Shown here: one piece after another, positions 1 to 64,000 of the stretch
Layout of the letters: each line of letters begins with the position of its first letter
Position numbering within the stretch: position 1 is the stretch's first letter
From: Bispira polyomma
Lineage: Eukaryota
Direction: 5' to 3'
Length of the DNA stretch: 64,000 nucleotides
NCBI GenBank assembly: GCA_965649765.1
Contig: OZ287753.1
Coordinates: 62,682,001-62,746,000, forward strand
The notes under the pieces: model-generated
What the model saw: only the letters and a program-made list of their open reading frames with translations
Databases searched by the model: none
What the model was told of the DNA's origin: nothing
Made by a program: the position numbers and the translations under genes

Positions 1-1154
1 CACAGGGTTGATTTTGCTTATATGTAAACTTTTAAAAAAATTTCAATTTTGGCAGCCATCTTGAATTTCTGCGTCTTTTTTGAAAATGTCAGTTATCTCG
101 GAAACGGTGCTAGATAGAGCGATTTTGAGCTCATTTTCGACCCACAGGGTTGATTTTGCTTATATGTAAACTTTTTAAAAAAATTTAATTTTGGCGGCCA
201 TCTTGAATTTCTGCGTCTTTTTCGAAAAGGTCCGTTATCTCGGAAACGGTGCTAGATAGACCAATTTCGAGCTAATTTTCGACTCACAGGGTTGATTTTG
301 CTTATATGTAAACTTTTAAAAAAAATTTAATATTGGCGGCCATCTTGAATTTCTGCGTCTTTCTCGAAAAGGTCCGTTATCTCGGAAACGGTGCTAGATA
401 GACCGATTTCGAGCTAATTTTCGACCCACAGGGTTGATTTTGCTTATATGTAAACTTTTAAAAAAAATTTCAATTTTGGCGGCCATCTTGAATTTCTATG
501 TAATCTTTCAAAAAAATTTTAATTTTGGCGGCCATCTCTAATTTCTGGGACTTTTACGAAAATGTCCTTTATCTCGGAAACGGTGCTAGATAGAGTGATT
601 TCGAGATCATTTTCGATCCACAGGGTTGATTTTACTTATATGTAAACTTTTTTAAAAATTTTAATTTTGTCGGCCATCTTGAATTTCTGCGTCTTTTTCG
701 AAAATGTCATTTATCTTGGAAACGGTGCTAGATAGATCGATTTCGAGCTCATTTTCAATCCACAGGGTTGATTTTGCTTATATTTAAACTTTTAAAAAAA
801 TGTTACATATTGGCGGCCATCTTGAATTTCTTTTTCCAAAATGTCCTTTATCTCAGAAACGGTGCTAGATAGAGCGATTTCAAGCTCCTTTTCGACTCAT
901 AGGGCTGATTTTTCTTTTATGTAAATTTTTATAGTAATTTTTGATTTGGGCAACCATCTTCAATTTCTGCGTCTGTTTAGAAAACGTCTGTTATCTCGGA
1001 AATGGTGATCCTTTTCGAGCTTACATTGACCAAAAGTGCTAATTCTGCTTATATATCAACTTTTAAACAATATCAAACCTTGTACACTAAACAATTTCAT
1101 TATTATTTCAACTTTAGGGACGCTTCATTTTTGTTATCAAAAAACGTTTTCTAG
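1..1154 (+). repeat. ~142-bp tandem array (about 7 copies, begins before window), likely inside a non-autonomous Helitron-like element
   Basis: CACAGGGTTGATTTT at 1, 143, 285, 427, 619, 761 and degenerate at 898; GGCGGCCATCTTG motif; ends with TTTTTG-TTAT-CAAAAA hairpin and CTAG|T at 1151-1155. Confidence 0.85.
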
Positions 1155-2066
1155 TTTCCATTGGTAAAGTCTTTAAAACGGCAATGGACGGTATTATGAA
1201 CTGACCGGTATTGTGACCGCCGGTGTATACATATAATAGATCGTTTTCGGAATCCATTTCGACCGCCAATTAGTGACTGGGTTACTATTTTCGGAATCGA
1301 CAGCAAACGTCTGGTACACGGCCATTAGCCGCCATTTTCGTGTAATTTTCATACTACATGGCCTCAGGCATGTGAATAGCAAACTAGTCGGCGGCTGTGT
1401 GCCGCTTTTTTCTTGTTGATATTGAGAAAATTAAAAAATAGTACAAAAATAGTAAAATGTAGTTTAAAAAAGTTGGTTTACTTTACAGAGCGCATGGTTT
1501 GGTTTATTTACCTGTCCAGATATAATATAGAACCTCACTACCAATTAACCATTCAGGCATACACATAACCCCTTGTACATAGTAAAAATTGCACCAAGCA
1601 CTAAATCTTAGTTTGCAATTACAAGTTAGCCCTTAATAATATATATCAAATGTAATTCATATTTATGTTCAAACAGTACAAAAACATACAGATACCAATG
1701 ATTTAAGAGATGTATATTTTGTACATTGATATTTAGTGAATAATTAGATGGGATAATAAATCATTATATAGAAAAAGAGTGGAGTTTTCTCATTTGTCAG
1801 TTCAACCGGAATGAGGTATTTTTAGAAATAGTTCACTAAATGAGTTGCATCAGAAAGTTTCTGTCATTTATGACTTTCAGGTTGCTTAAATCAATTCCTA
1901 CCAAAGACAGATAATTTTAATTGTCATCCTAGTATACCAAGGTTTCTTTGATACCAGTACCTCCTGAGATTCTGCATCTCTCTATATATTGTCTTGTGAT
2001 CCTGTGTTTCTGCATCAGCTGTTTTCTAATCTGCATGTTGTTTCCTACTGTTTGTGGTTTGTTCAG

Positions 2067-2093
2067 GCACTCAGTGATGTGGATGATATAGAG
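2067..2093 (+). CDS. 27-nt microexon (ALSDVDDIE), phase 0/0, of the giant acidic-repeat gene
   Basis: TTTGTTCAG acceptor, GAG|GTGAGG donor, open acidic 9-codon frame; phase matches the next exon. Confidence 0.6.
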
Positions 2094-2196
2094 GTGAGGG
2101 ACTAATTACACAAGCACCTGTTTCTGTTTTGATGTTTGTTTTTTTTTTCTGTGGCATAGATGCACGATATTATAGTATCTTTTTTTTAATACACAT

Positions 2197-2416
2197 CTAA
2201 TGGCCATGGTGGTTAGAACCATTAGCTTCACAATCACTGGCCTCTCACCAATGTTGGTTCGAATCCTGTTCCTTTACGCGGGAAAGTTTGTCCGGTACTT
2301 GCCGTCACCGTGTTTTGTGGTCTGTGCTTCAGCACTGGTTTCTTCCACCCTTAAATCTGGCCATTCCAACATGACCTTAGCTGTTGAATGCGATGTAAAA
2401 GCCAACTAAATTTTAA
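2197..2416 (+). mobile_element. tRNA-derived SINE
   Basis: A-box-like TGGCCATGGTGG, B box GGTTCGAATCC, target-site duplication TTTAATACACAT at 2185-2196 and 2417-2428; related to copies at 8953 and 13446. Confidence 0.8.
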
Positions 2417-4870
2417 TTTAATACACATGTCTCATCATACTATTGAAATCCTGTGTGACACTTTGTGTAAATTACTCTCCTTTAGATAATATCACATTAA
2501 AGTAAGCCAGTCTCACATTGTGTTTCCAAATTTTGTCTTCACAAAAAAATGTACAATTAATTAAAATTAAAAAAGTAACCACTATATGATTGAAATCCTG
2601 TTTCTTTCCCTTTTTGTAAATGACTTGGCTTTGAAATGAAATACATTGAGGTCACGCAGTCTCGTATTGCACAGACAAAATCAGTTTATCTTGATAGCCA
2701 AAATTAGTGAGGTTAAAATCTCTATACTAATGAAACCTCATCCTTCCTAGTCAAGCATAGCCCAAGATTTTGAAGGTTTTTCCTTGAGAAAAGAGTTAAA
2801 CTATAGCGAAGATACTGTAAATTGTTTTTATTTTACAAAAAAACAAAGTCTAGTAATTTGCTGGAAACTTTTCTTAAAGACATAGTTAAAAATCTAAATA
2901 CTTACAATCTACTTTTATATTACTGTGAAAAATACAACCACGTTTTTACATTTCTGTCTAAAACATGCAATGAACTAACCAAATTAAAGGATTTTTCAAA
3001 CATATTTTACTTTATTTTTAGTTGAAGGTTTGTTTTTGTTTCTATTGATGTGCAGCTTTGTTTTAAAAGTTTATTTAACTGAATTGAAATCTGACCTTGA
3101 ATTGCTGTCAAGAGTCTGTGAGGAAATAGAAGTTAAAATTATGTTTTGTTTCTCTGTTTTACTGTAGCTTTATGTGATAGTTTACATTTTGCCTGTACAT
3201 TTATATCTAATGAAATAGTTTGTTTCCATTTGTTTTATCTTTATGCATTTACTGTTTAAATTTCTACAGAGCACTGACGAAATGTAGACCATTAAACTTA
3301 ATGAATACATTCAATTTTTGATTTTAGAAATCGTATTTGGTGGACAGCATGTTTATAGTAAGCCCATCTAAAAAAAAACATCCAATTTTTGTCAGCATCC
3401 CCCAAAAGCCTAAGTTTCACTTACTTTAACTTACTACAACTTGCTAGAACGCTTTTAGTAAGGATTAATACCAGAATACATTAAACTGACAGAATAATCT
3501 CAGGGACGAACCAGGGGTTAAAATATATTTCTTGTATCACAGTCACTGGCTGTTTAAATGATCCAATTATTAATATGCATATCCTTCTTAAGGTTATAGA
3601 AAAAAAGTTCTATCGGAAGCTGTTTAAATATTGTCATATTGTGTCTTTAAAATTATCTTTGAATTGATGAACCTACATAGGAATGTGTTATGTTGTGGCT
3701 TATTGCCAGTACATTTTAACCAGCTAGAGTAAATTGGTTTACTATTGCCCCAATGCCTTTCATATCAGATGTTAATAGTTCTTAAGGCAGATTTCAATCC
3801 GTATGTTTTACATGTAATATAAACCTGTTAAGTACTGTGTGTGTTATTTATAGCAGCTTTTGCTAACTTCACTTTAAAGCAGACTGACATAAAGCGCTAT
3901 TACTATATAAGATGTTTAGGTTTATGTTTAGATGATTAGGCTAATATTAGAAAAGCTTCAATACTTGTGTGATGGACTCGTAAGAAAAATGTACCGATAT
4001 CCCATTCCAGATACATACAGTAGTTCCGTACTAAGTATATAATGTGTTAACTATGAGTAAGCTGGCGTTATTTAGCTGTTTGCGATGTAAGGTAATTATA
4101 CATAATCTATACTTTTACAACTATATATTATTTTATTATATATATATAAAAAAAATATAGTGGGAAACTTAGACTAAAAGTTATAAGTGTGGTTTTAATT
4201 TGAACACTGGATTACATTTTTACTGTGAAAATAATACATTGAAACACTTGTATTGTTTTAAAGTTATTAGAAACGAAATTTAAATGACAAAATATATATA
4301 TATAAAAAAAATTTAAGTGACAAAAAATATGTATAAAAAATAATGTTGATGATTTCACATTAACATTAGTGGGTAAATCGTTTGGGTTGGTGGAGATCGA
4401 TATCAAAAGTAAAATAACTTCAATATCGGCCGATATCGGGAGGTAGCAAAAAGTATAAAAACAAACTGGAACGTATTTCGAAAAATAAGTAAAAAGTTAA
4501 GCTACAATATGTGAATAATAAACACAAAAGTTTTCATAGAGACTACGTTGTGAAGTCTTTTGTAGTTTGGCATCAGATAGGGCATAATTAATATGTGTAA
4601 AATACTAGTTTTCTGAAATATTTGCAGAGACAAATACATATGAGTAACTGATTGAATTGGCTAGAAAAAATTTACGGTTTAAAGTTTTTGGAATGAATAA
4701 TTTTTATTGCAGTGGAAGTCTTTAGAAGTGTGTAAAATGTTGGGATAAATCTCTTTTATTTATGCCAGGAACACTACTATTTGTGAAAGAGGACAATAGC
4801 CACTGTACTTCAGATTTAAGGATATATAGTCATGATGACTTAACATTTCTTCTTTGTGTGTTTTCATCAG

Positions 4871-4943
4871 GAATCCGAATCAGCTGCCGAAGAGTCGGGA
4901 AGTGAGACCAGTTCTGTGGTAGAGAGGGAGAGAACACCAGTGG
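4871..4943 (+). CDS. Exon ESESAAEESGSETSSVVERERTPV, phase 0/1
   Basis: TTTTCATCAG acceptor after a pyrimidine tract, G|GTAAGT consensus donor, purine-rich coding composition. Confidence 0.8.
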
Positions 4944-4989
4944 GTAAGTCTTAACAAGGAAGATCTCTGTAGAACTGAGGCTGTAATCT

Positions 4990-5580
4990 TCTAAAATAGC
5001 CAGCTCAACTCACACCACTCCATATCTTGGGGTAGAGTAAACAGGAGGTAAAACCTGAATACATATTTTAACTCAGTGTTTAAAATACAATTAAAATAAA
5101 TGGTTACAAGTCCCCATACCTCTGGGTTAGAGTAGAACAGGAGGTAAAACCTGAATACATATTTAAATTCAGTGTTTAAAACACAATTAAAATAAATGGT
5201 CACAAGTCTCCATATATCTGGGTAGAGTAAACCGAAGGTAAAAGCTGAATACATATTTTAATTCAGTGCTGAAAACATGATTAAAATAAATGGTCACAAC
5301 TCACAAGTACAGTTTATGTCTATTTACCTGGACTTCCACACTCTAGTCTAAATTTTAGCTTGAGTTTAAAACTCAAACTCAAGTCAAAGGAAGGCTATGT
5401 GGAAATCCTCAATTATAGAAGTAACCTATACTTTTGGCCATTCTTTTCAATGGAGCATTCAGCACTGAATTTAAATATCCAGTCAGATTTTACTTATCTT
5501 CACTCTAGCCAGAGATATGTGGACTTCAGATTTGAGCTTGAAGCTGAGTTGAGCTTGATATATTTCAAGAATATGGCCCC
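4990..5580. mobile_element. MITE-like element with three ~95-bp internal tandem units and one inverted unit
   Basis: GGTAAAACCTGAATACATATTTAA units at 5030-5300, inverted copy at about 5430-5525; related sequence at 10417-10605 and 12634-12790. Confidence 0.6.
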
Positions 5581-6578
5581 TGGTTTATAAGGCTTCGCAC
5601 AGTTAAGATAGAAGATCTACGGGAAAAGCTGAAAACAAAGGTTTGGAGAGGTTAGTAGTTTGGATTGCACCTTGCAGACTGTTATTCTTAATCTACAATG
5701 TCCTCCTGTTTAGTATTAGTCTGGGCAGTAGTAACATTGAAAACCATGATCATAAGATCACAACACAACACGTGCAAAATAATGGGACTAAGATGCAGAT
5801 ATTTAAGGTGAGTGAAAACAAAGTACAATTAATTGCAATTTGGGAGATTTTGTAAAACTTCAGTTGGTAAGTAATAATCTGTTAGAATAGATCTTGTATG
5901 ATCCCTGGAAGAAGGTATTTGTGTGTACTAACATTGTTAGAAAACCTACACAGTAGACACACAAATTGGAGGAAGGGCTACTTACCTAGATTCCTACTAG
6001 TAATGAATGCTTGGTGATGGTTCTTGCAAAATACTCATGATTTTGTATTATATCTTAATCAATTAGCATAGCTTTAAAAATAGTTTCCATGGAACTATTA
6101 GGGTTTTAGGGTTTGTAGTCACACCATGACAAATTGTCTCTTGTTGTATAGTTACTAATCATGTCATCAATTTTAATAGTAAATTGGCTAAAAGATTCGA
6201 AAAATGCCATCTTACCTGAACTTTAAAATACTATTGCTTTGTTTCATAGGTTTTGCTTCATAAAATTGTGTGGGCAAATGCTAATTACTGGCTATAAACA
6301 TGGTTGCTTCTACAAGTTTCTCTCTTTATTATGAGCTATAACCTCTGCTTCTCTGAGTTTTCATTTCACAAGCCACGAATTAAGTATATCTTCTAGTGAT
6401 TCACGCTCATTCCCTCCATCTTACCCTGCTCTGATTTCCTCCACTGGTGAACTGCCTATTCTGACCCCAGATGTGTTGACAGCAGTCTTAAATCCCAAAC
6501 TAAACTAAATTTGTCCTTGTTCCCTTCTCATATTCTCACTAATAATCCCTGCTTCATGCTGTCTCTCTCTAACTCAAG

Positions 6579-6872
6579 CTGGGGAGGATGAAGGCTTTGT
6601 ACATGTGCAATCTCCCAAGCCACAAGAGGACGATTTTATACAAATCCCATCTCCCCAACCCATGCAAACAGACCAAGATGCAGGATCTGTAGATTCCGAA
6701 AATGTAGTTCCTGAGGTGGACACCAGGAGAGGGGTCTATAGATCTCCTTCGGAGGTGGAACAGATGGAAATCTCTAGCAAGAAGCAGGAAGCTTACCTAG
6801 AACTGATCCAACAGATGGATCAGCTGGTGGGTGAAGAGCCAATAGAAACAGCCGAATCTGTCGAGGAGCTAG
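6579..6872 (+). CDS. 294-nt exon (AGEDEGFVHVQSPKPQEDDFIQIPSP...ESVEEL), phase 1/1
   Basis: In frame with ORF 6605-6877; CTAAC branch-like motif and AAG acceptor; G|GTTAGA donor; acidic protein-like translation. Confidence 0.75.
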
Positions 6873-8952
6873 GTTAGAAGAGACACCATGTTTTCCAGAT
6901 GTTGTATTTTAGTACACACCACCTTGGTTTTTATCAGTTTGTTTGATGTGTAAACACATTGCAGAGTTTTTGGTAGATTTTAAATTTTTGTGGATGTTTT
7001 TCAGGACTTTTGCATCAGCTGTTTCTTTTCTTACACCGTTGTACACTTTGTTTACTGTTTCTGTGTCTTGAAAGGTTTACTTTTTAACCTTCTTGTAGTC
7101 AATTAAGTGCAGAATCTTCTGTGTTATTTGTTTTCTGTTTCTTCTGATTATCTGTTTTAAATTAGCTGACGTTATTTGACAAATATGCCTGGTTTGATGA
7201 CACATTGTCATGCCCTATTTTGTAGGGGCATTGAGATTGGGCTGACTTGAACTTATCCCAGGCATATCTTGGGAGTTTTAAATAATATACAAAGCTTAGG
7301 GTGATGGTATTTAAGATCATTTTGTGACTGACCAAAACACCACGATCTGGAGATTGAATGAGCATCTTGGCATTATCGGAGCGTATGAGGCGCTGACATA
7401 AAGACAGTTTGACCCTTGACTTTGGAGTTCTAGAGGAAAGGATTTTGAATTGTAGCATTTGCTGTAGTATGTAACCTTTGTAGAGGTCTTTAGATTAGTA
7501 TGTCTACTGCTTTTCACGATTTGCTTTTAGTAACTACTATTCCTGCATACTTGTTTTCTCAGATTTATTGTTTGTAGTTGCTGTGAAGAATCAAATGAAA
7601 AACAAAAAAGTTTGTTATCTTGTAAAATCGCTTTTACAAGTTTTAAGTTTCTACTATTTACCTTTACTTTTTTCTTTCCACAATTAAACTTGTACTTTTT
7701 TCTTGACACTTATTGCCTTGATAAACTGTTTCATATAATCAATTAATGGTATACAACTCTAGAATTATATGAAGTTAAGTGTGATGAATGCAAGTATTCC
7801 CCTCCCAGACTTCTTTCACATTCTGCTTCTATAATAATTTTATATGCCCCTTCTAGCTTTACATTGAGCTCAGTTAATCATTGTAATCATTTTTGAATCT
7901 AAACATATCCGTATTCTTACACTGTACATCCCTGAGTAGAGCTATGCTGCTTTGTACATCTTCTGTCAACCTGTGTAACATCTGTACAATGTGTTCTAAA
8001 TGATTAAATGGGCAAAGCTGACATACAAGGATTCACTACAATGGCTTCTAAAAAAAAATTATTCCCATTTCTTGCAGTGAAGCAGGGTATTGGGGCTAAA
8101 TGTATGGGATATGGACCCCTGTACGTTCAATGGCTATATGAAAATGTCAAAATGATTTTCTGTCTCATGCGCCTTGGAATCTGCTAGCACAGAGATAAGC
8201 ACTATAAAAGTTTGATTAGATAGATATGTAAATATGGTTCATGGATTGACTAGGGTGACAAATAGGGTAAAAATGGGAGATGGCCAACATTGAGATTTCT
8301 TTGTTATAGCTCATTAGAATCTAAAAATGACATTGCAATCATCTACATGTTTGACACAGAGGTCCCATATTTTCACCTCAGTAATACTGTTTGAACAATG
8401 TAATTATTTCCACGGAGGAAAGTTTAGAAAGCCTTGTGTTAATGTTTAACTTGCTGTTTATATGTACAACACTCGTATGTGTAAATCCAACCGCTTCTCT
8501 GTGTTTTAAGTGTGTTTGCTTTTACAAATTAACACAATTCAACCAAGTTGTTTTGCTGTTTACTTACTAACTACAGTTTTCTACCATTCTATTGAACTAG
8601 TTTAACAATATGAAAGTTTTACAATGTTCTTGTACATTTAATCTGTTCATAACTAATTATCAATGGTTCTGATATAATCAAGTTTTATTAATTAACTTCT
8701 TGTTTCGGCTTAATTAATGATAGTAGTTATGCTCTCATGTAAATATATTACGTTGGTTATGGGCCACAGTAAATTTCAATTTTTTCAGTGTACTTTAACT
8801 TCCACAGGGCTAGTATTTACAGTCTCAATGATTCTTAATCATATTTTTACCTTAACCAATTTCATTGGCTGAATATATTTAAAAATAGTTAAAAAGAATC
8901 TGATTGGCTGAACCTAAGAAAATTTTAAGAAATGTATTCCAAATTTGTTTGT

Positions 8953-9053
8953 TACCTTAGGTCTGTGGTTTACAGTACTTCAGCATTAGTTTCTTCCAGC
9001 ATTAAATCTGGCCTTGTGATGTTGAAAGCAATGTAAAACCCAACTAAATTCAA
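8953..9053 (+). mobile_element. 5'-truncated SINE inserted in a MITE-like remnant (about 8805-9084)
   Basis: Matches 3' half of the 2197 SINE; 17-bp TSD ATTC(C/T)AAATTTGTTTGT at 8936-8952 and 9054-9070. Confidence 0.7.
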
Positions 9054-9196
9054 ATTCTAAATTTGTTTGTGAATACGGCCCCAGCGGGAGATTAGTGGTG
9101 TTTGTAAATATTTTTTGTATATAATACAGGGCACACACTCTTTGTAAATACATACCTAATATGTTACATTCCCTCTAATCTTGACACTAATCACAG

Positions 9197-9367
9197 AATC
9201 TCCCATTCATGAGCCATCTGTGGAAGCAGTAAGTCAAGATGACAAGCCCACTACTGATGTTGAGGACCTTATACAAGCCATGGAAAGTATTGAGGTTCAA
9301 GGTCGCGACGACAGAATGTCGACTTCCAGCGATGAACAGCCCATTGTGATCAGAGATAACATCAGAG
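9197..9367 (+). CDS. 171-nt exon (ESPIHEPSVEAV...EQPIVIRDNIR), phase 1/1
   Basis: CTAATCACAG acceptor, AG|GTAAAA donor, within ORF 9181-9474. Confidence 0.75.
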
Positions 9368-9500
9368 GTAAAACTGAGATCTATGTGGAAAAATGTTGTA
9401 GTGGTGTGTACTGTGTAATTGGGCCCCAAGTCTTAACCAAGGAACACAGAGCCTATAAATACTTAGTATACTAGGAAAGTATACTAGTAGCATACTTTGT

Positions 9501-9514
9501 GTTGCCATGGAAAC
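9501..9514. promoter_or_regulatory. RFX X-box-like palindrome GTTGCCATGGAAAC
   Basis: Matches consensus GTNRCCATGGNAAC; function untested. Confidence 0.35.
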
Positions 9515-10601
9515 CAGTATGACATCAGAGGTAAGAGTGATATAATGTAGGAAAATATTGTAGTGGTTTTTACTGTGTATGTGTCTGTAAATTGTCCGAA
9601 GCCTTAATCAGCCCAGTTAGCCTTTTTTTTATAACTATTACTTATTTTAAACTGCTATGGACTATCAGAACCTAACCTTTGTCACAATCAGGTTGAATTC
9701 ATCTGTTAAGCCTCTTGTGTGGAACTGTGTTAAAATCTATATATGGACCACCTGTCACAACTTATATGACATCACAATACCCTGACAACACAGTTAGGTA
9801 AATTTACACTGAAGGAAATACAGGTAAGTTCACACTAAAGGAAATATACTTAGTGCCAAAATAAAGGATGGTTGCCATATAGAAAGGTAGGTTCAGTCTT
9901 TATTTAACCATGTAATAACATTTGTTTTTGATGGTAATGACTAACTGCATGTACAAGTAGAAATGTATGTTTTAGTAAGCCTAAGTAGTTTGACAAGCTT
10001 TTGTTAGCATGGTGTGGGTATCTAAAATTAAAAACATATTTAAACAAACCAAGGTGTACAGCTATATGAAGATGAAGTAACAGCTGCAATATACAGTGAA
10101 TATGGTATAAAAGTTCTGTAAGATTTGTTATAAACATTGAATTGACAATGAGAAATTATTTTAGACGAAATAAGCACCAATCAAGATCCTTTAAAAAACA
10201 ATATATTAAGAATTCCATCTGAAATTGATGGTCGCTTATTATATTGAAAGCAATTCCTATCCTATCTTTAGTCAAGAAGAAAACATCTAGTTATGTCCCT
10301 CCCCCGAGCCGGTACATTTTTTACCTCACATATCCTGTTTCTGATGGCCTTGTTGGCCCGATTTCTAGTTTTAGCTAGATTAGGTGTTGTATAAAATCCA
10401 CACTATACGTAATACCAGGGCCCGTATTCTCCATAAAAACTTAAACTGACACTCACACCTTTGTGTAAGTCCTCGTACATGAAATAAACCTATACTTGTG
10501 ACCATTCAATTTAATCAAGCTTTCAGCACTGACTTTAAATATACAGTCAGATTTTACTAAACTTTACTGTAGCCAGAGATATCGGGACTTTAGAATTAAA
10601 C

Positions 10602-10776
10602 TTGAGATCGTAATACCCAGAATACTACCGTATCCACTGTATGGTTGAGATCGTAATACCCAGAATACTACCATGTCCACTGTATGGTTGAGATCGTAAT
10701 ACCCAGAACACTACCATATCCACTGTATGTTTGAGATTGTAATACCCAGAATACTACCATATCCACTGTATGGTTG
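10602..10776 (+). repeat. 43-bp minisatellite x 4
   Basis: TTGAGATCGTAATACCCAGAATACTACC(G/A)TATCCACTGTATGG at 10602, 10645, 10688, 10731. Confidence 0.95.
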
Positions 10777-10859
10777 GGTTTCACCGAGAAGAGACCGTTA
10801 GGGTAAGCATTGTTGAAATTTAAGTCAAATCCTTTTGTTATTTTATCCCCCTTTTAAAG

Positions 10860-10961
10860 AGGATGTAATCCAAGCCAAAGCAGATTCAGGTCTTCAAGGA
10901 ATGGATGATCGACTTTCGGAATCAAGTGAAGAACCCTTTATTGTAGCAGATGAGCAACCAG
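10860..10961 (+). CDS. 102-nt exon (EDVIQAKADSGLQGMDDRLSESSEEPFIVADEQP), phase 1/1
   Basis: Pyrimidine tract with AAG acceptor, CAG|GTATTA donor; peptide resembles the preceding exon. Confidence 0.7.
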
Positions 10962-11144
10962 GTATTAATAACATAAAAAGCCTAAGTGTTTTGAAATCTA
11001 TTGTGATCAGTGACGTTCATTTGGTGACACCTTGTTTCTTATAGTAAACATAATTTAGCAATATAGTTTAGGGATCACTGATTATTGAAAGCATCGTATT
11101 TTAGATATATTTTGTCCTGCTTCTGGTCTTGTCAATATGAAGTA

Positions 11145-11361
11145 TTTCAGTAATTCCACAGTAAAAATCAGTATTGTGTTTAATAGCCAAAGAATACATT
11201 TGTAGATCATTTCAGTTCTGCTCGCGATAATATATATTATCTGCATGACTTTCAGTAATTCCACCGTAAAAATCAGTATTGTATTTACCGGTAATAGCCA
11301 AAGAATACATTTGTAGATCATTTCATTTCTGCTCACGATAATATATATTATCTGCATGACT
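11145..11361 (+). repeat. Tandem duplication of about 105-111 bp
   Basis: TTTCAGTAATTCCAC...TATCTGCATGACT present twice. Confidence 0.9.
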
Positions 11362-11996
11362 AGTAGTGTGATGTTTTTAATTGATATGTTTTTAGTTCTA
11401 TTGATAATGTTTTATGTTCTTCCCTTTTGTTTCAAACCTTGTTTTGTATGAATTTAAAGTAATTTCACACGAACTACAGCACATGGAAACTCGTAGCATA
11501 TTTTAACATGAGCATGTACAATTAGAATAACCTATACAAACTCTTTATATATGAGGTAGGTTATGACCATACTCTTCTACATATCTATCCATCATTTGTA
11601 CATATAGCTCTGACCCAGCCAATTATGTCTGTGCACACATATCATTCAAGCTAAAAATTTATAGTACTATGCAAAGCTTTATAATGGCAAGTTGTAATTA
11701 ATAACTGAATTTTCTGAACATACATTTACTTCAAACTTCTTTCAATCAATCTGGCTTGTTGTTAATATGGGCCATTTTAATTATTAGAGTACTTGTAATT
11801 TATTATAAGGAATCTAAAGGGATGGTAAACCATAGCGTTTCAAGGAAAAGCGTAAGACACAATCTTGTGTGATGTTTTAAAGATACTCTTGATTACATAT
11901 GTAAGGCTTATTTATGTAAAAAAAAGTCATTCATGACACTCGAATGCTTAAAACCAGCTTTATTAAACAAGTCTGTCTGCTAATCTCTGTATACAG

Positions 11997-12077
11997 AAAA
12001 GATTTCGGAGGAGTTTCAAGAAGATAAAACCAGGACCCCACCCCCTTCACCTACTGAGCAACTTTCGAAAGATCCAG
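11997..12077 (+). CDS. 81-nt exon (EKISEEFQEDKTRTPPPSPTEQLSKDP), phase 1/1
   Basis: GCTAAT branch-like motif, TACAG acceptor, CAG|GTACAA donor, open frame, length divisible by 3. Confidence 0.75.
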
Positions 12078-12448
12078 GTACAAGATTATGTGTTGTATTT
12101 TATATCTGACCGATCTTTATGTACGAGACAAGTGTGTTTGTCCAACCTAATCAATCTTGTAGTTTATGCTTTAAATAATTTGTAGATATATGAAATATTT
12201 TAACCCCTCTCTTCAGTATAGATTTAGTGCTAATTTGCTGTATAATTTGAACATTGTCACTTGTTACCCTAGTTTCCTTCTTTGTAGTATAGCCAAGGTA
12301 AAATAATTAGCCTATAGCTGTAATATTTCCCATTTCTGTCCTGACTTAATTCTCTTCACTATTTCATCTATGACTGTATTGTCCCAATTCTCAAATGCAA
12401 CTCAGACTCAAGCTCATTACCAAGGTGTCCATATCTAGAATGAAGTTA

Positions 12449-12633
12449 CAGTAGAACCTCTATGTTACGGACATCTTGGGAGAGTGAGAATTTGTTTGGT
12501 TAATAGAAGGTCTGTAAAATAGAAGTGGCATGTTAGTATATAACAATAGAAAAATACGTTTGAGAGAGTGAAATTGAGCTTGTCAGATTGAGTATTTGGA
12601 TAATAGAGGGATCGGATAATAAAGGTTCTGCTG
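12449..12633 (-). mobile_element. Tc1/mariner-pogo-type MITE
   Basis: TIR CAGTAGAACCTCTAT, TA flanks; inverted homolog of 17018-17203. Confidence 0.8.
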
Positions 12634-12778
12634 TACTTAAAATCTGACTGCATATTTAAATTCAGTACAGAAAGCTCTATTAAAATGAGTGGTTACAAGC
12701 ATAGGCTCATTCAATGTACAATGACTTTTTAACATCCCCTTCATTTGAGTTGAGTACAACTTCGAGCTTGAGTTTTTT

Positions 12779-13124
12779 TGGAGAATGCGTCAACCATGGT
12801 TTTCAACTGGCAGACCAATGACTGACCTGATGCAATTGCATGCCAGATTTATCATTGGCCTATTTACTACTCTAAGTATTCCTCTTGATACTACATTTCA
12901 GTGTACCTACTTAAGGACGATACCAGGTTACTTCTAAGCCGATCACTTTGGTTAGCACTGAGAAATTAGAAGAGGTTATTCCTGGTATTTTTCCCTCCTG
13001 TGCTGTGACTCAAGCTATGGAAATCATATAGAGTAGTAAATAGGCCAATGATAAATCTGGCATGCAATTGCATCAGGTCAGTCATTGGTCTGCCAGTTGA
13101 AAACCATGGTTGCCGCATTCTCCA
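12779..13124. repeat. 96-bp near-perfect inverted repeat with 154-bp spacer
   Basis: 12779-12874 is the reverse complement of 13029-13124 with one mismatch seen. Confidence 0.92.
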
Positions 13125-13243
13125 TATGTTGTTCCACACTCTTTGCATTAAGTATCACCTGGGCTACTCTTTAAGTTTCTGGGGGAGCCATTTGCAAGCC
13201 TGTTTGGTGTTGCTGATATTAATATTCAATTTTAATATAATCT

Positions 13244-13723
13244 TGGGGCTTTAGTGGTGTAGTGGTAACAAACTTGTCTCCCACTCTGCAGTCCTGGGTT
13301 TGAATCTTGGCCCTGACCTGTTTGTATAAACATTGGCAGTACACTTGCTGTGACCAGTTGTTTACAGAGCAGAAAATCTTGATCCACTACCCTGCTCTGA
13401 TTTCTTCCACCAGTGAGCTGTCCATCAGGATATGACACAAGACATTTGAATTTGAATTGGGATATTTAACGTCCACTCTAGTACCTGTTTAGGTTATATT
13501 GGGACGGGTAGTTGTAAACACTGGAGGAAACACTGAACTGCACTGAAACCAGCGGCCCACAGTAACGAACTACCACCTTTCCCACATAGGCATCGACAGG
13601 ATTCGAACTCACGCTGCCCAGAGGTGAGAGACCAGTGATTGTGAAGCGCAATGCTTGCTAACCACTAGGTCACCGCGGCCCCGACACAAGACATATGAAA
13701 AGTGACGAAAGATGACAACATAA
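13244..13723 (+). mobile_element. Older tRNA-derived SINE interrupted by a second SINE
   Basis: GGGGCTTTAGTGGTGTAGTGG A-box head, GGTTTGAATC B-box; putative 3' tail resumes after 13694. Confidence 0.65.
13446..13682 (-). mobile_element. Full-length tRNA-derived SINE (nested)
   Basis: Minus strand GGGGCCGCGGTGACCTAGTGG...GTTCGAATCC...(TTCAAA)n tail; perfect 12-bp TSD GACACAAGACAT at 13434-13445 and 13683-13694. Confidence 0.88.
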
Positions 13724-14356
13724 GTTGACTCATAAGTACTGATGTGGATTTATTTGATGAAAGTAGTCAACATGAAAGATTATAATCAGCAAGTTAATAG
13801 TGCTACTAAAGTACTGCCCTTAACAATGCTAAGGAACATTGAAAGAAAATAATGCAATACTAAAACACCTCGTTCAATTCAGAGTCATTTTACTACTACA
13901 ATAATAATCAGGTTCACAGCACACCTATTTCAAACTCGGTTAAAATCTGGTTGTCCATTTGTAGGTGTTGCTCATGTGTCTTCAGTCTATTAAATAAATG
14001 TTTCGATTTTGCTGGCAAGTTTGAGCATGTATACGTAGCATTGTGCAGTGCATGACAATTGGAGAAACTGTCGTGCAAATGATTAATGTACTAACCCAGA
14101 TGAATATGTGATGCAGGTAATAACTTTGGCTGTGTTACCTGCTTCAGTTTACCTATGTTCTCCCTGTGAACGTATTCTTGCTAAGATAAAGTGAGTTGAT
14201 GTGATTAGAAACAGGAAGGGTCATTATCAGCATAGCAAATGGGTAATGTTGAGGGTGTCATAATTTATACACTTAAGTTTGAGTAACAACGAACTTTTCA
14301 CTGGTCATATATTTACAGTCATCGTTGTAACTTATTTTCACTCATATCATGCTCAG

Positions 14357-14497
14357 CTGGTATATCTACCACTGAATCATCTTCTCCTGAATATGAGACT
14401 GAAGAAGTATGGGATGGAGAAAAATGGATTCTCCTTCATAAAATATGTCTAGAGAAATCTAGCACCAGATCCAACAGATCTAGTAGATCTTTCTCAG
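14357..14497 (+). CDS. Possible 141-nt cassette exon (GISTTESSSPEYETEEVWDGEKWILLHKICLEKSSTRSNRSSRSFS), phase 1/1
   Basis: CTCAG acceptor, CAG|GTAGAT donor, stop-free and frame-preserving; splice signals weaker than neighbours. Confidence 0.45.
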
Positions 14498-14575
14498 GTA
14501 GATAAACAGGGAAGAATATTCACAAAGATTATTAGACAGAAACCTACATGTTGTATATAGGACTTGCATCAAGGT

Positions 14576-14703
14576 AACTGATCCTAATGCTCTGAAGCAC
14601 TTGTTTATGTAGCATTTTGATCAGAAGACAGTCCAGCTGAACTAATCCTAATGCCCTGAATCACTTGTTTATGTAGCATTTTGATTAGAAGACAGTACAG
14701 TTG
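14576..14703 (+). repeat. ~64-bp tandem duplication
   Basis: AACT(G/A)ATCCTAATGC...AGAAGACAGT(C/A)CAG present twice. Confidence 0.85.
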
Positions 14704-17017
14704 GTTTTAATCTGATAATCTTTATGAGTATTAGCACATTCTAAGGATATAATATCGTCTTTGTTTTACATCATTGTTATTTCCGTTCAGTTAGTTTCTG
14801 TTCAAATTTTTGGTGAGCTTCAGAAATGTCCACTCCATTTCTTTACTGCAGTGAAGTTCAGCAAGGGCTTTCATTTAAGAAACTTGTGAATTTTGTGTCA
14901 CACTTTTTGATCATTTGAACCTTATCCTTTAAGTGTAGACTGATATATGTGTGTTTGTTGTCCTTCAATGTTTTGGTTATTTTTTTTAATGGGATGGGTT
15001 AGTATGTCTGAGGTTGTTTGATGTATCAAGAATCTTAGATTGTCCATGGTCTCAGATTTAGTCTTCATAAGCGTATAGGATTTTGCATTGGTAAATAGGT
15101 TTAAACTGTGGTATGGGAAAGGTAAATCACAAGACTGGTCGAATTCATTTAACTTTCTGTATTTTTATGCACGTACAGTTTTTCTTATTGCACTCCAGAC
15201 ATTTTGACAAGAACTTCATTTTCCATTTGTATATATCATTATTCTTTAGGTCCATGTTCTCTGCATCCTAATATTGTAAAGATTTTATGTTATCGCTTGA
15301 GATAAGGATTATCTATGTCTAATCTACTTGAATCAGACTTTTATGGCAGATCTTCATTATCGTGGATTCTAAGGCGCATTGATCGTTGTCATATTTCTTT
15401 CTCATAACATCCTTTAATAGAAGGTGGTCGTATCCGAAGAGACGCCGGAATGAATATGTGTCAATGGGTTTAACTTTAAACAGCCCATTGTGTAGGTACC
15501 AAATAGCATAAATAAGAACCATCATTAATGACTTATCCAATTATTTATCCATCCAATGATATATACTGTATGTACAGTGCCTTACTTTGCTGTGGACAAT
15601 CTCAAAAGTTGCCGATATGATGTCCAAAAGTGGATGTTAACAAATTAACTCAATTTAAATGCTGATCCAATTTGAGTTGGTGTCACAGTGTGGAAAATTA
15701 CCTAATGAGATATATGCCACTTTTCTGAGCAATTTGCTTCAGACAACCTAAGCAGCCCATTTAAAGCGCCTCTGCAAATGTAGAGTGTGTAAATAATTTT
15801 TGTGGTTGAATATCATTTTGGGCAGCCCAGTGATCATACATTGTAAAAATTGTTCTCTTTTGATATTTACTGATTTATTTTTTTAATGCACTCTATTTTC
15901 ATTTCATTAGATAGCTTTCAAACCTTTTACATTCTTTCCTGTCTATTATCGGTGTTTTAAATGTGTTGTGCATTATTCTGTAGTGTAGACATTAGCTGAA
16001 TAGCTTTCTTTAATCTGTATGATGATATTGTTTACCTTGTAGGTCATATAAAATTACATCTGTAGATTAAATTAATACACTCATATTTTATCTAGTAATT
16101 AATTTGAAACTTTTTTAATGACCTGATATGGTAAAAGGTTTCTCACATTAACATATGTGTGAGGGTCTGTTTATGGGCCACCACTTTCAGTTACTCATTT
16201 CTAAAAGGTTTGAAAAACAGTCCTCCTTATATTCATTCAGTGTGTAACACCGTAAAATCAAAGATGGCAACTATAGTCAACAGTTCTATTAGAAAAAGCT
16301 GCCAGGAGTAGTTCATCAGATATATTATATGTCAATATTAATCATTTGTTAGAAATATGTTAAAGTAAGTTATAATTTCAACATTTGTGACTAACCTTAA
16401 ATGATTAATTAGTTAATTTAGGCTAATTATTAAGTTCCGCAGTTCTAATGTACTCCTACTAAATATCCATCTCCACGGTTACAGTTGATCTAAAAGAGTG
16501 TAAGTGTAATGATAACAGCACTATACCCCAGTGAACCAAAATAAGGTAACAGCTTAGCTGGCGTCTTTTGTATATAGCTGTCCAGAGTCTGATTTATCAC
16601 GGGACACCTATTGAAAAAAATCAAAATCTTTGACAGTGCTTATTTCTTGCTGCTACAATTGTGTATTAATGTCACACACTTATAATAAATCTTGTGTAAA
16701 ATTTTATGTTGCTCAGATGTTGTATGTCACATCTTTTATTTGGAATGCTGCCTTTTTACAGGTGTTACTTGATTTTTTGCTTTAGTGGATGATTAAATAT
16801 TGGTGCGGAATAAACCAGAAGTAACAGAGAATATTTTTATTCCCTAAGTTCTACCATGGGTAATAGCTGGTTAAATATTGACAAAAGACGTTTTAAAAAA
16901 AATCAATAAACTTTTAAAAAACAGAAATAAACTATTTGGCATCCTTTTAACATCGAAATACTATTTTACCAATATTAGTAAAGGCTTTTGGTTACCACTT
17001 GTGCAATAATCTAACTA

Positions 17018-17203
17018 CAGTAGAACCTCTATTATCCGATCCTCTATTATCCGAATATTTGATTTTACGAGCTCATTGTTACTCTCCCAAACTTACTCTT
17101 TGCTATTGATTTATACTAAATTGCTTTTTCTAGTTCACGGACCTAGTATTATCAAAAAAAATTCTCACTCTACCAAGATGTCTGTAAAATAGAGGTTCTA
17201 CTG
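17018..17203 (+). mobile_element. Tc1/mariner-pogo-type MITE
   Basis: TA|CAGTAGAACCTCTATT ... AATAGAGGTTCTACTG|TA. Confidence 0.85.
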
Positions 17204-17472
17204 TATTTATGTTTCGCCAACCTATGTGTATATCTCTTTGTTGAAATTTAACCAAGACTGGCTCCAAAGTCTTTGTATTTTATCCTTATCCACCATGCAA
17301 TAAGTCATTATGATTCCTCTATGTTAATGGGCTAGTCCTTTCAGCACCAGTATCTATTAACAAAATCAAACTGCCGTCATGTAATGCTTGATAGAAAAGG
17401 ACTTGAAGTGGGTTTAACCTTTTATTAAAAAAATTAACTAATTCTACATGTTTACAAATCCATGTTTTTTAG

Positions 17473-17637
17473 GCCAAGATATTTCTGAACAAGAGTTGGC
17501 CGCTCAGTTGGCTGGGACTGAGACGATTGTGCGGGAGACGACTAGTACCACAGTAGAGAGTACCCCTGAGGTGGTACTACATGAGCCAGAGGTACCAGAG
17601 CGTAGTACCCCAGAGGAAACCAGGCCACAAGAAGATG
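17473..17637 (+). CDS. 165-nt exon (QDISEQELAAQLAG...EETRPQED), phase 1/1
   Basis: TTTTTTAG acceptor, G|GTGAGC donor, within ORF 17448-17672. Confidence 0.8.
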
Positions 17638-20600
17638 GTGAGCACAACTTAGACTGTGAAGTTTATTTATGAATGTAACAGTTAATGTATTATTCAATAG
17701 ATAAAGGCTTGTATATAAGTCGCATATACAATACGTATGCCTATCTACATGTATACATGTATAGTATTGTATTTTTAAAATAAACTGTTGTTTTGTTGTC
17801 TTTCTATTTCTTTTTTGTAAATTAAGAGACTGTTTTGTATAACTTTAATGAGAGAAAAAAAAAATGCCTCTATAATATCTTTTAAAATGGATTTAGTAGT
17901 ATCAAATTGTTCATTAAACTTTTCTCTATTAATTTGCTTAGTCAGTATCACCATTTTATTTTACTTTTGTTAAATTTGACTATTTAAGTATAGCTTAATA
18001 TACATTTACGTATATTATTATAACTTTATGAGTTTAGTATATTCAATTATTTCTTCGGTTACAACATCTTCTATTGTGTTTAAGGTTATATTTTAAAACA
18101 CTTTTTATTCTGTTTTTGTGTAGTCTAGAAAATTAAAAGCATGTTCCCTTGTTTAACATTGCAATTTTTCATGTTTATTTGTACATTTGTGTTTGTCTCA
18201 ATTTCATTGACTGGGCTCCAAAAAACTATTTGGCTAGTTTAGGAAGAATAATCCAGTTATATACATTGATTGATGCAGATTTATTGTTAAGTTGAAATTC
18301 ACATTTGTTTTCCCAGCCAGTAGAAAACGTATTGTTGCTATTTGTTCGATGTACTGTGTTAATGCTTTTTTCTTTATTTTATATTTTTGTGCGTGTTTTT
18401 TTCTGTTCAAATAGCAGTAATGTTAACAGTCAAAGTTAAAATGCCAGTGTTGTTTAATGCTTTTTTTGGAGCACTGTAAATTATACATGTTTTAATTGGC
18501 AAACGTAACTCTATTGGGTTTTGTGCAAGTAGATTCTGCTTTGTAGGATTTTTATGTTTGACCCATCCCAAATGGATGTCTAATATTCGAGTACTAATAG
18601 GTGTGTATTTAACACAGATTTAACAGTAATATGCCAAATTGGAATACTTATGTATGTCTATGGTATCATTTTGTACAGTGCCTTTGTATAAAAGAAACTT
18701 TTCTCAATGCGAAGAGGGTCAGAATTTATATAGTTTAGTTTACTTTCTTTATCATTATTAGTAAGTGGTTTAAAAGTCATGTACACATGTATGTATTAGT
18801 CTAATTCATGTAGCAATGTTATGTATTTGGTGAATAAAGCCATTAGATATAATATTTGTTTTAACTCTTTTTTTTTTTTCTCCCTCTTTTCAACCCTGAG
18901 AAACCTAAATCATGAAGAATAACCACCATGACTATTCCAATGCATTTGATCTGCTAGCAGCACTAATACTGCTGATAGTTGAGCTTTCAGTAGGACTTTC
19001 ATGTTGATCAATAGTAGCTGTGTCCATACAAACCCCACACAATCACCAAGTTTTCACCTTTTTGTCACCCGGTCTGCTTTTCTTGTACCTTTAATACTTA
19101 GGGTCATCTGTATGTATTTAAAGCTCCGGTTTATTCTATGTAATATTGGCGCATAAGTGAGTCTTAATATATATTTTGGATGACAAACCAAGAAAATTTC
19201 TTCTTATTAAAGTCGGATGATCACTTGTGTTCTTTGTAGTTTTGGCATTGTTCTGCTGGTTTTGACTTGATTTCGACATGTAATATTAATATATTAATCG
19301 TAATTTAACTTACAGATGGAATTTCATCACTTTTAATTGCTTTAAAAATGTACTTGACCCAGAATTTATATTATGTTTGTCTTTGTTAATTTGTACTTGT
19401 GAACTGAGTAAACGAAACAAAACATTGACTACAAGGCCAACCCATTAGTCAGTGACCTAGTGGATACTGATGGAAACTTTGAGAAACATTGTAGCGATCT
19501 AATAAAACAAAAACCTGCAAACCTGATCCTTTCAAACTGACATTAAACAAACCGTGCTAAATTTTTCTTTAGTTTTAGTTTTGTGCATTTTTGTTCTTCA
19601 CCTGTGAATGGGGAATAGGTGTGATACTGTGTTTGATTGTTCTAGAATGTTTTAATTGATCTAATCGTTGACTAGATTTTTATGCCAACCACAGACTGAC
19701 TCTTTAATCCCCCACTGAGATTACATAACTTTGAGATTGTTTGAACTTACAGTGTGTGGAAATGTTTGATAGATTTTGTCAGTTGTATGAATGTTTTAAT
19801 GAGAGATTGTGTGATTGAAATTATGATTATTCTATTTTTCATTTACTACGCTATAGTGTTCTGTATGAATAACAAAGTTTTTTTCGTTAGTAGGCATTAC
19901 TGGACAATTGGATATTTATCCTACCACCATTGATGGCTACCGCAGTATTGGTATGTAAGCTACATAAATTAGTGAACACTTAGACAAGATTTATGATAGA
20001 GTTGTCAGGATCTGATTATTAAAATGGCCTTTGTTATTTCAACTAATCAATTTTACTCTGTTGAAGAATTAAATCATACAACTTTCTTTGGATGTTAAGT
20101 CAAGAACAAGGGTTGTCCAAGAATCAGTTTTGCTTTCATTGTGCCATCACAAGATATGCTTCATAGACAGCTACTAAGCTAACTCAGTCTAATGAAGTTA
20201 ACCGATGTATTAACTCAGTAGAGCTGCTTGAGGTGTTGTAAGGCTTTTTTGTGATAATGTGACATGCCTTGGAGCTGAAAAGCTCTGGCTGTGAAGTCCA
20301 GTTTGTATACTTTGTGCTTTCTCTGTACCTACGCAATTACTGTGATTGCATTCTTTTTAAATACGAAAATAATGCATGAAACAGAAGAAAGTTTCCATTA
20401 CTCCATAGATAGGCAATACAAAATTGATCATAGATTTGAAAGTGGCACTGTATCTACTTCACATGCATGGATCAATCGTTCACTCTGGAAAAAGGTAATA
20501 TTGCCATATTTTTAAAACAAGCTTTTTTCATGGCATGCTGATAACTGTTGCACACCTTTTTGCCTTTGCTGTGATAATTTTAAGACCTCAGTTCTCACAT

Positions 20601-20640
20601 AACAGCTGAGACCATTTGTGATATGCTTTGAACATTGCAG

Positions 20641-23600
20641 AATATGACATTCCAAAGAAGACTGATCTTGGTGATGAAATAATTGAAGAACAGTTTGAAA
20701 TTATAAGCAAACAGCAGCACTATTTTGATGAAGCACCACAGTCAGTGCCTGAACCTGTTGAACTATTGTCTCAACAAAAACAGGAAGATTTGATTTTAGA
20801 TTCTATGACATATAGTGACCCAGATCTATTGGAAGTAAAATCGCATCATGTGTCTTTGCAAGATCAGTTATCAGATGCAATAGATGATACAGGTGATGAA
20901 AATCTGTCCACTGAAACCAGTGTTGATGAATATATTGATGTAGATAACGATGGCACAACAGTTAAAACGACGGTCACAACTGTAAGGTATTTCCATAATA
21001 CACCGCTTGATTCTAAAAAACCTGTCAGGACAGAGATAAAAGAACAAGTTCATATATTACCACCAGGTGTTACAGGACCATATGGCGACAACCTCAAAAC
21101 TGAGACATCTACAACTCAAGAGCAACAGCAAACTGGGGATGGATTATGGCTCAATAAGACCAAAACAACAACTGTTTTTTCTGAGATGCACAGTGATCTC
21201 CAAAAATCTGTTACAGAAGAATACCCTGGGGAAATGGACAAAAGAACTGATGTTAAAGATTTGGATGAGATTAGAGATGATGGCACCCAAGTAAAAAGGA
21301 GAATTGTGATTGTTACACACTTTCAAAGAGTCACTAGAAGAACTGTGATTGAAAATACTGAAAGAACTGAACAAATAGAGAAACCAATAGGTACTGAAAT
21401 ATTGGAGACCATTGTTGAACTGGGTCCGGGTGTAGAAAGCCAGGATGATACAGGCACTGTGAAGAAAACAACAGAGAAAGAAGAGGAAGAAACTCTTGAA
21501 GATGGTACTTGGTTACAAAAGAAAACAACTACAACAAGTGTTTCATTACTTGAAAAGCCAGTATCACCAGAGGATGCAGAGATGGTACAGGGTCCTGCTG
21601 TGTTTGAAAAAGAGGAGATAGAAGGTACATTTGTTGATGCTGTGGATAGCACGGAAATGGTAGATTCAAGAGAAGAACCGGAAGCAGTGATTCAAGAGAT
21701 ACCTGGTGATGTAGAAAGCAGGATTGATGAGAGTGAGACTGAATATATTAGGGATGATGGTACAAAGATAAAAACAAAATCTGTAGTAAAGAAGTACTTC
21801 CAAGTAGCTACCTTAAAGAAAATTGGTGATGATTCAGATGAGACAGAGGTCATAGAAAAACCAGTGGGTACGGAAGTTACAGAAGACATTGTTGAACTTG
21901 AACCAGGTGTTGAAAGTTCAGAAGATCCAAATATTGTAACAAAGACTGCAGAAAGAGAAGAGGAAGAAACACTAGATGATGGAACATGGATGAAAAGGAA
22001 GGTCATTACCAAGATATGTACCTTAATATCAAAGGGGGTCTCACCACAACCCGAAGAAGCATCACCCGGTCATGAAATTGAAGAGAAGGATATTTTGACT
22101 GTCACAGACATTTCAGAGCCCGTCAGTGACCAGCAGATGGAACCGATTGTTGAGGAATACCCTGGAGAAATGGATAAAAGAACTGATGTTGAAGATTTGG
22201 ATGATATTAGAGATGATGGCACCCAAGTAAAAAGGAGAATTGTAATTGTTACACACTTTCAAAGAGTCACTAGAAGAACTGTGATTGAAAATACTGAAAG
22301 AACTGAAGAAGTAGAGAAACCAATAGGTACTGAAATATTGGAGACCATTGTTGAACTGGGTCCGGGTGTAGAAAGCCAGGATGATGAAGGAACTGTGAAG
22401 AAAACAACGGAGAAAGAGGAGGAAGAAACTCTTGAAGATGGTACTTGGTTACAAAAGAAAACAATTACAACAACTGTTTCATTACTTGAAAAGCCAGTAT
22501 CAGCAGAGGATGCAGAGATGGTACAGGGTCCTGCTGAGTTTGAGAAAGAGGAGATAGAAGGTGCATTTGTTGATGCTGTGGATAGCACGGAAATGGTAGA
22601 TTCAAGAGAAGAACCGGAAGCAGTGATTCAAGAGATTCCTGGTGATGTAGAAAGCAGCATTGATGAGGGTGAGACTGAAAATATTAGGGATGATGGTACA
22701 AAGATAAAAACAAAATCTGTAGTAAAGAAGTACTTCCAAGTAGTTACCCTAAAGAAAGTTGGTGATGATTCAGATGAGACAGAGGTCATAGAAAAACCAG
22801 TGGGTACCGAAGTTACAGAAGACATTGTGGAACTTGAACCAGGTGTTGAAAGTTCAGAAGATCCAAACATTGTCACAAAGACTACAGAAAGAGAAGAGGA
22901 AGAAACATTAGATGATGGAACATGGATGAAAAGGAAGGTCATTACCAAGACATGTACCTTAATATCAAAGGGGGTCTCACCACAACCCGAAGAAGCATCA
23001 CCCGGTCATGAAATTGAAGAGAAGGATATTTTGACTGACACAGACATTTCAGAGCCTGTCAGTGACCAGCAGATGGAACCGATTGTTGAGGAATACCCTG
23101 GAGAAATGGATAAAAGAACTGATGTTGAAGATTTGGATGATATTAGAGATGATGGCACCCAAGTAAAAAGGAGAATTGTAATTGTTACACACTTTCAAAG
23201 AGTCACTAGAAGAACTGTGATTGAAAATACTGAAAGAACTGAAGAAGTAGAGAAACCAATAGGTACTGAAATATTGGAGACCATTGTTGAACTGGGTCCG
23301 GGTGTAGAAAGCCAGGATGATGAAGGAACTGTGAAGAAAACAACGGAGAAAGAGGAGGAAGAAACTCTTGAAGATGGTACTTGGTTACAAAAGAAAACAA
23401 CTACAACAAGTGTTTCATTACTTGAAAAGCCAGTATCAGCAGAGGATGCAGAGATGGTACAGGGTCCTGCTGAGTTTGAGAAAGAGGAGATAGAAGGTGC
23501 ATTTGTTGATGCTGTGGATAGCACGGAAATGGTAGATTCAAGAGAAGAACCGGAAGCAGTGATTCAAGAGATTCCTGGTGATGTAGAAAGCAGCATTGAT

Positions 23601-26600
23601 GAGAGTGAGACTGAAAATATTAGGGATGATGGTACAAAGATAAAAACAAAATCTGTAGTAAAGAAGTACTTCCAAGTAGTTACCCTAAAGAAAGTTGGTG
23701 ATGATTCAGATGAGACAGAGGTCATAGAAAAACCAGTGGGTACCGAAGTTACAGAAGACATTGTGGAACTTGAACCAGGTGTTGAAAGTTCAGAAGATCC
23801 AAACATTGTCACAAAGACTACAGAAAGAGAAGAGGAAGAAACATTAGATGATGGAACATGGATGAAAAGGAAGGTCATTACCAAGACATGTACCTTAATA
23901 TCAAAGGGGGTCTCACCACAACCCGAAGAAGCATCACCTGGTCATGAAATTGCAGAGAAGGACATTTTGACTGACACAGACATTTCAGAGCCTGTCAGTG
24001 ACCAGCAGATGGAACCGATTGTTGAGGAATACCCTGGAGAAATGGATAAAAGAACTGATGTTGAAGATTTGGATGATATTAGAGATGATGGCACCCAAGT
24101 AAAAAGGAGAATTGTGATTGTTACACACTTTCAAAGAGTCACTAGAAGAACTGTGATTGAAAATACTGAAAGAACTGAAGAAGTAGAGAAACCAATAGGT
24201 ACTGAAATATTGGAGACCATTGTTGAACTGGGTCCGGGTGTAGAAAGCCAGGATGATGAAGGAACTGTGAAGAAAACAACGGAGAAAGAGGAGGAAGAAA
24301 CTCTTGAAGATGGTACTTGGTTACAAAAGAAAACAACTACAACAAGTGTTTCATTACTTGAAAAGCCAGTATCACCCAAGGATGCAGAGATGGTACAGGG
24401 TCCTGCTGAGTTTGAGAAAGAGGAGATAGAAGGTGCATTTGTTGATGCTGTGGATAGCACGGAAATGGTAGATTCAAGAGAAGAACCTGAAGCAGTGATT
24501 CAAGAGATACCTGGTGATGTAGAAAGCAGCATTGATGAGAGTGAGACTGAATATATTAGGGATGATGGTACAAAGATAAAAACAAAATCTGTAGTAAAGA
24601 AGTACTTCCAAGTAGTTACCCTAAAGGAAGTTGGTAATGATTCAGATGAGACAGAGGTCATAGAAAAACCAGTGGGTACCGAAGTTACAGAAGACATTGT
24701 GGAACTTGAACCAGGTGTTGAAAGTTCAGAAGATCCAAACATTGTCACAAAGACTACAGAAAGAGAAGAGGAAGAAACACTAGATGATGGAACATGGATG
24801 AAAAGGAAGGTCATTACCAAGACATGTACCTTAATATCAAAGGGGGTCTCACCACAACCCGAAGAAGCATCACCTGGTCATGAAATTGCAGAGAAGGACA
24901 TTTTGACTGACACAGACATTTCAGAGCCTGTCAGTGACCAGCAGATGGAACCGATTGTTGAGGAATACCCTGGAGAAATGGATAAAAGAACTGATGTTGA
25001 AGATTTGGATGATATTAGAGATGATGGCACCCAAGTAAAAAGGAGAATTGTGATTGTTACACACTTTCAAAGAGTCACTAGAAGAACTGTGATTGAAAAT
25101 ACTGAAAGAACTGAAGAAGTAGAGAAACCAATAGGTACTGAAATATTGGAGACCATTGTTGAACTGGGTCCAGGTGTAGAAAGCCAGGATGATGAAGGAA
25201 CTGTGAAGAAAACAACGGAGAAAGAGGAGGAAGAAACTCTTGAAGATGGTACTTGGTTACAAAAGAAAACAACTACAACAAGTGTTTCATTACTTGAAAA
25301 GCCAGTATCACCAGAGGATGCAGAGATGGTACAGGGTCCTGCTGAGTTTGAGAAAGAGGAGATAGAAGGTGCATTTGTTGATGCTGTGAATAGCACGGAA
25401 ATGGTAGATTCAAGAGAAGAACCGGAAGCAGTGATTCAAGAGATTCCTGGTGATGTGGAAAGCAGCATTAATGAGAGTGAGACTGAAAATTTTAGGGATG
25501 ATGGTACAAAGATAAAAACAAAATCTGTAGTAAAGAAGTACTTCCAAGTAGTTACCCTAAAGAAAGTTGGTGATGATTCAGATGAAACAGAGGTCGTAGA
25601 AAAACCAGTGGGTACCGAAGTTACAGAAGACATTGTGGAACTTGAACCAGGTGTTGAAAGTTCAGAAGATCCAAATATTGTAACAAAGACTACAGAAAGA
25701 GAAGAGGAAGAAACACTAGATGATGGAACATGGATGAAAAGGAAGGTCATTACCAAGACATGTACCTTAATGTCAAAGGGGGACTCACCACAACCTGAAG
25801 AAGCATCACCTGGTCATGAAATTGCAGAGAAGGACATTTTGACTGACACAGACATTTCAGAGCCTGTCAGTGACCAGCAGATGGAACCGATTGTTGAGGA
25901 ATACCCTGGAGAAATGGATAAAAGAACTGATGTTGAAGATTTGGATGATATTAGAGATGATGGCACCCAAGTAAAAAGGAGAATTGTGATTGTTACACAC
26001 TTTCAAAGAGTCACTAGAAGAACTGTGATTGAAAATACTGAAAGAACTGAAGAAGTAGAGAAACCAATAGGAACTGAAATATTGGAGACCATTGTTGAAC
26101 TGGGTCCGGGTGTAGAAAGCCAGGATGATGAAGGAACTGTGAAGAAAACAACGGAGAAAGAGGAGGAAGAAACTCTTGAAGATGGTACTTGGTTACAAAA
26201 GAAAACAACTACAACAAGTGTTTCATTACTTGAAAAGCCAGTATCACCAGAGGATGCACAGATGGTACAGGGTCCTGCTGAGTTTGAGAAAGAGGAGATA
26301 GAAGGTGCATTTGTTGATGCTGTGAATAGCACGGAAATGGTAGATTCAAGAGAAGAACCGGAAGCAGTGATTCAAGAGATTCCTGGTGATGTGGAAAGCA
26401 GCATTAATGAGAGTGAGACTGAAAATTTTAGGGATGATGGTACAAAGATAAAAACAAAATCTGTAGTAAAGAAGTACTTCCAAGTAGTTACCCTAAAGAA
26501 AGTTGGTGATGATTCAGATGAAACAGAGGTCGTAGAAAAACCAGTGGGTACCGAAGTTACAGAAGACATTGTGGAACTTGAACCAGGTGTTGAAAGTTCA

Positions 26601-29600
26601 GAAGATCCAAATATTGTAACAAAGACTACAGAAAGAGAAGAGGAAGAAACACTAGATGATGGAACATGGATGAAAAGGAAGGTCATTACCAAGACATGTA
26701 CCTTAATGTCAAAGGGGGACTCACCACAACCTGAAGAAGCATCACCTGGTCATGAAATTGCAGAGAAGGACATTTTGACTGACACAGACATTTCAGAGCC
26801 TGTCAGTGACCAGCAGATGGAACCGATTGTTGAGGAATACCCTGGAGAAATGGATAAAAGAACTGATGTTGAAGATTTGGATGATATTAGAGATGATGGC
26901 ACCCAAGTAAAAAGGAGAATTGTGATTGTTACACACTTTCAAAGAGTCACTAGAAGAACTGTGATTGAAAATACTGAAAGAACTGAAGAAGTAGAGAAAC
27001 CAATAGGAACTGAAATATTGGAGACCATTGTTGAACTGGGTCCGGGTGTAGAAAGCCAGGATGATGAAGGAACTGTGAAGAAAACAACGGAGAAAGAGGA
27101 GGAAGAAACTCTTGAAGATGGTACTTGGTTACAAAAGAAAACAACTACAACAAGTGTTTCATTACTTGAAAAGCCAGTATCACCAGAGGATGCACAGATG
27201 GTACAGGGTCCTGCTGAGTTTGAGAAAGAGGAGATAGAAGGTGCATTTGTTGATGCTGTGAATAGCACGGAAATGGTAGATTCAAGAGAAGAACCTAAAG
27301 CAGTGATTCAAGAGATTCCTGGTGATGTGGAAAGCAGCATTAATGAGAGTGAGACTGAAAATTTTAGGGATGATGGTACAAAGATAAAAACAAAATCTGT
27401 AGTAAAGAAGTACTTCCAAGTAGTTACCCTAAAGAAAGTTGGTGATGATTCAGATGAGACAGAGGTCATAGAAAAACCAGTGGGTACCGAAGTTACAGAA
27501 GACATTGTTGAACTTGAACCAGGTGTTGAAAGTTCAGAAGATCCAAACGTTGTCACAAAGACTACAGAAAGAGAAGAGGAAGAAACACTAGATGATGGAA
27601 CATGGATGAAAAGGAAGGTCATTACCAAGACATGTACCTTAATATCAAAGGGGGTCTCACCACAACCCGAAGAAGCATCACCTGGTCATGAAATTGAAGA
27701 GAAGGATATTTTGACTGTCACAGACATTTCAGAGCCTGTCAGTGACCAGCAGATGGAACCGATTGTTGAGGAATACCCTGGAGAAATGGATAAAAGAACT
27801 GATGTTGAAGATTTGGATGATATTAGAGATGATGGCACCCAAGTAAAAAGGAGAATTGTGATTGTTACACACTTTCAAAGAGTCACTAGAAGAACTGTGA
27901 TTGAAAATACTGAAAGAACTGAAGAAGTAGAGAAACCAATAGGTACTGAAATATTGGAGACCATTGTTGAACTGGGTCCGGGTGTAGAAAGCCAGGATGA
28001 TGAAGGAACTGTGAAGAAAACAACGGAGAAAGAGGAGGAAGAAACTCTTGAAGATGGTACTTGGTTACAAAAGAAAACAACTACAACAAGTGTTTCATTA
28101 CTTGAAAAGCCAGTATCAGCAGAGGATGCAGAGATGGTACAGGGTCCTGCTGAGTTTGAGAAAGAGGAGATAGAAGGTGCATTTGTTGATGCTGTGAATA
28201 GCACGGAAATGGTAGATTCAAGAGAAGAACCTAAAGCAGTGATTCAAGAGATTCCTGGTGATGTGGAAAGCAGCATTAATGAGAGTGAGACTGAAAATTT
28301 TAGGGATGATGGTACAAAGATAAAAACAAAATCTGTAGTAAAGAAGTACTTCCAAGTAGTTACCCTAAAGAAAGTTGGTGATGATTCAGATGAGACAGAG
28401 GTCATAGAAAAACCAGTGGGTACCGAAGTTACAGAAGACATTGTTGAACTTGAACCAGGTGTTGAAAGTTCAGAAGATCCAAACGTTGTCACAAAGACTA
28501 CAGAAAGAGAAGAGGAAGAAACACTAGATGATGGAACATGGATGAAAAGGAAGGTCATTACCAAGACATGTACCTTAATATCAAAGGGGGTCTCACCACA
28601 ACCCGAAGAAGCATCACCTGGTCATGAAATTGAAGAGAAGGATATTTTGACTGTCACAGACATTTCAGAGCCTGTCAGTGACCAGCAGATGGAACCGATT
28701 GTTGAGGAATACCCTGGAGAAATGGATAAAAGAACTGATGTTGAAGATTTGGATGATATTAGAGATGATGGCACCCAAGTAAAAAGGAGAATTGTGATTG
28801 TTACACACTTTCAAAGAGTCACTAGAAGAACTGTGATTGAAAATACTGAAAGAACTGAAGAAGTAGAGAAACCAATAGGTACTGAAATATTGGAGACCAT
28901 TGTTGAACTGGGTCCAGGTGTAGAAAGCCAGGATGATGAAGGAACTGTGAAGAAAACAACGGAGAAAGAGGAGGAAGAAACTCTTGAAGATGGTACTTGG
29001 TTACAAAAGAAAACAACTACAACAACTGTTTCATTACTTGAAAAGCCAGTATCACCAGAGGATGCAGAGATGGTACAGGGTCCTGCTGAGTTTGAGAAAG
29101 AGGAGATAGAAGGTGCATTTGTTGATGCTGTGAATAGCACGGAAATGGTAGATTCAAGAGAAGAACCGGAAGCAGTGATTCAAGAGATTCCTGGTGATGT
29201 GGAAAGCAGCATTAATGAGAGTGAGACTGAAAATTTTAGGGATGATGGTACAAAGATAAAAACAAAATCTGTAGTAAAGAAGTACTTCCAAGTAGTTACC
29301 CTAAAGAAAGTTGGTGATGATTCAGATGAAACAGAGGTCGTAGAAAAACCAGTGGGTACCGAAGTTACAGAAGACATTGTGGAACTTGAACCAGGTGTTG
29401 AAAGTTCAGAAGATCCAAATATTGTAACAAAGACTACAGAAAGAGAAGAGGAAGAAACACTAGATGATGGAACATGGATGAAAAGGAAGGTCATTACCAA
29501 GACATGTACCTTAATGTCAAAGGGGGACTCACCACAACCTGAAGAAGCATCACCTGGTCATGAAATTGCAGAGAAGGACATTTTGACTGACACAGACATT

Positions 29601-32600
29601 TCAGAGCTTGTCAGTGACCAGCAGATGGAACCGATTGTTGAGGAATACCCTGGAGAAATGGATAAAAGAACTGATGTTGAAGATTTGGATGATATTAGAG
29701 ATGATGGCACCCAAGTAAAAAGGAGAATTGTGATTGTTACACACTTTCAAAGAGTCACTAGAAGAACTGTGATTGAAAATACTGAAAGAACTGAAGAAGT
29801 AGAGAAACCAATAGGAACTGAAATATTGGAGACCATTGTTGAACTGGGTCCAGGTGTAGAAAGCCAGGATGATGAAGGAACTGTGAAGAAAACAACGGAG
29901 AAAGAGGAGGAAGAAACTCTTGAAGATGGTACTTGGTTACAAAAGAAAACAACTACAACAAGTGTTTCATTACTTGAAAAGCCAGTATCACCAGAGGATG
30001 CAGAGATGGTACAGGGTCCTGCTGAGTTTGAGAAAGAGGAGATTGAAGGTGCATTTGTTGATGCTGTGAATAGCACGGAAATGGTAGATTCAAGAGAAGA
30101 ACCTAAAGCAGTGATTCAAGAGATTCCTGGTGATGTGGAAAGCAGCATTAATGAGAGTGAGACTGAAAATTTTAGGGATGATGGTACAAAGATAAAAACA
30201 AAATCTGTAGTAAAGAAGTACTTCCAAGTAGTTACCCTAAAGAAAGTTGGTGATGATTCAGATGAGACAGAGGTCATAGAAAAACCAGTGGGTACCGAAG
30301 TTACAGAAGACATTGTTGAACTTGAACCAGGTGTTGAAAGTTCAGAAGATCCAAACGTTGTCACAAAGACTACAGAAAGAGAAGAGGAAGAAACACTAGA
30401 TGATGGAACATGGATGAAAAGGAAGGCCATTACCAAGACATGTACCTTAATATCAAAGGGGGTCTCACCACAACCCGAAGAAGCATCACCTGGTCATGAA
30501 ATTGAAGAGAAGGATATTTTGACTGTCACAGACATTTCAGAGCCTGTCAGTGACCAGCAGATGGAACCGATTGTTGAGGAATACCCTGGAGAAATGGATA
30601 AAAGAACTGATGTTGAAGATTTGGATGATATTAGAGATGATGGCACCCAAGTAAAAAGGAGAATTGTGATTGTTACACACTTTCAAAGAGTCACTAGAAG
30701 AACTGTGATTGAAAATACTGAAAGAACTGAAGAAGTAGAGAAACCAATAGGTACTGAAATATTGGAGACCATTGTTGAACTGGGTCCGGGTGTAGAAAGC
30801 CAGGATGATGAAGGAACTGTGAAGAAAACAACGGAGAAAGAGGAGGAAGAAACTCTTGAAGATGGTACTTGGTTACAAAAGAAAACAACTACAACAAGTG
30901 TTTCATTACTTGAAAAGCCAGTATCAGCAGAGGATGCAGAGATGGTACAGGGTCCTGCTGAGTTTGAGAAAGAGGAGATAGAAGGTGCATTTGTTGATGC
31001 TGTGAATAGCACGGAAATGGTAGATTCAAGAGAAGAACCTAAAGCAGTGATTCAAGAGATTCCTGGTGATGTGGAAAGCAGCATTAATGAGAGTGAGACT
31101 GAAAATTTTAGGGATGATGGTACAAAGATAAAAACAAAATCTGTAGTAAAGAAGTACTTCCAAGTAGTTACCCTAAAGAAAGTTGGTGATGATTCAGATG
31201 AGACAGAGGTCATAGAAAAACCAGTGGGTACCGAAGTTACAGAAGACATTGTTGAACTTGAACCAGGTGTTGAAAGTTCAGAAGATCCAAACGTTGTCAC
31301 AAAGACTACAGAAAGAGAAGAGGAAGAAACACTAGATGATGGAACATGGATGAAAAGGAAGGTCATTACCAAGACATGTACCTTAATATCAAAGGGGGTC
31401 TCACCACAACCCGAAGAAGCATCACCTGGTCATGAAATTGAAGAGAAGGATATTTTGACTGTCACAGACATTTCAGAGCCTGTCAGTGACCAGCAGATGG
31501 AACCGATTGTTGAGGAATACCCTGGAGAAATGGATAAAAGAACTGATGTTGAAGATTTGGATGATATTAGAGATGATGGCACCCAAGTAAAAAGGAGAAT
31601 TGTGATTGTTACACACTTTCAAAGAGTCACTAGAAGAACTGTGATTGAAAATACTGAAAGAACTGAAGAAGTAGAGAAACCAATAGGTACTGAAATATTG
31701 GAGACCATTGTTGAACTGGGTCCGGGTGTAGAAAGCCAGGATGATGAAGGAACTGTGAAGAAAACAACGGAGAAAGAGGAGGAAGAAACTCTTGAAGATG
31801 GTACTTGGTTACAAAAGAAAACAACTACAACAAGTGTTTCATTACTTGAAAAGCCAGTATCACCCAAGGATGCAGAGATGGTACAGGGTCCTGCTGAGTT
31901 TGAGAAAGAGGAGATAGAAGGTGCATTTGTTGATGCTGTGGATAGCACGGAAATGGTAGATTCAAGAGAAGAACCTGAAGCAGTGATTCAAGAGATACCT
32001 GGTGATGTAGAAAGCAGCATTGATGAGAGTGAGACTGAATATATTAGGGATGATGGTACAAAGATAAAAACAAAATCTGTAGTAAAGAAGTACTTCCAAG
32101 TAGTTACCCTAAAGGAAGTTGGTAATGATTCAGATGAGACAGAGGTCATAGAAAAACCAGTGGGTACCGAAGTTACAGAAGACATTGTGGAACTTGAACC
32201 AGGTGTTGAAAGTTCAGAAGATCCAAACATTGTCACAAAGACTACAGAAAGAGAAGAGGAAGAAACACTAGATGATGGAACATGGATGAAAAGGAAGGTC
32301 ATTACCAAGACATGTACCTTAATATCAAAGGGGGTCTCACCACAACCCAAAGAAGCATCACCTGGTCATGAAATTGAAGAGAAGGATATTTTGACTGTCA
32401 CAGACATTTCAGAGCCTGTCAGTGACCAGCAGATGGAACCGATTGTTGAGGAATACCCTGGAGAAATGGATAAAAGAACTGATGTTGAAGATTTGGATGA
32501 TATTAGAGATGATGGCACCCAAGTAAAAAGGAGAATTGTGATTGTTACACACTTTCAAAGAGTCACTAGAAGAACTGTGATTGAAAATACTGAAAGAACT

Positions 32601-33408
32601 GAAGAAGTAGAGAAACCAATAGGTACTGAAATATTGGAGACCATTGTTGAACTGGATCCGGGTGTAGAAAGCCAGGATGATGAAGGAACTGTGAAGAAAA
32701 CAACAGAGAAAGAAGAGGAAGAAACTCTTGAAGATGGTACTTGGTTACAAAAGAAAACAACTACAACAAGTGTTTCATTACTTGAAAAGCCAGTATCACC
32801 CAAGGATGCACAGATGGTACAGGGTCCTACTGAGTTTGAGAAAGGGGAAATAGAAGGTGCATTTGTTGATGCTGTGGATAGCACGGAAATGGTAGATTCA
32901 AGAGAAGAACCTGAAGCAGTGATTCAAGAGATACCTGGTGATGTAGAAAACAGGATTAATGAGAGTGAGACTGAATATATTAGGGATGATGGTACAAAGA
33001 TAAAAACAAAATCTGTAGTAAAGAAGTACTTCCAAGTAGTTACCCCAAAGAAAATTGGTGATGGTTTAGATGAGACAGAGGTCATAGAAAAACCAGTGGG
33101 TATGGAAGTTACAGAAGACATTGTTGAACTTGAACCAGGTGTTGAAAGTCAGGAAGATTCAAATATTGTAACAAAGACTACAAAAAGACAAGAGGAAGAA
33201 ACACTAGATGATGGAACATGGGTGAAAACGAATGTCATTACCAAGACATGTACCTTAATGACAAAACAGAGGTCACCACAACATGAAAATGATCTGGGGA
33301 GTGAATATATTAGTACACAAAATGCAATGGCTGAGCAAGAAAAAAGTTTAGATGAATTAGGTCCAGTTACAGAGGATTTGGATGATGGAGCAGAGTTTGA
33401 CAATCAAG
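20641..33408 (+). CDS. Giant exon 1 (12,768 nt, 4,256 codons): 13 x 312-aa acidic repeats; putative giant ankyrin-like exon
   Basis: ORF 20628-33425; TTGCAG acceptor ending 20640; AAG|GTAAGC donor at 33408/33409; phase 1/1. Confidence 0.9.
21219..33280 (+). repeat. Coding tandem array, 936-nt unit x 13 (last unit truncated and diverged)
   Basis: GAATACCCTGG recurs every 936 nt (21219, 22155 ... 32451); shadow antisense ORFs share the period. Confidence 0.97.
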
Positions 33409-33674
33409 GTAAGCTTGTAAGGTAGTACCACAGTTGTAAGTGTTGTCTAGCTATTTATGAATGACATTGTGTGAAAGTTATTTAGTTGAACTAGCTGTGA
33501 AAGAATGTACGTACGGAAGGATATATTTGTCTGACAATATGTTGCATGTATGTTTATGTGAAACCATGTCCAACTAACCATCAAATTATCAAGATAAGTT
33601 TCTTTTCCCTGTCGCCCATATGCACTAATAAATAGTAAGGTTACGATGTAAGCCAATAAATGATACTTTTGTAG

Positions 33675-36600
33675 GTGTAGATGCCGATGTAGCTGTTCAT
33701 ATTTATACAGATAGAATTGAAGGGGAACCAGAAACTGAAATTCAAGAATTGGAGGAAATTTTACCAGATGGCACAGTTGTTAAAAGACGTATAATTAGGA
33801 AGAAACAAAGTGAAACAATAGTAAAGCGTGTTGTAACAGAGTCATATGATGAAGAAGGTCAAAGTCTTCCTGAAAGCACAGAGATTTGTGGTGTTACTCT
33901 TGAGGAAGAGCCAGAAACAGATGTACAAGAATTTGATGAAGTATTGCCTGATGGTACTATTGTCAAGAGAAAAATTATCAAAACAAGAAGAACTGTTGTC
34001 AAGAAAATAATTTCAGAAGGTGAGGAAGTTATTCTTTCAGGTGCTGATGAATCCATAATGGCTGATGAAAAGGCACCCGTAGTGATGTTACCTGAGATTA
34101 GAGAAGGGGAAGTTGAAACCAGATCAGACACACAAGTAACTGAAGAAACAACAGATAATGGAACATACATCAAAAAGACCATTGTAACCACAATTCATTT
34201 CAAGCCAGTTGAAACCATTAGTGTACATGATGGAGTAAAAAAGGTAGAACAGACAGAAAAGCCAGTTGGCACAGAAATCAATGAGAATATTCTCCAGTTA
34301 GGGCCGGGAGTCGAAAGTCCAGATGCTGATAATGTCGACAAGAAAACTTCAGTGAAAGAAAGAGAGGATACTACTAATGAAGGAACGTGGGTAAAACATA
34401 AGATCACAACAGTTACAATAACATCCTTGAGAGTCACTGAGGCACCAGTATCAGAGCAGCTGAAACCATCAGAGCAGTTACGTGATGTAGTTGAAGATAT
34501 CATAGCTGGAGAATGTATGATGGTTGATGAAAGTGCTCCAGTAATGATGCCACCTGAGGTCAGAGAAGGGGATGTTGACACCAGATCGGACACACAAGTA
34601 ACTGAAGAAACAAAGGATGATGGAACATACATCCAAAGGACCATTGTAACCACAAGTCATTTTAAGCCAGTTGAAATCATTAGTGTACATGATGGAGTAG
34701 AAAAGGTGGAACAGACAGAAAAGCCAGTTGGCACAGAAATCAATGAGAATATTCTCCAGTTGGGGCCGGGAGTCGAAAGTCCAGATGCTGATAATGTTGA
34801 AAAGAAAACCTCAGTTAAAGAACAACAGGAAAGTACTAGTGAAGGAACTTGGATAAAGCATAAGATCACAACAGTTACAGTAACATCTTTAAGAGTCACT
34901 GATGCACCAATAGAAGAACAGCTCAAATCATCAGACCAGTCAACTGATGTAGAAGATATCATGGCTAGAGAATCTATGATGGTTGATGAAAGTGCTCCAG
35001 TAATGATGCCACCTGAGGTCAGAGAAGGGGATATTGACATCAGATCAGACACACAAGTAACTGAAGATACAAAGGATGATGGAACATACATCAAAAGGAC
35101 CATTGTGACCACAAGTCATTTCAAGCCAGTTGAAACCATTAGTGTACATGATGGAGTAGAAAAGGTGGAACAGACAGAAAAGCCAGTTGGCACAGAAATC
35201 AATGAGAATATTCTCCAGTTAGGGCCGGGAGTCGAAAGTCCAGATGCTGATAATGTTGAAAAGAAAACTTCAGTGAAAGAAAGAGAGGAAAGTACTAGTG
35301 AAGGAACTTGGGTAAGGCATAAGATCACAACAGTTACCGTAACATCTTTAAGAGTCACTGATGCACCAGTAGAAGAACAGCTCAAACCATCAGACCAGTC
35401 AACTGATGTAGAAGATATCATGGCTAGAGAATCTATGATGGTTGATGAAAGTGCTCCAGTAATGATGCCACCTGAGGTCAGAGAAGGGGATATTGACACC
35501 AGATCAGACACACAAGTAACTGAAGATACAAAGGATGATGGAACATACATCAAAAGGACCATTGTGACCACAAGTCATTTCAAGCCAGTTGAAACCATTA
35601 GTGTACATGATGGAGTAGAAAAGGTGGAACAGACAGAAAAGCCAGTTGGCACAGAAATCAATGAGAATATTCTCCAGTTGGGGCCAGGAGTCGAAAGTCC
35701 GGATGCTGATAATGTTGAAAAGAAAACTTCAGTGAAAGAAAGAGAGGAAAGTACTAGTGAAGGAACTTGGGTAAAGCACAAGATCACAACAGTTACAGTA
35801 ACATCTTTAAGAGTCGCTGATGCACCAATAGAAGAACAGCTGAAAGAAGGGGATGTTGAAACCAGATCAGATACACAAGTAACTGAGGAAACAAAGGATG
35901 ATGGAACTTACATCCAAAGGACCATTGCAACCACAAGTTATTTCAAGCCAGTTGAAACCATTAGTGTACATGATGGAGTAGAAAAGGTGGAACAGACAGA
36001 AAAGCCAGTTGGCACAGAAATCAATGAGAATATTCTCCAGTTAGGGCCGGGAGTCGAAAGTCCAGATGCTGATAATGTTGAAAAGAAAACTTCAGTGAAA
36101 GAAAGACAGGAAAGTACTAGTGAAGGAACTTGGGTAAGGCATAAGATCACAACAGTTACCGTAACATCTTTAAGAGTCACTGATGCACCAGTAGAAGAAC
36201 AGCTCAAACCATCAGACCAGTCAACTGATGTAGAAGATATCATGGCTAGAGAATCTATGATGGTTGATGAAAGTGCTCCAGTAATGATGCCACCTGAGGT
36301 CAGAGAAGGGGATATTGACACCAGATCAGACACACAAGTAACTGAAGATACAAAGGATGATGGAACATACATCAAAAGGACCATTGTGACCACAAGTCAT
36401 TTCAAGCCAGTTGAAACCATTAGTGTACATGATGGAGTAGAAAAGGTGGAACAGACAGAAAAGCCAGTTGGCACAGAAATCAATGAGAATATTCTCCAGT
36501 TGGGGCCAGGAGTCGAAAGTCCGGATGCTGATAATGTTGAAAAGAAAACTTCAGTGAAAGAAAGAGAGGAAAGTACTAGTGAAGGAACTTGGGTAAAGCA

Positions 36601-39600
36601 CAAGATCACAACAGTTACAGTAACATCTTTAAGAGTCGCTGATGCACCAATAGAAGAACAGCTGAAAGAAGGGGATGTTGAAACCAGATCAGATACACAA
36701 GTAACTGAGGAAACAAAGGATGATGGAACTTACATCCAAAGGACCATTGCAACCACAAGTTATTTCAAGCCAGTTGAAACCATTAGTGTACATGATGGAG
36801 TAGAAAAGGTGGAACAGACAGAAAAGCCAGTTGGCACAGAAATCAATGAGAATATTCTCCAGTTAGGGCCGGGAGTCGAAAGTCCAGATGCTGATAATGT
36901 TGAAAAGAAAACTTCAGTGAAAGAAAGGGAGGAAAGTACCAGTGAAGGAACTTGGGTAAGGCATAAGATCACAACAGTTACAGTAACATCTTTAAGAGTC
37001 ACTGATGCACCAATAGAAGAACAGCTCAAACCATCAGACCAGTCAACTGATATAGAAGATATCATGGCTAGAGAATCTATGATGGTTGATGAAAGTGCTC
37101 CAGTAATGATGCCACCTGAGGTCAGAGAAGGGGATGTTGACACCAGATCAGACACACAAGTAACTGAAGATACAAAGGATGATGGAACATACATCAAAAG
37201 GACCATTGTGACCACAAGTTATTTCAAGCCAGTTGAAACCATTAGTGTACATGATGGAGTAGAAAAGGTGGAACAGACAGAAAAGCCAGTTGGCACAGAA
37301 ATCAATGAGAATATTCTCCAGTTGGGGCCGGGAGTCGAAAGTCCAGATGCTGATAATGTTGAAAAGAAAACTTCAGTGAAAGAAAGAGAGGAAAGTACCA
37401 GTGAAGGAACTTGGGTAAGGCATAAGATCACAACAGTTACAGTAACATCTTTAAGAGTCACTGATGCACCAATAGAAGAACAGCTCAAACCATCAGACCA
37501 GTCAACTGATGTAGAAGATATCATAGCTAGAGAATCTATGATGGTTGATGAAAGTGCTCCAGTAATGATGCCACCTGTGGTCAGAGAAGGGGATGTTGAC
37601 ACCAGATCAGACACACAAGTAACTGAAGATACAAAGGATGATGGAACATACATCAAAAGGACCATTGTGACCACAAGTCATTTCAAGCCAGTCAAATCCA
37701 TTAGTGTACATGATGGAGTAGAAAAGGTGGAACAGACAGAAAAGCCAGTTGGCACAGAAATCAATGAGAATATTCTCCAGTTAGGGCCGGGAGTCGAAAG
37801 TCCAGATGCTGATAATGTTGAAAAGAAAACTTCAGTGAAAGAAAGAGAGGAAAGTACTAATGAAGGAACTTGGGTAAAGCACAAGTTCACAACAGTTACA
37901 GTAACATCTTTAAGAGTCGGTGATGCACCAATAGAAGAACAGCTCATAGAAGGGGATGTTGAAACCAGATCAGATACACAAGTAACTGAGGAAACAAAGG
38001 ATGATGGAACATACATCCAAAGGACCATTGTGACCACAAGTTGTTTCAAGCCAGTTGAAACCATTAGTGTACATGATGGAGTAGAAAAAGTGGAACAGAC
38101 AGAAAAGCCAGTTGGCACAGAAATCAATGAGAATATTCTCCAGTTGGGGCCGGGAGTCGAAAGTCCGGATGCTGATAATGTTGAGAAGAAAATTTCAGTG
38201 AAAGAAAGAGAGGAAAGTACCAGTGAAGGAACTTGGGTAAAGCATAAGATCACAACAGTTACAGTTACATCTTTAAGAGTCACTGATGCACCAATAGAAG
38301 AACAGCTCAAACCATCAGACCAGTCAACTGATGTAGAAGATATCATGGCTAGAGAATCTATGGTGGTTGATGAAAGTGCTCCAGTAATGATGCCACCTGA
38401 GGTCAGAGAAGGGGATGTTGACACCAGATCAGACACACAAGTAACTGAAGATACAAAGGATGATGGAACATACATCAAAAGGACCATTGTGACCACAAGT
38501 CATTTCAAGCCAGTTGAAACCATTACTGTACATGATGGAGTAGAAAAGGTGGAACAGACAGAAAAGCCAGTTGGCACAGAAATCAATGAGAATATTCTCC
38601 AGTTGGGGCCGGGAGTCGAAAGTCCAGATGCTGATAATGTTGAAAAGAAAACTTCAGTGAAAGAAAGAGAGGAAAGTACCAGTGAAGGAACTTGGGTAAG
38701 GCATAAGATCACAACAGTTACAGTAACATCTTTAAGAGTCACTGATGCACCAATAGAAGAACAGCTCAAACCATCAGACCAGTCAACTGATGTAGAAGAT
38801 ATCATAGCTAGAGAATCTATGATGGTTGATGAAAGTGCTCCAGTAATGATGCCACCTGTGGTCAGAGAAGGGGATGTTGACACCAGATCAGACACACAAG
38901 TAACTGAAGATGCAAAGGATGATGGAACATACATCAAAAGGACCATTGTGACCACAAGTCATTTCAAGCCAGTTGAAACCATTACTGTACATGATGGAGT
39001 AGAAAAGGTGGAACAGACAGAAAAGCCAGTTGGCACAGAAATCAATGAGAATATTCTCCAGTTGGGGCCGGGAGTCGAAAGTCCAGATGCTGATAATGTT
39101 GAAAAGAAAACTTCAGTGAAAGAAAGAGAGGAAAGTACCAGTGAAGGAACTTGGGTAAGGCATAAGATCACAACAGTTACAGTAACATCTTTAAGAGTCA
39201 CTGATGCACCAATAGAAGAACAGCTCAAACCATCAGACCAGTCAACTGATGTAGAAGATATCATAGCTAGAGAATCTATGATGGTTGATGAAAGTGCTCC
39301 AGTAATGATGCCACCTGAGGTCAGAGAAGGGGATGTTGACACCAGATCAGACACACAAGTAACTGAAGATACAAAGGATGATGGAACATACATCAAAAGG
39401 ACCATTGTGACCACAAGTCATTTCAAGCCAGTCAAATCCATTAGTGTACATGATGGAGTAGAAAAGGTGGAACAGACAGAAAAGCCAGTTGGCACAGAAA
39501 TCAATGAGAATATTCTCCAGTTAGGGCCGGGAGTCGAAAGTCCAGATGCTGATAATGTTGAAAAGAAAACTTCAGTGAAAGAAAGAGAGGAAAGTACTAA

Positions 39601-42575
39601 TGAAGGAACTTGGGTAAAGCACAAGATCACAACAGTTACAGTAACATCTTTAAGAGTCGCTGATGCACCAATAGAAGAACAGCTCATAGAAGGGGATGTT
39701 GAAACCAGATCAGATACACAAGTAACTGAGGAAACAAAGGATGATGGAACATACATCCAAAGGACCGTTGTGACCACAAGTTGTTTCAAGCCAGTTGAAA
39801 CCATTAGTGTACATGATGGAGTAGAAAAGGTGGAACAGACAGAAAAGCCAGTTGGCACAGAAATCAATGAGAATATTCTCCAGTTGGGGCCGGGAGTCGA
39901 AAGTCCGGATGCTGATAATGTTGAGAAGAAAATTTCAGTGAAAGAAAGAGAGGAAAGTACCAGTGAAGGAACTTGGGTAAAGCATAAGATCACAACAGTT
40001 ACAGTTACATCTTTAAGAGTCACTGATGCACCAATAGAAGAACAGCTCAAACCATCAGACCAGTCAACTGATGTAGAAGATATCATGGCTAGAGAATCTA
40101 TGGTGGTTGATGAAAGTGCTCCAGTAATGATGCCACCTGAGGTCAGAGAAGGGGATGTTGACACCAGATCAGACACACAAGTAACTGAAGATACAAAGGA
40201 TGATGGAACATACATCAAAAGGACCATTGTGACCACAAGTCATTTCAAGCCAGTTGAAACCATTACTGTACATGATGGAGTAGAAAAGGTGGAACAGACA
40301 GAAAAGCCAGTTGGCACAGAAATCAATGAGAATATTCTCCAGTTGGGGCCGGGAGTCGAAAGTCCAGATGCTGATAATGTTGAAAAGAAAACTTCAGTGA
40401 AAGAAAGAGAGGAAAGTACCAGTGAAGGAACTTGGGTAAGGCATAAGATCACAACAGTTACAGTAACATCTTTAAGAGTCACTGATGCACCAATAGAAGA
40501 ACAGCTCAAACCATCAGACCAGTCAACTGATGTAGAAGATATCATAGCTAGAGAATCTATGATGGTTGATGAAAGTGCTCCAGTAATGATGCCACCTGTG
40601 GTCAGAGAAGGGGATGTTGACACCAGATCAGACACACAAGTAACTGAAGATACAAAGGATGATGGAACATACATCAAAAGGACCATTGTGACCACAAGTC
40701 ATTTCAAGCCAGTCAAATCCATTAGTGTACATGATGGAGTAGAAAAGGTGGAACAGACAGAAAAGCCAGTTGGCACAGAAATCAATGAGAATATTCTCCA
40801 GTTAGGGCCGGGAGTTAAAAGTCCAGATGCTGAAAATGTTGAAAAGAGAACTTCAGTGAAAGAAAGAGAGGAAACTTCTGATGATGGTTCTTGGATGAAA
40901 CACAAAACAACCATTGTAACTTGTAGAGTAATTTCATCATTGAGTGAGCAACATAGTGAAATTGCAGTTCAGCAACTGGTTGAAACAGATATTGAAATAA
41001 ATACAGAACTTACAGAGTTCCAAGAAACTCTGGAGGATGGTACTGTAATCTATCATAAGACTATTAAAAAGACACATTCCAAAAGAATCCAAGAAGCTGA
41101 AAATGTTGATGGATTTGAAAAAGTTGATTTTGATAAAACACTATTAGGAACTGAAATTTCTGAAGAAATCTTACAGTTAGCTCCAGGTATTTTGCCAGAT
41201 CAAACAGAAAATATTGAAAAGAAAGCATCAACACAGACACAGGAGGAAATCCTGGACAATGGAACATGGTTGAAGAAAACAGTAACAACAGTATGTGTAA
41301 CTAGACAAGCAGAAGTAGAGTGTCCTGATGAATTAAGCAGTCAGAATCGAGGGATTCAATCCTGGTATCAGTTGCAAGATGATAATCGTGAATCAACCCC
41401 AGTTGCATCAGATGGACAATTTGATGAACAGTGTTACCATGAAACAGACTTAGCACGTGATGAAAGAGAACAGACTCCTGTTTTTGAAGAAGCACTGGAA
41501 GAGCAAATTGCAGAAGGTCAGGAACAGCTGCCACATGATATTCATCAGCCATTAACTCTTGACGAGTTAGATACATCACTGGAAGATTTTCAGCCAGATG
41601 AAGAGTTGATATCACCATCATCAGAGTATGAAGAAATAGAGGAAGTTCTGCCTGATGGTACTGTAATAACACGTAAAGTTTTGTCTCAAAGAATTAGAAA
41701 AACTGTAACTCGTAAAATTCGTAGGGTAGGGCCTGATGGTGAGGTAATAGAAGATGTTGTAACAGAAGAAATCCCTGAGACTGATCTTTTATCAGAATCT
41801 TCCAGGGCATCAAGTGTAATGTCTAGTATAAGTGATGCCCGTGAGTTAACATCCCCTATTCCTATGTCTCCTGTAGAATTAGGTACCCCAGTTGAATCAG
41901 AAACAGAACGTTCCTCAGTGAGAGTCTACACTGATACCATTGAAGGCGAACCAGAGATTGAGACAGATGTCCAAGAATTTGAAGAAACCCTTCCAGATGG
42001 CACCGTGGTGAAAAGGAAAGTTATTAAAACCAGACAGAAGCAGACTATTGTCAAAAGAGTGGTGATGGAAGGACCAGAAACAGATTTGCCTACCACTGAG
42101 GAACAAGCTCAAGCAATGCTGAGTCATGACGGAGGGTTCCAACCGGACATGAAGTACAGTGACTATACAGAGGAAGAACCACAAACGGCAACACAGGTTC
42201 AAGAATATGAGGAAACTATGCCTGATGGAAGTGTGGTGAAAAAGAAAATAGTGACTACAACAGAGGAACAAATGAAAACATCTCGCACTGTAATGGAAGC
42301 AAGTAGTCCACCACCAGAATTGATTGAAGGACAGCATATTTCCAGCTCTACAGATGAAGCAGATGACTTTGAAATTGTAAATTACCCAGTTGATGAATCA
42401 ATGGTAAAGCCAGAGTTTCTACCAGCAAAACCATTGAAACAGCCATACATGCCAGAAGGTGAGCAGAGTACAAAGGAAGATGTGCTAGCTGAGACGGATG
42501 ACTACTATGAGGTATCTGCAGAAGATGTTGGGTTGAGAGCAGTAGAGGAGCCTGATGTGGTCCCAAATCTTCAAG
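33675..42575 (+). CDS. Giant exon 2 (8,901 nt, 2,967 codons): 16 module repeats plus unique N- and C-terminal parts
   Basis: TTTTGTAG acceptor, in frame with ORF 33749-42589; AAG|GTAGAA donor; 266-nt intron from exon 1; phase 1/1. Confidence 0.88.
34070..40920 (+). repeat. Coding tandem array of 459-nt and 363-nt units, 16 modules
   Basis: Spacing of equivalent positions: 462,459,459,363,459,363,459,459,363,459,459,459,363,459,459. Confidence 0.95.
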
Positions 42576-45569
42576 GTAGAATGCTGTAGCTTTGTAGGCT
42601 TTATCCTTGCGCTGTGCACACCTGTCAACCAATAACTACTGCTAGCTGACATCGCTTGGTTTCCTGCTGCTTGGTGACTAGTGCTGCTAATTCCTTGATT
42701 TAACCCTTGTAAATATTTAGCATGTGAAGGAGAAGGGTAGAAAGCTTTTAGGTGGTGTGGTATCTGCTGTGTTGTTAATATAGTAACTCCTTGCTTTTTC
42801 TGATGATCCTTGTATATAAGTAAATTAAGAAGCAAAACTTTGATAGTCAAAATACTAATTATGTGTGTCATTTGTTCTGCTTCTGTGATGTGTTTCATAC
42901 TAATACTCTCGATGTACATATCTAAGAAAATGTTATAAAAATGGCTTCAGCCTTATATGTTAAGGGTTTCCATTTCTGATCCTATGAATTTAGTTGTCTT
43001 GGTTACAAAGAATGCATATACTGAGTGGAAAAGAGAATGTATAGTTTGGTCAGGGGATCCATAACTGGTGACTTTATAATAATTAACGTAATAAGTTGAG
43101 CCAGAGATTATTGGAAAATTGAGAATGTTGTAGGCAATTACATTATATCTTGTTGAAAGAAATCTCAAAAAAAAGTTTCATTGAGGAGTGAGGATTTCAA
43201 AGGACTATGATAAATAAACGTCATTGAGACTTGGTATTTCTTTGTACCTCTGTGATTTCCCTTTGTAAATGAAAATGTGCATGGATTGTTTATTGTAGAA
43301 ATTTTCTGAAAATGTGCATCACTTGACCTTTGTCTTCCATATCTCTGAAGTTGGTGTAACTTGATGCTGGTAATTATTAGTCATGCAATTCCTTCCAGTA
43401 ACACAAATATTTGAATTATACCGATTAGAATATTACACTCTGGAATATCTAATTGCTGCTTCTATAAAGGTATCAAGCTTTGATCTTACACTGACATGCC
43501 TTTATGTGGGAAAGTATGTCAGGTACTTACCTTAGGGTGTTATACATTAATATTGATTAAAACTAGTCTAAAAAAGACTAAAAAATTTCTTCATATTATA
43601 CTGACACCTTAGCCGAATCATGCCAGGTTTTTCCATGATGTTTGTCTTTGGTTGGTTTTGAAATAAAGTTAAGTTGATGTTTAACCTGTATATCAGGAAT
43701 ATGTGCACAGATTTTAAATACCCAGACTCCTAAAATTTGCTTTTGAGAACCAGTTCAAGTTACACCAACTTTACTACTAGCTTGTGTAACCTATAGATCA
43801 TGAGAGGATATTTATAGTATAGTATCTGTTTATCGGAACACTGTGAGAAGAACCTGTCCGTATAAGAGAATAATGCATAGTATAGAAGAACTATTTTAAC
43901 ATAAAATAACATAAACATTCACATAGTAAAGTATAAGCATGTCTAAGTGACTTCTTATGGATAAATCGATGTATCAATTCATTATTAAAGCAAATTGATG
44001 AAGTAGATAGAATTGAATGAAGCAAATTAATGAAGTAGATAGAATTGAATGACTCCGAGTGGTTCTATATTTTTGCATGTTTTACACGATGCCTATGTTG
44101 AGGAAATATGTTTAGCGATAAACAAAGTGTAGACAAAAACAATTTTTTTTTTTCAAAATAAATACGTTTCGTAATGTAGTTGCGTATGTCACAAGATTTT
44201 ACTTAGACAATATTTGACAAATTTTGGTACTGTTTATACATAGTGGGATATAAAATGTCAATCTTTGTAAATAAATATTTTTATGATTAAAAATTGTACA
44301 TCTTCTCAAATGTTGAACAGAAAGTAAACCTGTGTGGAAAAGTTCGTCTTTTGAAATAACTTGTCTTGCAATATCATAAAAGTCTGGTCAAACCTCTGTT
44401 TTATTGATTCATAAGCACTCGGTACTTTAATGTTGTGTGTGAATGGTTTATTTTGTAAACCTGTTACAGTATGCTTGGAGGTTGACCTACCTTTCATACC
44501 CTGAATGCGTATGTAGTCTTCTTTGCTGTACCGTTTGTAAAACTTACTAAATGCACTTCAGTGTCATGTGTCAAACAACACTTTTATGATGTATTACCCT
44601 TACCAGTGATAAATGATTTCATACCTGTGTTAAAATGTAGATAATTCTTTGCAATTAAATTTCTCATGAAAACTGCAACTTAAGTATTGTTAATTTTCAC
44701 ATTTGATTTACACATTTCGACACGGAAGTGCATTTAACAGTTCCATTCAACAATGGAGCATTAATTTAAAGTGGTACTGAACTTATATGATACAAGAAAA
44801 TAAGATTGGTTTGCTGTAAATGTCTGCTCTAATAGTCACCACTGCACTTTGGGCAAAGTCGGGGGTTTCGAGGTAGGGTGGTTCAGTGAAGTCTATAAAG
44901 TGTCATGGGTTTTGATACATGGTTTGGGGATTACTGTAAATAACTTATCTGCATTATCTTATCTTCTTGTGTGATGTAAACTCTTAATAAACTAAGAATT
45001 TATTTGACTGTTGTAATTTATTTGTATTTTTTCATAACTATTCGTGTATAACTTGCATATGGAATATAACTCTGTTTGAACTAATTTATATACATAACAA
45101 TACTATATATTCACCAGTTACTAAGACTTAAATTGGTTATTTATATACAGTAGCTTTTATCACATGTATGTTTTCAGAACCAACACACATTTAATTTGCA
45201 AAAAAAAACAAAACAATTATCTAAATTATTTATAAATATCATTTCTGTATTATTTTGGTAAACTGTTTTACTGTTCTATATATACATGTATATTGGTGAA
45301 TGTTTAAATATATGCAGAAATCCTGCAGTTTTCTTGCTAGGTTATAATGATGGCAATGCTTCATTCAACCATAACAGTATCTTAAAAAGCTTCTAACATA
45401 ATTGCTTTGTTTTTGTTGCTATTTTGTATGTTGTTGAACAGCAACACTAACTTTAAGTTTTAAGTCTTCTTTACATCTTGAAGTAAATCTATAAATGTCA
45501 AAAAGTACCGTCAGTAGATTGTAAAATATAAGCTATCTAGATATTAAATACCTGTATGTTTTGTTGTAG

Positions 45570-45605
45570 GTGAAGAAGAACAAACGCCTGGTTTCTACGT
45601 ACAAG
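45570..45605 (+). CDS. 36-nt microexon (GEEEQTPGFYVQ), phase 1/1
   Basis: TTTTGTTGTAG acceptor, AAG|GTAGGA donor, frame-preserving. Confidence 0.65.
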
Positions 45606-46689
45606 GTAGGACAGATGTATACTTTTTATGATATAGCTGTGGCCACATTATTGTCTATCTCTGTTACAGAGTGTTTTTAGTATTGATAGAGAGTGTCCCC
45701 AACTTGTGTATGATTGTTTCCCATACTTACCATCTCAGCTGGTGTTAATTAGCTAGGTTTTCAGTGCATTTTAGTATTAGATCCCTGGCTAAGTGTCCCA
45801 ATGTTAGTCAAAAAGCGCTAGAAAAATGATTGATTAGGTTAGATTAACAAAATTCTAGCAACAAACTTGACAAATAGACCTATTTCTACATACAAAAACA
45901 ATTCTTAGTGGATAACATGCATCAGAAAATTGCAATGGTACCCTTCAACGATATATCGTAGAACTTTAAGATATTTGAACTTTTTTGCTCGGTTGCCATT
46001 ATTAATGTTGTTGCTTGCAAACTCTGTTGTTTTGTTGCTTCAGTGATCGGTGTATTTCTCCAGGTTTAGTTCATTGTGACTGAATGGATTTCATTTTGTG
46101 GCTTATTTTAAGGAATTAGTTGTAAACTGGCAAGATCAACACTTAAAGATAATCTCCCTTTTTGTGTCAACAAATATACAATATTTAATTCTGGCTTTAC
46201 ATTATGGTCATCCAAAGCTTTTAGTTATATTATTTTTATTCTGAATAGACGTCCTTATAATTTTCTATTATCTTCTGGTGACCTGATATTTTATTCTTTA
46301 TCCAATTCAATATTGATGATGACGTGTTACTCCCTCCAAGCTGAAGTTATGTCACCATCAATTAGTCCCTATTTTACTGTTTGTAGAAGTGTAGGATAAA
46401 TACATGAAACCTTGAGTCAGAGTAAAGAGGGCATTTCAAACCAGTTCCAGTACAGTACAATTCGAATATTTAAAATCTAACAATAATTTTACAAACTATT
46501 AACAAATATTCAAACCAATCACATACATGGCATTTATTATAAATTTTTTAAAATTCTTGTATGATGATTTGAGGAGCAGGGGTTTTTGCATTATGTATAC
46601 TGAAAAACAACAACATGGAGTATTGCTATAATATAAAAGAAGATTTTATAACAGTCTACTTATCATCTATGTTGTCTCTCAGCAATTTC

Positions 46690-47020
46690 ATCACAGAAAA
46701 TCATCTTTCCACCTCTGGTTTCTTTGACAAAAAACTTTATTCAAAATCACTTGAAGTTGTAGCACCTGTTGAATGGAATAGTCTCTCTAGTAGTCTTCAC
46801 AATGAGACAAGGATTACAGGCTTCAGGAAAAAGCTCAAAACACATTTGTATCAACTGGTTTTTCCGCCTTAAGTTTCATCTCCTGGTCATGGCTAAACTG
46901 TGATCAAGAACCTTTACCCCTAACGGACTATTCTTTTGCTTAGTGATTGAGATGTGTGCCACAGAAAATACCTGACCATCGATTGTGGTGCTATAGAAGT
47001 AAAAAACATTAACATTAATT
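46690..47020 (+). mobile_element. 5'-truncated LINE (CR1/L2 group) 3' end
   Basis: ORF end SLEVVAPVEWNSLSSSLH...FRKKLKTHLY resembles the C-terminal WNSLP...FKxxLKTxLF signature of CR1/L2-group ORF2, followed by a short 3' UTR and (AACATT)2 tail. Confidence 0.65.
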
Positions 47021-47422
47021 TGTGTGCGGTGTGTAAGCCTACATCTTGTCGGTTGTTTTTATTCAGATTAAATTTCACTGGAACTGGTCTGCAGAACCTT
47101 TTACATCTATCTATCCAAGGAACTAAAGTTGAACATTTGCTTGTATGGAGTAATTCATGTCATTATTTTCATTAAATATATATATATATATATATATATG
47201 TACTTTAATTCTAATTGGTTTTTAATTGGCTATATTTTTATACATTTGGGCAAGTCAGGTAGGTGGTTAAATGACTTCTCACGTTCTTGAATGATTTTCT
47301 TTTAAAAAAAGTGGGAAGGCCTGGTGAAAGATTTTCTTGTTTGTCCAAGGTAATAAATATAGACATCAGGTAAGTAGTATAGTGTAAACTACATATGTTA
47401 TCTACTATATATACTTCATCAG

Positions 47423-47440
47423 GAAAGAAAGCTAAAACAG
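47423..47440 (+). CDS. 18-nt microexon (GKKAKT), phase 1/1
   Basis: CTTCATCAG acceptor, CAG|GTAAGA strong donor, same frame as next exon. Confidence 0.5.
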
Positions 47441-47509
47441 GTAAGACAAAAAACATATTGCTACATTTATACTTTAAATTTTTATTTAACTTTCATGCCA
47501 ACATTAAAG

Positions 47510-47626
47510 TTGTGGAGAATGGGGTTGATGCTCAAGTTACCATAACAATAACAGAAGACAATAGTTCTCCAGTTGATGATGATGATTTTGTTAAATACTA
47601 TGGTCTTGAGGAACATGTTGAAAAAG
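47510..47626 (+). CDS. 117-nt exon (VVENGVDAQVTITITEDNSSPVDDDDFVKYYGLEEHVEK), phase 1/1
   Basis: AAG acceptor after a T-rich tract, AAG|GTACGG donor, within ORF 47395-47721. Confidence 0.65.
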
Positions 47627-49446
47627 GTACGGCTATCATCAACCATTGTACACTGTTAGTTATTGCACACCCCACCTTTGTATTATATGTCAAGGTAGAT
47701 TATATGTTTTCCGAGTTTTGAATACCTGCGCCATAACAACCAATTGGTATTTAATGCCAGAACTTGTTAATGTTTTTCGAGTAAATGGTAAAATAATTGG
47801 GTCTCAACATAAACATTTTTCAGCCACAAGTAAATTGGTGATAAAATCTGTCTTTGCGCCTTGATGCATTTATATTTTTGTAGCTCTTGTGTTCTCAGCA
47901 TTAGGTTTATAGGAAGTTTCCTATTTTTAAACCGTGTCCTAATCAACTCTTTCTTAATTTGGAATATGTATCCGATATCAGAGAAAAAAGTGCTTTTTAA
48001 TTACCAAAATGACTTTTTGTATATCGCTTGGTTGAATTTTCTTTATTTTTTATTTAATTAAGGCTTTATGTTGTTTTACACAAACTTTTTGTTTTACGTG
48101 ATAGGTGTTTTATTTTGCTTCTTTTATATAGTCTTTGTGTAATGGTGTTGATTTGCAAGTTAAGAAAGAAATAGTAACATAACAAATTGCTAGGGAATTT
48201 AAACAGCTGTATTAAAGCTGTTAATAATGTACACAAGATTTTTAAGATTTTCTTTTATTACCTATAACCTCACTTTTGGGAGCTGGTAGAGCTTGTTTTG
48301 CATTGGTTTCTTAAACAGCCAATTTTTTGTTCCCACTCCTGAAGTAATGGTATTTTTTAAAAGGCATAAACCCAACATAAGGATGTAAATCCTTGGGCAC
48401 CCTCCTACTTGTGCATTCTTTGGTGTTGTCTATGCTTTAGTTCTGTTAGACTTCATTATGATTTTGCAAGATAATTACAAGTACCCACAATACAGATCAA
48501 GTCATAGCAATTTGTAGTGTATTTTTATTATTTGTTAGCAAATATAAAAATACTGAGATAATTTTATTTTGGAGGCATTTTATTGGGTAAGAATATGTCT
48601 GATGAAAGAGAAAATATTAAGATTAAGTCGGTTCAGGCCTTAATGGTAGCAGGATCTTGTCATTCAATAAGAGACCTCCCCTATCTGCAAATGAAACATA
48701 AATGTTGCAAATATCGACCCAGACATAAAAATAGAGTATGCAGTACACAGTTGATTAGATTTGAACTTTATAGAGTTTAACTTTCTTTGTCAATGTACTG
48801 TAACATAGTATTTCTATTTTGTGATATTTTTAAATGCATGATAAGGAAAATATTTTCTGTAATCTACAATCCTTGATATCCTGAAAAGTATACATGGATT
48901 ACCCGAGTATTAATTTAAAAAATAAATAAATTTGCACAGTGGTAACCAATGTATGTGATAAGAGTGTTCATATATATTGATATATATACTCACTTAAAAT
49001 AGGGATTTCCACACATCATTTTCCATCGTTTGTTAAGAAAGATATGAACAGGTATTGTTGGTGCAAAAGGTATATAATGAATACCATAGAAACACATGGT
49101 TTCAGATAATATTGTAGATATTAACTGGTCAAGCTCAAAATATCTTGTTTGTGTTGTACCTTTGTATGATATTGTATATATTTCACATGTACATGTATTG
49201 TCAATTATACACCTTGGTATATATAACAAATGTCCTTGTGAAATTAAATATTTAAAAATATTTGTGGTGTTAAATACCTACAGTGTGTCAGTATTTGAAT
49301 GCATTGTTATGGTGGAGAATTATAACGCATCGAGCAGAGTATTTGTTGTTGTTGTTATAGTATTACTCTATTAACTGAGGTATATCTGCTGAAGTGGTAT
49401 GGTTAAGCCCAGTAGTTGGTCAGGGAGTTTCTTTCTTTTCTTTTAG

Positions 49447-49497
49447 CCTTTCCACAGAAAGAACAGATACAACAAGAGGACACTGAAATAGAAGAAG
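49447..49497 (+). CDS. 51-nt exon (FPQKEQIQQEDTEIEE), phase 1/1
   Basis: Strong tract TTTCTTTCTTTTCTTTTAG, AAG|GTACAT donor, acidic frame-preserving peptide. Confidence 0.7.
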
Positions 49498-52302
49498 GTA
49501 CATATAAAGTATAACACATTTGTGAAAATGGAATGTTTTTTTTTGAGAATGCAGCCTGTTTTCACACATTTTCCACCAGTTGATTTATCCTTCTGTGTGT
49601 GTGTTACTGTTTTGTTAAGGTCGAAAAAAATGTAGCAAAAATTGCCACTGGAAATATATAAGCGAAGATGCCTGGCACTGTATATAGCATACAGTATTAT
49701 TGTTGGTATGAGTAGTTTAATCCAATTTATGTCAAAGGTGAAGATATTACATTCACAGCATATATTTCTGGGTAGTTTTTGCAGCAACCTTTGTGTTGGT
49801 ATCGTCAAGAATACATCAAAAGTTTCTGAGATAAAAACGCACAGTTGAAGTCATGTCAGTATTTATTTTCATTTTAGGATTCAAAATTTGGAGCAAACTG
49901 CAGATTGGAATGTAGAAATCTGTAAGCAAGCGTGAAGTGTTCTATGTTTGCAGGGTTACATATAGTGCTGAGAAACAATTTATGTGTCCCGATGTATGAA
50001 ATATGTGGCACTTGTGACTGTTTTGACTACAGCAGAATACTAAATTGCTTAAGTTAGCCCCACAGATATTGGTCACTTTCACTAACGCAGGTTTTTACTT
50101 GCAAAGCAATTTGGCAGGAGAGTATTTTCATGTAGTCAAATGGCACAAGTACCCTGTAATGTCCCGTGATTTGTCGCAAGATGAGGAGCTTTTATTACAA
50201 CTGATTTTGTAGGGTAGTCCAAATTGCATGCTCAAATTACAGTATAAAAATTTTCTTTTTGATGATTTTTAGGTGTCATAATAAATAATCGTATTACAAA
50301 AGCCAATTGTCTAGAGTCCTATTATATCTGACGTAAACTGAATCTATCCAAATACTATGGTTTGATAGAAAGTTGTTTTTGCATTGCCAAGACATGCTTT
50401 GTAGTTTTTTTAAGTGAATGTTATTTCTAAATAATATAATTCAAAATATGTTATTTCGAAGCATTTTTTTAAGGTAGTTATTCTATTTTCGTACTTTTCA
50501 GGCTACATAAACAAATGCAAACTCAGATTGTAATAGCTCCTTGTCACTGTGAAATGTTTATTAAATTATGTTGAAGCCAGTGTGTCAATTGATATAAATA
50601 ACACTGTTAACAGGTTGCACTGTGTACTTAAAATTGTTAAATGTTGAGGTTTAACTTAGCTAATTTGACTGAAAATATCTTGTCTAAATTTTACATTTTT
50701 GCTCCAACTATTTTACAATATTGCTGTATTTCTAAAATTTTAACAAATTAGACATTGATGTCTGCATAAATAACAAAAAATCATATTATTTGATATACAG
50801 ATGGCATGGGTAGGCATAATAAGTTTGCCAGAAAACTAGGCTAAGTTGATCCCTCAACAAAGTGTTTGTGAAATGCCATCTGTGCTTATGGCCAGTATTC
50901 TGCTTAATGGTCTTTCGGGAGAAATTTATCTTTAGGCCATGTCACCAATTCATTTTAGTTGAGATCTTACATATGCCAAATAAATTATCTTCTTTTTAAA
51001 GACTATAAATACCAGGGCTATGTCAGAAACATAAGCAGAACACACCTATATTGATATATTTTTCCAACAAAATGTTTAAATCTTTAGGCCAGTGGTTTTT
51101 TTTTTGTTTTTTTTTTGTCCTGCTAATAAATACTACTTAGTGGCTACGTACTTTTGTTGTAAAAGCAGAATTATGGCCCTACCCGCAATCATTCTTGCTA
51201 GTTGGTTGCAGCCAGCCTGATATTTCTGATATTTGATAGAAAAGCTATTCGTTATAATTGTGAACTATCCAAAAACAGACAAAATTGTGCTTTATCAATG
51301 TTTTACTAAACTTGAAAGTTTGGTTAAATGACTAAATTGACTTAACAGAAAGGCTGATTGTTAAATTTGGTGATAGTGCAGTTGATTTTAGAATGGCATG
51401 TGTACCAATATTACAGAATTGCAATCAAGATAAATTTTTAAAAACACAAAAACATCAGCCGTCAAGTTTTATATTTTGTTTGAGAGGCTAAAATCATACA
51501 CTAGTTTGATATAGTTACAATATATTGTACAGTTCTAATACAATTTCTTTTCACCTGTAGAAAGTGCAGTTGCAATATGCTATAAAACTTGTGATTGGTA
51601 CCTTGCAGCGTTAGCAAAAACTACATGCATGAGTGTTCAACCACAATAATGGTTTTATCCTACTGTTATATGTTATATATATAACACTATACATTTCATT
51701 TTTCCTGCAGTGCCTTGAAAGCTTAACTATCATAATGTGCATCTTCTGAGGTATAGCTTTACTCTGTACAGTAAGTTTTTATATGTTGTGCCACTATATA
51801 GAGTAAACAACAAAGGATCAATATTTATGCTTAATGTTTAAATGGGGGAAATTAATATTTAACATAACCTTTTGCTGCAACACACCAAACATACAGTAGA
51901 TTATAGGTAAAGTCAGATGTGGCGGTTTGTGTAATAACCGTTAGAACACGCTAGTTTAAACTATTATTTTTCAATAAATTTCTACTTTAGTTTTCATAAG
52001 TTTCTTCAGTTGACTACTTTCAAGAAGTTAGAGCAAACGAGTAAACTTAATCATACATCTTATATCTTCCAACCCACCTCTCTCCTTTTCATTAGTTGCT
52101 TTATGCTTGAATTTGCTTGCTTTTAATATTTGAAATCTACCAAATCAATATTTAGTTGCTCTTTAATTATTAAATCTAACACTTTGTTTTGTTTTTGTTC
52201 TCTTTCATGCCTGCCCATCCACTTGGATCATAAAAATGGGATGGTATGAACATTTCATATACAATATCCATTTGAAAACCCCCCTGTCATATTTTTTTTA
52301 AG

Positions 52303-55300
52303 ATAAGGGAATTCTTGAAGAACCCCATGCCCCTGTTTCCTCTGTTGTTGTGATGTTTGAAGATAAGGCTAAGCTTATAGACCAGGATATATCGCATTTA
52401 ATGTCTCTGAAAGAGAAACAGAAGGTTGTAAGTGAAAGTAGAAACAAACAAACTCGACATGATCAGAATCTTGAGGAACTGAATCAAACTGATAAGATAC
52501 TACAAGAAATGATGGAAAGTAGTCCTGATGAAAGTATTGTAATTGAAACTCAAAAAGATGTCAAAACAATAGTAAGTATGTTTGAAGACAGTGACTTAGA
52601 TCGACCGTTGGAAAAATTTACACCAATTTTACACATGCAAAAAAACACAGAAGAAGAAACAGTTGTAGATAGTGAAAACATCATTCAGGCAGAAATTACT
52701 ACAGAATTTGAAATGAATAGAGTACAGACAATACAACAGATAGAGCCAAAGAGAGGAATTCAAGATGGACGATCAACCACAATAGACAGTCAATCAAAGG
52801 CAAAGGAATTATTGGTAGTGGATATTGATACTTTTGGAGCAGTTTCTGAAGCAACAACAGAAACCGTTATCCCTGATAAGGAATCAGTTGAAGTGGAAGG
52901 TGAACAAACTACTGTTGTCATAAAAGATGATACAGAAGAGGAAGTGAAAACTGTTACTGACATTGAAGGCAAGGAAGAGTTGATAGAAGAAACTGTTGAG
53001 GAAGCTGTGAGTGAACCAGTTCTAGAACAGCACGTTACTGAAGATGAAGCTGAAGTAATGCCAGCTGTTATTGAAGACCTGCCTCTGACAGAAGATATGG
53101 AAAAAGAAACTGTTGAAAAAATGGATGATACAGAGAAGGAAGAGACCATAATTGCAGACATTGAAACTAAAGATGAGTCTACACCAGTTACTTTTGAGGA
53201 AGCTGCAAGTGAGCCATTGGATGAAATAGTTTTAGAAAAGCATGTTGGTGATGACGAAGTAGAAATGGAGCCTGCAGTTATTCCTGACATGCCTGTATCA
53301 CTAGATGTAGATAGAGAAGCATTTGAGGAAGTATCTGAGCCGTCTGGAGATGCAGAGCCAGAGGAAGATACAAAACTTAAAGTAGACATCGAACTGCAAG
53401 ATATCAGTGAAGAACATATTGACAAAGAAACTCTTATTGAAACTGAACCAGATACAGAAGCAAAGGAAAGTGTAGAGACTGGTATTGCCTCAGAAGAATT
53501 TGAAGATGTAGCCATTGCCGAAAGTGTGGTAACTGAAGCAATAATAATGGCTACTGAAACAGTGGATGAATTTGCTGTAGAAGAATCAAGTAAAGACATA
53601 GAATCTATTGAGGAAGTATCAGATAAAACACAGGAGGAAAAAGATATTGATACTATAGAAGCAGTTTCTGAAGCAACAGCAGAAACCGTTATCCCTGATA
53701 AGAAATCAGTTGAAGTGGAAGGTGAACAAACTACTGTTGTCATAAAAGATGATACAGAAGAAGAAGTGAAAACAGTTACTGACATTGAAGGCAAGGAAGA
53801 GGTAATAGAAGAAACTGTTGAGGAAGCTGTGAGTGAACCAGTTCTAGAACGGCACGTTACTGGAGATGAAGCTGAAATAATGCCAGCTGTTATTGAAGAC
53901 CTGCCTCTGACAGAAGATGTGGAAAAAGAAACTGTTGAAAAAATGGATGATACAGAGAAGGAAGAGACCATAATTGCAGACATTGAAACTAAAGATGAGT
54001 CTACACCAGTTACTTTTGAGGAAGCTGCAAGTGAGCCATTGGATGAAATAGTTTTAGAAAAGCATGTTGGTGACGACGAAGTAGAAATGGAGCCTGCAGT
54101 TATTCCTGACATGCCTGTATCACTAGATGCAGATAGAGAAGCATTTGAGGAAGTAGCTGAGCTGTCTGGAGATGCAGAGCCAGAGGAAGATACAAAACTT
54201 AAAGTAGACATCGAACTGCAAGATGATATCAGTGAAGAACATATTGACACAGAAACTCTTGTTGAAGCTGAACCGGATACAGAAGCAAAGGAAAGTGTAG
54301 AGACTGGTATTGCCTCAGAAGAATTTGAAGATGCAGCCATTGCCGAAAGTGTGGTAACTGAAGCAATAATAATGGCTACTGAAACAGTTAATGAATTTGC
54401 TGTAGAAGAATCAAGTAAAGACATAGAATCTATTGAGGAAGTATCAGATAAAACACAGGAGGAGAAAGATATTGATACTATAGAAGCAGTTTCTGAAGCA
54501 ACAGCAGAAACCGTTATCCCTGATAAGAAATCAGTTGAAGTGGAAGGTGAACAAACTACTGTTGTCGTGGAAGATGATACAGAAGAGGAAGTGAAAACTG
54601 TTACTGACATTGAAGGCAAGGAAGAGTTGATAGAAGAAACTGTTGAGGAAACTGTGAGTGAACCAGTTCTAGAACAGCACGTTACTGAAGATGGAGCTGA
54701 AATAATGCCAGCTGCTATTGAAGAATTGCCTCTGACAGAAGACGTGGAAAAAGAAACTGTTGAAAAAATGGATGATACAGAGAAGGAAGAAACCAAAATT
54801 GCAGACATTGAAACTAAAGATGAGTCTACACCAGTTACTTTTGAAGAAGCTGCAAGTGAGCCATTGGATGAAATAGTTTTAAAAGAGCATGTTGGTGACG
54901 ACCAAGTACAAATTGAGTCTGCAGTTATTCCTCACATGCCTGTATCACTAGATGTAGATAGAGAAACATTTGAGGAAGTAGCTGAGCCGTCTGGAGATGC
55001 AGAGCCAGAGGAAGATACAAAACTTAAATTAGACATCGAACTGCAAGATGATATCAGTGAAGAACATATTGACACAGAAACTCTTGTTGAAGCTGAACCG
55101 GATACAGAAGCAAAGGAAAGTATAGAGACTGGTATTGCCTCAGAAGAATTTAAAGGTGCAGCCATTGGCGAAAGTTTGGTAACTGAAGCAATAATAATGG
55201 CCACTGAAGTAGTGGATGAATTTGCTGTACAAGAATCAAGTAAAGACATAGAATCTATTGAGGAAGTATCAGAGAAAGCACAGGAGAAAGATATTGATAC

Positions 55301-58300
55301 TATAGAAGCAGTTTCTGAAGCAACAACAGAAACCGTTATGCCTGATAAGGAATCAGTTGAAGTGGAAGGTGAACAAACTACTGTTGTCGTGGAAGATGAT
55401 ACAGAAGAGGAAGTGAAAACTGTTACTGACACTGAAGGGAAGGATGAGTTGGTAGAAGAAACTGTTGAGGAAGCTGTTAGTGAACCAGTTCTAGAACAGC
55501 ACGTTACTGAAGATGAAGCTGAAATAAGGCCAGCTGGTATTGAAGACTTGCCTCCAACAGAAGATGTGGAAAAAGAAACTGTTGAAAAAATGGATGATAC
55601 AGAGAAGGAAGAGACCATAATTGCAGACATTGAAACTAAAGATGAGTCTACACCAGTTACTTTTGAGGAAGCTGCAAGTGAGCCATTGGATGAAATAGTT
55701 TTAGAAAAGCATGTTGGTGATGACGAAGTAGAAATGGAGCCTGCAGTTATTCCTGACATGCCTGTATCACTAGATGTAGATAGAGAAGCATTTGAGGAAG
55801 TATCTGAGCCGTCTGGAGATACAGAGCCAGAGGAAGATACAAAACTTAAAGTAGACATCGAACTGCAAGATATCAGTGAAAAACATATTGACAAAGAAAC
55901 TCTTATTGAAACTGAACCAGATACAGAAGCAAAGGAAAGTGTAGAGACTGGTATTGCCTCAGAAGAATTTGAAGATGTAGCCATTGCCGAAAGTGTGGTA
56001 ACTGAAGCAATAATAATGGCTACTGAAACAGTGGATGAATTTGCTGTAGAAGAATCAAGTAAAGACATAGAATCTATTGAGGAAGTATCAGATAAAACAC
56101 AGGAGGAAAAAGATATTGATACTATAGAAGCAGTTTCTGAAGCAACAGCAGAAACCGTTATCCCTGATAAGAAATCAGTTGAAGTGGAAGGTGAACAAAC
56201 TACTGTTGTCATAAAAGATGATACAGAAGAAGAAGTGAAAACAGTTACTGACATTGAAGGCAAGGAAGAGGTAATAGAAGAAACTGTTGAGGAAGCTGTG
56301 AGTGAACCAGTTCTAGAACTGCACGTTACTGGAGATGAAGCTGAAATAATGCCAGCTGTTATTGAAGACCTGCCTCTGACAGAAGATGTGGAAAAAGAAA
56401 CTGTTGAAAAAATGGATGATACAGAGAAGGAAGAGACCATAATTGCAGACATTGAAACTAAAGATGAGTCTACACCAGTTACTTTTGAGGAAGCTGCAAG
56501 TGAGCCATTGGATGAAATAGTTTTAGAAAAGCATGTTGGTGACGACGAAGTAGAAATGGAGCCTGCAGTTATTCCTGACATGCCTGTATCACTAGATGCA
56601 GATAGAGAAGCATTTGAGGAAGTAGCTGAGCTGTCTGGAGATGCAGAGCCAGAGGAAGATACAAAACTTAAAGTAGACATCGAACTGCAAGATGATATCA
56701 GTGAAGAACATATTGACACAGAAACTCTTGTTGAAGCTGAACCGGATACAGAAGCAAAGGAAAGTGTAGAGACTGGTATTGCCTCAGAAGAATTTGAAGA
56801 TGCAGCCATTGCCGAAAGTGTGGTAACTGAAGCAATAATAATGGCTACTGAAACAGTTAATGAATTTGCTGTAGAAGAATCAAGTAAAGACATAGAATCT
56901 ATTGAGGAAGTATCAGATAAAACACAGGAGGAGAAAGATATTGATACTATAGAAGCAGTTTCTGAAGCAACAGCAGAAACCGTTATCCCTGATAAGAAAT
57001 CAGTTGAAGTGGAAGGTGAACAAACTACTGTTGTCGTGGAAGATGATACAGAAGAGGAAGTGAAAACTGTTACTGACATTGAAGGCAAGGAAGAGTTGAT
57101 AGAAGAAACGGTTGAGGAAACTGTGAGTGAACCAGTTCTAGAACAGCACGTTACTGAAGATGGAGCTGAAATAATGCCAGCTGCTATTGAAGAATTGCCT
57201 CTGACAGAAGACGTGGAAAAAGAAACTGTTGAAAATATGGATGATACAGAGAAGGAAGAAACCAAAATTGCAGACATTGAAACTAAAGATGAGTCTACAC
57301 CAGTTACTTTTGAAGAAGCTGCAAGTGAGCCATTGGATGAAATAGTTTTAGAAGAGCATGTTGGTGACGACCAAGTACAAATTGAGTCTGCAGTTATTCC
57401 TCACATGCCTGTATCACTAGATGTAGATAGAGAAACATTTGAGGAAGTAGCTGAGCCGTCTGGAGATGCAGAGCCAGAGGAAGATACAAAACTTAAATTA
57501 GACATCGAACTGCAAGATGATATCAGTGAAGAACATATTGACACAGAAACTCTTGTTGAAGCTGAACCGGATACAGAAGCAAAGGAAAGTGTAGAGACTG
57601 GTATTGCCTCAGAAGAATTTGAAGATGCAGCCATTGCCGAAAGTGTGGTAACTGAAGCAATAATAATGGCTACTGAAACAGTGGATGAATTTGCTGTAGA
57701 AGAATCAAGTAAAGACATGGAATCTTTAGAGAAAGTATCAGAGAAAACACAGGAGGAGAAAGATATTGATACTATAGAAGCAGTTTCTGAAGTAACAGCA
57801 GAAACCGTTATCCCTGATAAGAAATCAGTTGAAGTGGAAGGTGAACAAACTACTGTTGTCGTGGAAGATGATACAGAGGAGGAAGTGAAAACTGTTATTG
57901 ACATTGAAGGCAAGGAAGAGTTGATAGAAGAAACTGTTGAGGAAGCTGTGAGTGAACCAGTTCTAGAACAGCATGTTACTGAAGATGGAGCTGAAATAAT
58001 GCCAGCTGTTATTGAAGAATTGCCTCTGACAGAAGACGTGGAAAAAGAAACTGTTGAAAAAATATATGATACAGAGAAGGAAGAAACCAAAATTGCAGAC
58101 ATTGAAACTAAAGATGAGTCTACACCAGTTACTTTTGAGGAAGCTGCAAGTGAGCCATTGGATGAAATAGTTTTAGAAGAGCATGTTGGTGACGACGAAG
58201 TACAAATTGAGTCTGCAGTTATTCCTCACATGCCTGTATCACTAGATGTAGATAGAGAAACATTTGAGGAAGTAGCTGAGCCGTCTGGAGATGCAGAGCC

Positions 58301-61300
58301 GGAGGAAAATACAAAACTTAAATTAGACATCGAACTGCAAGATGATATCAGTGAAGAACATATTGACACAGAAACTCTTGTTGAAACTGAACCGGATACA
58401 GAAGCAAAGGAAAGTATAGAGACTGGTATTGCCTCAGAAGAATTTAAAGGTGCAGCCATTGGCGAAAGTTTGGTAACTGAAGCAATAATAATGGCCACTG
58501 AAGTAGTGGATGAATTTGCTGTACAAGAATCAAGTAAAGACATAGAATCTATTGAGGAAGTATCAGAGAAAGCACAGGAGAAAGATATTGATACTATAGA
58601 AGCAGTTTCTGAAGCAACAACAGAAACCGTTATGCCTGATAAGGAATCAGTTGAAGTGGAAGGTGAACAAACTACTGTTGTCGTGGAAGATGATACAGAA
58701 GAGGAAGTGAAAACTGTTACTGACACTGAAGGGAAGGATGAGTTGGTAGAAGAAACTGTTGAGGAAGCTGTTAGTGAACCAGTTCTAGAACAGCACGTTA
58801 CTGAAGATGAAGCTGAAATAAGGCCAGCTGGTATTGAAGACTTGCCTCCAACAGAAGATGTGGAAAAAGAAACTGTTGAAAAAATGGATGATACAGAGAA
58901 GGAAGAGACCATAATTGCAGACATTGAAACTAAAGATGAGTCTACACCAGTTACTTTTGAGGAAGCTGCAAGTGAGCCATTGGATGAAATAGTTTTAGAA
59001 AAGCATGTTGGTGATGACGAAGTAGAAATGGAGCCTGCAGTTATTCCTGACATGCCTGTATCACTAGATGTAGATAGAGAAGCATTTGAGGAAGTATCTG
59101 AGCCGTCTGGAGATGCAGAGCCAGAGGAAGATACAAAACTTAAAGTAGACATCGAACTGCAAGATATCAGTGAAGAACATATTGACAAAGAAACTCTTAT
59201 TGAAACTGAACCAGATACAGAAGCAAAGGAAAGTGTAGAGACTGGTATTGCCTCAGAAGAATTTGAAGATGTAGCCATTGCCGAAAGTGTGGTAACTGAA
59301 GCAATAATAATGGCTACTGAAACAGTGGATGAATTTGCTGTAGAAGAATCAAGTAAAGACATAGAATCTATTGAGGAAGTATCAGATAAAACACAGGAGG
59401 AAAAAGATATTGATACTATAGAAGCAGTTTCTGAAGCAACAGCAGAAACCGTTATCCCTGATAAGAAATCAGTTGAAGTGGAAGGTGAACAAACTACTGT
59501 TGTCATAAAAGATGATACAGAAGAAGAAGTGAAAACAGTTACTGACATTGAAGGCAAGGAAGAGGTAATAGAAGAAACTGTTGAGGAAGCTGTGAGTGAA
59601 CCAGTTCTAGAACTGCACGTTACTGGAGATGAAGCTGAAATAATGCCAGCTGTTATTGAAGACCTGCCTCTGACAGAAGATGTGGAAAAAGAAACTGTTG
59701 AAAAAATGGATGATACAGAGAAGGAAGAGACCATAATTGCAGACATTGAAACTAAAGATGAGTCTACACCAGTTACTTTTGAGGAAGCTGCAAGTGAGCC
59801 ATTGGATGAAATAGTTTTAGAAAAGCATGTTGGTGACGACGAAGTAGAAATGGAGCCTGCAGTTATTCCTGACATGCCTGTATCACTAGATGCAGATAGA
59901 GAAGCATTTGAGGAAGTAGCTGAGCTGTCTGGAGATGCAGAGCCAGAGGAAGATACAAAACTTAAAGTAGACATCGAACTGCAAGATGATATCAGTGAAG
60001 AACATATTGACACAGAAACTCTTGTTGAAGCTGAACCGGATACAGAAGCAAAGGAAAGTGTAGAGACTGGTATTGCCTCAGAAGAATTTGAAGATGCAGC
60101 CATTGCCGAAAGTGTGGTAACTGAAGCAATAATAATGGCTACTGAAACAGTTAATGAATTTGCTGTAGAAGAATCAAGTAAAGACATAGAATCTATTGAG
60201 GAAGTATCAGATAAAACACAGGAGGAGAAAGATATTGATACTATAGAAGCAGTTTCTGAAGCAACAGCAGAAACCGTTATCCCTGATAAGAAATCAGTTG
60301 AAGTGGAAGGTGAACAAACTACTGTTGTCGTGGAAGATGATACAGAAGAGGAAGTGAAAACTGTTACTGACATTGAAGGCAAGGAAGAGTTGATAGAAGA
60401 AACTGTTGAGGAAACTGTGAGTGAACCAGTTCTAGAACAGCACGTTACTGAAGATGGAGCTGAAATAATGCCAGCTGCTATTGAAGAATTGCCTCTGACA
60501 GAAGACGTGGAAAAAGAAACTGTTGAAAAAATGGATGATACAGAGAAGGAAGAAACCAAAATTGCAGACATTGAAACTAAAGATGAGTCTACACCAGTTA
60601 CTTTTGAGGAAGCTGCAAGTGAGCCATTGGATGAAATAGTTTTAGAAGAGCATGTTGGTGACGACGAAGTACAAATTGAGTCTGCAGTTATTCCTCACAT
60701 GCCTGTATCACTAGATGTAGATAGAGAAACATTTGAGGAAGTAGCTGAGCCGTCTGGAGATGCAGAGCCGGAGGAAAATACAAAACTTAAATTAGACATC
60801 GAACTGCAAGATGATATCAGTGAAGAACATATTGACACAGAAACTCTTGTTGAAACTGAACCGGATACAGAAGCAAAGGAAAGTATAGAGACTGGTATTG
60901 CCTCAGAAGAATTTAAAGGTGCAGCCATTGGCGAAAGTTTGGTAACTGAAGCAATAATAATGGCCACTGAAGTAGTGGATGAATTTGCTGTACAAGAATC
61001 AAGTAAAGACATAGAATCTATTGAGGAAGTATCAGAGAAAGCACAGGAGAAAGATATTGATACTATAGAAGCAGTTTCTGAAGCAACAACAGAAACCGTT
61101 ATGCCTGATAAGGAATCAGTTGAAGTGGAAGGTGAACAAACTACTGTTGTCGTGGAAGATGATACAGAAGAGGAAGTGAAAACTGTTACTGACACTGAAG
61201 GGAAGGATGAGTTGGTAGAAGAAACTGTTGAGGAAGCTGTTAGTGAACCAGTTCTAGAACAGCACGTTACTGAAGATGAAGCTGAAATAAGGCCAGCTGG

Positions 61301-64000
61301 TATTGAAGACTTGCCTCCAACAGAAGATGTGGAAAAAGAAACTGTTGAAAAAATGGATGATACAGAGAAGGAAGAGACCATAATTGCAGACATTGAAACT
61401 AAAGATGAGTCTACACCAGTTACTTTTGAGGAAGCTGCAAGTGAGCCATTGGATGAAATAGTTTTAGAAAAGCATGTTGGTGATGACGAAGTAGAAATGG
61501 AGCCTGCAGTTATTCCTGACATGCCTGTATCACTAGATGTAGATAGAGAAGCATTTGAGGAAGTATCTGAGCCGTCTGGAGATGCAGAGCCAGAGGAAGA
61601 TACAAAACTTAAAGTAGACATCGAACTGCAAGATATCAGTGAAGAACATATTGACAAAGAAACTCTTATTGAAACTGAACCAGATACAGAAGCAAAGGAA
61701 AGTGTAGAGACTGGTATTACCTCAGAAGAATTTGAAGATGTAGCCATTGCCGAAAGTGTGGTAACTGAAGCAATAATAATGGCTACTGAAACAGTGGATG
61801 AATTTGCTGTAGAAGAATCAAGTAAAGACATAGAATCTATTGAGGAAGTATCAGATAAAACACAGGAGGAAAAAGATATTGATACTATAGAAGCAGTTTC
61901 TGAAGCAACAGCAGAAACCGTTATCCCTGATAAGAAATCAGTTGAAGTGGAAGGTGAACAAACTACTGTTGTCATAAAAGATGATACAGAAGAAGAAGTG
62001 AAAACAGTTACTGACATTGAAGGCAAGGAAGAGGTAATAGAAGAAACTGTTGAGGAAGCTGTGAGTGAACCAGTTCTAGAACTGCACGTTACTGGAGATG
62101 AAGCTGAAATAATGCCAGCTGTTATTGAAGACCTGCCTCTGACAGAAGATGTGGAAAAAGAAACTGTTGAAAAAATGGATGATACAGAGAAGGAAGAGAC
62201 CATAATTGCAGACATTGAAACTAAAGATGAGTCTACACCAGTTACTTTTGAGGAAGCTGCAAGTGAGCCATTGGATGAAATAGTTTTAGAAAAGCATGTT
62301 GGTGACGACGAAGTAGAAATGGAGCCTGCAGTTATTCCTGACATGCCTGTATCACTAGATGCAGATAGAGAAGCATTTGAGGAAGTAGCTGAGCTGTCTG
62401 GAGATGCAGAGCCAGAGGAAGATACAAAACTTAAAGTAGACATCGAACTGCAAGATGATATCAGTGAAGAACATATTGACACAGAAACTCTTGTTGAAGC
62501 TGAACCGGATACAGAAGCAAAGGAAAGTGTAGAGACTGGTATTGCCTCAGAAGAATTTGAAGATGCAGCCATTGCCGAAAGTGTGGTAACTGAAGCAATA
62601 ATAGTGGCTACTGAAACAGTTAATGAATTTGCTGTAGAAGAATCAAGTAAAGACATAGAATCTATTGAGGAAGTATCAGATAAAACACAGGAGGAGAAAG
62701 ATATTGATACTATAGAAGCAGTTTCTGAAGCAACAGCAGAAACCGTTATCCCTGATAAGAAATCAGTTGAAGTGGAAGGTGAACAAACTACTGTTGTCGT
62801 GGAAGATGATACAGAAGAGGAAGTGAAAACTGTTACTGACATTGAAGGCAAGGAAGAGTTGATAGAAGAAACTGTTGAGGAAACTGTGAGTGAACCAGTT
62901 CTAGAACAGCACGTTACTGAAGATGGAGCTGAAATAATGCCAGCTGCTATTGAAGAATTGCCTCTGACAGAAGACATGGAAAAAGAAACTGTTGAAAAAA
63001 TGGATGATACAGAGAAGGAAGAAACCAAAATTGCAGACATTGAAACTAAAGATGAGTCTACACCAGTTACTTTTGAGGAAGCTGCAAGTGAGCCATTGGA
63101 TGAAATAGTTTTAGAAGAGCATGTTGGTGACGACGAAGTACAAATTGAGTCTGCAGTTATTCCTCACATGCCTGTATCACTAGATGTAGATAGAGAAACA
63201 TTTGAGGAAGTAGCTGAGCCGTCTGGAGATGCAGAGCCGGAGGAAAATACAAAACTTAAATTAGACATCGAACTGCAAGATGATATCAGTGAAGAACATA
63301 TTGACACAGAAACTCTTGTTGAAACTGAACCGGATACAGAAGCAAAGGAAAGTATAGAGACTGGTATTGCCTCAGAAGAATTTAAAGGTGCAGCCATTGG
63401 CGAAAGTTTGGTAACTGAAGCAATAATAATGGCCACTGAAGTAGTGGATGAATTTGCTGTACAAGAATCAAGTAAAGACATAGAATCTATTGAGGAAGTA
63501 TCAGAGAAAGCACAGGAGAAAGATATTGATACTATAGAAGCAGTTTCTGAAGCAACAACAGAAACCGTTATGCCTGATAAGGAATCAGTTGAAGTGGAAG
63601 GTGAACAAACTACTGTTGTCGTGGAAGATGATACAGAAGAGGAAGTGAAAACTGTTACTGACACTGAAGGGAAGGATGAGTTGGTAGAAGAAACTGTTGA
63701 GGAAGCTGTTAGTGAACCAGTTCTAGAACAGCACGTTACTGAAGATGAAGCTGAAATAATGCCAGCTGGTATTGAAGACTTGCCTCCAACAGAAGATGTG
63801 GAAAAAGAAACTGTTGAAAAAATGGATGATACAGAGAAGGAAGAGACCATAATTGCAGACATTGAAACTAAAGATGAGTCTACACCAGTTACTTTTGAGG
63901 AAGCTGCAAGTGAGCCATTGGATGAAATAGTTTTAGAAAAGCATGTTGGTGATGACGAAGTAGAAATGGAGCCTGCAGTTATTCCTGACATGCCTGTATC
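52303..64000 (+). CDS. Giant exon 3 (>=11,698 nt, runs off window): DKGILEEPHAP... then 274/275-aa E/D/T/V-rich repeats
   Basis: TTTTTTTTAAG acceptor, phase 1; manual translation open through the unique 5' part into the repeats; all repeat indels are 3 nt; absent from the ORF track, consistent with no stop inside the window. Confidence 0.88.
52821..64000 (+). repeat. Coding tandem array, 822/825-nt units x 13 plus a partial unit, 2,469-nt higher-order repeat
   Basis: GATATTGATACT at 52821, 53643, 54468, 55290, 56112, 56937, 57762, 58584, 59406, 60231, 61053, 61875, 62700, 63522. Confidence 0.95.

What the first reader, a model, noticed from the sequence alone, without database searches (positions are those of the whole stretch)
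2067..64000. One gene with three separate giant, repeat-built exons (>=33 kb coding, >=11,500 aa in this window): a likely ultra-giant ankyrin
Seen: 12.8-kb, 8.9-kb and >=11.7-kb open exons with canonical splice sites, linked in frame to about 12 small acidic exons. Known: giant neuronal ankyrins (Drosophila Ank2-L/XL, C. elegans UNC-44, vertebrate AnkG/AnkB) gain size through huge acidic exons; in fly and worm these follow the death domain, and Ank2-XL is tandemly repeated. Inference: this is a lineage-specific giant ankyrin tail with three giant exons, which could give a product over 1 MDa if co-included. The family assignment rests on architecture and short motifs only.
Basis: partly seen in the sequence, partly recalled or inferred. 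Interest (0 to 1): 0.85.

Follow-up and report, generated by a model that had tools for sequence, protein, structure and literature searches.

The report
Four-giant-exon ankyrin of a worm
This is the tail of the animal's single ankyrin gene, a scaffold that ties membrane proteins to the cytoskeleton; it carries four giant optional exons (60 kb of code, up to about 2.5 MDa of protein), two of them chains of a folded domain found in no database searched.

Summary
Observation confirmed and larger than reported. The exons lie between the ANK-ZU5-UPA-death-domain exons (9-91 kb upstream) and the conserved last exon (40 kb downstream) of the genome's only canonical ankyrin. There are four giant in-phase cassette exons, not three: 12.8, 8.9, 31.2 and 7.4 kb; all included gives about 22,700 aa. 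The 2016 survey's maximum was two exons, 27.8 + 5.1 kb (Drosophila). The first two hold 46 copies of a 110-aa all-beta module (AlphaFold pLDDT 96; no Pfam or PDB match), under purifying selection and shared at about 35% identity with other animals, against the view that these repeats are species-specific. The 31-kb exon is a glutamate-rich repeat with free sequence but an open frame; the matching open frames in three other assemblies are 4,900, 10,200 and 19,900 aa. Mitochondrial layout points to a sabelline fan worm. No RNA of this species was available: splicing and co-inclusion are unproven, and a relative's intron-free contig skips the last two giant exons. The scan noted the module and third exon before, on this same DNA only.

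The parts
2067..2093 (+). Candidate 27-nt phase 0-0 micro-exon, optional; the last death-domain-side core exon ends in phase 0 about 6.6 kb before the window
   Evidence: AG/GT and open frame; no homology support
4871..4943 (+). Small tail exon, phase 0-1, switches the tail to phase 1
   Evidence: matches nemertean ankyrin residues 1742-1756 above all 200 shuffles
6579..6872 (+). Small tail exon, phase 1-1
   Evidence: nemertean 1752-1812, score 93 vs shuffle max 68
9197..9367 (+). Small tail exon, phase 1-1
   Evidence: nemertean 1823-1862, score 71 vs shuffle max 57
10860..10961 (+). Small tail exon, phase 1-1; its end resembles the end of exon 9197
   Evidence: score 44 vs shuffle max 42
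11997..12077 (+). Small tail exon with a TPPPSP motif, phase 1-1
   Evidence: nemertean 1858-1881, score 54 vs shuffle max 47
14357..14497 (+). Small tail exon with a WDG hairpin motif, phase 1-1
   Evidence: nemertean 1893-1902, score equal to shuffle max
17473..17637 (+). Small tail exon, phase 1-1
   Evidence: colinear with nemertean 1925-1967 but within shuffle range
20641..33408 (+). Giant exon G1, 12,768 nt, 4,256 codons: 13 tandem 936-nt units, 27 copies of the 110-aa beta module with ~45-aa linkers
   Evidence: end-to-end orthologue P0067 of 6,216 aa, 61% identical; omega 0.48 between units
33675..42575 (+). Giant exon G2, 8,901 nt, 2,967 codons: 19 module matches (units of 153 and 121 aa) and a conserved non-repeated tail
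   Evidence: AlphaFold models; omega 0.49
45570..45605 (+). Candidate 36-nt exon, phase 1-1
   Evidence: splice signals and phase only; no homology
47423..47440 (+). Candidate 18-nt basic micro-exon, phase 1-1
   Evidence: splice signals and phase only
47510..47626 (+). Candidate small acidic exon, phase 1-1
   Evidence: splice signals and phase only
49447..49497 (+). Candidate small acidic exon, phase 1-1
   Evidence: splice signals and phase only
52303..64000 (+). First 11.7 kb of giant exon G3 (whole exon 52303-83541 in continued numbering, 31,239 nt, 10,413 codons): about 33 units of 273-275 aa, 24% Glu, unrelated to the module, then a ~1,000-aa unique tail. Beyond the window the gene goes on with exon G3b (84850-85788), 86180-86275, giant exon G4 (87916-95289, 7,374 nt, non-repetitive), a penultimate exon (103869-103944) and the last coding exon (104491-104710)
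   Evidence: omega 1.36, no stop, indels all 3n; G3 end matches nemertean 2392-2477 and last exon 2615-2674; G4 has 38 homologues

Best explanation
The window is the post-death-domain tail of the genome's single canonical ankyrin, in what is probably a sabelline fan worm (annelid). SHOWN: gene membership, four giant phase 1-1 exons, open frames kept across repeat units and species. INFERRED from known ankyrin biology: the core anchors to membrane proteins (ANK repeats) and spectrin (ZU5), and alternative inclusion of the cassettes sets the length and kind of a very long acidic tail, from a short ~2,300-aa form to at most ~22,700 aa. INFERRED from this anatomy: the tail has three kinds of part. 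G4 is the conserved, non-repetitive long exon with short binding motifs. G3 is a length-tunable polyacidic spacer, comparable to Drosophila Ank2-XL, which spaces microtubules and sets axon diameter. G1/G2 are beads-on-a-string chains of a folded beta module that act as an extensible tether or a multivalent docking chain. Most likely the giant cassettes are used in different combinations in neurons (perhaps muscle too), not always all together.
For: ANK exons at -91 to -47 kb, ZU5 at -32 kb (best PDB matches Ankyrin-1/2/3, E 1e-27 to 1e-31), UPA at -18/-13 kb (only UPA_2 hits in the genome), death domain at -9 kb. A nemertean RefSeq ankyrin (XP_074648678.1) matches colinearly the core, five small window exons, the G2 tail, the G3 end and the last exon. 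All exons from 6579 to G4 are phase 1-1. Residues S,E,T,D,K,P make up 54-59% of each giant exon, as in Jegla 2016 (PMC5135030). No stop among 212 variant alleles where 6.7 are expected, and 5 of 5 indels are 3n. The G1 orthologue is open over 6,216 aa at 61% identity. The same exon order and donor positions occur in other animals. Intron-free contig L038 joins a G2-type tail to the penultimate and last exons, without G3/G4. Module: pLDDT 95.7; tandem pLDDT 94.8 but pTM 0.50, so independent beads. Ank2-XL function: PMC6131297, PMC6703079.
Against: No RNA run of this species; the three runs are DNA and show no joints. The 15 listed nemertean isoforms are 2,070-2,688 aa, none with a G4-sized exon, and the two inspected carry no full module. 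No annotated protein was found with a full ankyrin core plus module arrays. Tissue, partners and the module's role are untested; the module structure is a prediction. The host is inferred from mitochondrial layout only; the cytochrome b search did not name it.
Confidence: 0.8

Rival explanations
1. All four giant exons are included together in a main isoform, giving one ~22,700-aa, ~2.5-MDa ankyrin, about twice Drosophila Ank2-XL, used in the giant axons of fan worms.
For: Every cassette is phase-compatible, so a complete open frame exists. G1 and G2 are only 266 nt apart. G3, G3b and G4 keep their order in other animals. Sabellid giant axons are known (own knowledge; a paper search found no citation).
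Against: L038 shows a G2-type tail joined to the end without G3/G4. Drosophila L and XL are separate isoforms (PMC6703079). The nemertean gene has isoforms numbered up to at least X47, with homologous segments skipped. The layout also occurs in animals whose identity I could not establish, so a link to giant axons is unproven.
Confidence: 0.3
2. The giant cassettes, or the module arrays, serve mainly a non-neuronal mechanical role (body-wall muscle or epidermis): a titin-like extensible chain that links membrane to myofibril, with the hairpin motif acting like the obscurin-binding tail of vertebrate muscle ankyrins.
For: Independent beta domains in tandem are the design of load-bearing proteins; the weak structural neighbours include G5/SasG/Aap rods (Z 2.9-3.3). 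The acidic hairpin motif recalls the obscurin-binding region of small ankyrin-1 (from memory).
Against: Z about 3 is not significant. The resemblance to the obscurin-binding region could not be confirmed: no PDB sequence match. Known giant ankyrin isoforms are neuronal (PMC5135030, PMC6703079).
Confidence: 0.25
3. The giant frames form a separate gene, or are unused, inside an ankyrin intron.
For: No direct RNA evidence in this species. Repeats homogenised by gene conversion can stay open for a time.
Against: The G2 tail and G3 end are parts of a nemertean ankyrin model. Module arrays run in one frame into the ankyrin last-exon motif in P0004, P0071 and P0102, and follow UPA in P0018-P0027. 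Exon ends are kept in other animals; frames stay open at 39% amino-acid divergence.
Confidence: 0.04
4. Exon sizes are inflated by mis-assembly of tandem repeats.
For: The G3 array is about 28 kb and 11 unit pairs are identical; its depth was not measured.
Against: Short-read depth gives 6-15 copies for G1/G2 repeats. G3 units are mostly about 95% identical, with two sub-arrays and an 823-aa higher-order period. Independent assemblies hold frames of 10,191 and 19,917 aa at the same place.
Confidence: 0.06

Closest known systems
Drosophila Ank2 (Ank2-L 450 kDa, Ank2-XL 1,200 kDa; long exons 27,804 and 5,132 bp)
   Same: Canonical core; long exons after the death domain; one huge tandem-repeat acidic exon (G3 is the analogue of XL) and one shorter exon (G4).
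   Different: Four giant exons totalling 60.3 kb against two totalling 32.9 kb; G3 is 31.2 kb with 275-aa units against 93 x 76 aa; two further exons are arrays of a predicted folded domain; all are internal phase 1-1 cassettes. No sequence homology to Ank2 long exons was tested or claimed.
Lophotrochozoan giant ankyrins in Jegla et al. 2016 (Aplysia 7,569 + 6,560 bp; Lottia 6,818 bp; Glossoscolex, transcriptome only)
   Same: Post-death-domain position; S/E/T/D/K/P-rich composition; G4 is of this size class.
   Different: That survey found at most two long exons, repeats of 36-228 bp, and repeat homology only between very close species. Here the units are 363-936 bp and the module is shared at about 35% identity across many assemblies.
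Tubulanus polymorphus ankyrin LOC141904097 (RefSeq XP_074648678.1 and isoforms)
   Same: Colinear core, small tail exons, hairpin motifs, G3-end motif and last exon.
   Different: Listed isoforms are 2,070-2,688 aa, with half-module hairpins only and no giant exon.
C. elegans UNC-44 (14,974-bp long exon); vertebrate giant AnkG/AnkB (6-8 kb exon before the death domain)
   Same: Size gained through unusually long acidic exons.
   Different: A single long exon; in vertebrates on the other side of the death domain.
G5/E-domain rods (SasG, Aap) and Ig/Fn3 chains of titin-like proteins, as analogues of the module chain
   Same: Tandem all-beta domains with conserved glycines.
   Different: No significant sequence or structure match (best G5 Z 3.3; best overall Z 4.5-5.1; no Foldseek hit at E 0.001); tandem model shows no fixed inter-domain orientation.

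Membership tests
Canonical ankyrin | N-terminal array of 24 ankyrin repeats | tested here: met
   Exons at -91.3 to -46.7 kb cover residues 38-828 of the nemertean ankyrin colinearly at mostly 65-94% identity; repeats not counted one by one
Canonical ankyrin | ZU5-ZU5-UPA cassette | tested here: met
   ZU5 E 1.8e-19, best PDB matches Ankyrin-1/2/3; residues 1102-1577 matched at 69-80%; the only UPA_2 hits in the genome
Canonical ankyrin | Death domain after UPA | tested here: met
   PF00531 at C6:62673096, + strand, E 9.7e-8; second exon by tblastn
Canonical ankyrin | Window exons belong to the same transcription unit | tested here: met
   Nested between death-domain exons and the conserved last exon; five small exons match the nemertean tail in order above all shuffles. 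By homology and phase, not by RNA
Bilaterian giant ankyrin (Jegla 2016) | Multi-kilobase exon next to the death domain (after it in protostomes) | tested here: met
   Four exons of 7.4-31.2 kb after the death domain
Bilaterian giant ankyrin (Jegla 2016) | S,E,T,D,K,P above about 55% and S+E about 25% | tested here: met
   54-59% and 21-30% in G1-G4
Bilaterian giant ankyrin (Jegla 2016) | Long exon spliced into ankyrin mRNA in this species | not testable with these tools
   No RNA run holds the stretch; the three runs laid are DNA. Indirect support from L038 and the nemertean model
Bilaterian giant ankyrin (Jegla 2016) | Neuronal expression; axon or synapse organisation | not testable with these tools
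   Known for fly, worm and vertebrates only
   Pfam finds none in the 4,300 residues of G1-G3 scanned or in 123 module copies; upstream exons are ankyrin
G5 domain (SasG/Aap rods) | G5 sequence profile or fold | tested here: not met
   No Pfam G5 hit; VIA Z 2.9-3.3 only
Obscurin-binding tail of vertebrate ankyrins | Homology to the small-ankyrin-1 obscurin-binding segment | tested here: inconclusive
   No PDB sequence match for the module or the G2 tail; the resemblance is recalled from memory and no reference sequence was available

The most novel reading that the evidence does not exclude
Annelids (and perhaps other spiralians) have a class of ultra-giant ankyrins of 2.5 MDa or more, near titin in size, made by co-including several giant exons. 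These carry chains of tens of copies of an undescribed beta-fold domain plus a spacer exon of 15-60 kb, and their length tracks axon calibre, as in the giant escape axons of fan worms.
Probability: 0.2. Interest if true: 0.9.

Novelty: new variant of a known kind. Interest (0 to 1): 0.72.

Why it matters
Giant ankyrin long exons are treated as fast-evolving, compositionally biased spacers, at most two per gene. This locus nearly doubles the long-exon coding length known from Drosophila, holds an internal coding exon longer than any in the 2016 survey, and shows that part of a giant tail can be a chain of a conserved, probably folded domain that Pfam and the PDB lack. That domain is small (110 aa) and can be expressed, solved and pulled on. 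The spacer exon varies four-fold between species (4,900-19,900 aa), so the open question whether spacer length sets microtubule spacing or axon diameter becomes testable by comparison. It also poses a splicing problem: faithful recognition of 30-60 kb exons.

Tried and rejected
RNA evidence: the run search found no RNA holder; my single read-laying run (31500-36500) showed DNA coverage across the G1-G2 intron and no joints. Logan contigs behind two G4 homologues (L036, L037) look genomic. As the operators required, the spliced model was searched exon by exon by reference; the joined model was never built as a sequence or searched, and the total size is a sum of exon lengths plus a core length borrowed from the nemertean protein. 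G3 could not be searched at full length: no single reference is long enough to reach 10,000-aa candidates. P0067 was too long for the contig look-up. Pfam hits on the giant exons (SMP, Microp_apicomplexa and others) are short matches summed over repeats and were rejected. Structure searches gave no credible match; weak results do not prove a new fold. Host identification by cytochrome b failed (best 60-67%). Two PDB look-ups failed on my own frame slips; one was corrected. Literature searches for spiralian multi-exon giant ankyrins found nothing beyond Jegla 2016; the library lacks most subscription papers.
Full report
Observation. Three stop-free frames of 4,268, 2,986 and at least 3,899 codons lie on the + strand. 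The window is G000:C6:62682001-62746000; I fetched 100 kb on each side and number it as a continuation of the window. The third frame runs to 83558, and a fourth of 2,493 codons follows at 87870-95348. With AG/GT ends the exons are G1 20641-33408 (12,768 nt), G2 33675-42575 (8,901), G3 52303-83541 (31,239) and G4 87916-95289 (7,374), plus a 939-nt exon G3b and small exons. Every exon from 6579 to G4 is phase 1-1 and divisible by three; 4871 converts phase 0 to 1 and 103869 converts 1 to 2 for the last exon. The four giant exons sum to 60,282 nt and all candidate tail exons to 62,886 nt (20,962 codons). With a core of about 1,740 aa the ceiling is about 22,700 aa, roughly 2.5 MDa (giant exons and G3b alone 2.27 MDa).

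The arrays are real. In three DNA runs the G1-G2 intron is covered at depth 20, 20 and 77 and the repeat contigs at 6-15 times that. These runs gave no splice joints because they are DNA; no RNA run holds the stretch.

Gene identity. ZU5 lies at -32 kb, UPA at -18 and -13 kb and a death domain at -9 kb, all on +. The UPA_2 hits are the only ones in the genome, and the ZU5 exon's PDB matches are Ankyrin-1, -2 and -3. A nemertean RefSeq ankyrin (P0028, XP_074648678.1) maps colinearly: ANK exons from -91 to -47 kb, the ZU5-ZU5-UPA cassette at 69-80% identity, the death domain, then the start and tail of G2, the tail and end of G3, and an exon at 104.5 kb that matches its C-terminus. Compared one by one, exons 4871, 6579, 9197, 10860 and 11997 match its tail in order above all 200 shuffles; 14357 equals the best shuffle; 2067, 17473, 45570, 47510 and 49447 have no such support, and 47423 was not compared. 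So the giant exons are nested inside the ankyrin gene.

G1 and G2. Both are built from one 110-aa module: 27 copies in G1 (period 312 aa, two modules) and 19 matches in G2 (units of 153 and 121 aa), one partial copy in the G3 tail, and none elsewhere in the genome. A profile of 123 diverse copies (about 35% identical to the first) finds 186 representative proteins, some with 30-45 copies. Pfam, PDB sequences and the Atlas feature search give nothing. AlphaFold predicts six strands at pLDDT 95.7; a tandem pair gives pLDDT 94.8 but pTM 0.50 with a low-confidence linker, that is two independent domains. Foldseek has no match at E 0.001, the best Z is 4.5-5.1, G5-type rods score about 3, and the best Atlas row is an unnamed protein at TM 0.60. 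This does not prove a new fold, but no known one was found. Variation between units is biased to synonymous change (omega 0.48 and 0.49). P0067 is an end-to-end G1 orthologue, 61% identical, 6,216 aa with 39 modules; its contig has the same length as that of a 75%-identical G4, so probably the same contig. Jegla 2016 reported repeats of 36-228 bp with homology only between very close species; this module does not fit that rule. It is tied to ankyrins elsewhere too: it follows UPA directly in P0018-P0027 and runs into the last-exon motif in P0004, P0071 and P0102. The nemertean has only half-module hairpins.

G3 and G4. G3 holds about 33 units of 273-275 aa, 24% glutamate, net charge -0.27 per residue, unrelated to the module, then about 1,000 unique residues. 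Amino-acid change between units is unconstrained (omega 1.36), yet over the three arrays none of 212 variant alleles is a stop (6.7 expected) and all five indels are multiples of three: the frame and composition matter, the sequence does not. G4 is non-repetitive, Ser/Glu-rich, has four SLxEFExLE motifs and 38 homologues; by size and character it is the likely counterpart of the ordinary lophotrochozoan long exon (inference).

The design is shared. In ERZ21939214 a 3,493-aa module exon is followed by a 10,191-aa glutamate-rich frame with different repeats, then G3-end, G3b and G4 homologues. ERZ25767047 has 4,904 aa and ERZ26222911 19,917 aa at the G3 position, each ending in the conserved G3-end motifs and a matching donor-like site. 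I saw only the last 7 kb of those two frames; their lengths are the database's gene calls. The animals are not named in the tool output.

Splicing, indirectly. Contig L038 (JGI 3300008043) holds one frame that matches the G2 tail (57%), the penultimate exon (50%) and the last exon (79%), the last two abutting without intron, and lacks the G3 repeats, G3 end and G4. It looks like a spliced transcript of a relative, although an intron-poor genomic copy is not excluded. It supports splicing of a G2-type exon into ankyrin mRNA and skipping of G3/G4. The nemertean isoforms include or drop the homologous segments independently.

Host. The 15.5-kb mitochondrial contig has cox1, cox2, cox3 and nad3 on one strand, the other protein genes found and the large rRNA on the other, with the rRNA region directly before cox1. 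PMC13602327 describes this strand split and the block (-rrnL)-(-rrnS)-cox1 for Sabella, Sabellastarte, Branchiomma and Bispira. The host is therefore probably a sabelline fan worm. That these worms have giant escape axons is my own knowledge, not confirmed by the paper search.

How it most likely works. The core is anchored at the membrane and spectrin skeleton (established for ankyrins). Cassette splicing chooses the tail (phases shown, use inferred). G3 acts as a polyacidic spacer whose length can change freely, like Drosophila Ank2-XL, which with Futsch/MAP1B spaces microtubules and sets axon diameter (PMC6131297, PMC6703079). G1/G2 add flexible chains of folded domains, as tether or multivalent dock (structure predicted, function inferred). 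G4 and the conserved exon ends supply short binding motifs (inferred from conservation). I put 0.97 on ankyrin membership, 0.9 on each giant exon being used in some isoform, 0.3 on routine co-inclusion of all four, and 0.6 on a mainly neuronal role.

Verdict. A new variant of a known kind. Giant ankyrins are known across bilaterians, including annelids and molluscs, with at most two long exons and 32.9 kb in Drosophila. New here, as far as the searchable literature shows: four giant exons, a 31-kb internal exon with a counterpart of about 60 kb in another animal, and a conserved, probably folded repeat domain. Interest 0.72; it is held down by the lack of RNA or protein evidence and by the family being well known.

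Noticed in passing
L032:1-7007 (ENA ERZ26222911): End of a called 19,917-aa open frame (about 60 kb) at the G3 position of another animal's ankyrin; if one exon, about twice the size of G3.
   Followed up: partly
L021:2023-7473, L023:4617-10391 (P0018-P0027): Ankyrin-like genes in which the second UPA exon (about 40% identical to this one) runs straight into 10-12 modules, with no death domain between; this is the side on which chordates carry their long exon. From memory the JGI samples are gutless oligochaete worms; not verified.
   Followed up: partly
P0109-P0206: Many short proteins with a single copy of the module inside otherwise disordered acidic or proline-rich sequence; gene context unknown. 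P0082 (5,841 aa) and P0150 (UPA plus divergent copies) are distant versions.
   Followed up: no
L027 (window numbering 87916-95289), residues 1679-1820 of G4: Four spaced copies of an SLxEFExLE motif, in a part of G4 conserved among homologues; a candidate binding motif.
   Followed up: no
window 33711: Second in-frame AG acceptor 36 nt inside G2, also phase 1.
   Followed up: no
L005, window numbering -56117 to -51636: Cluster of overlapping ORFs (up to 870 aa) in an ankyrin intron, 45% GC, with reverse-transcriptase-like words; looks like a DIRS-type retroelement. Observed only.
   Followed up: no
L010, window numbering -7934 to -7290: 215-codon open frame of short tandem repeats right after the second death-domain exon's donor; probably an intronic minisatellite.
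   Followed up: no
window 1-1067: 142-bp tandem repeat that decays towards the right; further short tandem repeats at 5018-5299 (96 bp) and 10602-10776 (43 bp).
   Followed up: no
window 6420-6510: About 90-bp dispersed repeat just upstream of exon 6579, with at least 40 copies across the genome.
   Followed up: no
L034-L035 (G000:C75): Mitochondrial genome with genes on both strands in the pattern described for Sabellinae; cytochrome b at most 60-67% identical to anything found.
   Followed up: partly
window numbering about 72500-80700 (L011-L012): G3 array changes from an 823-aa higher-order period (274/275-aa units) to plain 273-aa units near its 3' end: two sub-arrays homogenised separately.
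   Followed up: partly

What the first reader, a model, noticed from the sequence alone, without database searches (positions are those of the whole stretch)
20905..41300. An apparently unnamed ~110-aa module repeated about 44 times across two giant exons
Seen: both halves of the exon-1 unit (EYPGEMDKR..DDGTQVKRRIV..HF..EKPIGTEILETIVELGPGVES..EDGTWLQKKT and EIPGDVES..DDGTKIKTKSV..YF..EKPVGTEVTEDIVELEPGVES..DDGTWMKRKV) align with the exon-2 unit (EGDVDTR..DDGTYIKRTIV..HF..EKPVGTEINENILQLGPGVES..SEGTWVRHKI). Diverged single copies sit at each end (20905-21180, 40980-41300), giving 1+26+16+1. Conserved G, P, W and F positions and alternating V/T/I/K/E strands around DG turns imply a folded beta-hairpin-rich domain separated by acidic linkers (inference). 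That would make a beads-on-a-string, titin-like spacer or spring rather than a disordered tail. I recognise no Ig or Fn3 signature.
Basis: partly seen in the sequence, partly recalled or inferred. Interest (0 to 1): 0.82.

Follow-up and report, generated by a model that had tools for sequence, protein, structure and literature searches.

The report
Unnamed beta module in giant ankyrin
Two huge exons of an invertebrate giant ankyrin gene encode 44 copies of a roughly 110-residue module that no database names, that is confidently predicted to fold into an all-beta unit, and that recurs in annelid ankyrins, so this ankyrin tail looks like a chain of folded beads rather than the disordered thread described for flies and vertebrates.

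Summary

The gene is a giant ankyrin. ZU5, UPA and death-domain exons lie 8-32 kb upstream on the same strand. All three giant exons have phase-1 borders. A contig from a related organism skips exactly the predicted 266-base GT..AG intron between exons 1 and 2.

The module matches no Pfam family and no solved chain by sequence. AlphaFold2 gives pLDDT 97.1 with six strands. A two-module model gives two like units joined by a low-confidence hinge. The best structural match is Z 4.6.

A profile search of 1.84 billion representatives finds only 184 relatives. They form arrays of 3-42 modules, or single modules behind UPA and death domains. The two named ones are both annelids (Ridgeia, Helobdella).

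The module is an internal duplication of a ~37-residue hairpin motif that also makes up the conserved ankyrin tail.

The function, a long acidic spacer or tether, is inferred and not shown.

The scan read this same stretch before (s1-581966, "likely ultra-giant ankyrin"). It has not been found on other DNA.

The parts
20641..33408 (+). Giant exon 1 (12,768 bases, a multiple of 3). The acceptor is ttgcag|A, the donor CAAG|GTAAGC, and both borders are in phase 1.
   Evidence: Open frame; splice sites read from the sequence; donor confirmed by a spliced contig.
20892..21182 (+). First module, diverged.
   Evidence: Profile match at E 4e-25; 31% identical to the exon-2 module.
21222..33257 (+). 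26 modules arranged as 13 A/B super-units of 936 bases (module A, 47-aa acidic linker, module B, 41-aa acidic linker).
   Evidence: Super-units are 95.5-100% identical; the last is about 88%.
33409..33674 (+). Intron of 266 bases between exons 1 and 2 (GT..AG, phase 1).
   Evidence: Sequence. A 542-base contig of run X4, from a related organism about 4% diverged, skips 33407-33672, and the cut fits equally two places further on.
33675..42589 (+). Giant exon 2. It ends either at the stop codon 42587-42589 or at one of two phase-1 donors (42458|GTGAGC, 42575|GTAGAA).
33725..34021 (+). Degenerate tail-type module: two LPDGTxVKRK hairpin motifs at the start of exon 2.
   Evidence: Profile matches at E 2.8e-10 and 2.8e-8; translation.
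34097..40930 (+). 16 exon-2 modules in units of 153 aa (with a 41-aa linker) or 121 aa (almost no linker).
40976..41305 (+). Last module, diverged.
   Evidence: Profile match at E 2.5e-34; 35% identical to the main exon-2 module.
41600..42262 (+). Conserved ankyrin C-terminal tail: one hairpin motif (41600-41779) and one degenerate module (41936-42262).
   Evidence: Profile matches at E 2.3e-7 and 6.8e-19. The tail aligns with those of P0016 and Helobdella.
52303..64000 (+). Third giant exon (context only). It carries an unrelated acidic repeat, has a phase-1 acceptor (ttttttttaag|A), and runs off the window.
   Evidence: The module profile finds nothing there.

Best explanation
Positions 20641-33408 and 33675-42589 are two long exons of a giant ankyrin gene. 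They lie downstream of its ZU5, UPA and death-domain exons, which is the protostome layout. Together they encode 44 copies of an undescribed module of about 110 residues. Each module is predicted to fold on its own into a six-strand antiparallel beta unit with two very long strands (21-22 residues). It has few hydrophobic positions and a net charge of -10 to -14. Modules are joined by hinges of 9 residues or by acidic linkers of 41-47 residues. The module arose by internal duplication of a ~37-residue hairpin motif (TxVxExEExLPDGTxVKxKxTT). The same motif builds the conserved ankyrin C-terminal tail. Arrays then grew by tandem and block duplication and are kept alike by concerted evolution. 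Inferred function: the array is a long, strongly acidic, segmented rod that projects the ankyrin tail away from the membrane skeleton. That would make it a spacer or tether of defined contour length. It would do with folded beads what the repeat-built exons of fly Ank2-XL and the disordered vertebrate giant exons are thought to do.
For: Gene identity: ZU5 lies at C6:62649992, UPA at 62664183 and 62669095, and the death domain at 62673072-62674050. All are on the + strand, 8-32 kb upstream of the window start at 62682001. In the Ridgeia model P0033, UPA, Death and 31 modules sit in one protein. Another organism shows UPA, Death and then an open frame with one module. Splicing: all borders are phase 1, and a spliced contig joins exon 1 to exon 2. 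Fold: pLDDT 97.1 and pTM 0.79 for one module. Two modules give pLDDT 94.1 with a hinge near pLDDT 62 and pTM 0.48. Constraint: against the ortholog P0038, modules are 71-73% identical and linkers 47-53%. Between-copy pN/pS is 0.33-0.47 in modules and 2.4 in exon-2 linkers. There are 673 distinct modules in 178 proteins with conserved G, P, W and DG positions. Origin: the N half aligns with the C half at hhalign probability 96.6%, E 6.8e-10. Tail regions match the module profile. Published context: long exons lie downstream of the death domain in protostomes, and fly Ank2-XL repeats have been proposed as a spacer (PMC5135030).
Against: No experiment or RNA from this species was available. The runs of the same organism are genomic. 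The join from the death domain to exon 1 rests on position, strand, phase and gene models of relatives, not on a transcript. The fold is a prediction. AlphaFold can be over-confident on repetitive beta-prone sequence, and I could not run a shuffled control. With few hydrophobic positions, at i/i+4 spacing, the stability of an isolated module is uncertain. Between-copy pN/pS in exon-1 linkers (0.41) is no higher than in modules, and the counts are small. Nothing tested here addresses the spacer function. Strong acidity argues against direct binding to the acidic microtubule surface, so the target of the tether is unknown.
Confidence: 0.62

Rival explanations
1. The array is a multivalent binding platform. 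Each module would be a docking site for a partner (a protein or a cation such as Ca2+ at the acidic DDGT/PDGT turns), so 44 copies would concentrate that partner along the axon cortex. Length would be secondary.
For: The most conserved positions are surface turns and loops (LxDGT, ELPPGV, LPDGTW) rather than a hydrophobic core. Some lineages keep a single module just behind the death domain, which suits a binding site better than a spacer. The same hairpin motif is kept in the ankyrin tail from the leech to this genome.
Against: No partner is known and none was tested. Conserved glycines and prolines at turns are also what a purely structural hairpin needs. Copy number varies from 1 to 42 between relatives, which is typical of spacer arrays.
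Confidence: 0.2
2. The modules are not stably folded. The region would be an acidic, beta-prone disordered tail like other giant ankyrin exons, and the AlphaFold confidence would be an artefact of the repetitive alignment.
For: Published giant-exon regions are disordered by prediction and CD (PMC7401806). The module has only about 25% hydrophobic residues and a large net charge. No solved structure resembles the model.
Against: pLDDT is 95-97 in all five models, from an alignment of modules only 23-46% identical. There are no indels across 44 copies. Module cores are conserved well above linkers between species. Module length is preserved at about 103-113 residues in 673 distinct copies.
Confidence: 0.12
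3. The two exons belong to a separate gene that only lies downstream of the ankyrin gene.
For: No transcript linking the death-domain exons to exon 1 was seen in this genome.
Against: Strand and order are the same, and borders are phase-compatible. Upstream small exons resemble the post-death-domain region of Ridgeia. Ridgeia and Helobdella gene models, and uninterrupted open frames in other organisms, fuse UPA to the modules. The exon-2 tail is the conserved ankyrin tail.
Confidence: 0.05

Closest known systems
Giant ankyrin long exons (Drosophila Ank2-L/XL, C. elegans UNC-44, vertebrate 440/480-kDa ankyrin-B/G)
   Same: The gene family and exon position match: they lie downstream of the death domain, as in protostomes. 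The exons are 9-13 kb, repeat-built, acidic, and number two or three in tandem (PMC5135030).
   Different: Published repeats are 12-76 residues, and homology between them is reported only among very close species. The regions are regarded as unstructured. Here the unit is a ~110-residue predicted folded domain shared by distant annelids.
SasG/Aap G5-E repeats and other flat, low-core beta rods of bacterial surface proteins
   Same: Both are tandem arrays of elongated all-beta units with few hydrophobic residues. The structural alignments are weak: Aap B-repeats Z 3.0, IgA1 protease G5 Z 2.9, SasG Z 2.8. There is also a sub-threshold Pfam G5 hit on the tail hairpin, E 0.29.
   Different: No score reaches significance. 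Those proteins are extracellular and bacterial, whereas this one is cytoplasmic and animal. The likeness is analogy at most.
Titin-type Ig/Fn3 chains
   Same: Both are beads-on-a-string chains of about 100-residue beta domains encoded by giant genes.
   Different: There is no Ig or Fn3 match by sequence or fold. The strands are far longer (21-22 residues), and no beta-sandwich core is evident from the sparse hydrophobic pattern.

Membership tests
Giant ankyrin gene (canonical ankyrin with long exon) | ZU5-ZU5-UPA cassette upstream on the same strand | tested here: met
   The best ZU5 match in the genome is at C6:62649992-62650222 (+), 79 bits. UPA exons are at 62664183 and 62669095. Only one ZU5 exon was listed.
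Giant ankyrin gene (canonical ankyrin with long exon) | Death domain | tested here: met
   Exons at C6:62673072-62673254 and 62673910-62674050 are 66-67% identical to the Ridgeia death domain.
Giant ankyrin gene (canonical ankyrin with long exon) | 24 N-terminal ANK repeats | not tested
   I did not search further upstream.
Giant ankyrin gene (canonical ankyrin with long exon) | Unusually long exon or exons next to the death domain, spliced into the ankyrin transcript | tested here: inconclusive
   Exons of 12.8, about 8.9 and at least 11.7 kb have phase-1 borders. The exon 1-exon 2 splice is seen in a related organism. No read links the death domain to exon 1.
Ig / Fn3 domains (titin-like) | Match to Ig or Fn3 profiles, or a beta-sandwich fold | tested here: not met
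   No such Pfam hit in 44 modules. No Ig/Fn3 chain appears among the fold matches.
G5 domain (PF07501) | Profile match above the curated cut-off, or a clear structural match | tested here: not met
   The best Pfam hit is E 0.29, 11.9 bits against a cut-off of 23, on the tail only. Structural Z is 2.8-3.0.
Any Pfam-A family | Score above the gathering threshold on the module | tested here: not met
   Single modules give only chance-level hits. One 500-aa exon-2 piece sums to 31.7 bits (cut-off 27) for PF23479, an apicomplexan microprotein, over 23-residue matches, but one module scores 14.8. The CDGP, DUF7196 and DUF7631 hits are short summed hairpin matches.

The most novel reading that the evidence does not exclude
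The module is a new protein domain family with a fold not represented among solved structures: a flat, highly charged beta meander built by duplicating ankyrin's own C-terminal hairpin motif. If so, annelid giant ankyrins are rods of folded domains with a genetically set length, not disordered threads. The module and tail motif would also give the first sequence marker for tracing the history of ankyrin long exons, which published work found too divergent to compare.
Probability: 0.4. Interest if true: 0.75.

Novelty: new variant of a known kind. Interest (0 to 1): 0.6.

Why it matters
Giant ankyrins organise axons: the initial segment, microtubule spacing and axon calibre. The regions encoded by their long exons are described as fast-evolving, disordered and not comparable between phyla.

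A confidently predicted folded module, repeated 44 times and shared by distant annelids, would be a different structural answer to the same task. It would add a new domain family to the databases.

It would also be a tractable object. One 110-residue unit can be expressed and tested by CD, crystallography and force spectroscopy. Its kinship with the conserved ankyrin tail gives a handle on how long exons arose.

Tried and rejected
- **Pfam:** scans of exon pieces, 44 modules and tail pieces gave only chance-level hits. One summed score just over a cut-off, PF23479 at 31.7 bits on a 500-aa piece, fell to 14.8 bits on a single module. The CDGP hits seen in relatives vanished when the matched stretch was scanned alone.
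- **Solved structures by sequence:** the profile found nothing.
- **ESM Atlas by features:** no usable hit for a module. The tail gave only leads at 0.76-0.78 to unnamed arthropod clusters.
- **Fold searches:** Foldseek against the PDB had no hit at E <= 0.001. VIA-align scored at most 4.6 (wide) and 4.5 (second look). The Atlas by shape gave TM 0.62 to an unnamed 251-aa cluster, possibly a homologous fragment.
- **Naming the relatives:** three cluster look-ups named only Ridgeia and Helobdella. A word search with Ridgeia modules found five unnamed proteins. So I cannot say whether the module occurs outside annelids, and I could not name the window's organism.
- **Supplement of PMC5135030:** a motif search found nothing because the sequences are not held.
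- **RNA evidence:** no RNA run of this species was offered.
- I did not build or search a joined (spliced) protein; each exon was searched by reference. I did not send a complex-prediction job, because I make no binding claim.
Full report
**1. Observation**

The + strand carries two stop-free frames, 20622-33422 and 33632-42586. Their translations are plainly repetitive.

Two anchor motifs (KPxGxE and DGTW) occur 27 times in the first frame. Their spacing is 121 aa, then strictly alternating 159/153 aa. In the second frame they occur 16-17 times, spaced 153 or 121 aa.

Cut out in register, all 44 copies align without indels over about 110 residues.
- a diverged first copy;
- A copies of exon 1;
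- B copies of exon 1;
- the exon-2 type;
- a diverged last copy.

A profile built from diverse modules finds 27 + 17 full-length matches at E 4e-25 to 5e-41. The end copies lie at 20892-21182 and 40976-41305. The observation, including the 1+26+16+1 count, is confirmed.

**2. What the gene is**

A word search with the end of exon 2 found long open frames that hold the same module. One cluster member is a 6,670-residue Ridgeia piscesae protein with a UPA domain and a death domain at its N terminus, followed by 31 modules.

Searching the window's own genome with that N terminus found UPA and death-domain exons. They lie at C6:62664183-62674050, on the same strand, 8-18 kb upstream of the window start at 62682001. 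The best ZU5 match in the genome lies a further 14 kb upstream. This is an ankyrin gene whose long exons lie downstream of the death domain, the layout reported for protostomes (PMC5135030).

Splice sites read from the sequence:

| Exon | Span | Borders |
|---|---|---|
| 1 | 20641-33408 (12,768 bases) | acceptor ttgcag\|A, donor CAAG\|GTAAGC |
| 2 | from 33675 | acceptor tgtag\|G; ends at the stop 42587-42589 or at a donor at 42458 or 42575 |
| 3 | from 52303 | acceptor ttttttttaag\|A |

Every one of these borders is in phase 1, so the exons can be joined or skipped without breaking the frame.

A 542-base contig of run X4 skips 266 bases with GT..AG ends at exactly the predicted exon 1-exon 2 intron. 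X4 comes from a related organism about 4% diverged. The tool guessed its kind as DNA, but its size and this joint fit a transcriptome. The runs of the same organism as the window are genomic and cover the intron, and no RNA run was offered. The link from the death domain to exon 1 is therefore inferred, not seen.

**3. What the module is**

No Pfam family matches the module. Single modules give only chance-level hits. One 500-aa exon-2 piece sums to 31.7 bits against a cut-off of 27 for an apicomplexan microprotein family, over 23-residue matches. No solved chain matches by sequence.

AlphaFold2 was run on an alignment of 44 modules that are only 23-46% identical to the query. It gives mean pLDDT 97.1 (95-97 in all five models) and pTM 0.79. 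It predicts six strands at residues 2-4, 8-19, 25-45, 48-69, 81-93 and 99-111. The turns fall on the conserved DDGT, DG and (P)DGT positions, and an 11-residue loop falls on the conserved PPGVxxP.

A two-module model was built from 61 diverse pairs. It repeats the same pattern twice at pLDDT 94.1. The nine-residue joint has pLDDT near 62 and pTM is 0.48. This means two well-defined units whose mutual orientation is not defined.

Fold searches found no convincing neighbour:
- Foldseek against the PDB had no hit at E <= 0.001 and TM <= 0.3.
- VIA-align against 48,161 representatives had a best Z of 4.6.
- The second look at Foldseek's top matches had a best Z of 4.5.
- The Atlas by shape gave TM 0.62 to an unnamed cluster.

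Among the weak rows are long-hairpin proteins (pore formers, SSB arms) and the flat G5/E repeats of SasG and Aap (Z about 3). These are analogies at most.

Across 673 distinct modules, hydrophobic positions are sparse and spaced i/i+4. Each module carries a net charge of -10 to -14, and each linker -7 to -12.

**4. Evidence that the module is constrained**

The closest relative, P0038, has 39 modules with the same A/B alternation. Against it, module cores are 71-73% identical and linkers 47-53%.

Among copies within this gene, pN/pS is 0.33 (exon-1 modules) and 0.47 (exon-2 modules). It is 2.4 in exon-2 linkers (3 synonymous, 28 non-synonymous variants). Exon-1 linkers give 0.41, on small counts.

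Module length is held at about 103-113 residues in relatives. Spacing ranges from 103 aa (no linker) to about 175 aa.

**5. Origin**

The N half and C half of the module align with each other (hhalign probability 96.6%, E 6.8e-10, 37 columns). They share a hairpin motif of the form TxVxExEExLPDGTxVKxKxTT.

The same motif occurs at the start of exon 2 (33725-34021) and in the tail (41600-42262). Two such hairpins around a different middle match the module profile end to end (E 6.8e-19). That tail is conserved in P0016 and in Helobdella. The module is thus a relative of the ankyrin tail.

Within exon 1, super-units 6-8 and 9-11 are 99.4-100% identical pairwise, a very recent three-unit block duplication.

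**6. Distribution**

A profile search of 1.84 billion cluster representatives found 184 proteins at E <= 0.001. They fall into three groups:
- arrays of 3-42 modules;
- open frames with a single module set in acidic repeats, one of them lying just behind UPA and death-domain exons;
- a group of about 1,800-2,100-residue frames in which the end of UPA runs straight into 10-12 modules and the tail, with no death domain within 8 kb.

Only two relatives carry names. They are Ridgeia piscesae KAK2178741.1 and Helobdella robusta XP_009010258.1, "Ankyrin UPA domain-containing protein". The Helobdella repeats are degenerate but its tail is clear. Both are annelids. I cannot say whether the family reaches beyond annelids, nor name the window's organism.

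**7. Comparison with what is published**

Jegla et al. (PMC5135030) list long-exon repeats of 12-76 residues. They report recognisable repeat homology only between very close species, and no homology between long exons of different phyla. Chen et al. (PMC7401806) show that the giant ankyrin-B region is disordered by CD. I found no paper describing this module.

So the gene and the phenomenon (repeat-built long exons of giant ankyrin) are known. The unit is not: a large, conserved, predicted-folded domain.

**8. Mechanism**

- **Shown or computed:** the gene context, the exon structure, the repeat anatomy, the predicted fold and hinge, the charge, and conservation above the linkers.
- **Inferred:** 44 folded acidic units in series form a long segmented rod that holds the ankyrin tail at a distance from the membrane skeleton. 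This would parallel the spacer role proposed for fly Ank2-XL.
- **Open:** whether the rod is stiff, elastic, or a multivalent docking array.

**9. Verdict**

This is a new variant of a known kind: a giant ankyrin whose long exons encode arrays of an undescribed beta domain.

Noticed in passing
window 52303-64000 (+): A third giant exon with a phase-1 acceptor carries a different, very acidic repeat, has no match to the module profile, and runs off the window. A relative has a 10,191-residue open frame 4.4 kb downstream of its module exon (L007), so the order 'module exon, then another giant exon' is conserved.
   Followed up: partly
window 42458, 42575 and 42587: Exon 2 offers two phase-1 donors just before its stop codon. 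Reading through gives a protein that ends after the tail; splicing would continue into exon 3. This recalls the L and XL isoforms of fly Ank2. It is inference only.
   Followed up: no
window 25896-31511 (exon-1 super-units 6-11): Super-units 6, 7, 8 match 9, 10, 11 pairwise at 99.4%, 99.5% and 100%. This is a very recent 2.8-kb block duplication, or an assembly echo.
   Followed up: partly
window 34195-40695 and 52790-63991 (- strand): Regular series of antisense open frames (151, 272 and 781 aa) run along the arrays. They repeat with the units and look like by-products of the repeat composition, not genes.
   Followed up: no
window 1-1067: A tandem array with a 142-base period (also read as 192, 279 and 334) at 77-94% identity, probably a satellite or SINE-like element in an intron.
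   Followed up: no
window 4868-5047 and 6509-6874 (+): Small open stretches weakly similar to the region just after the death domain of the Ridgeia protein (tblastn E 0.08 and 0.6). They are probably further exons of the same gene.
   Followed up: partly
L006, L008, L009 (metagenome contigs): In one group of relatives the end of the UPA domain runs in one open frame into 10-12 modules and the tail. No death domain lies within 8 kb downstream. This is a second gene architecture or an alternative terminal exon. The Helobdella model looks the same.
   Followed up: partly
PMC5135030, Table S4: The published C. elegans UNC-44 repeat (VIETTTTTTVTREHF...) and the sea-urchin 60-residue repeat (..ITTTYTEKETHEVVVKE..) resemble the module's KxKxTTTxHF strand. 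This may hint at deeper homology of long exons, but I did not test it.
   Followed up: no

Follow-up and report, generated by a model that had tools for sequence, protein, structure and literature searches.

A 31.2-kb repeat-bearing exon predicted to add a long acidic spacer with a candidate actin-binding front to a giant ankyrin

As a class, giant ankyrins whose long exons bear repeats are already known across bilaterians; they carry a long exon (>3 kb) downstream of the UPA domain, placed after the death domain in protostomes, with a composition biased toward S+E (~25%) and S/E/T/D/K/P (>55%), and this exon is spliced into an ankyrin mRNA with neuronal expression (Jegla 2016). The longest ankyrin long exon in that survey is Drosophila Ank2-XL, with 27,804 bp and 93 repeats of 76 amino acids (PMC5135030). 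Ank2-XL has been postulated to be a molecular spacer and takes part in microtubule organization with Futsch (PMC5135030; PMC6703079), and only a fraction of its array is needed for axon diameter (Jegla 2016). The distal end of Caenorhabditis elegans UNC-44 AO13 docks the microtubule-anchoring complex UNC-119/UNC-33 (PMC7159925). According to the Jegla 2016 survey, long-exon homology is lost across phyla, and no detectable homology was reported between vertebrate and invertebrate long exons.

The stretch of DNA analyzed here (the window; 64,000 nucleotides) lies in an ankyrin gene whose host is probably an annelid. Canonical ankyrins (ANK/Ank2/unc-44) have 24 ankyrin repeats at the N terminus, followed by a ZU5-ZU5-UPA cassette and a death domain. 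Exons for ANK, ZU5, UPA, and death domains are located 8.7 to 91 kb upstream of the window. Ankyrin-repeat motifs were found in 13 exon frames 58 to 91 kb upstream, and all three that were scanned scored above the Pfam cut-off; among the ankyrin core frames scanned, 8 of 10 did so. ZU5 was detected with E values of 2e-22 and 6e-5 and UPA_2 with 6e-22 and 4e-26, a second ZU5 in a partial exon was below the cut-off (E 0.001), and the death domain (PF00531) was found with E 1.7e-10 approximately 9 kb upstream of the window (L041:928-1341). The genome has one UPA locus. By its sequence, the gene is a canonical ankyrin with the domain order ANK, ZU5, UPA, Death. Four long exons of 12,768, 8,901, 31,239, and 7,374 bp follow the death domain, and all 13 modeled post-death-domain exons are phase 1-1; in the size and position of the long exons and in the composition bias, the gene matches the giant ankyrins of Jegla 2016. 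A possible isoform would have approximately 22,000 amino acids (20,778 from the modeled exons, to which a core of an estimated 1,600 is added). Pfam matches to Microp_apicomplexa and SMP on long exons 1 and 2 were taken as repeat-inflated chance. The exons around the third long exon (hereafter E3) are as follows; positions past 64,000 are in extended window numbering.

20641..33408, plus strand: long exon 1, with 312-aa hairpin repeats
33675..42575, plus strand: long exon 2, with 153/121-aa hairpin repeats and a 3' module paralogous to that of E3
45570..45605, plus strand: predicted microexon m1, 36 nt, phase 1-1
47510..47626, plus strand: microexon m2, 117 nt, phase 1-1
49447..49497, plus strand: predicted microexon m3, 51 nt, phase 1-1, just upstream of E3
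84850-85788: exon downstream of E3
86180-86275: exon downstream of E3
87916-95289: long exon 4
103869-104710: last two exons

An earlier note on this DNA had proposed a third giant exon, hidden from the list of open reading frames, that opens at a phase-1 acceptor at 52303 and runs to the window end. The plus frame from 52302 contains 0 stops in the 3,899 codons to the window end, as claimed, and translation into the neighboring sequence, the check suggested by the note, extended it to 83555 (10,418 codons from stop to stop), with a phase-1 donor (AAG/GTACTA) directly after 83541, 19.5 kb past the window. The acceptor (TTTTTTTTAAG/AT) at 52303 is also phase 1, and the predicted exon from 52303 to 83541 comprises 31,239 bp, that is, 10,413 codons. 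The splice-site phases predict that the 49497 to 52303 junction is compatible; the three sequencing runs have even coverage over introns, as expected of DNA, and the E3 junctions were deduced from the sequence. The absence of the frame from the list is most likely a window-edge effect, as its stop lies beyond the window. None of 2,000 base-shuffles was free of stops for the 179-codon front, for one repeat unit, or for the 983-codon unique back. The Ser-rich antisense shadows that the note had seen were also present, as minus-strand frames of 274 to 822 aa opposite E3, and the unit consensus has one antisense frame with 0 stops; an antisense gene was rejected because the antisense frames break every one to three units. 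The ankyrin domains upstream, the open frame, and the splice-site phases agree, and E3 is almost certainly a coding exon of a giant ankyrin; the frame is likely a single exon. Its parts are as follows.

52303-83541 (G000:C6:62734303-62765541), plus strand: whole predicted E3, 10,413 aa, ~1.15 MDa, phase 1-1
52283..52302, plus strand: pyrimidine tract and AG acceptor
52303..64000, plus strand: part of E3 in the window, from the open frame and splice-site phases
52335..52361, plus strand: first VxxLxxxFE-type match, E3 aa 12-20, predicted binding only
52560..52586, plus strand: second VxxLxxxFE-type match, E3 aa 87-95, predicted binding only
52839..64000, plus strand: tandem array, part in the window, ~13.5 units
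81771-82440: three-hairpin module, paralogous to that of long exon 2
82824-83441: conserved tail motifs
83542-83559: Quaking-type element at the donor

The array might instead be untranslated, as satellite DNA, or over-expanded in the assembly, with a short exon that opens at an internal acceptor close to the tail. Three in-frame internal acceptor-like sites (81430, 82687, and 82696) and the existence of short homologous exons, described below, are compatible with this, and the read depth of run X1 was at odds with the assembled copy number in all three pieces. By contrast, the depth ratios of run X2 matched the assembled copies in five of five pieces, the ratios deviated by no more than 30% in 9 of 10 pieces, and contigs across the unique front and back of E3 matched with 0 differences. 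Moreover, 9,250 codons run without a stop, whereas the other two frames have 23 and 40 stops per unit; the indel events are all 3 nt (3/3), with no frameshifts, and motifs at the 5' end are conserved in two homologous exons (L042 and L053). We therefore consider an artifact or untranslated array extremely improbable.

The E3 array consists of 33 full units of 819 to 825 bp and a decayed 34th, ending at approximately 80700. Unit length is 274/275 aa inside the window and 273 aa later in the array; the units are 93.5 to 100% alike in DNA and follow the order ABCABCCABCABCABCABCCACDDEDEDDEFCD, in which an ABC higher-order repeat (2,469 bp) gives way to D/E units. There is also an older internal duplication of ~65 to 70 aa. 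The composition (E 24, V 11, D 10, T 10, I 8, and A 7%; S+E 29.9%, SETDKP 59.4%) and the counts of PGV and GTW (0/0 in E3, 27/26 in long exon 1, and 16/16 in long exon 2) bear out the earlier description of an E/D/T/V/A-rich repeat without this core. The repeat was also correctly called unrelated to the other two: shuffle z scores of the E3 unit against the units of exons 1 and 2 were 1.4 and −0.9, whereas exon 1 against exon 2 gave 35.8. Relatives of the front plus first unit were found in none of 144 proteins and 34 loci, nor among 7,977 candidates, the last being weak evidence, and Pfam searches with the first 1,000 aa gave only matches with E over 0.1. LIR-like motifs, seen by eye in the units, were rejected because they are lost in several unit types, and a TVIP-type match to the EB1-type SxIP motif, present in 26 places, is unlikely to be meaningful in its acidic context.

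With a net charge per residue of −0.28 and a FoldIndex of −0.23, the array is polyacidic and predicted to be disordered. AlphaFold modeled the unit without secondary structure (pLDDT 42.5); this low confidence is partly expected because the input had only seven near-identical rows. Nothing predicts a stiff structure, so that the word "rod" in the note is not supported. From the net charge of E3 (−2,630), we infer that direct microtubule binding by the repeat is disfavored.

The analogy that the note drew with Ank2-XL is apt in that both are giant repeat exons after the death domain of a canonical ankyrin. E3 differs in its size and unit (31,239 bp and 33 units of 273 to 275 aa, against a largest unit of 76 aa in Table S4 of Jegla 2016), in being modeled as an internal phase 1-1 cassette, and in belonging to a gene with four long exons instead of two. 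It is also far more acidic than the K/P/S-rich Ank2-XL consensus. In UNC-44 AO13, too, an acidic giant region rich in repeats follows the death domain, but as a single long exon of 14,974 bp with STEP repeats of 27 and 60 aa; a UNC-119 site was not identified in the present gene.

The 33 units contain 118 variant alleles, of which 92 are non-synonymous, 26 synonymous, and 0 stops, compared with expected values of 87.6, 26.8, and 3.6 (P = 0.017 for no stop). An excess of synonymous changes was detected in the exon 1 repeats (P = 0.001) and the 153-aa repeats of exon 2 (P = 0.03), and none in the E3 units (P = 0.6). Substitutions among the E3 units showed no enrichment for preserved charge (P = 0.17), nor were the amino acid changes conservative beyond chance expectation (P = 0.27). 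The units thus drift neutrally in amino acids while gaining no stops or frameshifts. Such a pattern is also expected if E3 is a real exon with functional ends whose array, grown by unequal crossing-over, is merely tolerated, its length irrelevant and only stops and frameshifts purged. The pN/pS near 1 (0.58–2.53 over 15 pairs) speaks for tolerated growth, as do the recent amplification (some ABC trimers differ at only 3 to 7 of 2,475 sites) and the partial requirement for the fly XL array in axon diameter (Jegla 2016). Neutral drift together with a 40-fold size range among homologues fits tolerated expansion as well as selection on length.

The E3 tail was conserved in 16 of 144 proteins searched and in 34 of 78 pattern-matched stretches; around these 34 loci of other animals, m2 occurs upstream in 12, E3b downstream in 24, and E4 downstream in 18. 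At 29 loci the homologous exon is only ~0.75 kb long (frames of ~250 to 330 codons) and lacks filler, which is a further point for tolerated growth; these loci resemble close relatives and may represent a paralogous ankyrin. The long homologues measure 5.6 kb (L053), 9.9 kb (L042), and at least 6.7 kb (L043), and their fillers are acidic (net charge per residue −0.18 to −0.30) yet unrelated. The ends, exon order, and a splicing element persist while the middle varies in sequence and ~40-fold in length. The presence of unrelated acidic sequence in the same slot of L042, L043/P0038, L053, and P0027 argues against an irrelevant filler, as does, by our inference, the cost of making a 1.15-MDa insert.

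The front of E3 resembles a known short F-actin-binding motif (V/I at P1, L/I/V at P4, F at P8, and E at P9, within disordered sequence). Across the long exons (~20,400 aa) it has only two matches, and these lie in the first 95 aa of E3 (shuffle P = 0.0002, for a short motif and a region chosen after seeing the matches). In the first copy, P4 is V and basic residues are few; the flanking sequence is more acidic than in ITPKA. L042 has two matches within its first 200 aa, and L053 has one, which alone is weak (P = 0.024). Matches to the motif occur in three of three complete long exons and in none of the 29 short homologues; this association with the long form speaks against a merely tolerated array, which we regard as rather unlikely. 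Human ANK2 1990–1998 and ANK3 2715–2723 are listed with the same motif (PMC13364712 Suppl. Table 3), the former inside an insert starting near aa 1476. The inserts of giant AnkB (440 kDa) and AnkG (480 kDa) are alternatively spliced, disordered, and equipped with short linear motifs, as is predicted for E3, but they precede the death domain, span 6.2 to 7.8 kb, and have few or no repeats. Actin binding by the E3 front, as predicted from the motif, is slightly favored.

The 3' unique part modifies the claim in the note that E3 evolved independently: the filler repeat is new, but the 3' module is exon 2-like (48% over 234 aa, E 5e-58), sharing the LPDG hairpin with exon 1/2-type repeats, and the tail and position are conserved. 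Branchiostoma ankyrin also has two homologous long exons related by duplication; that duplicate was called a recent copy, whereas the 48% identity here and the presence of both module types in other species point to an old duplication. Tail-bearing modules did not form one clade in the best quick tree (two changes), and the AU test did not reject such a clade (p-AU 0.277); the tail occurs without the hairpin module in P0030, P0031, and L042, and in five homologous proteins a hairpin module leads to the terminal exon without the E3 tail. Pfam searches with the unique back gave nothing at E 0.01. When the model of the module (pTM 0.23) was used for fold searches, only long hairpins were retrieved (Foldseek best E 0.39, VIA best Z 3.3), which is uninformative.

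At the donor, the element ACTAAY was found in 15 of 25 sequence groups against a 2.8% background. Quaking elements are enriched among heart transcripts (10.1101/2025.09.04.674271), and this fits muscle as well as nerve. E3 might instead belong to a giant isoform of muscle or glia that links actin filaments to the membrane or the sarcoplasmic reticulum, its β-hairpin module acting like the obscurin-binding sheet of vertebrate small ankyrin 1 (sAnk1). The conserved Quaking-type element and the predicted actin motifs would suit such a role; weak 5' splice sites of cardiac cassette exons show an enrichment of nearby QKI motifs (10.1101/2025.09.04.674271), and sAnk1 binds obscurin via basic β-strand residues (PMC11927728), while the E3 module is predicted to form basic β-hairpins. 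However, characterized giant ankyrins are mainly neuronal, and PDB sequence searches with the module gave one match at E 1.2 and none in the other search, that is, nothing below E 1; a muscle or glial scaffold is quite unlikely.

In the reading that we favor, with a probability of roughly 0.6 for the proposed function, E3 is a cassette exon that can be skipped and that contributes a polyanionic spacer anchored to actin, comparable to fly Ank2-XL. The ankyrin protein would lie at the cell cortex, since members of this family use their ANK repeats to hold membrane proteins and ZU5 to hold spectrin. A giant isoform of neurons would contain E3 and other isoforms would skip it, possibly under the control of a Quaking-type factor, and the two VxxLxxxFE-type helices of E3 would bind cortical F-actin. 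The array of ~9,250 residues would be a swollen, polyanionic coil whose effect depends on its length and charge rather than its sequence, keeping the cortex apart from the partners of the distal hairpin module and Ser-Pro motifs, probably microtubule-associated proteins, as for fly Ank2-XL with Futsch. A sequence-independent spacer is the part that we hold with good confidence, and E3 is likely an adjustable spacer beneath the cell membrane whose conserved tail motifs likely dock partners; the proposed role in neuronal microtubule organization is somewhat better than an even bet. Unlikely, in our estimate, is the further idea that E3 is a natural molecular ruler, with a fixed actin-binding front, a fixed docking tail, and an acidic filler re-invented and resized ~40-fold (0.75 to 31 kb) by annelid lineages, tuning cortex-to-microtubule distance and axon caliber. 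If it were true, the actin motif common to E3 and the human AnkB/AnkG giant inserts would for the first time connect the long exons of vertebrates and invertebrates at the level of a motif.

A literature search for an annelid giant ankyrin exon found no paper. Compared with Jegla 2016, E3 exceeds at 31.2 kb every entry of Table S4, which covers ankyrin long exons, not all exons, and four long exons in one ankyrin gene compare with at most two there. Also new, as far as these searches reach, are the conserved frame around a disposable filler and the candidate F-actin-binding motif in E3, which is listed for human AnkB and AnkG as well. E3 makes it testable whether giant-ankyrin repeat length sets axon caliber, with annelid species as a natural length series.

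The window spans C6:62682001-62746000 of a genome of 1.035 Gb, and we took 200 kb on either side of it. The plus frame from 52302 was stop-free to the window end, as the earlier note had suggested for a phase-1 acceptor at 52303, and translation of the neighbouring stretches carried it on to 83555 (10,418 codons). With an AG acceptor just ahead of 52303 and a GT donor following 83541, both in phase 1, the frame forms a predicted long exon of 31,239 bp and 10,413 codons (hereafter E3; positions above 64,000 lie downstream of the window and negative ones upstream). Among 2,000 shuffles each of its front, one unit, and its back, none was stop-free. The Ser-rich minus-strand frames over E3 are shadows of the plus frame, which the same note had also recognized: one of the antisense frames of the unit consensus contains no stops. 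The features of the gene are as follows.

20641-33408, + strand, long exon 1, 12,768 bp, after the death domain
33675-42575, + strand, long exon 2, 8,901 bp, after the death domain
52303-83541, + strand, long exon 3 (E3), 31,239 bp, after the death domain
52839 to about 80700, + strand, E3 tandem array, 33 units of 273-275 aa
82824-83441, + strand, E3 tail (last 250 aa), five motif blocks
83542-83559 (L003:9542-9559, downstream stretch), + strand, Quaking-type element over the E3 donor, consensus match
84850-85788, + strand, small exon E3b, downstream of E3
86180-86275, + strand, small exon between E3b and exon 4
87916-95289 (downstream stretches L004-L005), + strand, long exon 4, 7,374 bp, after the death domain
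103.9-104.7 kb, + strand, last two exons

Ankyrins provide cortical anchoring via ANK repeats and ZU5. Exons for ankyrin repeats, two ZU5 domains, UPA, and a death domain lie upstream of the window (-91378 to about -8100), and the genome holds one UPA_2 locus. All 13 modelled exons after the death domain are phase 1-1. By eye, the repeat-domain exons look more like earthworm ankyrins than like those of Aplysia or Lottia, and the animal is therefore probably an annelid. Exon 4 is acidic and non-repetitive, with conserved blocks in 18 of 34 related loci, and the terminal exon (104491-104710, stretch L006) has a hairpin-like block with 79% identity over 53 aa to the end of the homologous protein P0020. 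Upstream of exon 1 and downstream of the death domain there are five short candidate exons, acidic and phase 1-1 (6579-6872, 9197-9367, 10860-10961, 11997-12077, and 17473-17637). An intronic high-copy interspersed repeat at 46650-47020, several hundred times single-copy depth, resembles the 3' end of LINE-like frames elsewhere in the region. Reverse-transcriptase-like retroelement frames occur 52-56 kb upstream of the window (L036) and at 143243-161792, one of them in an intron of the ankyrin-repeat region. A 142-bp tandem repeat family is intronic at 1-1067, and similar translated text may recur, by eye, near 128-137 kb. Four divergent intronless actin genes were found on stretches L076-L079; actin family matches genome-wide numbered 131, many being paired fragments in clusters.

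We compared the assembly with three contig runs from one study (X1, X2, and X3), which cover the introns evenly; because they possibly come from the assembled animal, they test the assembly and not the species. They showed no differences from the unique front and back of E3, and contigs over 74001-84000 showed a single indel, of 3 nt. Depth relative to single-copy depth agreed with assembled 31-mer copies within 30% in nine of ten pieces. In a second depth comparison, assembled copy number was in range in 5/5 pieces for X2, 11-15% under range in 4/4 for X3, and well off in 3/3 for X1. The X1 depths would suit the view that E3 is untranslated or an artefact; with the open frame and the other depths, we regard this view as very improbable.

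The array units, 93.5-100% alike, run in the order ABCABCCABCABCABCABCCACDDEDEDDEFCD, and each holds an older internal duplication of 65-70 aa (z 14.3). The note's 274/275-aa repeat lacking PGV and GTW was borne out, with both motifs absent from E3, and its probable disorder agrees with a FoldIndex of -0.23 and an AlphaFold model with a pLDDT of 42.5 and zero secondary structure, from an alignment of seven similar rows. The array has a net charge of -2,630 and 1.5% aromatics. Estimated from generic scaling laws, its contour length would be 3.5 micrometres and its radius of gyration 30-45 nm.

The 118 variant alleles among units comprised 92 non-synonymous, 26 synonymous, and 0 stop changes (87.6, 26.8, and 3.6 expected; P 0.017 for the absence of stops), and the three indels were each 3 nt. 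No synonymous excess was detected in E3 units (P 0.6), and their changes were neither conservative (P 0.27) nor charge-keeping (P 0.17). Synonymous excess was found in exon 1 repeats (P 0.001) and exon 2 153-aa repeats (P 0.03), with P 0.08 for four 121-aa units. Selection on the array is on the reading frame and not on the sequence. The drifting sequence and the guarded frame would both fit tolerated bloat of the array, a reading that we consider unlikely.

The E3 unit is unrelated to those of exon 1 (z 1.4) and exon 2 (z -0.9), which are related to each other (z 35.8). The independence proposed for the repeat thus holds for the unit but not for the exon: E3 aa 9,820-10,040 (81771-82440) and the module at the 3' end of exon 2 share 48% identity across 234 aa (E 5e-58), so that E3 as an exon is related to exon 2. 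Within this genome, the module is confined to this gene. AlphaFold predicted three beta-hairpin blocks whose arrangement is not fixed (pLDDT 62.8, pTM 0.23). The module may resemble sAnk1. A quick tree covered 25 of the roughly 130 sequences that bear the module. There the E3 module, on a long branch, grouped with six further modules and with the other three that have a tail, away from exon 2 (SH-aLRT 96); the four tail-bearing modules did not form a single clade, which was neither shown nor rejected (p-AU 0.277). The LPDG hairpin is itself amplified into arrays in proteins of other animals, P0036, P0039, P0042, and P0090 (periods 96, 117, 309, and 243 aa). A single type of beta-hairpin unit (312 = 2 x 156 aa; 153/121 aa), which is under purifying selection, makes up the arrays of both exon 1 and exon 2, and about 60 of 144 stored proteins contain relatives of it; we found no credible Pfam family for it and, in the literature searched, no description of it as a giant-ankyrin repeat domain. 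By eye, its T..T.HF.P stretch in exons 1 and 2 resembles the consensus that Jegla Table S4 gives for repeat A of C. elegans unc-44, and cross-phylum homology is possible.

Protein searches gave 29 matches for the module, 2 for the tail, and 126 in the representative search. The tail blocks (P.I.IQ.ASP..QSP, RPLSP.DY.L, GRI..D.S.QIF.EQS, RPPSP.DY.L, and PEDVF.VPEP) were matched by 16 of 144 stored proteins. Module and tail are arranged as in E3 in P0010, P0027, and P0038, with acidic repeats unrelated to the E3 unit upstream in P0027 (23 aa) and P0038 (13/290 aa). A metagenome contig scan gave 78 matched stretches and, from these, 34 loci, which fall into 25 groups at about 90% identity. The microexon m2 lay upstream in 12, E3b downstream in 24, and exon 4 in 18 of the 34 loci, many of whose contigs are too short to show these exons. 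In 29 loci the homologous exon measures about 0.75 kb; its length is 5,593 bp in locus L053 and 9,905 bp in locus L042, and in three loci it is open-ended (2.9-6.7 kb). The 29 short loci seem to come from close relatives and may represent a paralogous gene.

The F-actin motif VxxLxxxFE (PMC13364712), for which binding is predicted, is matched at E3 aa 12-20 and 87-95 and nowhere else in the long exons, which total about 20,400 aa (shuffle P 0.0002, the window having been picked after the fact; background, 8 in 131,060 aa). L042 has two in its first 200 aa and one at 817, L053 has one (P 0.024), and the 29 short homologues have none. Supplementary Table 3 of the same source lists human ANK2 1990-1998 (ipTM 0.9) and ANK3 2715-2723 (0.64); the AnkB insert, of about 2,100 aa, is described as starting near aa 1476. 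At the E3 donor (83542), GT-ACTAAC-N6-TAAC matches the bipartite Quaking consensus as given in 10.1101/2025.09.04.674271, and among 14 donors E3 alone has ACTAAY at the site. Of 25 homologous groups, related to each other and with donors selected by rule, 15 have ACTAAY within 25 nt (background 2.8%) and 11 have GCATG within 40 nt (background 3.8%), which is absent within 40 nt of the E3 donor. If the E3 donor is read through, translation would end after four more codons, which would allow a truncated isoform with E3 as its last exon. Five homologous proteins pass from module to terminal exon without the tail, consistent with E3 being skipped or absent.

Jegla 2016 (PMC5135030) describes long exons in every bilaterian group that it covered. 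They average 8,103 bp and reach 27,804 bp, no gene has more than two, the tabulated repeats are of 12-76 aa, and the survey found no long-exon homology across phyla. By every criterion examined, E3 is a giant-ankyrin long exon, its expression being putative. By inference only, it may work as Ank2-XL does. We think a muscle or glial scaffold improbable. The best explanation of the observed anatomy, constraint pattern, and conservation, to which we give a probability of roughly 0.6, is that regulated inclusion of E3 would give the protein a polyanionic coil together with an actin anchor and a distal region for docking, and that array length would set the distance keeping membrane, actin, and deeper cytoskeleton apart.
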